Made by a program: the position numbers and the translations under genes | The notes under the pieces: model-generated | What the model saw: the letters and a program-made list of their open reading frames with translations, nothing else | Databases searched by the model: none | Told to the model about the DNA's origin: nothing | In this document: positions 1 through 32,000 of the stretch, piece by piece | Position numbering within the stretch: position 1 is the first letter of the stretch | How the letters are laid out: every line of letters begins with the position of its first letter | Source of the DNA: Candidatus Saccharimonadota bacterium | Lineage (GTDB): Archaea; Nanohalarchaeota; Nanosalinia; Nanosalinales; Nanosalinaceae | Length of the DNA: 32,000 nt | Direction of reading: 5' to 3' | Assembly: GCF_029232205.1 (NCBI RefSeq) | Contig: NZ_CP107255.1 | Span: 1-32,000, forward strand

Positions 1-198
1 TCTGCCGGAATCAGTGCAAAAGAAGAAAGCTCAGAGTTTTGTTAGATTCAGTTCGAACAGAATTGTTTTCTAGATGATTTTTGCGCGCGAAGATTTTCGA
101 GCAAATACTGAGAGGTTGATTTCATCAGGAGACCTGGACTTCATTCGGAGATCGAATTTTCTATTTTCGAGCTCGAGTATCTAAGCTCCAATGACCAG

Positions 199-227
199 AC
201 ACCCCTCTATTTCGAGTGGAATTTGTA
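199..227 (-). repeat. ORB-like origin recognition box with G-string, reverse orientation
   Basis: The reverse complement reads ttccactcgaaatagaggggtgt. This resembles the archaeal ORB core (TCCA..GAAA..GGGG) known from Orc1-adjacent origins. Confidence 0.55.
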
Positions 228-247
228 TCTAGAGACCGAGACTAGGA

Positions 248-293
248 TATAACGGCGGAATAAAATTATAACAGCGACATAATAATATAACAG
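248..293 (+). repeat. Three TATAAC(G/A)G direct repeats at exact 19-bp spacing inside the AT-rich core
   Basis: tataac starts at 248, 267 and 286 (tataacgg, tataacag, tataacag). An inverted gttata copy lies at 295-300. Confidence 0.6.
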
Positions 294-326
294 TGTTATA
301 TCTTTGTATAGTTAGTTTATAGAAAT

Positions 327-357
327 CTCTACATGAAATCAGGGGGTGGGTGGGGGT
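327..357 (+). repeat. ORB-like box with extended G-string, forward orientation
   Basis: Sequence is ctctacatgaaatcagggggtgggtggggg. It is inverted relative to the 199-227 box, on the other side of the AT-rich core. Confidence 0.55.
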
Positions 358-403
358 ACCGCCTTCGCTTCGATTGGAGAAGGATTATAAACCTTAATTT
401 CAA

Positions 404-459
404 GTAGAAAGTTACGGGGTTCGATTACAAAAATGAGATTTAATTCTGTTTACGGGGGG
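404..459 (+). repeat. Two proximal TTACGGGG(GG) elements, ORB-like G-string half sites
   Basis: gtagaaagttacgggg at 404-419 and ttctgtttacgggggg at 444-459. Both are in the same orientation and lie just upstream of the orc1 ATG at 469. Confidence 0.45.
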
Positions 460-468
460 ACGAGATAG

Positions 469-1674
469 ATGAGTCAGAGCAATCTGAAGTCAATGTTCTC
501 AAACTATCTCGACAAAGACTCTGTTTTCAAAAACAAAGACGCTCTTACCACCAGCTGGAAGCCAGACAACATTCTGCATCGTGATGATCAGATAAACGAT
601 CTGGCCTCGATTCTTGCACCGGCCCTAAAAGGAAATGATCCGAGCAACGTATTTCTGTACGGTTCTGTAGGTACTGGAAAGACTCTAATTGTAAAACACG
701 TTACTGAAGAACTGAAGGATGTAGCGGATGAGCAGGAGATCGACCTCAACGTACTGTATATTAACTGTAAAATGAAGAAGGTAGCTGACACCGAGTACCG
801 ACTTCTCGCAAAACTAGCCCGACAGCTTGGAGAGGACGTACCTAGCACAGGCCTTCCGACAGATGAAATCTATAATAGATTCTTTAACGCGCTGAAAGAT
901 CAGAAAGGTGTAGTAGTAATTGCACTGGACGAAATCGATGCATTAGTAAAAAAGGTTGGAGATGAGTTCCTCTACAATCTTACACGTATCAACGATGATC
1001 TAGAGGAGACCAAAGTTTCCATCCTGGGTATTTCCAACGATCTCAACTTCACAGAGTACATGGATTCCAGAGTCAAGTCCTCTCTGTCGGAGGAAGAGAT
1101 AATCTTCCCGCCTTACAATGCTCTCGAACTCAGAGAGATCTTGAAGGAGAGAACAGACAAGGCCTTTGTAGAGGACAAGCTTGAAGGAGGAGTTATCTCC
1201 AAGTGTTCGGCCCTTGCGGCTCAGGAGCACGGAGATGCTCGTAGAGCTCTTGACCTTCTCAGGGTTGCAGGAGAGCTTTGTGAGAGATCTGAGGAGGAGA
1301 AGATCTACAAGAAGCATGTTGATCGGGCCCAGGATAAGATCGAGCGCGATCGCATGGTTGAAACAGTTCGTTCACAGCCTAAGCAGTCAAAACTGGTTCT
1401 TTACACTATTCTACAGATGACTGAGGATGAGGACGAGATCGCTACGGGGGATGTATACAGCGAGTACAAGGAACTGTGTGAGGACGTAGATGTTTCAGAG
1501 CTCACGCAGAGAAGAGTTTCCGGCCTTATATCGGAGCTTGACATGCTAGGAGTAATCAATGCAAAAGTAATCAGTAAAGGCCGTTACGGCCGTACAAGAC
1601 AGATAAGCGTTGATCTTCCGGAAGAGATAAGAGCTCAACTGGAGGAAATGGTAGAGGAAAAATTCTACCTTTAA
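469..1674 (+). CDS. orc1: Orc1/Cdc6 replication initiator (AAA+ ATPase with C-terminal winged helix)
   Basis: 401-aa ORF with Walker A GSVGTGKT and Walker B VVIALDEID. The sensor/arginine region (GDARRALDLLR) is typical of the archaeal Orc1/Cdc6 family. Confidence 0.95.
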   Translation: MSQSNLKSMFSNYLDKDSVFKNKDALTTSWKPDNILHRDDQINDLASILAPALKGNDPSNVFLYGSVGTGKTLIVKHVTEELKDVADEQEIDLNVLYINCKMKKVADTEYRLLAKLARQLGEDVPSTGLPTDEIYNRFFNALKDQKGVVVIALDEIDALVKKVGDEFLYNLTRINDDLEETKVSILGISNDLNFTEYMDSRVKSSLSEEEIIFPPYNALELREILKERTDKAFVEDKLEGGVISKCSALAAQEHGDARRALDLLRVAGELCERSEEEKIYKKHVDRAQDKIERDRMVETVRSQPKQSKLVLYTILQMTEDEDEIATGDVYSEYKELCEDVDVSELTQRRVSGLISELDMLGVINAKVISKGRYGRTRQISVDLPEEIRAQLEEMVEEKFYL

Positions 1675-1707
1675 ACAGCGCGTGAATAGAAGGGGGTACA
1701 GCAATTA

Positions 1708-3279
1708 ATGAATGAAAAAGCACTCAAAGAGCTAACACAGCAAGGATGCATTATAGGCAAGGATGCAGCAGAAGGCCTGACAGAAGATGATGTAGAGGCG
1801 ATAAAAGGCCTTGATGTCACTCCGATGTATGTCTCCGAGATGATGCTAAATAATCTAAGGGAAAGAAGTAACAGTGTTGAGGAAGAAGTTGTACATGAAA
1901 CAGAGGGGGGCAAACTGGTAGAGAAGACAAAGCTCGAGGAAGAGCAAGATACATCTGACAACAGTTCTACTGACGAAGAAGTTGATCTGGGAGAGGAGTT
2001 TGACGAAACAAGCTCCAAGTTCAGCAAGGACAAGACAGTAAGAATCAAGGACGACAGAAACAGGTCCGAGATGCGTACCAAGGTAGAGATCCTTGATGAA
2101 ACAGATATTTCTGAAGATGAAAAAGATGTACCAGAGTTTCTGGGATATTACAACGATCGATACGATCGAATGAAAGACATGCTTATGCGGAGAATGGAGA
2201 TGAAATCCGCAACTTCTATCAAGAGGCTTGAATCACGTGACGAAGGCGACGAAGCCACTACTATAGGCCTTGTAAACGATAAATACTCGACACAGTCCGG
2301 AAAGTGGATAGTTGAAATTGAAGACAAGACTGGAACTTTCAAAGTGCTTGCAGATGAACGAGACGGAGAGAGAATAGTTCCTGACGAAGTAATCGGTGTA
2401 AGAGGAAATCTTGGAGGCGATATAATCTATGCTGACGATATTGTGAGGCCTGACCTACCGATCCCACAGGGAGTAAAAACCACTAAAGACGAGGTCTCCG
2501 CGGCCTATATCTCTGATTTCCACATGGGATCTCAGGATACTCTGAACAAGAGGCTGGATCGTTTCGCTGACTGGCTTGGAAGCTCGCAGGCGGAAAACGT
2601 TGGATACCTTGTAATTCCAGGCGATGTGGTTGAAGGAGTAGGAACATACCCGGGCCAGGAGGAGGAACTCGAGGTCACGGACATCTACAAACAGTACCAG
2701 CGATTCGAGGAATGGGTGGAAAAAGTACCGGAACATATTCAGATCCTTCTGGGCCCAGGAAACCACGATATTACACGTCTAGCAGAGCCACAGCCACGGA
2801 TTGCTGAGGACGCACTACCGACTATTTCAGACTTCAACAATGTGCACTTGGTACAGAACCCGCAGACTGTCAGGCTTCACGCAATCAGAAGCAAGGGTAT
2901 CAAGAATCTGATGTACCATGGATACAGTTTCGACGAACAGATCGATCAGATACAGTCCTTGAGGGAGAAGGCCTACGACGATCCAAGCCACGTAATGATC
3001 GACCTTCTGAAGAGAAGGCACCTGGCACCAACCTATGGATCCAACCTTGTATCTCCAGAAGGCCGTGACAACCTTGTAATAGAAAATAAACCAGATGTAT
3101 TCGTCGCTGGCCACCTTCACAGCCACGCAAACGAAAGCTACAAAGGAGTAAACGTAATTGCATCATCAACTTTCCAGGCACAGACAGACTTCCAGAAAAG
3201 AGTAGGCCACGAACCAGATCCTGGAAAAGTAACACTTGTCGACTTCAAAACCCGAAACACAGACGTCAAACAGTTCTAA
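1708..3279 (+). CDS. polD1: DNA polymerase II (PolD) small subunit DP1
   Basis: 523 aa with calcineurin-like phosphoesterase motifs DFHMGS, GDVVEG, GNHD and GHLH. An acidic low-complexity insert lies near the N-terminus. The gene sits immediately upstream of DP2. Confidence 0.9.
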   Translation: MNEKALKELTQQGCIIGKDAAEGLTEDDVEAIKGLDVTPMYVSEMMLNNLRERSNSVEEEVVHETEGGKLVEKTKLEEEQDTSDNSSTDEEVDLGEEFDETSSKFSKDKTVRIKDDRNRSEMRTKVEILDETDISEDEKDVPEFLGYYNDRYDRMKDMLMRRMEMKSATSIKRLESRDEGDEATTIGLVNDKYSTQSGKWIVEIEDKTGTFKVLADERDGERIVPDEVIGVRGNLGGDIIYADDIVRPDLPIPQGVKTTKDEVSAAYISDFHMGSQDTLNKRLDRFADWLGSSQAENVGYLVIPGDVVEGVGTYPGQEEELEVTDIYKQYQRFEEWVEKVPEHIQILLGPGNHDITRLAEPQPRIAEDALPTISDFNNVHLVQNPQTVRLHAIRSKGIKNLMYHGYSFDEQIDQIQSLREKAYDDPSHVMIDLLKRRHLAPTYGSNLVSPEGRDNLVIENKPDVFVAGHLHSHANESYKGVNVIASSTFQAQTDFQKRVGHEPDPGKVTLVDFKTRNTDVKQF

Positions 3280-3291
3280 AGTGATCACAAA

Positions 3292-6200
3292 ATGGATACA
3301 GAAAGCTACTTCAACAGTATAAGAGAGAAAACGGATAAAGCATACGATATAGCGGAAGAGGCCCGTGATCAGTCCAAGGATCCAGAACAGAGAGTTGACA
3401 TTCCTGTAGCAGAGGACCTGGCAGAAAAGGCCTCATCACTTGTAATTGCAGCAAAATTCCCTGAACTTGAAGATCAGGGAGTAGCTGAAAGAATTAGAGA
3501 ACTGGAAGACGAGTATGGAAAAAACGATGAAAGAGTATCCTTCTCGATCGCTAGAGAGATTGCAGAAGGAGAATTCACGGAGTTTGAAGATCTTGAAAGA
3601 GCATGTGAGGCCGGAGTCCGAGTAGGAGTCTCCTACATGACAGGAGGTATTACAACAGCACCTCTGGAAGGAATCGGCGATGTAAAGATAAGAGAGAATA
3701 ACGACGGCACGGAATACCTGGCAATGTACTACTCAGGCCCTATCCGTTCAGCAGGAGGAACAGCCTCCGCAATGTCAGTACTTCTCGCAGACTACGTCAG
3801 AATAGGTGTAGGCCTCGACAAATTCAAACCATCAGAGACAGTTGTAAACAGATATGCAGCCGAAGTAGACGACTACTACAACCGTGTAACCGCAAAACAG
3901 TACTATCCTGAAAGAGAGGAGACCTCGATGATTGCGGAAAATGTTCCAGTCGAAGTCACGGGGTCGCCAACAGAACAGATCGAAGTATCAAACTACAAAG
4001 ACCTGGACCTCATCGACACCAACCAGATCAGAGGAGGCATGTGTCTAGTATACCTCGACGGCCTACCACTGAAAGCCCCAAAGATCAAGAAAAGAATAGA
4101 GAAATGGGGCAAGGACTTCGGCCTCGAACACTGGGAATGGGTAAAAGACTACCTCGACCTGCAGAAAGAAATCCACTCATCAGGAAGCGACGATGAGGAA
4201 GACGACGGAGAGGCCAAGGAAAAATCAAAATACACGCCATCCGACAAATACCTGGGATCGCTGACCGCAGGAAGGCCTATATTCGCGCATCCAGGAAGAA
4301 AAGGAGGATTCAGGCTGCGGTACGGTCACTCAAGAACCAACGGCCTCGCAGCAGTATCGATGCACCCGGCCACACTGGAGATCTCCCAGAGATTTATCGC
4401 AATAGGAACACAGCTGAAGACCGAATACCCTATGAAAGGTACAGTGGCCACTCCATGCGACTCAATACATCCGCCTGTCGTCAAACTGAAGAACGGCGAC
4501 GTCAAGAAAATTGAGTCAAGAGAAGAGGCCCGAGAAATAGAGAAAGACGTTGAAGAAATCCTCTTCATGGGCGACATGCTCGTAACATACGGAGAGTTCG
4601 TGGAAAACGGCAAGAAACTTCTTCCTTCTCCTTATGTGTCTGAATGGTGGGAGAAAGATCTTGAAAAGGCACTTGAAGAACAGAACGTCAAACTAGGCCG
4701 GGACTTCTCCGAGAGAGATCCTACGCCAGAAGAGGCCATGAAGATTAGCGACAAACTCGGAATCAGGCTGCACCCAAAATGGACATACCACTGGAAAGAC
4801 ACATCACCAGAGAAATTCCAGGCCCTATACCAGTCAATGAGAGAAGGAGAACTCAAGGGAGAAAAAACTGAAAGAGCACTCGAAGATCTACTTGTTCAGC
4901 ACGAAAAAGAAGGAGGCCAGATCAAGGTCAGAAAACAGGATCTAAAGGCCCTCAAACTTCTGCTCAAACCAGAAGAAGATAATAAGGATGTAGTAGAGTC
5001 AGCGCAGTCAGGAAGAGGTATAGTTGATGCAGTCGAGGAAATATCTGGTGTAGAGCTTGGTGATCCAGCACCTCACTACCTTGGAGCCAGAATGGGCCGA
5101 CCGGAGAAAGCAGAGCGCAGAACACTTAACGGAAAGCCACAGCTTCTATTCCCGTGTGGAAAGGAGGAAGGAGGCCGAATGAGAAATCTTGTCGCTTCCT
5201 ACAACCAGACAATGCATGGAGACAAGGGAATAGTCAAAGAGCAAATTGTACAGAACTACTGTACTGAATGCGAGAAAAAATCATACTATCCTTACTGCCG
5301 TGACTGCGGAGAGCCAACAGAACCTCTATGGGTCTGCAGCGACTGCGGAAAAACATACAGAGAAGAAACAGAAGTCTGCGGAAAATGCGGCAACGAATGG
5401 ATCAAAAGACATGAATACACCGACATCAACGTCCGAGAAATGATGGACGATGCCTTGGAAAACCTCGGAATGAACAGGCCACCGGAACTACTGAAATCTT
5501 TCCGTGGAATGACCTCAAAAACCAAGATAGTCGAGCCAATCGAAAAAGGCCTTCTAAGAAAAAAGCACGACCTCTACGTCAACAAAGACGGAACAGTAAG
5601 ATATGACGCAACAGACATCCCGATGACACACTTCAAGCCGAAAGAGGCCGGTGTGTCGGTAGAGAAGCTCAGAGAACTTGGCTACGAAAAAGATATTAAC
5701 GGAGAGTCTCTGGAAAACGAGGATCAGGTACTTGAGATGAAGCCGCAGGACATCATTATCCCTGACGGCGACATGAGCCTGGCGGCCTCCGACTACATGC
5801 TTAGAGTAACTCAATACATCGACGAGCTACTGGAAAAATTCTACGGCCTGGACCCGTACTACGAGGCCGAAGGAAAAGAAGATCTGGTAGGAGAACTAGT
5901 CATAGGCCTGGCACCGCACACCTCAGGAGGAACAGTCGGCCGTATAATCGGCTTCACGGATGCAAAAGGAATTTACGCACACCCTTACTGGCATGCAGCC
6001 AAGAGAAGGAACTGTGATGGTGACGAAGACGCTATACTGCTTATGATGGACGGATTACTGAATTTCTCCCGTAAATACCTCCCTGACATGACAGGCGCGC
6101 GTACAATGGATGCTCCATTGATTTTATCGACTGTGCTGAATCCTGACGAGGTTGACGACGAGGCCTGGGCCGTTGAGACTGTTGATGATTATCCTCTCAG

Positions 6201-6798
6201 TTTTTACGAGGAGACTCAGAAGTACAAGGAGCCGTGGAATCTTGAGACAGATATCGAGATAGGTGAGGATATTGTCCACAGCGATCAGCCGTATTCTCAC
6301 GACTACACGATTGAGACTTCGGATATTGATGATGGGCCTTCTCAGTCGGAGTACGTGACTCTGGATGATATGGATGAGAAGACTACCAACCAGCTGAAAT
6401 TGGGGGAGAGGATCCGGGCCGTTGATGAAAACGCGGTGGCTGATCTATTGCTGGACAAGCACTTTATTCCTGATATCAAGGGTAACTTGCGTTCGTTTTC
6501 AAGTCAGAAGATGCGCTGCGTTGATTGCAACGAGAAGTTCCGTAGAGTACCTATGACCAATCAGACGATCGCACCGACAGGAAAGACTACAGCCCGGTGT
6601 CCGGAATGCGACGGAAAAGTTCTTCTAACAATCTCGGAGGGAACGATCAAAAAGTATCTGGAGCCTTCCAAGAGAATTATTGATAATTATGAGGTATCCC
6701 CGTACATCAGGCAGCAAATCCTGATTCTTAACAAGACTATTCAGAGTCTTTTCGGCAAAAGCGATAGGCAGACGGGCCTGAAACAGTTTGCGAGCTGA
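3292..6798 (+). CDS. polD2: DNA polymerase II (PolD) large catalytic subunit DP2
   Basis: 1168 aa with multiple Cys4 zinc modules (CTECEKKSYYPYCRDCG; CSDCGK..CGKCG; CVDCNEKF..CPECDG) and conserved DP2 blocks (GLAPHTSGG, NCDGDEDA). The length argues against an intein. Confidence 0.95.
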   Translation: MDTESYFNSIREKTDKAYDIAEEARDQSKDPEQRVDIPVAEDLAEKASSLVIAAKFPELEDQGVAERIRELEDEYGKNDERVSFSIAREIAEGEFTEFEDLERACEAGVRVGVSYMTGGITTAPLEGIGDVKIRENNDGTEYLAMYYSGPIRSAGGTASAMSVLLADYVRIGVGLDKFKPSETVVNRYAAEVDDYYNRVTAKQYYPEREETSMIAENVPVEVTGSPTEQIEVSNYKDLDLIDTNQIRGGMCLVYLDGLPLKAPKIKKRIEKWGKDFGLEHWEWVKDYLDLQKEIHSSGSDDEEDDGEAKEKSKYTPSDKYLGSLTAGRPIFAHPGRKGGFRLRYGHSRTNGLAAVSMHPATLEISQRFIAIGTQLKTEYPMKGTVATPCDSIHPPVVKLKNGDVKKIESREEAREIEKDVEEILFMGDMLVTYGEFVENGKKLLPSPYVSEWWEKDLEKALEEQNVKLGRDFSERDPTPEEAMKISDKLGIRLHPKWTYHWKDTSPEKFQALYQSMREGELKGEKTERALEDLLVQHEKEGGQIKVRKQDLKALKLLLKPEEDNKDVVESAQSGRGIVDAVEEISGVELGDPAPHYLGARMGRPEKAERRTLNGKPQLLFPCGKEEGGRMRNLVASYNQTMHGDKGIVKEQIVQNYCTECEKKSYYPYCRDCGEPTEPLWVCSDCGKTYREETEVCGKCGNEWIKRHEYTDINVREMMDDALENLGMNRPPELLKSFRGMTSKTKIVEPIEKGLLRKKHDLYVNKDGTVRYDATDIPMTHFKPKEAGVSVEKLRELGYEKDINGESLENEDQVLEMKPQDIIIPDGDMSLAASDYMLRVTQYIDELLEKFYGLDPYYEAEGKEDLVGELVIGLAPHTSGGTVGRIIGFTDAKGIYAHPYWHAAKRRNCDGDEDAILLMMDGLLNFSRKYLPDMTGARTMDAPLILSTVLNPDEVDDEAWAVETVDDYPLSFYEETQKYKEPWNLETDIEIGEDIVHSDQPYSHDYTIETSDIDDGPSQSEYVTLDDMDEKTTNQLKLGERIRAVDENAVADLLLDKHFIPDIKGNLRSFSSQKMRCVDCNEKFRRVPMTNQTIAPTGKTTARCPECDGKVLLTISEGTIKKYLEPSKRIIDNYEVSPYIRQQILILNKTIQSLFGKSDRQTGLKQFAS

Positions 6799-6841
6799 AA
6801 GACCGAAACATTCAATAGGTTCATTTCTTCCATTTCTCATT

Positions 6842-7261
6842 ATGGACGGAAAAGTAAAACTGAAGGAGGTTATGACGGAAGGCGTAGTAGCCGTAGACGC
6901 AGACAGTAACGTAGTAGAGGCAGCGAGCAAGCTTCGGCAGGAAGATATCAGAGGCCTTGTCGTAATTGAAGACGAGGATGCAGTCGGAGTAGTGGTCTGC
7001 AGAGATATAGCATACGATGTGATCGCAGATGGCGAAGAGGCAAGAGAAACTGAAGTAAAAGATATAATGAGCACAGATCTGATTGTAGCAGACGAAGACG
7101 AGCTGCTTGACGATGTTGCAATGGCAATGTCGAAAAACAACGTCTCCAGAGTTCCAGTAGTCAGAGGAGACATGCTTGTAGGGATCGTAACCCAGTCAGA
7201 TATTCTAAGAGCATGGCCTGGATTCGCAGAAGTCATGCAGGAAAAAGAGGTGTCAGAATAA
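6842..7261 (+). CDS. CBS-domain pair protein (paralog 1)
   Basis: The track ORF starts at 6788, overlapping the polD2 end. The ATG at 6842 (MDGKVKLKEVMTEG) aligns with the N-terminus of the downstream paralog. It carries two CBS repeats. Confidence 0.8.
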   Translation: MDGKVKLKEVMTEGVVAVDADSNVVEAASKLRQEDIRGLVVIEDEDAVGVVVCRDIAYDVIADGEEARETEVKDIMSTDLIVADEDELLDDVAMAMSKNNVSRVPVVRGDMLVGIVTQSDILRAWPGFAEVMQEKEVSE

Positions 7262-7262
7262 A

Positions 7263-7799
7263 ATGAGCATAGACAGTGAAGTAAAGGTAAAAGAACTGAT
7301 GACAGAAGGAGTCATCGCAGTAAAACAGGATAAAACAGTAAAAGAAGCAGCCCAGCTACTCAAAGAAGAAGGAATCAGAGGCCTTGTCGTAGTCGACGAA
7401 GAAGAGGCCGTAGGAGTAGTAGTCTGCAGAGACATCGTGTACCAGGTAGTAGCTGACAACAAGGATCCTGAAGAAGTACTTGTCAAAGATATAATGAGCA
7501 CAGACCTCGTAGTAGCTGATGAGGATGAGCTGCTTGACGATGTTGCAATGGCAATGGCCCGCAACGACATTTCAAGAGTTCCAGTGGTCAGAGAGGACAT
7601 GCTTGTAGGGATCCTGACACAGACTGATATTCTACGTGCATGGCCTGGATACGCAGAGGTCATGGGGGAGGAAATTGAGATGCAGGCAGAGGCCACTCCG
7701 CGCCAGACCACCAGAGAGGGTATGTGCGAGAACTGTGAGAACTACAGCGAGAACCTCCAGGAAACAAACGGAATGCTTCTATGTGAGGAATGCCGGTAA
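7263..7799 (+). CDS. CBS-domain pair protein with C-terminal CxxC..CxxC zinc ribbon (paralog 2)
   Basis: 178 aa. It is highly similar to 6842-7261 at both DNA and protein level. The extra tail reads CENCENYSENLQETNGMLLCEEC. Confidence 0.85.
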   Translation: MSIDSEVKVKELMTEGVIAVKQDKTVKEAAQLLKEEGIRGLVVVDEEEAVGVVVCRDIVYQVVADNKDPEEVLVKDIMSTDLVVADEDELLDDVAMAMARNDISRVPVVREDMLVGILTQTDILRAWPGYAEVMGEEIEMQAEATPRQTTREGMCENCENYSENLQETNGMLLCEECR

Positions 7800-7830
7800 G
7801 GCCTTCCTCTTTCTATAATACTTTTTTATC
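7799..7830 (+). terminator. Candidate transcription-unit end: stop codon fused to AGGCCT, followed by a T-rich tract
   Basis: taAGGCCTtcctctttctataatactttttta. A T6 run lies at 7823-7828. The TATA-like ttctataata at 7811-7820 probably serves the next unit. Confidence 0.35.
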
Positions 7831-7852
7831 CCGCTTTCTCCAAGTTTCCTCT

Positions 7853-8317
7853 ATGGGCATGCATATCACCGAGGAAGTAGACAGGAGAAGGCTTACACTC
7901 AAGGTTGAAGACCCGGAAGAAGTCTACTCCTCCATGAAAATGCTTCTTGAGGACAGAATCAAGTTCTCCTCGGTGAACGAAGAAAAATACTACAACGACG
8001 TCGACGGCAAAGACATCAGAGCCAAAATCGTCACAGTCTTCGGCATGGACCATCTAACCCATGAAACCATGGAAATCTTTCTCCACATCGACAGAGAGGC
8101 CTCAGAACTCGATATACAGCTGAAGGCCAAGCTCGAGACAGAGTACCCAACCCATAAATCGTGGCAGGATTCTCTGATCTACTACGCGTACAGATCGCTG
8201 TACGACAAGTTCCTGTATGGGGAAACACGTGAAGGTTACGAACACGCAGTGGAGGAAAGAGTAGACCTGCTTATGGACTACATCAAGGACGATATGGAGG
8301 CGGATTACAGTGGTTAA
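7853..8317 (+). CDS. Uncharacterised acidic protein, member A of a three-paralog operon
   Basis: The track ORF starts at 7790, but the ATG at 7853 follows a TATA-like box. It shares the pattern EDPxx(V/I)Yxx(M/I)KxLL ... W/Y..(Y)(N/D)KF(L/Y)..E...YE with the next ORF. Confidence 0.65.
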   Translation: MGMHITEEVDRRRLTLKVEDPEEVYSSMKMLLEDRIKFSSVNEEKYYNDVDGKDIRAKIVTVFGMDHLTHETMEIFLHIDREASELDIQLKAKLETEYPTHKSWQDSLIYYAYRSLYDKFLYGETREGYEHAVEERVDLLMDYIKDDMEADYSG

Positions 8318-8930
8318 ATACGAGCACGACGCGCTTTCCAAACAGGATCACTACTTCGTAAAAGAGGATCCGGCCCGAATCTACAGAGGAATCAAGGATC
8401 TACTCGTCGAAGAATTTGACATGGACAGGATCGAGGAAGGAAGAAACGAGTTCTCGGTAACAGGCCCTAAAGACAAGATAAGGCTGCACGCATTCAAGGA
8501 GAAAGGCCGCAACACAGTACTGTACTTCAACCTTTCCTGGAGAGTAAAAACTCCGAAAAGCATCTACACGCACGACTCAAGGCCTGATGACATCAAAAAA
8601 GTCAGGGTAAAAACTACTGGAAGAGTAATCACTGTTTATCCGGGTGGAAACGCAGAGATATTCGAGCCTTATGCAATTACACAGTATCCACAGGAAAACT
8701 ACGATGCAACGCACCTTGAAGATGAGAAAACACAGTTCCAGAGATCAAAATTTTACAAGATACTTGTAGGAATCTGGTACAACAAGTTCTACTCGAAAGA
8801 AATACACAAGTACGAGGAAGAGGCCTCGGAAATAGTTGTACGGCTTCAAAACCTGATGAGAGAAAAGTTCGGAGTGGAGGACGGTATCGTCCGCACAGGA
8901 AGCTCCCACTACACTCCTCCATGGCAGTGA
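8310..8930 (+). CDS. Uncharacterised protein, member B of the three-paralog operon
   Basis: 206 aa. The GTG start overlaps the upstream stop by 8 nt. It is collinear in similarity with member A, and its C-terminus ends HYTPPWQ. Confidence 0.65.
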   Translation: MVKYEHDALSKQDHYFVKEDPARIYRGIKDLLVEEFDMDRIEEGRNEFSVTGPKDKIRLHAFKEKGRNTVLYFNLSWRVKTPKSIYTHDSRPDDIKKVRVKTTGRVITVYPGGNAEIFEPYAITQYPQENYDATHLEDEKTQFQRSKFYKILVGIWYNKFYSKEIHKYEEEASEIVVRLQNLMREKFGVEDGIVRTGSSHYTPPWQ

Positions 8931-8936
8931 TAGAAA

Positions 8937-9617
8937 ATGTCTGATGACGAAGAACCTGGCTTTTTCGGAAAAATGATGTGCTGGCTTCACACGCCGAAAA
9001 CCGAGAACAGCGACTGGGAACACGACAAGTTCCACGAAAAAGACGATATCTGGCACCACGAACACCTTTTTGAAGGCCACTGGGTGGAGATACAGAACAA
9101 GGCCGAGTGGTATGAAAGCCCGAATATTGTCAGCATCTACAAGGACCACAAGTACATCTTCAACCAGAATATGGAGCTTGACAAGCCTTCTGAGACGTTC
9201 TACTATGAAAACGTGGACAGCGGCGAGTTTGAATCTGTTATGGAGGTAAAGGAAGACCTTCCAAGTAAGCATGGAAAACTTAAACTTACTACAAATCCTG
9301 CAACTCAGAGCCCTCCCTCAGGAGACAATGATTTCGGCCTGATCGAGTACTGGGTAAAGCTAGAGGTAAAATACAGCTTTCCCGATGGAATTAACTGGCT
9401 TCCAAGAATCTTCGCCTATCCGTTGAATCGTTTCTTCAAGAAATGGTTTGTGAACAGGATTGGAGAGGAAATGATCGAGTACGACATCGAGTACGCAAGG
9501 GAGAGGCTGACAGAGTACTTCGACTACATCAGAAAATACCATGGAGAGGAGCCTGTCCAGACAAAGACACGTCAGGAGGTCTATACTCCGCCGACCGATG
9601 GGCCTTTCTTCCAGTAG
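8937..9617 (+). CDS. Uncharacterised protein, member C of the three-paralog operon
   Basis: 226 aa, starting 6 nt after member B. Its C-terminal helix region (FFKKWFVNRIGEEMIEYDIEYARERLTEYFDYIRKY) resembles those of A and B. The tail contains VYTPPTDGPFFQ. Confidence 0.65.
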   Translation: MSDDEEPGFFGKMMCWLHTPKTENSDWEHDKFHEKDDIWHHEHLFEGHWVEIQNKAEWYESPNIVSIYKDHKYIFNQNMELDKPSETFYYENVDSGEFESVMEVKEDLPSKHGKLKLTTNPATQSPPSGDNDFGLIEYWVKLEVKYSFPDGINWLPRIFAYPLNRFFKKWFVNRIGEEMIEYDIEYARERLTEYFDYIRKYHGEEPVQTKTRQEVYTPPTDGPFFQ

Positions 9618-9660
9618 AAACTTTCCCAGAGCTAAAAGGTTAACTATCGTATTGTTTGAT

Positions 9661-9752
9661 GAGGAAGGTAACTTCCTCAATTCGGCTGCCCTCGGTCAGC
9701 AGGTGCTACCGTACGGGACTACAGGGATGATCATCTGTGTTACAGGGCAGCC
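9661..9752 (+). promoter_or_regulatory. Candidate structured RNA leader or small ncRNA in the spacer upstream of DUF167-dnaG
   Basis: Perfect hairpin gaggaag-GTAA-cttcctc at 9661-9678 with a GNRA-type loop. A 9-bp long-range stem pairs ggctgccct (9684-9692) with agggcagcc (9744-9752), enclosing two smaller hairpins. Confidence 0.3.
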
Positions 9753-9786
9753 ACACTACTTTTATCCTCAGAGAGGAGGCCCTGAA

Positions 9787-10041
9787 ATGACAGAATTCTA
9801 CATCAAAGTTAAACCAGATAGCAACGAGTTCCGTGTTGAAGAAGGAAGTTTTCCCGAGTTCTATCTTGAATCAAAGGCCGAGAATGGGAAAGCTAATTCA
9901 GAGTTACTAAGCAAACTGGAAAATATACTGGGGCAGAGGCCTGGAATTGTTTCCGGCCACAAAAGCAGCAGGAAGAAGATCAAGGTCGACCTATCTCGGG
10001 ACGAGGTAGATCGAAAACTGGAGGCTGAAATCAATGGGTAA
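9787..10041 (+). CDS. DUF167 (YggU-like) family protein
   Basis: The 84-aa core matches the DUF167 pattern (..KAENGKANSELLSKLENILG...VSGHKSSRKKIKV). The ATG at 9787 is preceded by gagaggagg, a Shine-Dalgarno-like sequence. The track ORF start at 9541 overlaps the previous gene and is judged an artefactual extension. Confidence 0.7.
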   Translation: MTEFYIKVKPDSNEFRVEEGSFPEFYLESKAENGKANSELLSKLENILGQRPGIVSGHKSSRKKIKVDLSRDEVDRKLEAEING

Positions 10042-11149
10042 GACATCACAGAAATCCGCAAAGTACATGATAAACGCAAAAATCGAAATAGCAGGAATAG
10101 TTGAAAAATCAGATGTAGTCGGCGCAATATTCGGCCAGACAGAAGGCCTTCTTGGCGACCAGCTTGATCTCAGAGAACTCAAAGAGAAAGGAAAGATCGG
10201 GAGAATGAACCTCGATCTCAAGCAAACAGACGGCAGCACAGAAGCCTCACTCGAACTACCTTCATCTCTCGATGCAACCGAAACCGCTCTGCTAGCAGCC
10301 TCCCTTGAAACCATAGAAAAGATAGGCCCAAGCAATGCCGATCTCACTGTAAACAGTATTGAAGACCTGAGAGTATCGAAAAGAGACTACATCGTCAAAC
10401 GCTCAAAACAGCTTCTACAGGATATAGAGCGCGAGACACCGGATAAAAAGAAACTGATGAACGAGATCAAACAGGAAGTCAGAAAGGAAGAACTGACAGA
10501 CTATCACTCATTTGTCGCAGGCCCAGACGTCGAATGGGATGACAACATCGTAATTGTAGAGGGCAAGGCCGACGTCGTCAACCTCCTGGAGAAAGGAGTG
10601 AAGAACGCGCTGGCCATCGGAGGAACATCAGTACCTTCACAGATCGAAAGAATCGCAGAAGAAAAAGACCTTACAGCATTCCTCGACGGAGACAGAGGAG
10701 GAGATCTCATCCTCAGAGAACTCAAGGAAAAGGCCGAGCCAGAGTACGTGGCCCGAGCTCCCGAAGGAAAAGAAGTAGAGGAACTATCCAAGAGAGAAGT
10801 ACACTCAGCACTCAGAGACAGAGAACCCGTAAAATACACTGAAGAACCGGAAGTCGAACAACAGATATCTGAAGAAGACGTAAAGGCCTTCTCAGAAAAA
10901 ATCTCCGAACTCACAGGAACTCGCGCAGTCAATACTCTGGACGAGGACGGAGAAGTAGTTGAGAAAAGGCCTGTCTCAGCAGTCTCCGAACTTGAGAAAA
11001 AATGTTATGCAGTTATCATGGATGGAACTATTGACGAGGCAGCTGTTTCAAAGGCTGAACAGCTTGATGCAGAATACCTGGTAGGAAAGGACCGTAATGA
11101 AACGGCCTCATCCAGCGAAGTAATCCTTATGACGAAGGAAGAGCTATAG
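10034..11149 (+). CDS. dnaG: Archaeal DnaG primase-like protein (TOPRIM domain)
   Basis: 371 aa. The N-terminus (YMINAKIEIAGIVEKSDVVGAIFGQTEGLLG) is typical of archaeal DnaG. TOPRIM motifs IVEGKADV and LDGDRGGDLI are present. The start overlaps the DUF167 stop by 8 nt. Confidence 0.9.
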   Translation: MGKTSQKSAKYMINAKIEIAGIVEKSDVVGAIFGQTEGLLGDQLDLRELKEKGKIGRMNLDLKQTDGSTEASLELPSSLDATETALLAASLETIEKIGPSNADLTVNSIEDLRVSKRDYIVKRSKQLLQDIERETPDKKKLMNEIKQEVRKEELTDYHSFVAGPDVEWDDNIVIVEGKADVVNLLEKGVKNALAIGGTSVPSQIERIAEEKDLTAFLDGDRGGDLILRELKEKAEPEYVARAPEGKEVEELSKREVHSALRDREPVKYTEEPEVEQQISEEDVKAFSEKISELTGTRAVNTLDEDGEVVEKRPVSAVSELEKKCYAVIMDGTIDEAAVSKAEQLDAEYLVGKDRNETASSSEVILMTKEEL

Positions 11150-11593
11150 GTCCATCTCCTGCCTGTAGGATTCCAGGATCACATTTGTCTTGGTCTCCTC
11201 AATACCTTCCATGCTCTGAATCTTCTGAAGAGAGGAATTCATAGACTCTCTATCCTTGAAATGTGCCAGCACGATAATATCAGCATCTCCCGTGATAGAA
11301 TAACACTGTTCGATGAAGGCCTCATCCTTCAGCTTCTCAGCTATAGGAGTCACTTCGCCAGGCTCCGACTTGATATGAGTTATCGTAGAGAACGTGTAGC
11401 CCATTTTTTCGTAGTCGAGAACAGGAACAAACCCTTTTATAACGCCGTTATCAAGCAGTTTTTTGAACCGATTGCTCGCAGTCGATGGAGAGACATCTAC
11501 TTTCTCCGCAATTTTACGCAGCGAGGCCCTTCCATCAGACAACAACTGTTCAATTATTCGAAAGTCCTTATCATCAACCGAACTCTCTTTCAT
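11144..11593 (-). CDS. Lrp/AsnC family transcriptional regulator
   Basis: N-terminal HTH (DFRIIEQLLSDGRASLRKIAEKVDVSPSTASNRFKKL) plus a C-terminal RAM/AsnC-type domain. The ATG at 11593 is preferred over the TTG at 11614. Confidence 0.85.
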   Translation of the reverse strand: MKESSVDDKDFRIIEQLLSDGRASLRKIAEKVDVSPSTASNRFKKLLDNGVIKGFVPVLDYEKMGYTFSTITHIKSEPGEVTPIAEKLKDEAFIEQCYSITGDADIIVLAHFKDRESMNSSLQKIQSMEGIEETKTNVILESYRQEMDL

Positions 11594-11670
11594 AAAACAC
11601 AATTTATAGGCCAAAACTTAAACATTTGTTCGAAGATACATTAATATACAAGCTATACGTATAACATAGT

Positions 11671-11781
11671 ATGGAATCGGTCGAGGTCGACGAATGTATG
11701 GTCTGCGGCGAAGACGTCAAAGGCGGAATGAAGACGTCAGAAGGCCCGGTCCACGAAGTCTGCATGTCAAGCCTGTTCTAG
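11671..11781 (+). CDS. Candidate 36-aa zinc-finger-like micro-protein (CxxC...HxxC)
   Basis: Hand translation gives MESVEVDECMVCGEDVKGGMKTSEGPVHEVCMSSLF*. It is absent from the ORF track because it is too short. It is locally GC-richer than the flanking promoter DNA. The TATA-like ttaatataca lies ~25 nt upstream of the ATG, consistent with a leaderless transcript. Confidence 0.4.
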   Translation: MESVEVDECMVCGEDVKGGMKTSEGPVHEVCMSSLF

Positions 11782-11800
11782 TTCTTTCTAATTGCATTTT

Positions 11801-12313
11801 TTAACCATTCCTCAGAAAATGGCCAACTTCTCCAAATAAGCTCTCATCAGCGTCTGTAACGGCCTCTCCAACCTTCCATCCTGGTTCCGGCACAGGTTCC
11901 TCAATATCAAAATGAATGGTATTGCTGAAAACCTCCACTAGAGAATTCTTCTCTATTTCTTCTCCAGGATCAATCCACTCAACACTGAACTCTGGAAAAT
12001 GAATATAGGCCTCAACAAAATCCTCATAATTCCCGCCACTCCACGCATCAGGGTCAAGAGCATAAGTATCTCCCTCAGCATTCAAAACTTCTACAACACC
12101 TTCCGGAGTATAATTTTCAGCAACACCCTGATAAACATCTTTCAGGCCTTTATCAGTTTCAAAAGTCACCTCATATCCCCTAGGCCTTCTAATTACATCC
12201 ACAAAAACACCGTCCTCCCTAAAAGCAGCCTGAGTATACTCACCCCTTTCATCAACTCCTCTGAGAAGAGTGCCGTGCACCAGTTTATCATATTCGTCCT
12301 GAGGCCTTGTCAC
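11801..12313 (-). CDS. Hypothetical acidic protein
   Basis: 170-aa ORF with composition typical of the surrounding genome. No family was recognised. Confidence 0.6.
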   Translation of the reverse strand: MTRPQDEYDKLVHGTLLRGVDERGEYTQAAFREDGVFVDVIRRPRGYEVTFETDKGLKDVYQGVAENYTPEGVVEVLNAEGDTYALDPDAWSGGNYEDFVEAYIHFPEFSVEWIDPGEEIEKNSLVEVFSNTIHFDIEEPVPEPGWKVGEAVTDADESLFGEVGHFLRNG

Positions 12314-12496
12314 ACATCTAATGCGTTCCTAAAGAATAAATTTTTCGATTTGTGCTCATAGGTCATAACTGGAGGAAGCCGTAAGAATCAACTTTTTCAC
12401 TCGTAATTTAGACAACAGTTAAAAGATTATTGTTATTAATCAGTCACAATAGTGCAAGGATAGTTTTTAAGAGTGGGCCACAATAACTAGACATAT

Positions 12497-12593
12497 GAGG
12501 AAGCCCTTCGCAGTTCATCTGTAACCAATCAGGTGGACGGAAGTGCGCTTTAGGCTCCCACCCGTTAATACTATACCGTTGGGAGCCTTCCTC
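12497..12593. ncRNA. Candidate structured RNA or element (three-way junction), strand and function unknown
   Basis: Closing stem gaggaag (12497-12503) pairs with cttcctc (12587-12593). Hairpin 1 pairs gttcatctg (12513-12521) with caggtggac (12530-12538), including G-U pairs. Hairpin 2 pairs ggctccca (12553-12560) with tgggagcc (12580-12587). Confidence 0.25.
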
Positions 12594-12602
12594 GCTATTG
12601 TT

Positions 12603-13100
12603 CTATTTGTTTGATTTCAATATCATAGCTTTTAGGAAACTATAGTCGCTTTCTAGCAGATGTTCTAAGTCTTTTTCTCTAGCTTTGTATGCTAAATTAT
12701 GGCATTCTGGTTCTTCTATCTCTTTGTGAACTTCACACGTGGTGAACTTTGGGTAATTGTTAGGAGCTGTTTTCGTGTTATTTTGGAGAAAGTTGTTTAG
12801 ATGGTGTTTTATCTGCTTAAACTTTCCTTCGTATTCTTTATCTATTCTGACTTCTTTTAATCGGTGTACGTCGTTTTGAATAAGCATAAACAGGCCTACT
12901 GAAAAAAGTTTGACTCTATATTTGGACAGATTTCCTAGTTCGGCTTTAGCAGCTTTTTTCAATCTTTTTTTATGGTCTTTGCTTATAAAAACAGCATTGG
13001 AATAGTCATTGCCTGATTCATCTGAGAAGGCAAGTCCTGTATTCATGCCTAGATTCTCAACTTTTCCGCTTTGATCAACATATACGGTGTACTGTCTCAC
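12603..13100 (-). CDS. Hypothetical basic protein in an AT-rich islet, likely horizontally acquired
   Basis: 165 aa, Lys/Asn-rich and non-acidic, unlike its neighbours. The DNA is visibly more AT-rich. The gene lies next to the 3' end of a tRNA gene. Confidence 0.6.
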   Translation of the reverse strand: MRQYTVYVDQSGKVENLGMNTGLAFSDESGNDYSNAVFISKDHKKRLKKAAKAELGNLSKYRVKLFSVGLFMLIQNDVHRLKEVRIDKEYEGKFKQIKHHLNNFLQNNTKTAPNNYPKFTTCEVHKEIEEPECHNLAYKAREKDLEHLLESDYSFLKAMILKSNK

Positions 13101-13285
13101 TATATTGGCTTTTTTTATCTGAATTATAAAAATTGCAAATATCTTTTAACAGGAAAAACAACCTGTAACTGAGTTGTTAACTATGTCCGGAAATACCTCG
13201 CTAAGACGGTCTCGTTCAGTTGGAGTAGGATTGCAAATTAACATAATTTAGAATTAGGAAGTTATCCTCGTCTATTTCTTAATCA

Positions 13286-13437
13286 AGCCCCGGGCGGGAT
13301 TTGAACCCGCGACCTGTCCCTTTCTGTGCCTGTCAAGTTTTGATTGTAGGCCATGCTGTGCATGGTCTGATGCGTGCCGCTCTGGGCATTGGCAGGCGTA
13401 CGAGGGGACCGCTCTAGCCAGGCTGAGCCACCGAGGC
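13286..13437 (-). tRNA. tRNA-Thr (anticodon CGU) with a ~77-nt intron at the canonical 37/38 position
   Basis: Hand-folded. Acceptor stem GCCTCGG/CCGGGGC, D-arm GCTC-AGCCTGGCTA-GAGC, anticodon stem GTCCC/GGGAC with loop CU-CGU-A|intron|A, variable loop AGGTC, T-arm GCGGG-TTCAAAT-CCCGC, discriminator U. No CCA is encoded. Confidence 0.8.
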
Positions 13438-13509
13438 CTCTGTAGTTATTGAGTGGGGTTATGGTTTTTAATCTTCTACCGGGTTTTTTAGTCCTGTATT
13501 TCCTATTTT

Positions 13510-14580
13510 TTGTTGTATGAAGGTTGGTTTCCGGTGAATTTGAGGCCTTTGATTGGTTTTGTTGTGGTCTTGTTTGTTCTGGAAGGTGCTGTGCTTTTTG
13601 TCTCTGATTTCAGTTTTGGTTCGGAGCCTGAGGTCGAGACACCGGATGCTGATGCGGCCAATAATCCTTCAGAAAATGTTTCTACTACTTCTGTTTCTGA
13701 TGAGGATGATAATAGTTCTGAATCTGATAGAAGGCCTGATAGTAATGAGTTGAATAGTTCTTCTGTTGAGGGTGAGGCTGTGGAGAATGAATCAATTAAT
13801 TCTTCTGATGAGGCAGATCCGAGGCCTGTTGAGAATGTGAGCACTCTTTTTGTCGGCAATAGTTATACTGACAGGAATGATCTTCCTGTGCTTTACAGGA
13901 GTGTTGTTGGTTCCACATCTAATTTTTCTGAGAGCTCTGTTACTGTTGATTCTGTTACCTATGGCGGTTATCGTTTGAGGGAGCATGCCAGTGATCTTGA
14001 GAGTGGAGGCCGGATTTCCAGTGTTCTCGGGGATGATTGGGATTATGTTGTTTTGCAGGAGCAGAGCCAGATTATTGGTTTCAGTCTGGATCATGAGGAG
14101 AGGATAAAGTCGATGGATGCCGGTGAGAGGCTTTCTCAGGCTGTTAACCGGAGTGGTGCGGATACTGTTCTTTTCATGACCTGGGGCCGTAGGGATGGTG
14201 ATGAGCGTAACAGGTTTATCTATCCGAACTATACTGCGATGCAGAAGTATCTGAGAGGTGGTTACGAGCAGATGCGTTACAGGGTCAGGGACAACGGTAG
14301 TGAGGCCAGTATTGCGCCGGTAGGTATGGCTTTTAAGGAGGCCTATGATTATAGCTCGAGGGATGGTCCTGCTAACAGGACGGGTACTGTTTTCTATGAT
14401 CTGTATGCTTCGGATGGTTCTCATCCGAGTGTTCAGGGCAGTTATCTTGCTGCTCTGGTGATTGGCGCTACCAGCACAGGTGTTGAGCCTTTGAATGTGT
14501 CGTACAGGCCTTCTGAAGTTTCTAGTTCTCGTGCTGATCTTTTGAAGGGTTTTGCTAGTAGTGCTGCGGATTATTATTGA
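13510..14580 (+). CDS. Membrane-anchored or secreted SGNH/GDSL-like hydrolase (DUF4886-like) with an acidic Ser/Asp/Glu linker
   Basis: It has an N-terminal hydrophobic helix (LIGFVVVLFVLEGAVLFV) and a low-complexity linker. The catalytic-like blocks are FVGNSYT, VVLQEQS, FMTWGR and DGSHPS. The start is uncertain: TTG at 13510/13513 or GTG at 13534. Confidence 0.6.
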   Translation: MLYEGWFPVNLRPLIGFVVVLFVLEGAVLFVSDFSFGSEPEVETPDADAANNPSENVSTTSVSDEDDNSSESDRRPDSNELNSSSVEGEAVENESINSSDEADPRPVENVSTLFVGNSYTDRNDLPVLYRSVVGSTSNFSESSVTVDSVTYGGYRLREHASDLESGGRISSVLGDDWDYVVLQEQSQIIGFSLDHEERIKSMDAGERLSQAVNRSGADTVLFMTWGRRDGDERNRFIYPNYTAMQKYLRGGYEQMRYRVRDNGSEASIAPVGMAFKEAYDYSSRDGPANRTGTVFYDLYASDGSHPSVQGSYLAALVIGATSTGVEPLNVSYRPSEVSSSRADLLKGFASSAADYY

Positions 14581-14627
14581 TCGGTGTAATGATTTAAACG
14601 AGGCCTGCTATTTGGTATTTAGGTGAA

Positions 14628-14831
14628 TTGTTTTTGGAGGATAAGATTGGTGAAGTCGCAGGTTATGTTTGGAGGTATTTAGAGGATGAAGGAAAGTGTT
14701 CTGTCTCGTCTATTTCGAGTTCTCTTGATTTTCCGCGTTCAAAGGTGAATATGGCTATTGGTTGGCTTGCTCGTGAGGGTAAGCTTGAGTTTGTTGACGC
14801 TGATCGCGGAACTTATGTGAAGGCTTCTTGA
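14628..14831 (+). CDS. Small winged-helix protein (DUF2582-like)
   Basis: 67 aa with the pattern IGEVAGYVWRYL...AIGWLAREGKL typical of this small wHTH family. It uses a TTG start. Confidence 0.5.
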   Translation: MFLEDKIGEVAGYVWRYLEDEGKCSVSSISSSLDFPRSKVNMAIGWLAREGKLEFVDADRGTYVKAS

Positions 14832-14883
14832 TTTTCTGTTGAGGCCGAAAGATGTTTTAGTTTTGTAACCTCTTTTTTGTTGT

Positions 14884-15843
14884 ATGAGTTTAGTTGATGG
14901 AGCTAGGACGATTGTTAATCAATGTTTAAACGTTCAGGATGGCGAGGAGGTGCTTGTTGTTAACGATGGTAATGATGCAGATCTGATTGATGCACTGTTT
15001 GAAGTGCTTGATGATCGGGACGTCGAGGCGACGTACATCGAGTACGAGGAGCCGGAGAACCATGGCGAAGAACCTCCTGAGAAGGTTGCGGAAGCTATGA
15101 AAGAGGCCGATGTGGTTATTGCACCAACTATCAAGTCCTTGAGCCACACCAATGCAAGGAAGGAGGCAAATAAGGCCGGAACCAGGGTTGCTACTTTGCC
15201 GACTGTCAGCAAGGAAATATGGAATTCAAGCCTTCAGGCCGATTATGATGAGGTTAAGAGAATTACCGAGAAAGTCTATGATCTTCTTGAGGATGCTGAT
15301 GAGGTAAGGATTGAGACACCTTCCGGTACTGATCTGCGTTTCGATGTTGAGATCGACACATACCATAACGATACTGGTATTCTGCATGAGGCCGGTGCGT
15401 TCGGAAATCTTCCGGCTGGAGAGCCCAACGGTTATCCTGCTAACATGGAGGGCACGCTTGTTTTCGATCACTTCCCGTTCTCTCCTGACGCGAAAAAAGT
15501 TGAGATCAGAGACAGCAAGGTTGTAGCACTGGAGAACAAGGAAGGCGCTACGACTTCTGAGCTGGAGAAGGCCTTTGAGGATGTTCCTTGTTCGAAGAAG
15601 GTTGCCGAGTTCGGTTTCGGTACGAATCCTGAGGCCACTATTATCGGTAATACTTTGCAGGATGAGAAGGTTCTGGGAACTATTCACGTAGCTCTCGGTG
15701 ACAATTGTTCGTATGTTCCTGAGGGAGATGACAGGAGGAATCCGTGTGATATTCACTGGGATTCTGTATGTGAGAAGCCTACTGTCTGGTTTGACGATAA
15801 GAAGATTCTTGACGAAGGAGAGCCTGTCTTCCTGGAGGAGTAG
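14884..15843 (+). CDS. M29-family aminopeptidase-like protein (AmpS/PepS, COG2309-like)
   Basis: 319 aa with blocks GTRVATLP, TPSGTDLRF, GNLPAGE, EFGFGTNP and LQDEKVLGTIHVALGDN that resemble aminopeptidase T-type proteins. Confidence 0.6.
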   Translation: MSLVDGARTIVNQCLNVQDGEEVLVVNDGNDADLIDALFEVLDDRDVEATYIEYEEPENHGEEPPEKVAEAMKEADVVIAPTIKSLSHTNARKEANKAGTRVATLPTVSKEIWNSSLQADYDEVKRITEKVYDLLEDADEVRIETPSGTDLRFDVEIDTYHNDTGILHEAGAFGNLPAGEPNGYPANMEGTLVFDHFPFSPDAKKVEIRDSKVVALENKEGATTSELEKAFEDVPCSKKVAEFGFGTNPEATIIGNTLQDEKVLGTIHVALGDNCSYVPEGDDRRNPCDIHWDSVCEKPTVWFDDKKILDEGEPVFLEE

Positions 15844-15871
15844 GCCTTTTTCTTTTTCCTCCTCTTTTTCT
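15841..15871 (+). terminator. Candidate terminator: TAG stop overlapping AGGCCT, followed by repeated T5 runs
   Basis: tAGGCCTttttctttttcctcctctttttc. Oligo-T tracts are the established archaeal termination signal. Confidence 0.45.
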
Positions 15872-15918
15872 ATCGTTCATATTTTAAGCAAGGTCTGACA
15901 ATTACAGGGTAGGCTGTT

Positions 15919-16731
15919 ATGAGTTCGACCGATTTTGAGGATTCTCTTGCCGATGCACTGGCGGAGGCTAAGAATCAGGCTCCTGAAATGGATGAACCAG
16001 ATGTTGATCCTGAGGACCTGAAGAAGGAGATTAGAAGACTTCACGATAGGCTTCGCAGATTGGAGGAGGCCCATAACGGCGGCGAAGTTCTTGTTGAGCA
16101 GGATGATTACAGCGATCTCAATGAGCATGATCTCCGTCAGAGGATGAAGGAGGTCGAAATTTCTCAGGATATTATGGAGTCCAGGCTTGAGGAAGAACTT
16201 GAGGACTTCAAGGATGAGCTTTTCGAGGACTTTTTCTCGGATGTAGAGGAGCGTCTTGCTGAGGAGCACCTGAAGAAGCGTGTGAACAGTATTCGTTCCG
16301 ATGCTGATAAGCAGATTGAAGAGCTTAGAGAAAGAGTTCAGGACGTCCAGATTGAGGAGAAAGTTGATAAAGAGGATCTGGATGAAAGAGTTGAGAATGA
16401 GAAGAAGGCCTTGGAGAGAAGGATTGATCGTCGTTACGGTGATCTGAAAGGAGAAGTTGATGAAGTTGATGATAAGGTAGAGTCTCTGAAGGCTGATCTT
16501 TACGAGGCTAATCAGAGTATCGGTTCTCTGAAGACCAAGATTGAGCAGATGCAGGAGGAGACTCAGAGAGTTGAGTCCGAGCTTCAGAATAATATTGAGG
16601 AGGCCAAAGAAGATGTTAAAGAGGAGATTGAGCCGGTTCCTTCTCAGGATGACTTTGAAGAGCTGAAGTCTCATGTAACTGAAATTTCCGGTCTTCTTGA
16701 CAGTCTTTCAAGCAAGATTTCTTCCAGGTAG
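15919..16731 (+). CDS. Acidic coiled-coil protein, function unknown
   Basis: 270 aa, extremely Glu/Asp/Lys-rich with heptad-like character throughout. No catalytic motif was seen. Confidence 0.6.
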   Translation: MSSTDFEDSLADALAEAKNQAPEMDEPDVDPEDLKKEIRRLHDRLRRLEEAHNGGEVLVEQDDYSDLNEHDLRQRMKEVEISQDIMESRLEEELEDFKDELFEDFFSDVEERLAEEHLKKRVNSIRSDADKQIEELRERVQDVQIEEKVDKEDLDERVENEKKALERRIDRRYGDLKGEVDEVDDKVESLKADLYEANQSIGSLKTKIEQMQEETQRVESELQNNIEEAKEDVKEEIEPVPSQDDFEELKSHVTEISGLLDSLSSKISSR

Positions 16732-16931
16732 CTGGGAATAATGTTTTTAACAGTCCGGGCCCAAGTTTTGGTATAGAATGAGTATTTTAGCATGCTCTGG
16801 CACTGCACAGATGAATATTATGTCAGAGACTATGCTAGCCAATTTCTTTAATTTCAAGGCTTTCAAGGGAACCAAGTCCAAGTTTTTCTGGTAATTGGTT
16901 CCAGGCCATAACGTTTCGGTGTTTTCCCTGT

Positions 16932-17603
16932 ATGGTTCTGGACTTCTTAGATGACGGCGCCCAAAGGCTTTTGCTCGTTCTCTGTCTTCCGCTGGTAGAT
17001 GGTGTTTTCGCAACACTGCTCGTTACAGGCGCAATCCAGACATTCTCAGATGTTGTTAACGTAGCTTTGACAATTTTCAGTGGTGCAGGAGCGCTGGCAG
17101 TTCTTTACTCGTCAGCTGATTCTGGTAGAGAGGCCCGCAGAATGGTTAAGCAGGTAACTCCTTTCCTGCTTGGTGGTGCATTGGTAATTTCGTTGATCGC
17201 ACCGGTCTTCGCCTCAGTGTTCTATATGGAGCGTTTGAAGTATGCTACAGGCCTTGCAATTATTGCGATCGCAGCTCATATCCTGGAGCTTGATCATGCT
17301 GAGAAGTTCCCTGTGCCTGCTATAGTGGTTACAGGCCTTGTTGTTTCGGTTCAGAGTCCTGCGGCGGCTGCTCCATCATTGGAGTACGTGGTTCCTGCGC
17401 TTGGAACTGCTGCTATGGCTGTAGGTGTTCTTTATCTGGCCTCATTGATTGATATTGAGAGAATGGATCTTGATTATATTCGGAGAGGAGGTGCGATGGT
17501 TCTCTGTCTGATAGGCCTTTCTCAGTTCGGATTGGCTGTTCCTTCGGAGTTAGGCCTTGCAGTTCTTGCTCTTTCAGTGTTTGCTTCTCTGAGGAAAGGT
17601 TAG
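16932..17603 (+). CDS. Integral membrane protein, about 6 predicted TM helices
   Basis: 223 aa with hydrophobic Ala/Leu/Val/Gly-rich segments separated by short polar loops. Confidence 0.65.
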   Translation: MVLDFLDDGAQRLLLVLCLPLVDGVFATLLVTGAIQTFSDVVNVALTIFSGAGALAVLYSSADSGREARRMVKQVTPFLLGGALVISLIAPVFASVFYMERLKYATGLAIIAIAAHILELDHAEKFPVPAIVVTGLVVSVQSPAAAAPSLEYVVPALGTAAMAVGVLYLASLIDIERMDLDYIRRGGAMVLCLIGLSQFGLAVPSELGLAVLALSVFASLRKG

Positions 17604-17983
17604 AGGCTGTAGAATTCGATTTCTATGTTTCCTGTGTTTCCTTTGATGTATCTTGCGACCAGTCTTTCTCTTAGAGGCCTGAATGCCAGCAGGAATCCGA
17701 TTGCGTCGGTTATTATTCCTGGTGAAATGAGTAGTAGACCTGCTATGACTAGTAGTGCGCCCTCTGCTACGTTTCGGCTTATTTCTCCTGCTGTGACTGA
17801 TCTCTGTAGTTTTTTGAGTACGTGACGGCCTTCTCTTTTGACTATTGTTGCGCCGACTATGCCTGTTACTACGACGATGGCCAGTGTCTGCCAGAATCCG
17901 AGCATTCCTGCTAGCTGTACAAGTATGTATAGATCTGTGAATGGTAGTACTATCATTGCCAGCAGGAGTAGGATTCCGATCAT
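17600..17983 (-). CDS. fxsA: FxsA family cytoplasmic membrane protein
   Basis: 127 aa. The conserved LLVIAGLLLISPGIITDAIGFLLAFRPLRERL block matches the FxsA signature (..PGFxTD..G..LL.P). Confidence 0.8.
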   Translation of the reverse strand: MIGILLLLAMIVLPFTDLYILVQLAGMLGFWQTLAIVVVTGIVGATIVKREGRHVLKKLQRSVTAGEISRNVAEGALLVIAGLLLISPGIITDAIGFLLAFRPLRERLVARYIKGNTGNIEIEFYSL

Positions 17984-18016
17984 ACTGTATGAATAGGCCT
18001 CAGGATTTAAACCATG

Positions 18017-18346
18017 TTACCGATTCTTGATTCTGTCAACTATTATCTGGAGTTCTCCTCTGTACATGGAAACTTCTCCTTCCAGAGTTACTTTTTCTCC
18101 CTGAGCGTGTGAAGGCCTTTTATCGAATTTTACGGCCTCGATACTTTTTTCTCGATTTTTCAGTGTGAAGAAAAAGTGGTTTCTTCCGGCTGGATTGGCT
18201 ACTTCTCCAGTAACTCTGACTTTTTCTCCAGCCATCGAAGGCCTCACTTCCGATATTTCTACTTTCTCCGGTGGAATACTGGTTGCAAGGTATAGTGTGA
18301 GAAGGCCTATGCAGGCTGTGAGAAAGTATTTCTGGTAGTTGTTCAT
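18017..18346 (-). CDS. Membrane-anchored OB-fold (tRNA_anti-like nucleic-acid-binding) protein
   Basis: It has an N-terminal TM helix and an OB-like core (VRVTGEV....FFFTLKN..SIEAVKF........GEKVTLEGEVSMYRGELQIIV). Its start overlaps the thpR stop (ATGA). Confidence 0.55.
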   Translation of the reverse strand: MNNYQKYFLTACIGLLTLYLATSIPPEKVEISEVRPSMAGEKVRVTGEVANPAGRNHFFFTLKNREKSIEAVKFDKRPSHAQGEKVTLEGEVSMYRGELQIIVDRIKNR

Positions 18347-18882
18347 TCCAGTTTCTTCACTTTGAGTTTTCTGTAGTGGGGGCCGTTTTCTTTCAGAACG
18401 CTTTCGAAAAGTTTGACTTTATCGACTTTGATATCTGCTATTTTCCGGCCCTGGTATTTTTCGAATTTTTCGTGCAGCGTCTTTTTCTGGCCTTTTCTCA
18501 GTTTTTTGACTCTGTGGAGTGTGATATGTGGTTCGAATTCGTGCTGGCTTGAGTCAGGTACTTCGTGCTGAGAGACCTGGTTATGTAGGTCGAATATTTT
18601 TTCGGAGTTGATGCCGGCCCAGATTACTCTGACATGGTTTTTTGATGGAAATGCGCCGAGACCTCTGATTTCGACGTTGAAAGGTTCTTGTTGTACGTTG
18701 TTGAGGGCCTGTTCGATCTTCTTTATCTCCTGTTTGTCTGTGTTTTTGAAGAATTGTAGTGTGATGTGCATTTTTTCTGTGGGTACTGGTTTGAATCCGA
18801 GGTCTGTCTCGTTTCTGACCTGTTTTAGTTTGTTGAGGGCTTCGGTTTGCTCTATTTCGATGGCTGAGAAGACTCTCGGCAT
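18343..18882 (-). CDS. thpR: RNA 2',3'-cyclic phosphodiesterase (2H phosphoesterase, ThpR/LigT family)
   Basis: 179 aa with the two diagnostic HxT motifs, MHITLQF and PHITLHR. Confidence 0.85.
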   Translation of the reverse strand: MPRVFSAIEIEQTEALNKLKQVRNETDLGFKPVPTEKMHITLQFFKNTDKQEIKKIEQALNNVQQEPFNVEIRGLGAFPSKNHVRVIWAGINSEKIFDLHNQVSQHEVPDSSQHEFEPHITLHRVKKLRKGQKKTLHEKFEKYQGRKIADIKVDKVKLFESVLKENGPHYRKLKVKKLE

Positions 18883-18931
18883 ACAAAGTTTTTAATTATG
18901 AGTTGCTCATAAATACTTAGGCGAACTGAAA

Positions 18932-19192
18932 ATGGCAAATAATCCGCGTGGAACTGAGATTAGAGGCAAGACGATTGTTTCTGAAGAACATGGTAAAAAA
19001 TTCGGTGAGGTAGATGATCTTTCGTTTGTATCTGATACTGGAGAGCTGATGAATATACTAATTACTGATACTACGGAGCATATTTCCGAGCAGAGTCTTC
19101 AGGAGGACAGGAAGGGCCGTAACCTGGTACCTTTCTCTGCTGTGAAGTCTATTGGGGACTTTGTGATTGTCTCTGAAGAAGACATGATTTAG
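18932..19192 (+). CDS. PRC-barrel domain protein
   Basis: 86 aa. The pattern IRGKTIVSEEHGKKFGEVDDLSFVSDTGELMNILI ... VPFSAVKSIGDFVIV is typical of PRC-barrel proteins. Confidence 0.6.
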   Translation: MANNPRGTEIRGKTIVSEEHGKKFGEVDDLSFVSDTGELMNILITDTTEHISEQSLQEDRKGRNLVPFSAVKSIGDFVIVSEEDMI

Positions 19193-19216
19193 AGGCCTTT
19201 TTCTCCTCTAAATTTT

Positions 19217-19702
19217 CTATATTTCGTATTTTTCTCCATCTATATTCAAGGTTAGTTCTTTGTCTTCGTCGAAGTTTACTATCTTGACTACGCTTCTGTT
19301 TGCGGTTATGTATGCGTTTACTCCGTCCATTCTTCTGTTGACGATGTTCCATCCGTTGGTGTCGTGGTTGCGTGTTTGGGAATGGTCTCCTATGAGAATG
19401 TTTGATTCTCTGTCGAGTTCTCTTCTTTCGTCTTCGTTGAAGAATACTGGGCCTTCGTGTTCGTATGTGTCGAGCTCTGGGTAGATTCCATCGTCTGTAG
19501 GGTATTCTTCGGCTGTTTCAGGGCCTTTGATTGAGAAGTATTCGTCCTGGTGTTTTAGCAGGCCGTCGTCTTCGGGATCTATTTTTACTGTCAGTATCTC
19601 TGTCTCGCGGTCTACTTCTTTTCCGTAGCTGTTTACGGCGCTGTTTATTTGCTCTATTTCTTTTTCACTGAGCTTTCTTTTCACGTGTTTTGCTGAACTC
19701 AT
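19217..19702 (-). CDS. Hypothetical acidic protein
   Basis: 161-aa ORF on the same strand as rpa-radA and downstream of them. No family was recognised. Confidence 0.55.
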   Translation of the reverse strand: MSSAKHVKRKLSEKEIEQINSAVNSYGKEVDRETEILTVKIDPEDDGLLKHQDEYFSIKGPETAEEYPTDDGIYPELDTYEHEGPVFFNEDERRELDRESNILIGDHSQTRNHDTNGWNIVNRRMDGVNAYITANRSVVKIVNFDEDKELTLNIDGEKYEI

Positions 19703-19748
19703 TTCTGTTTCTTACTGTGTGAATGTGTGGAAAATGTTTTCTGCTTTT

Positions 19749-20333
19749 CTAAATGTCGTATCGTGAGTTGCTCTGCCAGTAGCCTTCGTCCTGACGTTCA
19801 AGTTCTCCGCCCTGTACGTTTTCTCGTAGTACGTCCGGTACTTCTCCTGTTTCCGGTACTGAGTATTGGTTCATGACTGTTTTTGCGGATTCTTCGATTT
19901 CTTCTGAACCTGTGAATCTTGCCCAGTGAACAGGCTTGTCTCCTCCAAGAAGGCCTCTGATTCCTCCTTCATCCATTGTGGTAGGTTCGTTCCAGTCGAC
20001 TGCTCTGGAAGCATCGTTGTTGTCCATTTCGTTTTCCATTGCGATGTAGAAGAGTGCGGTATCTTCAGGATCGTCAGCGGTATAAAGAATATCTACGCAG
20101 TCAGCGGATCGGTATAGTGTGTTTTGCGGTGTTTCTCTCATTGATCCTGGCTGACCATCTCTTCCCTCTGAGAAAGTTATTTTGTTGCCGTTGTGAGGGT
20201 CATTACCTGATATGTTGCCGAATTCGTCCTCATCCATCCAGTCCTGATATCTGCGTCCTTCTGAGGCCTTTGTTCTTAGTATTTCCGGGCCTTCCTGGAG
20301 GATGTCGGCTGTGGTATCAAGTTGTTGTGTCAT
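19749..20333 (-). CDS. Hypothetical acidic protein
   Basis: 194-aa ORF starting 86 bp downstream of the radA stop on the same strand. No family was recognised. Confidence 0.55.
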   Translation of the reverse strand: MTQQLDTTADILQEGPEILRTKASEGRRYQDWMDEDEFGNISGNDPHNGNKITFSEGRDGQPGSMRETPQNTLYRSADCVDILYTADDPEDTALFYIAMENEMDNNDASRAVDWNEPTTMDEGGIRGLLGGDKPVHWARFTGSEEIEESAKTVMNQYSVPETGEVPDVLRENVQGGELERQDEGYWQSNSRYDI

Positions 20334-20419
20334 AACTGTAAAGTAACAACAGACTTTTTTATTCTTTTTGGATGGAGAAAGGTGTTCTAAGAGAAAAAAT
20401 TAGGTGGGTGACGGCGGTT

Positions 20420-21370
20420 TTAACCGTCGATAATTCCTTCGTCTGTGATTGAGTAGACTGCTTCTCCTTCTGGTAGGTAAGGTGAGTCTTCGAGTCTTGC
20501 GACTCTTGTGTCTTTCTTTCCTTTTCTGAGGTAGATGATTGTTGCGCAGTTGTGTGCTACGATGTTTCCTCCGATGGCCTTTGTAGGGTCTCCGAACATC
20601 TGGTCTGGGTTGTCCATGACCTGGTTTGTGAGGACTACTGCTACGTTGTGTGTATTTGCTGCTTTCAGCAGTGTTGACATGTGCTTGTTCAACTTTTGCT
20701 GTCGCTTGGCTAGTTCTCCTCTGCCTACGTATTCTGACCTGAAGTGGGCCATAAGGGAGTCGACTACGATTAGGCCTATGTCGTTTTCCTCGCAGATTGT
20801 TTTGGCTTCTTCTGCTAGAAGCATCTGGTGGTCGGAGTTGAATGCTCGTGCTACGTGGATGTTGTCGAGTACTTCGTCTGCGTCCATGTCCTGTGCTTCG
20901 GCCATTTGTTCGATTCTTTCTGGGATGAATGTGTCTTCTGTGTCGATGTAGATTGCGCCTTTTCCTAGGCCTCCTTCTTCCTCTGATCTCTGTACGTTTA
21001 CTGCCAGGTGGTGTGCGATCTGTGTTTTTCCTGCTCCGAACTCTCCGTAGAGTTCTGTGAGGGATTGTGTTTCTACTCCGCCGTCAAGTAGTTCGTTGAA
21101 GCTTTCGGAGTTTGTGGAGATTTTTCTCATTTCCTGTCTCTGTTTGTATCTTTCTGTTCCTGTTTCGAATCCTCCTACGTCGGCTAGATCCATTGCAGAG
21201 TTTACGATGCTTTCTGCTGCGGATTCTCCGATGCCGTCTACTTTTCCTGATAGTTCTCCGGCCTTCATGTTTGCGATTTCCATGAGGTTGGTTAGGCCTT
21301 CTTCCCGGAGTCTTTCTGCTGTTTTTCCTCCTACGCCATCTAGATCTTCAAGTTCTACGTCGTCTGCCAT
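20420..21370 (-). CDS. radA: DNA repair and recombination protein RadA
   Basis: 316 aa with an N-terminal HhH domain (LEDLDGVGGKTAERL), Walker A GEFGAGKTQ and Walker B LIVVDS. Confidence 0.95.
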   Translation of the reverse strand: MADDVELEDLDGVGGKTAERLREEGLTNLMEIANMKAGELSGKVDGIGESAAESIVNSAMDLADVGGFETGTERYKQRQEMRKISTNSESFNELLDGGVETQSLTELYGEFGAGKTQIAHHLAVNVQRSEEEGGLGKGAIYIDTEDTFIPERIEQMAEAQDMDADEVLDNIHVARAFNSDHQMLLAEEAKTICEENDIGLIVVDSLMAHFRSEYVGRGELAKRQQKLNKHMSTLLKAANTHNVAVVLTNQVMDNPDQMFGDPTKAIGGNIVAHNCATIIYLRKGKKDTRVARLEDSPYLPEGEAVYSITDEGIIDG

Positions 21371-21434
21371 TTTAGTTGCTCACCTTTGTTTCTTTTCCTG
21401 CAAATGTTTGAGTTTTGCTCATAGTATAAGTTTT

Positions 21435-22433
21435 TTAGACTTCCATGACTTCTAGAAGTTGTTTGAGCTGTTCTGTTGTGTCTATTTCTTCTACACTGTT
21501 TGCAAGTAGCTCTATTCTTCCGAAGTAGTCGTTGTAGCGTGTTCGGCCTTCGATCTGTAGTTCTTTGCCGATTGCTTCGTCTCCTGCTTCTTCGACTGCG
21601 TCCAGGTCGCCTTCTTTTTCTGTTTCTTCGTCGATTTCCAGTACTTTTCGGGCCTGTTCTCCGAAGAATACTACTCTGATGTTTTCTGTTCCATCGTCTA
21701 TTACGCCTGAGAGCGCTAGTCTGTGGCCTGGTTCTTCTATTACGTCTCCATCGTCGGTTACGTATTCTCCATCGTCGTTTTCTCTGACTGTGTCTCCTGA
21801 GTCTGGATCTACACGGTAGAAGGGGTTGTTTGTGTAGACTGCCATCAGCATTCCGTTGATCTTGTATGATGAGTTTTCTGCTGTGACTTCTCTGATTGAG
21901 GCCTCTTCTGTGTCCATGCCTCCAGTTTCTACTTCGGGTACGTCTTCGTCGTCTGCCATTGCTACTTTGGCTGAGTCTCCGAGTCGGATTTCTGCGTTTC
22001 CTCGATCGTCTTCCATTGTGTAGGCGCCTGTTATTTCGATTGCGTCGCCTTCGCTGATCTTGTCTGCGATCTCTGTTTGTTCGTCCCAGAGGGTCATTCT
22101 AATTGTTCCTGTGTCGTCCCCGAGAACCACGTTCTGTACGCGGCCGTCTTCTTCATCGTCGTCTCTTTCGAAGGTGTTGAGGTCTGAGATGTTGACTACT
22201 CGGGCCTTGAAGTTGACTTTTCTCATGTCTGGTACGATGTTTTCTATTTTGAGGTCTTCGCTCATTTCCTGGCCTATGTTTACGCCGTGTTCTTTTGCTA
22301 CGAGGTGGACTGCGCCTTCTTCTGATACTAGGCCTTCGAACTCGTCCATTTTTTCTTCTACTTTTTCTTTTACTTCGTCTTCGTCGAGTTCTGTTTCCTC
22401 TACTATTTTCTCGATTATTTCCTCGGGGTCCAT
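21435..22433 (-). CDS. Replication protein A-like ssDNA-binding protein (OB folds)
   Basis: 332 aa. The N-terminal acidic helical region is followed by OB-fold repeats (FKARVVNISDLNTFERDD...VQNVVLGDDTGTIRMTLWDEQ), as in euryarchaeal RPA. Confidence 0.8.
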   Translation of the reverse strand: MDPEEIIEKIVEETELDEDEVKEKVEEKMDEFEGLVSEEGAVHLVAKEHGVNIGQEMSEDLKIENIVPDMRKVNFKARVVNISDLNTFERDDDEEDGRVQNVVLGDDTGTIRMTLWDEQTEIADKISEGDAIEITGAYTMEDDRGNAEIRLGDSAKVAMADDEDVPEVETGGMDTEEASIREVTAENSSYKINGMLMAVYTNNPFYRVDPDSGDTVRENDDGEYVTDDGDVIEEPGHRLALSGVIDDGTENIRVVFFGEQARKVLEIDEETEKEGDLDAVEEAGDEAIGKELQIEGRTRYNDYFGRIELLANSVEEIDTTEQLKQLLEVMEV

Positions 22434-22557
22434 ATTGTTAGAAGTGAATGGAAATCTTAAATCCTCTTTCGTTTTAGAGGTTGTTTGCTGGGAAAATTGT
22501 GTTTTCTGGCCTGGTAGAAAAATAAGATAGGGGATATGTAGGAAGGGTGCAGAGGGT

Positions 22558-22755
22558 TTATTTCAGGGCCTCTTTGACGTCTTCCTTGCGGATTGTTTTG
22601 CGGCCGTCTTCTCTTGCAATTGCGATTGCTTCTTCTGCTACGTCGCCTGCAAATGTTTCTAGAATTTGTCCGAGTGTTTCGGCGCTTTCTTGGGAAACTC
22701 GTTTGTCTCCTTGGCCTTTGATCATTTCCTTCATCTTAGCTCTTGAGAATTCCAT
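22558..22755 (-). CDS. Archaeal histone (single histone-fold, HMf family)
   Basis: The 65-aa product from the ATG at 22755 reads MEFSRAKMKEMIKGQGDKRVSQESAETLGQILETFAGDVAEEAIAIAREDGRKTIRKEDVKEALK. The upstream extension in the track ORF is non-histone-like. Confidence 0.85.
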   Translation of the reverse strand: MEFSRAKMKEMIKGQGDKRVSQESAETLGQILETFAGDVAEEAIAIAREDGRKTIRKEDVKEALK

Positions 22756-22767
22756 TGTCACGTTTAG

Positions 22768-22859
22768 ATTAGTGATCAAAATCATTATAAAGTCAAACCT
22801 GATTGGTTTTGTGAACTGTTGAGTAGCAACCAAAGAGAATATTAACTTAGATCACTAAT
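22768..22859. promoter_or_regulatory. 10-bp inverted repeat ATTAGTGATC / GATCACTAAT in the divergent histone and wHTH promoters
   Basis: Exact copies lie at 22768-22777 and 22850-22859. Read in each gene's own direction, GATCACTAAT follows a TATA-like box (tttataat / aatattaac) and precedes the ATG by 12 and 20 nt. Confidence 0.5.
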
Positions 22860-22879
22860 TAAGGTGTACAGGTAGGACA

Positions 22880-23149
22880 ATGGATGAAAGCGAGCAGGAG
22901 TTTTTCCTGCATACTAAACCCGCCAAGATGATGGTCAGGCTTGCTGATCCGTCGGCGGAGAACTATGCATCGGCACTTTCTTCCCGAATTGACTGTACTT
23001 ACTCTCACGCTGTGAGGATTATTCAGAAGCTTGAGGAGATGGGCCTGGTCGAGTCCAACAAGAAGGGCAGGAAGAAGTATATTGAACTCACATCACGCGG
23101 GGAAGATGTGGCCCATACTCTTAACGACTTGATGAAGTTGCTTGACTGA
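22880..23149 (+). CDS. Winged helix-turn-helix transcriptional regulator (MarR/ArsR-like)
   Basis: 89 aa with an HTH plus wing: YASALSSRIDCTYSHAVRIIQKLEEMGLVESNKKGRKKYIELTSRG. Confidence 0.6.
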   Translation: MDESEQEFFLHTKPAKMMVRLADPSAENYASALSSRIDCTYSHAVRIIQKLEEMGLVESNKKGRKKYIELTSRGEDVAHTLNDLMKLLD

Positions 23150-23765
23150 GGAAGTCCAATGTATTTTCGATCACTTCATCTTTCGATCCCTGGAAGGAGT
23201 GGCCGGTGTCTTTCAGAACTCTCACATCTGCACCTTGAATGTTTTCTGCTATGGTCTCCGAGTTCTCTACTTCAACTATTTGATCCTGTTCTCCATGTAT
23301 AAGAAGAGTCTCTGCTGGTAGTTGTTGAAGGGTTGATGTGTCGATGGTGATATCTGTGGCTGTCGAGGCATGGCCTAGAGTGGTAGATCTCCACTTTTCC
23401 ACATTGCTGGTTCCGAGGCCTACTGCTGGAGCCCATAGAACCATGGAGCTAAAACTCACATTGTCGGGGTAGGTTAATGCAAGCTGGCCTCCGAACGACT
23501 TTCCTATCACATGTATTCTCTCACATCCTGATTCTGTCAACCTGTTGATGGCCTCATCTATTTGCTGGTGAAGATCCTTGAGGGTCAACTCTTCCAGGTC
23601 GCGTGCATCATCCCATGTATCTACCCTCACAACCCTGCAGTATTCACTCATTTCCTCCACTACTTCATCGAAAGGGCTGCCGAAAGGACCGCTACTGATA
23701 CCAGGTATTACGAGAAGGCCTTCATCTGCGTTCTCATTGCCCTCCTCTACCAGGCCTCTGCTCAT
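23121..23765 (-). CDS. Alpha/beta-fold hydrolase
   Basis: It has the nucleophile elbow GKSFG, an acid residue in LIHGEQDQIV, and a His in DTGHSF. The ATG at 23765 is preferred over the track start at 23891, whose N-terminal extension is basic and atypical. Confidence 0.7.
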   Translation of the reverse strand: MSRGLVEEGNENADEGLLVIPGISSGPFGSPFDEVVEEMSEYCRVVRVDTWDDARDLEELTLKDLHQQIDEAINRLTESGCERIHVIGKSFGGQLALTYPDNVSFSSMVLWAPAVGLGTSNVEKWRSTTLGHASTATDITIDTSTLQQLPAETLLIHGEQDQIVEVENSETIAENIQGADVRVLKDTGHSFQGSKDEVIENTLDFLSQATSSSR

Positions 23766-23955
23766 GCATTTGTTATTCGGCCGGAGTCTGAAGAATTTTT
23801 CCCGCCGTAGAGGCCTGTTATTACTCACATAGCTCTTCAGGGTGTTCGATTTCTGTGAACAATATACTGTGAAAGAATAACGAACATTCAATATTTTTTA
23901 ATAAGTAGTGTGAGTATCGGAAAGTAAGAAACAAAATAAAGAGAGTTCGATAAAA

Positions 23956-24528
23956 ATGAACAACCTGCAAGATAGAAAGAGGCTAGGAAACTGGCTTGAT
24001 CAAGAAATACTTGAAGAGAGGCCCTCCAGAGCAATTCTGTGGCCTGCGGAACCGACGCTTGCACAGACACTAGTAGAAGATGCAGGTGTAGAAAAACTTC
24101 TGGCCACAAGCCCTAATGCAGCACTTATAGGGTATGACAAGCCAGAAAACGTCTATCTTTCCGGAGCAACATCACACGAATTGGCCGATAAGATGCCTGG
24201 AAGCACCGATCTTGAGTATGGATGGGCCCTAGCTGACGACACAGTAAACAGCATGAGGAACGGCCTCAGCAAGAAAGAAGCACAGAGAAGAATAATCGAG
24301 ACCTCAGATCAGATCCTCCAACCTGGAGGAGTGGCAGTTTACAATCTTGAGAGTACGGGCTCTAGGCCTGGTATGCCGGTAGAAGAGAGTCTATCTCCTC
24401 AAGAGAATATGATGCAGTATGCGCGCGAGATGAAGGAAATACTCCAGGAAGACTACACAGACAGTGTAGAAATATACGAAGAACCAGATTTCAGGACCAA
24501 TTCTCCACATCTAGTGTGGTGGAAATAG
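23956..24528 (+). CDS. Hypothetical protein, weakly methyltransferase-fold-like and lacking a clear SAM glycine loop
   Basis: 190-aa acidic ORF. Only the ILQPGGVAVY block is reminiscent of class I methyltransferases, so function is not assigned. Confidence 0.5.
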   Translation: MNNLQDRKRLGNWLDQEILEERPSRAILWPAEPTLAQTLVEDAGVEKLLATSPNAALIGYDKPENVYLSGATSHELADKMPGSTDLEYGWALADDTVNSMRNGLSKKEAQRRIIETSDQILQPGGVAVYNLESTGSRPGMPVEESLSPQENMMQYAREMKEILQEDYTDSVEIYEEPDFRTNSPHLVWWK

Positions 24529-24592
24529 ATGCAAATGAGTGTGAAAATTCTTCGAACACTCGCGGGTTTGAGGGCCGATCAGAAAACAGGCC

Positions 24593-24702
24593 ATAATAAA
24601 GAAGGTATATCGCGAGTCTGGGCGAATGTGTTTTTCGATACTTTCTTGGCACTTTAGCAAGGGGTCGCGCCATAGATCGGCCATATAATAAAGAAGGTAT
24701 AT
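24593..24702. repeat. Exact 18-bp direct repeat ATAATAAAGAAGGTATAT, two copies 92 bp apart, in a convergent intergenic spacer
   Basis: Copies lie at 24593-24610 and 24685-24702. Both are preceded by ggccat and by the palindromic ggccgatc / gatcggcc. Confidence 0.8.
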
Positions 24703-24801
24703 TTTCACCCTGTTCAGTCACCAGGTTCAATCCACTCCCATCTATTATACCTCCTTTGTTATGAGTGTTTTTCGAATTTGAGCAAATTTTTCCAGAAAAG
24801 T

Positions 24802-25020
24802 TCATGATCTCGAGGCCTTTTCGGTATGCTCATTCAGCAATCTCAGCACGATATCGCGATTGTTCTCTGTGTAGAGAATGTTGGCGGTGGCATCCTCGGC
24901 CTCAGTTACCGAAATACCCAGGCCTGTATTGTCGAAAACCTCTTTCAGCCTGGAGTAAAGGCCTGTCTCGCCGTGAAGGATAAACTTGCTTCCATCATCC
25001 TGTATTTTGTAGAGTCTCAT
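24802..25020 (-). CDS. Small hypothetical protein (72 aa)
   Basis: The purine-rich sense strand and acidic composition match local coding style better than the overlapping + strand ORFs. A palindromic site lies in its upstream region. Confidence 0.45.
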   Translation of the reverse strand: MRLYKIQDDGSKFILHGETGLYSRLKEVFDNTGLGISVTEAEDATANILYTENNRDIVLRLLNEHTEKASRS

Positions 25021-25056
25021 AACCTATTTTTCGCAGGCCTCAGTCAAAAAGAATGG

Positions 25057-25077
25057 GTGTTCAAAATATCTGAACAC
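25057..25077. promoter_or_regulatory. Perfect palindrome GTGTTCA-N7-TGAACAC (operator-like)
   Basis: gtgttca aaatatc tgaacac, located 37-57 nt upstream of the ATG at 25020. It straddles a TATA-like atatttt on the minus strand. Confidence 0.45.
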
Positions 25078-25167
25078 TCAATAATGTAAGATTAACTTTA
25101 CAGTACAAACAACACCTTTTAAAAAACATTGAATGTTCGCATGAAATTAACATAGCTGTGTGTTATG

Positions 25168-25187
25168 GTGTTCGATTATTTTGAACA
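25168..25187. promoter_or_regulatory. Second copy of the same palindrome architecture, GTGTTCG-N7-TGAACA
   Basis: gtgttcg attattt tgaaca has the same 7-nt spacer and lies 111 bp from the first copy. Confidence 0.4.
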
Positions 25188-25257
25188 ATCAGGCCTGTGT
25201 TGTGAGTATTATGGAGGCCTGAGGAGAGGAAATAGGGGGAGAAAGTGAAGTGGTGTG

Positions 25258-25773
25258 TTATCTTTCTGCGTCGTAGTGCTGGTAGAGGTCGTGGGAGTCC
25301 CAGTCTTTGGCGTCTTCAGGGTCGTAGCCTAGTTCTTCTATGGCTTCTGTGAGTTCTTGCTGTGTTGGGGCCTCGATTTCCAGTAGTGCTGGTATGTCTG
25401 GGTACCAGTCGATGACGTATTCTATTCGGCCGTGGTGCCATTTGGCTCTGGTCTTTTCGCTTTTGTGTATCTGTTGGAGGCCTAGTGATGTGAGTAGTTC
25501 GCGGGCTTCATCCATGTCGCTGACTTCGAATTCGATTTCGTTCATTATTTTGGCGCCGTCCTGGTTTTCTTCATCTTCTTTTCTGGTGAGAATGGTCTCT
25601 GACCCTAGCCTTCGGAGTCGAAGTATGCCGTTTTCCTCGATGCGGCCGTCTTCGTAGTCGTAGAACTCTGACTGTACTTTGCCTTCGAATTTTTTCTCTG
25701 CGTTCATCTCCTGCATTTTTCTGCGTACTTTGGCAGGATCTACTTCCAGTATCTTGGCCTCGATCTCCTTCAT
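25258..25773 (-). CDS. CYTH-domain protein (CyaB-type class IV adenylyl cyclase / triphosphatase family)
   Basis: 171 aa with the N-terminal ExExK signature (EIEAKI) and the alternating charged beta-strand pattern of CYTH. Confidence 0.75.
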   Translation of the reverse strand: MKEIEAKILEVDPAKVRRKMQEMNAEKKFEGKVQSEFYDYEDGRIEENGILRLRRLGSETILTRKEDEENQDGAKIMNEIEFEVSDMDEARELLTSLGLQQIHKSEKTRAKWHHGRIEYVIDWYPDIPALLEIEAPTQQELTEAIEELGYDPEDAKDWDSHDLYQHYDAER

Positions 25774-25862
25774 GTGAGTTTAATTGAGGTTGGAGAATTA
25801 AAGAAGAAAGTTTTTTTAGGGTGTTCTCAGTAATACTGTTCTGAGAGGTTGGTCATGTGGGT

Positions 25863-26450
25863 TTAGTTGCTTTTTCTCTTTAGAGGTATTTTCTGGGTTT
25901 CTTTTGATTGGTTCTCTGGTTCTTTCTTTTCTTCGTCAAGGGCTTCAAGAATTTTTATCAGGTGGCCCCGGATTATCAGGACTGCGGGTATGAGCAGGAA
26001 TAGGTAGATTAATGGGCTCCTGCTTGTGAATATTATGTAGTATCCTATGTATGGTATCCAGAATTTTCTCTCTCCTATGATCTGTTCGCCTGAGGTCCAG
26101 CCAGGATCTGGGCCTGGGTTTGCGTCTCCTTTTGTTTGAAAGGAGTTGGTGTAGTTTCCTTCTCTTATATCGATTATACGATGCACTACAAGGTCTTCGC
26201 TAATATTGGATTGGTTAGGCCGGAAAATAACTACGTCTCCTTCTTCGTAGCTTTTCGGGTTCTCCCAGCTCTCAAATACTAGTGAGCCTTTAGGCATTTC
26301 TGGGGCCATGGAGCTGGATTCTACTACGTATGAGTCTAGGCCTAGTTGCTGAGGAACCAGGTAGATGACGTAGGGCGTAATAAGCAGTAGAAGTAAGGCC
26401 CAGATAATTGTTTTCTTCGAGTCCTGGTTCTTGTAAAATCCTTTTTTCAT
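25863..26450 (-). CDS. Signal peptidase I, archaeal/ER type (S26B, Sec11/SipW-like)
   Basis: It has a TM anchor followed by boxes SSSMAPEMPKGSLV, GDVVIFRP, VVHRIIDI and TKGDANPGPD. The ATG at 26450 is used here; the track gives a TTG start at 26459. Confidence 0.85.
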   Translation of the reverse strand: MKKGFYKNQDSKKTIIWALLLLLITPYVIYLVPQQLGLDSYVVESSSMAPEMPKGSLVFESWENPKSYEEGDVVIFRPNQSNISEDLVVHRIIDIREGNYTNSFQTKGDANPGPDPGWTSGEQIIGERKFWIPYIGYYIIFTSRSPLIYLFLLIPAVLIIRGHLIKILEALDEEKKEPENQSKETQKIPLKRKSN

Positions 26451-26517
26451 GTGTATCAACAGTATTTAAGGCCTCTACCTCCTTTTTAGGGAAGGCAGAG
26501 GCTTGATCTGGGGAAGG

Positions 26518-27363
26518 TTAGTGGGTTTCTTCGCTGGTTTCTTTGTTGTAGTCGGTCTCAGAGTTGTAGCTGTCTTCCTCTGATTCTGACTTTTCTTTGC
26601 TATGTGAGTAGTCCTTCTCTTTGTAGCTTTCCTTGTCTGAGTCTGATTCTTCTTCGTGCTTGCTGGTTTCTTTCTCGCTCTCAGAAGATTCTTTTGTTTC
26701 TTCTTTGGTCTTGTTGTAGTTGCTGCTGTCTTTCTTGCTTTCGGATGAGTCTTTCTCATCGTATTCGCTTCTGTTTTCTTCTTCTGAGCTGTTCTTGTTC
26801 TTGTAGCTTTCATCGCTGCTGTCTTTCTCAGATGAAGAACTTTCCTTCTTCTTGTGGTCTTTGTACTCCTTCTCGTAATCTATGGAGTAGGAGACGCTTC
26901 CGGTCTGTAGGTGGTCAAGAGAGGATTCGTACTTCTGCTTGTAGGTCTGTGTCTTCTGCTTCTGCTCGAGGTACATGTTTCTGTACTTTTCGAGCTTTTC
27001 TTTTTCCTTCTCGTAGAGATCCTTGTATCTCTCATAGTTCTCTTTCTGATCCTTGTTCAGTTTCTTGTAGTGGTTGAGCTGTTCCCGGCTTTGCTCTAGA
27101 TCTTTCTTCATCTCTTGGGATGTTTGCTTCTCTGAGTTGTACCTCTGCTTGTACTTGTCAGCAGTTTCCTTCCAGTCAGACATCTCTTTCTCATACTTGT
27201 CTACCTTCTTCTCTAGACTGACAATCTTCTGATGCATGTCTGCCCTGTCATCGTACTCGTAATCCCCGTTAGACCAGTTACTGCTCGCAGCTACAGTACC
27301 GATCCCGGCAACCGAAGCAACAAGGCCTATAGCCATGAGGGAAACTAAAACTTGCTTGTTCAT
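26518..27363 (-). CDS. Secreted Tyr/Lys/Glu/Ser-rich coiled-coil and low-complexity protein
   Basis: It has a signal peptide (MNKQVLVSLMAIGLVASVAGIGTVAASS) and a strong SD (ggaggtga) 8 nt upstream of the ATG. The first half is coiled-coil-like, and the second half is S/E/K/D low complexity with recurrent (D/E/S)-Y-(K/N/E). Confidence 0.7.
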   Translation of the reverse strand: MNKQVLVSLMAIGLVASVAGIGTVAASSNWSNGDYEYDDRADMHQKIVSLEKKVDKYEKEMSDWKETADKYKQRYNSEKQTSQEMKKDLEQSREQLNHYKKLNKDQKENYERYKDLYEKEKEKLEKYRNMYLEQKQKTQTYKQKYESSLDHLQTGSVSYSIDYEKEYKDHKKKESSSSEKDSSDESYKNKNSSEEENRSEYDEKDSSESKKDSSNYNKTKEETKESSESEKETSKHEEESDSDKESYKEKDYSHSKEKSESEEDSYNSETDYNKETSEETH

Positions 27364-27770
27364 TGTTTTTCACCTCCTTTTTACCGTAAAACCTGTTTTC
27401 TTAGGAATTAACAGGAAACCCTTGGGGTTAAAAGCCCCCGTAGCTTTCTACATATCAAGTATGAGGGACTACAACATAACCAAATTATTTCAAAACAGAA
27501 TGACTGTTGTTTTGAAGTCATCTAAGTTCTCTGGTTAAACTATAAGCAATATAACACATGTTTTAGTTGTTATTCTAATTAAACGAATTTAATAGTTGTT
27601 ATAATCATATAAAATAGAATTAAACCAACTTATTTACTGTAAAAATTTCTTTAAACAAATTTAAACTTTTTAAGTTAATGTATTTCAAGCAATAGGGCCT
27701 ATATGCAAGTTTAGGCACTAATAGGAATATATTGAGATATAAGAAATAATAAAATTTGCCTGGAGGCCTT

Positions 27771-28148
27771 CTAGGCGCTTCTCTTCAGGATCTCTACTTC
27801 GTAGCCTTCAGGGTCTTTGACGAATGCGTAGTCTCCTGGACATTCTTCTGGTGGTCGGTAGTCTTCTCCGCCGGCCTCTACTGCGTTTTCGTATGCTTCC
27901 TGCAGGTCCATGCCTTTTGGTGTGTGGATGGCGATGTGGCCGAATCCTTCTCCTTTCTCGTATTTTTCGTCTTCTCCGTGGTTGTATGTGAGTTCGAGTT
28001 CGGCGGTCTGGCCTGGATGTCCCAGGAAGTAGAGGTCGAATGTTTCGTGTTCGGAGACTCTCTTCAGTTCGAAGTTGAAGGCCTTTTCGTAAAATTCGAT
28101 TACTGCTTCGGGGTCTGATACTCTGAGCATTGTGTGGGCTATTTTCAT
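27771..28148 (-). CDS. gloA: Glyoxalase I / lactoylglutathione lyase (VOC family)
   Basis: 125 aa with HTMLRVSD, ELELTYNHG, GFGHIAI and FVKDPEGYEVEIL, the classic small GloA blocks. Confidence 0.8.
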   Translation of the reverse strand: MKIAHTMLRVSDPEAVIEFYEKAFNFELKRVSEHETFDLYFLGHPGQTAELELTYNHGEDEKYEKGEGFGHIAIHTPKGMDLQEAYENAVEAGGEDYRPPEECPGDYAFVKDPEGYEVEILKRSA

Positions 28149-28184
28149 TTCTTTGTCACCTGTCTGTAGAGTAGGTCGTGATTG

Positions 28185-28574
28185 TTATTGGTCTTGTGGT
28201 AGCATGGTCACTGAGTCTGTGTGTTTGCTTCCTTCGAGTTCGTTGTAGAATTCTATTACTTCGCTGGCGAGGCCCATGGTGTGGAATACTTCGAGGCATT
28301 TGTCTCCGCTGAGTTTGCTGTGTAGCTGTGTGGTGATGACGTGGTCGTAGTCATGCGAAATCTTGGCTATCTCCTGTTCCTTTCTGTGAGGGTGTCGGGC
28401 CACTACTACTGCGTTAAGTTCTCCTTCGAGGTTGCTGTTCTCCATTGTTTCTCTGTGAAGTCTTTCTATGGCCTTTCTGATCAGTTCGCTTCTGCCGTTG
28501 AAGCTGCCTTCTTCGTTTATTTCCTCGATTTTCTCCAGTGTTTCTTCGTCCAGGGAGAGGCTTATTATTTCCAT
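28185..28574 (-). CDS. nikR: NikR-family metal-responsive regulator (ribbon-helix-helix plus ACT-like metal-binding domain)
   Basis: It has an N-terminal RHH (ISLSLDEETLEKIEE...GRSELIRKAIERL). The C-terminal domain carries His/Cys ligand candidates (HPHRKE, HDYDH, HSKLSGDKC). Confidence 0.7.
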   Translation of the reverse strand: MEIISLSLDEETLEKIEEINEEGSFNGRSELIRKAIERLHRETMENSNLEGELNAVVVARHPHRKEQEIAKISHDYDHVITTQLHSKLSGDKCLEVFHTMGLASEVIEFYNELEGSKHTDSVTMLPQDQ

Positions 28575-28583
28575 AACACTGAA

Positions 28584-28611
28584 TTAATAGGAATGTTTAA
28601 AAAGTTATTAA
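28584..28611. promoter_or_regulatory. Dyad TTAATA-N16-TATTAA in the nikR/ZIP divergent spacer (candidate NikR operator)
   Basis: Half sites lie at 28584-28589 and 28606-28611, exactly 16 nt apart. This matches the E. coli NikR operator spacing (GTATGA-N16-TCATAC). The AT-rich context lowers the significance. Confidence 0.3.
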
Positions 28612-28624
28612 AGATGTCTTTGTT

Positions 28625-29356
28625 ATGATAATACAGAACGTAATCTACAGTCTTGCAATTGCATCAGGCCTCTCCGCACTGGGAGCTCTATTTCTGGGCC
28701 TTAACGAGGAGAAAACTGAAAAAATAATTCCTTATCTAATTTCTCTATCTGCTGGCACAATTTTTGGCGGGGTTTTCATACACTTAGTGTTCAAGATGGC
28801 GAACAACATTGGCTATACTCGTGAGACTGGAGTTCTTGTGCTTCTGGGCCTTGCAGGATCTCTAGGTCTTGAAAGAGCTGTCCACTGGCACTGCCACAAC
28901 AATGATCATCACGTAGATGCTATCTCATATGTGCTTCTTGCAGGAGATGCAGTCCACAACGTTCTGGACGGGTTTCTGATTGCTACAAGCTATATTGTAG
29001 GTCCTGCCGCAGGTCTTGCATCGACCATTGCTATCGTGATGCACAAGATTCCGAAAGAGGCCGGTGACTATGGTATTCTGGTTGACAGCGGTATTTCAAA
29101 GGTTAGAGCTGTGCTCTTCAATATCTTGATCAGCCTGTTCATGTTTATAGGTGCTGCAGCGGTGCTTGTCTCAACTCAGTATGTTAGCGGCCTTGAGAAG
29201 TTCCTGCTTCCGCTTGTGATCGGTAACTTTGTCTATATTGCGGGTAGCGATCTTCTTCCGAGGATAAAGGAGAGGCAGATGGGAGCTCACCTACTGTTCT
29301 TCGTACTGGGCGTGGCTGTGATGTATGCTATTCCTTACGTTAAGGCCGCTATCTAG
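28625..29356 (+). CDS. ZIP-family divalent metal transporter (ZupT-like)
   Basis: 243 aa with multiple TM helices, a His-rich loop (HWHCHNNDHHVD), and signature HNVLDGFLIA and HKIPKEAGDYGIL. Confidence 0.85.
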   Translation: MIIQNVIYSLAIASGLSALGALFLGLNEEKTEKIIPYLISLSAGTIFGGVFIHLVFKMANNIGYTRETGVLVLLGLAGSLGLERAVHWHCHNNDHHVDAISYVLLAGDAVHNVLDGFLIATSYIVGPAAGLASTIAIVMHKIPKEAGDYGILVDSGISKVRAVLFNILISLFMFIGAAAVLVSTQYVSGLEKFLLPLVIGNFVYIAGSDLLPRIKERQMGAHLLFFVLGVAVMYAIPYVKAAI

Positions 29357-29409
29357 GCCTTTTCATTTTTCCCTAATTTTTAGTTCTTGAGAAGAGAAAA
29401 GGAGAAGAG

Positions 29410-30087
29410 TCATCCCTGTGTTGGGATGTACTGTGATACTTTGAGGGCGAGTTCCTGGACGGGTAGTGACTGGATCCAGACTGTGCCCGGGCCTTCGAGT
29501 GTTGTTAGGAAGAGGCCTTCGCCTCCGAAAAGCGCGTTTTTTACTCCCTTCACTCTTTCAACATTGTATTTCATTCCTTTGTCGAATGCTACGACGCTGC
29601 CTGTATCGACTTTTATTTTCTGGCCTTGCTGTAGCTGTATTTCGTCGACTTCTCCTCCTGCGTTGAGGAAGGCCATTCCTGGGCCCTGTACTTTTGTCAT
29701 TTTGAATCCTTCTCCTCCAAGTAGGCCTGATGCCAGGCTGGTTGTGAATTCTGTGTCGAGGTTGCCTGATTCGCTGCATAGGAATGCGTCTTCCTGTGCG
29801 AGTACTTCTCTGCCCTGGTCAAGGTCTAGTGCTATTACGTCTCCGGGGAATTCTGCTGCGAAGTTGATTATTCCTTCTCCTTGTTGTGTTGAGAATGTGG
29901 TTACGAAGAATGATTCTCCTGAGATTGATCTTTTGACTGAGGACATGAGGCCTCCAGAGGCCGAGGTCTGCATTTCGACGTTGTCGCTCATGTAGCTCAT
30001 TTTGCCTGTTTCTGCGACTATTTCCTCTCCAGGCTGGATTTTTACTTCGAGGAAGGGTGAGAAGTCTCCTTTGATTCTGTATTCCAT
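29410..30087 (-). CDS. AIM24 / TIGR00266 (DUF124) family protein
   Basis: 225 aa. The pattern L.V.L.pGE.i.AE.G.M.YM...v...T plus GESFF.TTF is typical of this family. Confidence 0.75.
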   Translation of the reverse strand: MEYRIKGDFSPFLEVKIQPGEEIVAETGKMSYMSDNVEMQTSASGGLMSSVKRSISGESFFVTTFSTQQGEGIINFAAEFPGDVIALDLDQGREVLAQEDAFLCSESGNLDTEFTTSLASGLLGGEGFKMTKVQGPGMAFLNAGGEVDEIQLQQGQKIKVDTGSVVAFDKGMKYNVERVKGVKNALFGGEGLFLTTLEGPGTVWIQSLPVQELALKVSQYIPTQG

Positions 30088-30128
30088 AAGAGTTGATTGG
30101 AGGCCTTGTTGAAAAGCTTTCTTTTGAT

Positions 30129-31196
30129 TCAGTCTATAAAGTCCTTTACTGTTTCGAAGAAGGTTTTGCTTTCCTCTTTCTCTCTTCTGAGTTCTTCCAT
30201 GACTTCTCGTTGTTCCTCAGAGAGTTTTTCCGGTATCTCAACGTCTACCTTGATGAACAGGTCTCCTGTTCTGCGACCTCTTCTGGAAGGCATTCCCTTG
30301 TCTTTGACTCTCAGTACCTGGCCTGGCTGTGTTCCGCTTGGTATGTCTACCTGGATTTCCGAGTCCGGTGTCGGAACTGTTATCTGTGTGCCCAGTGATG
30401 CATCGCCGACTCCTATTTTTGCGGTTGTGAATAGGTCGTTGTCTCGTCTTTCCAGTGAGTCATGTGGTTCAACGGTGACTCTGATTATCAGGTCTCCTGG
30501 TCTGCCGTTTGATTCGTTTCCTTTGCCTGCGACTTTCAGTCTCTGTCCATCCTTAACTCCTGAAGGAATGTCTACTGTAATGGTTTCCTTCTGTTCTGTA
30601 AGGCCTTCTCCGTTACATTCCGAGCATTTAGTTTCGGGTATGTTTCCTGTTCCGTTGCACTGCGGGCATTCTGTTACTGTCTGTGTGCGGCCGAAAGGTG
30701 TTCTCTGAACCTGTCTTACCTGGCCCTGACCCTCACACTCTGTGCATGTTGATGTGTTGCCGTTTTCTGCCCCACTACCGTTACATTCCGGACATTCCTT
30801 TCTTCTTTTTACCTGGAAGCTTTTTTCAATTCCCTTGTAGGCCTCTTCCAGTGTTATCGATGTCTGGATTCTAAGATTCTGGCCTGAGCTGCGGCCTCTT
30901 CCACCTCCTCCGAAAAGATGCTCGAAAATATCCTGGAAGTTCTGTGATGCTCTCTGCTGTCCTGCACGTGCGTTTCCTTCTACGCCCTGTTTGCCGAATC
31001 TGTCGTATTTCTTCCTTTTTTCTTCGTCTGAGAGAACGTCGTAGGCCTTGTTAATCTTCTTGAACTTTTCCTCATCAGCTGTATCAGAATTTGAGTCTGG
31101 GTGGTATTTTTTGGCCTTTTTTCTGTAGGCCTTTTTGATTTCGTCCTGGCTTGCGTCTTCGCTGACTCCTAGAAGTTCGTAGTATTCTTTCGCCAA
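30129..31196 (-). CDS. dnaJ: Molecular chaperone DnaJ (type I)
   Basis: It has a J-domain with HPD (KKYHPD), a G-rich linker and four CxxCxGxG zinc-finger repeats. It uses a TTG start. Confidence 0.95.
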
Positions 31197-31277
31197 CGAA
31201 CTTTCACCAAAGTTTGATCATGGTTAAACCGCTTGCAGTGGCTTCTGGATTTTTGAAAGAAAGAGGAGAGGAGGACA

Positions 31278-32000
31278 TTATTCCTCTTCCTCGTCGGTGT
31301 CTACTTCTTCGTAGTCTGCGTCGACTACGTCGTCTCCTCCTGCTCCAGATTCTCCGCCCATTCCTCCCATGTTCTGGGCTGCCTGTTTGAGGTCTTCTTC
31401 GCTCATGTTGGAAGGGTCGAAACCTGCACCTCCCATTCCACCAGGACCTCCTTGCTGGCCGTCGTACATTTCTTTGCCGATTTCTTGGAGGGATTCTTCG
31501 AGGCCTTCGATTGCGTCTTCGATTGTTTCTTTCGCCTCTTCGAGGTCTTCAATCTCCTCTGCTTCCTCTCGTGCTTCCTGTACTTCTTCGATTGCGTCTT
31601 CAATTTTCTCGGTTATTTCTTCGTCTACTTCGTCTTCGAAGTTGTCGAGCTGGGTTTCTGCCTGACTGATCATCTGGTCGGCCTTGTTCTTGGCCTCGAT
31701 GAACTCGCGTTTCTTCCGGTCTTCTTCCTCGTGTTTCTCTGCTTCTTCCTTCATTTCCTCGATTTCATCTTCGTCAAGTCGGGAAGTATCATCGATACTG
31801 ATTGAGGCCTCTTCTCCGCTCTGCTGTTCTTCTGCAGATACTTGTAGGATGCCGTCTGCGTCGATTTCGAATGTTACGTCGATTTGTGGCTGGCCTGCTG
31901 GTGCTGGTGGGAGTCCTTCGAGGTTGAACTGGCCTAGTGATTTGTTGTCGGAGGCCATTTCTCTTTCTCCCTGTACTACGTTGATGGTTACTGCTGTCTG
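31278..32000 (-). CDS. dnaK: Molecular chaperone DnaK (Hsp70), C-terminal part only; the gene continues beyond the window edge
   Basis: The frame is open to the window end (..[51 protein letters not shown]..). The lid domain and GGMGG-rich tail end in [18 protein letters not shown]. Confidence 0.95.

Follow-up and report, generated by a model that had tools for sequence, protein, structure and literature searches.

A subset of the Nanohaloarchaeota carries the hexamer AGGCCT as a highly iterated palindrome (HIP). The window, the whole 32,000-base stretch of DNA analysed here, derives from a nanohaloarchaeon of the DPANN group rather than from a haloarchaeon in the classical sense, and an exact search identifies 85 copies within it, about one per 376 bp or 2.7 per kb. 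It is almost certain that a real, lineage-specific pressure on the DNA lies behind these copies. The pressure is genome-wide in a subset of lineages and bears on DNA rather than on protein or translation. HIPs are a known but unexplained kind of sequence, of which AGGCCT is the first in an archaeon and so far undescribed. The author of the preliminary description of this DNA knew of no such report for halophilic archaea, and no paper tying AGGCCT abundance to nanohaloarchaea was found in the searchable literature.

AGGCCT copies in the window

A manual scan had put the number of copies at about 80 to 90, with 5 to 10 predicted by base composition, and both estimates were sound. Base composition gives 6.2 copies against the 85 counted, a 13.6-fold excess (about 14 times chance), and 100 dinucleotide-preserving shuffles of the window gave 7.2 ± 2.6, with a maximum of 13. 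AGGCCT ranks first by frequency among all hexamers of the window and has the highest hexamer z-score at Markov orders 0 to 2 (z = 31.5, 29.1 and 12.4). The expectations at orders 0, 1, 2, 3 and 4 are 6.2, 7.1, 24.0, 56.3 and 81.6. The maximal-order Markov model, proposed as a check in the preliminary description, does not flag AGGCCT. The sub-words AGGCC (142 copies) and GGCCT (146 copies) are raised by the same phenomenon, so the maximal-order model is uninformative and does not amount to a refutation.

The copies start at 849, 1160, 1773, 1806, 2265, 2446, 2969, 3428, 3810, 4273, 5547, 5904, 6161, 6952, 7379, 7799, 8097, 8580, 8821, 9937, 10144, 10884, 10967, 11317, 12007, 12144, 12182, 12302, 12892, 13434, 13543, 13732, 13822, 14339, 14506, 14601, 15569, 15842, 16406, 17249, 17333, 17513, 17552, 17675, 17995, 18113, 18239, 18303, 19193, 19951, 20264, 20772, 20967, 21294, 21899, 22330, 23416, 23716, 23752, 23811, 24364, 24813, 24920, 24959, 25035, 25191, 25215, 25478, 26338, 26469, 27323, 27764, 28079, 28666, 29355, 29513, 29723, 29948, 30101, 30601, 30839, 31043, 31127, 31501 and 31805. 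Twelve lie outside genes or across a gene end, and 10 of these are wholly intergenic. The copy at 13434..13439 overlaps the 5' end of a tRNA gene with an intron (minus strand, 13286-13437; Rfam RF00005, 46 bits). Two copies straddle stop codons, beginning by ORF coordinates at the second base of the codon: 15842..15847, on the plus strand across the 3' end of gene 14884-15843 (stop codon 15841-15843), and 29355-29360, across the stop codon of gene 28625-29356. The copies at 25191 and 25215 (25191..25220) are intergenic, downstream of gene 25258-25773 on the minus strand. Further wholly intergenic copies are those at 14601, 17995, 19193, 25035, 26469, 27764 and 30101. The earlier report of copies in spacers was right, with slips in three positions (14602, 17955 and 27765 for 14601, 17995 and 27764). 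Its counts for apparently sparse regions were also accurate (none before 849, one in 12361-13285 and one in 26518-27363), but none of these gaps is significant, the probability of no copy in 848 bp being about 0.1, for example.

There are 254 GGCC sequences in the window. Of these, 85 are AGGCCT and 203 have at least one of the two outer flanks (A or T), a dominance already noticed by eye. Beyond the hexamer the flanking sequence is close to random, so the copies are not pieces of a longer repeat; TAGGCCTT is one of the commonest 8-mers of the window.

It is exceedingly improbable that the excess stems from codon, codon-pair or dipeptide preference, a dispersed repeat or an assembly artefact. 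Such causes might be argued from the absorption of the excess by higher-order Markov models, and from a shuffle keeping amino acids, codon usage and dinucleotides, which lifts the expectation inside genes to 42.0 ± 3.9 (maximum 52). The genes nevertheless hold 73 copies, and shuffling synonymous codons leaves 15.2 ± 3.4 (maximum 25). All three phases are used (17, 20 and 36 copies), as had been claimed, with the frames cited at 849 (TGL), 1160 (KAF) and 2446 (RP) correct. The non-coding DNA (4,168 nt, 39% GC) contains 10 copies where 0.52 are expected, about 19-fold more; the densities of 2.4 per kb in spacers and 2.6 per kb in genes can be treated as equal. In alignments of relatives the same peptides are encoded with AGGCCT in rich genomes, whereas poor genomes encode them without it. 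A codon or dipeptide cause is refuted by these results, and usage of Gly-Leu, Lys-Ala or Arg-Pro does not produce the excess. The enrichment is thus independent of frame and at the level of DNA, as the preliminary description had it; the count does not lie near a codon and dinucleotide null, nor does dipeptide or codon preference suffice, the two points at which that description had seen its claim as vulnerable. A repeat or assembly artefact is refuted by the lack of conserved flanks and by the recurrence of the pattern in independent assemblies from different laboratories.

Occupancy in rich and poor relatives

The best match to AGGCCT is installed wherever coding allows, with synonymous codons fixed, amino acids nudged and spacers filled to the density of genes. 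AGGCCT is carried by 73 of the 105 protein-permissive positions of the window (70%), with occupancies by phase of 0.68, 0.62 and 0.75, where the wobble positions are G3 and T6, G2 and C5, and A1 and C4, respectively. Seventeen of the 25 Arg-Pro dipeptides are AGG-CCT, yet AGG makes up 19% of Arg codons and CCT 39% of Pro codons. A comparison with related genomes, as had been advised, gives an on/off pattern: the occupied share of permissive positions is 60-78% in the eight rich loci but 0-26% in the eleven poor ones. Rich lineages also have a higher density of peptide contexts that permit the motif (3.8-5.1 per kb versus 2.5-3.4 per kb), and amino acid differences between rich and poor follow the motif (KAF versus KGF, KAC versus RAC, VGL versus VDL).

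Alignments of individual plus-strand copies illustrate this. In orc1, the phase-2 copy at 849..854 (acA GGC CTt, Thr-Gly-Leu, amino acid 127) encodes a TGL peptide that is identical in 20 of 20 aligned nanohaloarchaea, and AGGCCT is present in 6/7 rich and 1/13 poor genomes. The phase-1 copy at 1160..1165 (aAG GCC Ttt, Lys-Ala-Phe, amino acid 231) is found in 7/7 rich and 1/13 poor genomes; the rich lineages have K/E-A-F and the poor mostly K-G-F, and therefore the amino acids differ in step with the motif. The phase-0 copy at 2446..2451 (AGG CCT, Arg-Pro), in the DNA polymerase D small subunit gene, is present in 6/7 rich and 2/15 poor genomes. In the large subunit gene, the phase-1 copy at 3428..3433 (Lys-Ala-Ser, amino acid 46) occurs in 8/8 rich and 2/15 poor genomes, with KAS the same in 23/23. 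The remaining five copies of this gene (3810, 4273, 5547, 5904 and 6161) are also common to other rich clades.

The closest complete genome is that of M3_22, with a polymerase D large subunit 90% identical and AGGCCT 10-fold enriched. Across syntenic loci, eight genomes of three clades have a 10-21-fold excess, whereas relatives at equal distance, a sister lineage among them, are at about 1-fold; the loci compared are homologous, so that pooled P-values overstate independence. In rich genomes 62-83% of orthologous positions have AGGCCT, the background of hexamer identity being 12-29%, and in equally distant poor genomes 0-6% have it. Each of the three rich clades has a bootstrap of 99.5-100%, and the poor lineage L005 is the sister of the rich pair L006 and L007 with 100% bootstrap. 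Positions unoccupied in the window are filled in L003 (6/7) and L021 (5/7), and the pressure therefore works in parallel in each clade. Three clades have it and the relatives interleaved with them do not, so its cause is easily gained or lost.

Graded recognition and spacing

Where a full site is impossible, variants at position 1 or 6 are used 3.0-5.1 times as often as in poor genomes, compared with 1.05-1.8 times for positions 2 or 5 and 0.9-1.2 times for positions 3 or 4. The GGCC core is obligatory and the outer A and T add quantitatively. This favouring of half-sites resembles a read-out of binding energy more closely than it does type II enzyme specificity, which is all-or-none. Outside the AGGCCT context, GGCC is depleted in most nanohaloarchaea, as would be expected under GGCC restriction.

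Neighbouring copies interfere, a new AGGCCT being less favoured when another lies within about 20-60 bp. Eight pairs less than 20 bp apart are observed where 32.8 are expected. Permutation over permissive positions gives 4, 23 and 40 occupied pairs within 20, 40 and 60 bp against 11.5, 32.5 and 53.3 expected (P = 0.0005, 0.008 and 0.003).

Candidate recognition factors

The cause would be a sequence-specific, two-fold symmetric DNA-recognition protein, for which the likeliest candidate is an orphan (solitary) N4-cytosine DNA methyltransferase with a specificity like that of StuI or HaeIII. That the factor is a methyltransferase is a tentative view, with a chance a little short of even. Marked AGGCCT may be retained because the cell's own DNA fares better with it when repaired, recombined or exchanged, as proposed for HIP1, and copies would pile up until most DNA lies near one. 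A REBASE survey gives M3_22 exactly one restriction-modification gene, an orphan m4C methyltransferase of type II, and no restriction enzyme, Vsr or m5C methyltransferase (PMC10609329, Tables 1-2 and supplement). A methyltransferase gene is present neither in the window nor in the syntenic loci of relatives. Counting against the candidate, Ca. Nanohalovita BNXNv, of the genus of M3_22, has only a type III system mentioned in its published annotation (PMC10266531). SMRT sequencing of another nanohaloarchaeon, SVXNc, which may or may not be AGGCCT-rich, detected GDGCHC methylation only. An orphan m4C methyltransferase alone does not cause enrichment. Halobacteria have such an enzyme for CTAG (PMC10609329), but Haloferax replicons are depleted of this sequence, at 0.10-0.33 observed/expected.

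The analogue named in the preliminary description, cyanobacterial HIP1 (GCGATCGC), is a good one. Like AGGCCT, HIP1 and the alternate cyanobacterial HIPs are short GC-rich palindromes that head the word spectrum; HIP1 sites occur in every reading frame and in spacers, codon usage being insufficient as an explanation, are conserved at orthologous positions, are patchy among related lineages, and have mostly outermost one-mismatch variants and non-random spacing (PMC4390886, PMC5861425). Cyanobacterial HIPs co-occur with cognate orphan methyltransferases, with deviations at the outer positions (PMC4390886), and AGGCCT can be likened to the alternate HIPs, hexamer or pentamer palindromes tied to such enzymes. 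It differs from HIP1 in its hexameric sequence, in belonging to an archaeon, a DPANN ectosymbiont whose genome is about 1 Mb, and not to cyanobacteria, and in its candidate enzyme, a single orphan m4C methyltransferase as opposed to an m5C CGATCG and m6A GATC pair. Its occupancy of permissive positions has been measured (60-78%), and its methylation and its tie to a methyltransferase are putative, unlike those of the HIPs. StuI-type (AGGCCT) and HaeIII-type (GGCC) systems share the recognition sequence, with the methylated cytosine within it, as in the AgGCcT of Alcanivorax borkumensis (PMC12128166). Sequences targeted by restriction are normally avoided or at neutral frequency, whereas AGGCCT is 10-20-fold enriched and M3_22 has no listed restriction enzyme (PMC10609329).

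Two other readings are unlikely, to a similar degree. AGGCCT could be the binding site of an abundant architectural or partition-type dimeric protein, without methylation, selection keeping about one copy per 250-400 bp, each of slight aid to chromosome organisation. The interference between neighbours, the equal densities in genes and in spacers, though the latter are unconstrained, and the graded, roughly additive half-site preference of the window's clade (13.6-fold for full and 3.5-fold for half-sites) fit this, but the L003 clade is all-or-none and enzyme-like (15-20-fold and 1.1-fold), there is no candidate protein, and a global system would have to come and go between sister lineages that share about 75% nucleotide identity. 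Alternatively, AGGCCT could tag DNA as self for exchange or recombination, copy-rich DNA being preferentially taken up, spared degradation or recombined, and so spread by molecular drive without direct benefit to the cell. The uptake sequences USS (Pasteurellaceae) and DUS (Neisseriaceae), and Chi, are likewise marks of 'self' with thousands of dispersed copies, in genes in all frames, partly accommodated by proteins, and their accumulation can be explained by drive. The driving of the whole motif rather than a single mutational step and the bending of amino acid sequences toward it agree with such a tag, and a role in DNA uptake or recombination is now proposed for HIP1. These known sequences are, however, asymmetric, orientation-dependent and 8-12 nt long, where six base pairs of palindrome hold little information for discrimination. 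Their machinery is known (competence pili, RecBCD); to our knowledge nothing like it, nor competence or DNA import, is documented in nanohaloarchaea, although giant surface proteins there have a VirB4/TraG-like ATPase domain (PMC10266531). A representative host genus is AGGCCT-poor, with 0.04-0.10 per kb in Haloferax volcanii replicons against 2.7 in the window, but this deficit is from a 100 kb sample only and partly reflects the codon structure of a GC-rich genome.

Very-short-patch-type repair, which the preliminary description had raised as a cause, fits poorly and is very unlikely. A 5-methylcytosine methyltransferase on (A)GGCC(T), with a Vsr- or Mig-like T:G endonuclease or glycosylase, would turn TG/CA near-cognates into cognate sites. 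A GGCC methylation and T:G glycosylase pair exists on a methanogen plasmid (Mig.MthI), and Dcm/Vsr at CCWGG in E. coli is a comparable case of methyltransferase-linked repair skewing word frequencies, though its effect there is modest. Such repair needs m5C and Vsr, both missing from M3_22 in the survey (PMC10609329), and fixes one C/T position only, whereas all six positions of AGGCCT are driven about equally. The products of transition, AGGTCT and AGACCT, are not depleted in rich genomes (0.6-3.5 times expectation). Poor relatives do often have them at the orthologs of window sites (4-6 of 17-19 in L018 and L022), where AGGTCT-type differences are merely synonymous alternatives.

Abundance and coding context of AGGCCT

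An exact count identified 85 copies of AGGCCT in the window, one per 376 bp, ranking it first by count among all 4,096 hexamers. Base composition predicts 6.2 copies (observed/expected 13.6), and 100 dinucleotide-preserving shuffles contained 7.2 ± 2.6, with a maximum of 13. All of the other palindromic hexamers are at 2-fold or less. AGGCCT has the top z-score at Markov orders 0, 1, and 2, for which 6.2, 7.1, and 24.0 copies are expected. At orders 3 and 4 the expectation climbs to 56 and 82, because AGGC, GGCC, GCCT, AGGCC, and GGCCT are swollen by the same phenomenon. The maximal-order Markov model proposed as a check in the preliminary description was run (81.6 expected at order 4, 85 observed) and dropped as a test, since the motif inflates its own sub-words; the result is uninformative and is no refutation of the enrichment.

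The ten bases flanking AGGCCT on either side differ little from background in composition, therefore the copies are not part of a longer repeat. With no shared sequence beyond the core, dispersed repeats and MITEs are ruled out as well. The example sites and reading frames given in the preliminary description are right, barring three coordinate slips of one to forty bases, and the three regions that it singled out as sparse in the motif are statistically unremarkable.

The 38 called genes, which make up 87% of the window, contain 73 copies of AGGCCT: 17 as AGG-CCT, 20 as nAG-GCC-Tnn, and 36 as nnA-GGC-CTn. Shuffles of synonymous codons inside each gene gave 15.2 ± 3.4 copies (maximum 25), and a tighter shuffle in which every dinucleotide is also kept gave 42.0 ± 3.9 (maximum 52). 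The genic count is thus far from the codon- and dinucleotide-preserving null that the preliminary description named as a threat to its claim. The non-coding DNA (4,168 nt, 39% GC) has 10 copies, with 0.52 expected, at a density equal to that of the genes. Codon and dipeptide preferences, the other threat that it named, are excluded as the cause of the excess by the shuffles together with these spacers. Codon usage, repeats, and artefacts are all excluded as explanations.

Permissive positions, where the encoded peptide lets AGGCCT occur by synonymous codon choice, are of three kinds: Arg-Pro, Lys, Glu, or Gln followed by Ala and a residue with a T-initial codon, and a residue with an A-ending codon followed by Gly-Leu. 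In the window 73 of 105 such positions (70%) are occupied, and occupancy is alike in the three phases (0.68, 0.62, and 0.75). Arg-Pro is written AGG-CCT in 17 of 25 cases, yet AGG accounts for 19% of the codons for Arg and CCT for 39% of those for Pro. Depending on the phase, the wobble bases are G3 and T6, G2 and C5, or A1 and C4. Since these differ between phases and occupancy is similar in each, all six bases of the motif are driven.

Distribution among the nanohaloarchaea

A scan of species-representative genomes with the large subunit of polymerase D places the window in the Nanohaloarchaeota. The best match is strain M3_22, its closest complete genome, with 90% amino acid identity, 80-87% nucleotide identity, and full synteny. 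Published work places this strain in the genus Ca. Nanohalovita (PMC10266531).

The AGGCCT excess is bimodal across the syntenic loci. It is 10- to 21-fold, with 60-78% of permissive positions occupied, in the window, M3_22, L011, SG9, L021, L025, Nanosalina VS9-1, and L007. In eleven equally distant nanohaloarchaea it is approximately 0- to 2.7-fold and occupancy is 0-26%, mostly 3-9%. The two groups, rich and poor in AGGCCT, also differ in their proteins, with 3.8-5.1 permissive peptide contexts per kb in rich genomes versus 2.5-3.4 in poor ones. In several alignment columns a motif-permitting amino acid is common to the rich genomes and another residue is found in the poor, such as K-A-F versus K-G-F in Orc1 and K-A-C versus R-A-C or V-G-L versus V-D-L in the polymerase. 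Where the peptide is fully conserved, at the polymerase K-A-S, AGGCCT is present in 8 of 8 rich genomes versus 2 of 15 poor genomes.

In a bootstrapped neighbour-joining tree of the polymerase gene, three rich clades, each with 99.5-100% support, are interleaved with poor ones. The poor L005 is the sister of a rich pair, L006 and L007, with 100% support. L006 has 75% nucleotide identity to L005 and 74% to L007, but has 26 of 35 sites in common with L007 and only 3 of 25 with L005. Sister lineages can therefore be on or off despite equal similarity, and AGGCCT richness is evolutionarily labile.

Window sites are retained at orthologous positions in M3_22 (25 of 40), in L011 (10 of 12), and in the other rich clades (9-13 of 12-20), versus 0-1 of 15-19 in poor genomes. 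Retention among rich genomes is thus 62-83%, whereas the background of hexamer identity is 12-29%. The occupied or empty state of positions is correlated inside the window's own clade (odds ratio 21, P = 0.002). Positions that are empty in the window and permitted by both proteins are filled in 6 of 7 cases in L003, of the SG9 clade, and in 5 of 7 in L021. Sharing between clades is therefore largely parallel saturation under continuing pressure, with less inheritance. With occupancy high whatever the state in the other clade, positional conservation is weakened as proof of shared ancestry or of site-specific selection, which tempers the argument made for HIP1, the highly iterated palindrome (HIP) of cyanobacteria, that conservation implies selection on single sites.

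Two other observations were made on these loci. GATATC was considered as an alternate HIP of the poor nanohaloarchaea and rejected, as it is enriched in almost all lineages including the rich. It is 2- to 5-fold over expectation in most loci, rich and poor (L001-L025, L034, L054), and approximately 1-fold in the window, L040, and L012. The likely source of this excess is Asp-Ile (GAT-ATC) usage in the acidic proteome rather than a second iterated palindrome. The contig L014 (JBLGBK010000014.1), deposited as part of a 'Colwellia polaris' MAG, encodes a nanohaloarchaeal-type polymerase D large subunit (71% identical), groups with the nanohaloarchaea in the tree, and is likely to be mis-binned.

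Recognition, spacing, and candidate causes

The use of variant sequences was measured where the full AGGCCT is impossible, relative to their use in poor genomes. A mismatch at position 1 or 6 goes with 3.0- to 5.1-fold higher use, one at position 2 or 5 with 1.05- to 1.8-fold higher use, and one at position 3 or 4 with 0.9- to 1.2-fold use. GGCC is therefore indispensable, with a quantitative contribution from the outer A and T. Excess of half-sites is most pronounced in the window's clade, whose half-sites are enriched 2.2- to 3.5-fold and whose full sites reach approximately the square of that value. The corresponding values for the SG9 clade are 1.1- to 1.25-fold (half-sites) and 15- to 20-fold (full sites).

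With neither the A nor the T flank, GGCC is depleted in most nanohaloarchaea (0.3-0.45) and is at 1.1 in the window. One relative, L018 (NHA25, JALDAJ010000001.1), has no AGGCCT at all and has 10 GGCC where 81 are expected. Taken with the depletion of flankless GGCC, this makes it seem that GGCC-directed restriction pressure is common in nanohaloarchaea. The locus L055 has no GGCC, with 22.8 expected. These counts suggest active GGCC-specific restriction in the L018 and L055 lineages, a regime opposite to that of the window.

Copies of AGGCCT also avoid each other at short range. In the pooled rich loci there are 8 pairs less than 20 bp apart versus 32.8 expected. When permissive coding positions were held fixed and the occupied and empty labels permuted, occupied pairs within 20, 40, and 60 bp numbered 4, 23, and 40 versus 11.5, 32.5, and 53.3 (P = 0.0005, 0.008, and 0.003, values that overstate independence because the loci are homologous). 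The median distance to an existing copy is 107 bp for empty permissive positions versus 133 bp for occupied ones (P = 0.003, with the same overstatement from homologous loci). The scarcity of close pairs fits with a smaller gain from a second copy close by. The pressure on AGGCCT is lineage-specific, acts on the whole motif at the level of the DNA, is read out symmetrically around GGCC, and saturates over short distances.

The genes of the window include orc1, both DNA polymerase D subunits, CBS-domain proteins, DnaG, Lrp, RadA, and RPA. Pfam and NCBIfam scans of 30 window ORFs, of approximately 38 called genes, found only housekeeping genes, and neither a DNA methyltransferase nor a nuclease is present in the window or the syntenic loci. 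A contig search with the terminal genes of the window returned one 1.2-kb Logan contig and nothing more. A REBASE-based survey that covered complete archaeal genomes credits M3_22 with exactly one gene for restriction-modification (PMC10609329, Tables 1-2 and supplement). It encodes a type II methyltransferase, m4C in class and listed without specificity, and no restriction enzyme or Vsr is listed (PMC10609329). Bacterial AGGCCT-specific systems methylate the second cytosine (PMC12128166).

The explanation ranked first, though held tentatively, is that AGGCCT is the target of an orphan methyltransferase, for which the m4C enzyme of M3_22 would be a candidate, and that marked, putatively methylated, sites may be favoured in repair, recombination, or exchange. 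Against this, no listed specificity ties the M3_22 enzyme to AGGCCT, and the BNXNv annotation names a type III system only. An orphan CTAG m4C methyltransferase is near-universal in Halobacteria (PMC10609329) and is paired there with CTAG depletion, which shows that possession of an orphan enzyme is not enough to enrich its site. CTAG observed/expected is 0.33 on Haloferax volcanii pHV4 (L060) and 0.10 on pHV3 (L061). The half-site preference, too, resembles binding energy more than enzyme specificity. An architectural binding site, independent of methylation, is an unlikely reading of AGGCCT, and a self-recognition or uptake tag spread by molecular drive is equally so. The known uptake sequences (USS and DUS) are asymmetric and 9-12 nt long, whereas AGGCCT is palindromic, 6 nt long, and without conserved sequence extending into its flanks.

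Active restriction-modification of the StuI or HaeIII type normally leaves its own site neutral or avoided, whereas AGGCCT is enriched 10- to 21-fold. The preliminary description had also offered a Vsr-like repair process. Dcm/Vsr repair drives a single C/T position and depletes the T-containing near-cognates. A bias of this type fits poorly and is very improbable here, because all six positions are driven and neither AGGTCT/AGACCT nor AGGCTT/AAGCCT is depleted.

A further, rather improbable, reading is that AGGCCT is a mark of 'self' by which an obligate ectosymbiont would distinguish its own chromosome from the DNA of its host. Ca. Nanohalovita has Haloferax as its host genus, and the nanohaloarchaeal ectosymbiont scavenges host nucleic acids and shares cytoplasmic bridges with its host. 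Two 50-kb samples of Haloferax volcanii replicons contain 2 and 5 AGGCCT (0.04-0.10 per kb, observed/expected 0.13-0.29). The symbiont DNA, with approximately 2.7 copies per kb, is thus 27-66 times richer in AGGCCT than the sampled Haloferax, although the host deficit comes in part from its GC-rich codon structure. If AGGCCT were such a mark, a factor dependent on methyl-AGGCCT would act on tagged DNA by protecting, repairing, or recombining it, and untagged DNA would be degraded. A change of host or loss of the factor would then lead to loss of the tag and to the on/off pattern among sister lineages.

A probable archaeal highly iterated palindrome

The resemblance to HIP1 pointed out in the preliminary description holds in five features. 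AGGCCT is the most over-represented short GC-rich palindrome, it occurs in all frames and in non-coding DNA beyond what codon or peptide usage explains, its sites are conserved beyond background and codon conservation (with much of the sharing across clades being parallel saturation), its one-mismatch variants lie mostly at the first and last nucleotides, and its phylogenetic distribution is patchy, with relatives that lack the motif. HIPs are spaced quasi-periodically along the chromosome. For AGGCCT, the spacing pattern seen in the 32 kb window and the rich loci is a clear interference at short range. Genomes are counted as HIP1-rich at an observed/expected of approximately 16 or more (PMC5861425). 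AGGCCT reaches 13.6 in the window and between 10 and 21 in seven related loci, an approximate comparison as the threshold was made for an octamer. In cyanobacteria, HIP1 sites are conserved (PMC5861425), HIPs co-occur with cognate orphan methyltransferases and deviate chiefly at their outer positions (PMC4390886), and methylated HIPs boost transformation (bioRxiv 10.1101/2024.09.10.611283).

No account of AGGCCT hyper-abundance, in nanohaloarchaea or in other archaea, turned up in a literature search, in keeping with the preliminary description, which knew of none for halophilic archaea. To our knowledge HIPs, including the hexamer variants tied to methyltransferases, are known only in cyanobacteria, and every known case of a palindrome-saturated genome is cyanobacterial. 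AGGCCT would be the first archaeal HIP.

HIP1 was described some 30 years ago, and the question of why genomes saturate with one short palindrome has been open since. The nanohaloarchaea would provide an independent and much simpler case in which to find the cause. Genomes are small (approximately 1 Mb), only one DNA methyltransferase is listed for the closest complete genome, the trait differs between sister lineages that have approximately 75% nucleotide identity, and co-cultures and PacBio data exist for relatives such as BNXNv, SVXNc, and LC1Nh. Phylogenetic profiling of nanohaloarchaeal genomes, like the phylogenetically corrected association of gene presence and absence already applied to HIP1 (bioRxiv 10.64898/2026.06.24.733823), could point at the causal gene. 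The motif also distorts codon usage and k-mer signatures, affecting binning, the detection of horizontal transfer, and codon-based estimates of expression. It may mark contigs, plasmids, or viruses as belonging to rich nanohaloarchaea.

IMG/VR was scanned with a three-copy AGGCCT pattern, which has a sensitivity of only approximately 2 hits per 100 kb even in rich genomes, and mostly tandem repeats were returned. One hit, L119 (IMGVR_UViG_2791354938_000002, 8150-20011), is a tailed prophage of an isolate genome with an HK97-type head module and a terminase 52% identical to those of Lactobacillus delbrueckii phages. It has 42.6% GC and 26 dispersed AGGCCT in 11.9 kb (13.9-fold), with 22 of 37 permissive positions occupied, and TGGCCA is enriched 5.9-fold too. 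AGGCCT is not enriched in L. delbrueckii phage c5. Some Lactobacillales-like bacterium, together with its prophage, therefore seems to be saturated with AGGCCT in a like way. The viral contig L161 (IMGVR_UViG_3300030392_001562), with 48.9% GC and a DnaB-like helicase gene, has AGGCCT as its commonest hexamer (22 in 12.5 kb, 7.8-fold); its occupancy of permissive positions is 13 of 40.

Some other features of the window were identified. An intron-containing tRNA gene of approximately 152 nt lies on the minus strand at 13286-13437 (Rfam RF00005, 46 bits) and escaped detection by ARAGORN. The M3_22 counterpart is 96% identical, and the 40-50 nt at the 5' end of the gene (13393-13442) are 91-100% identical in the more distant L018, L022, and L025. 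Two adjacent CBS-domain genes (6788-7261 and 7263-7799) are paralogues that cross-match at approximately 72% nucleotide identity in comparisons with relatives. The polymerase D large-subunit match spans approximately 4.9 kb in L014, L017, L022, L025, L051, and others, versus 3.5 kb in the window (3292-6798), which suggests an intein or insertion in those relatives that is absent from the window.
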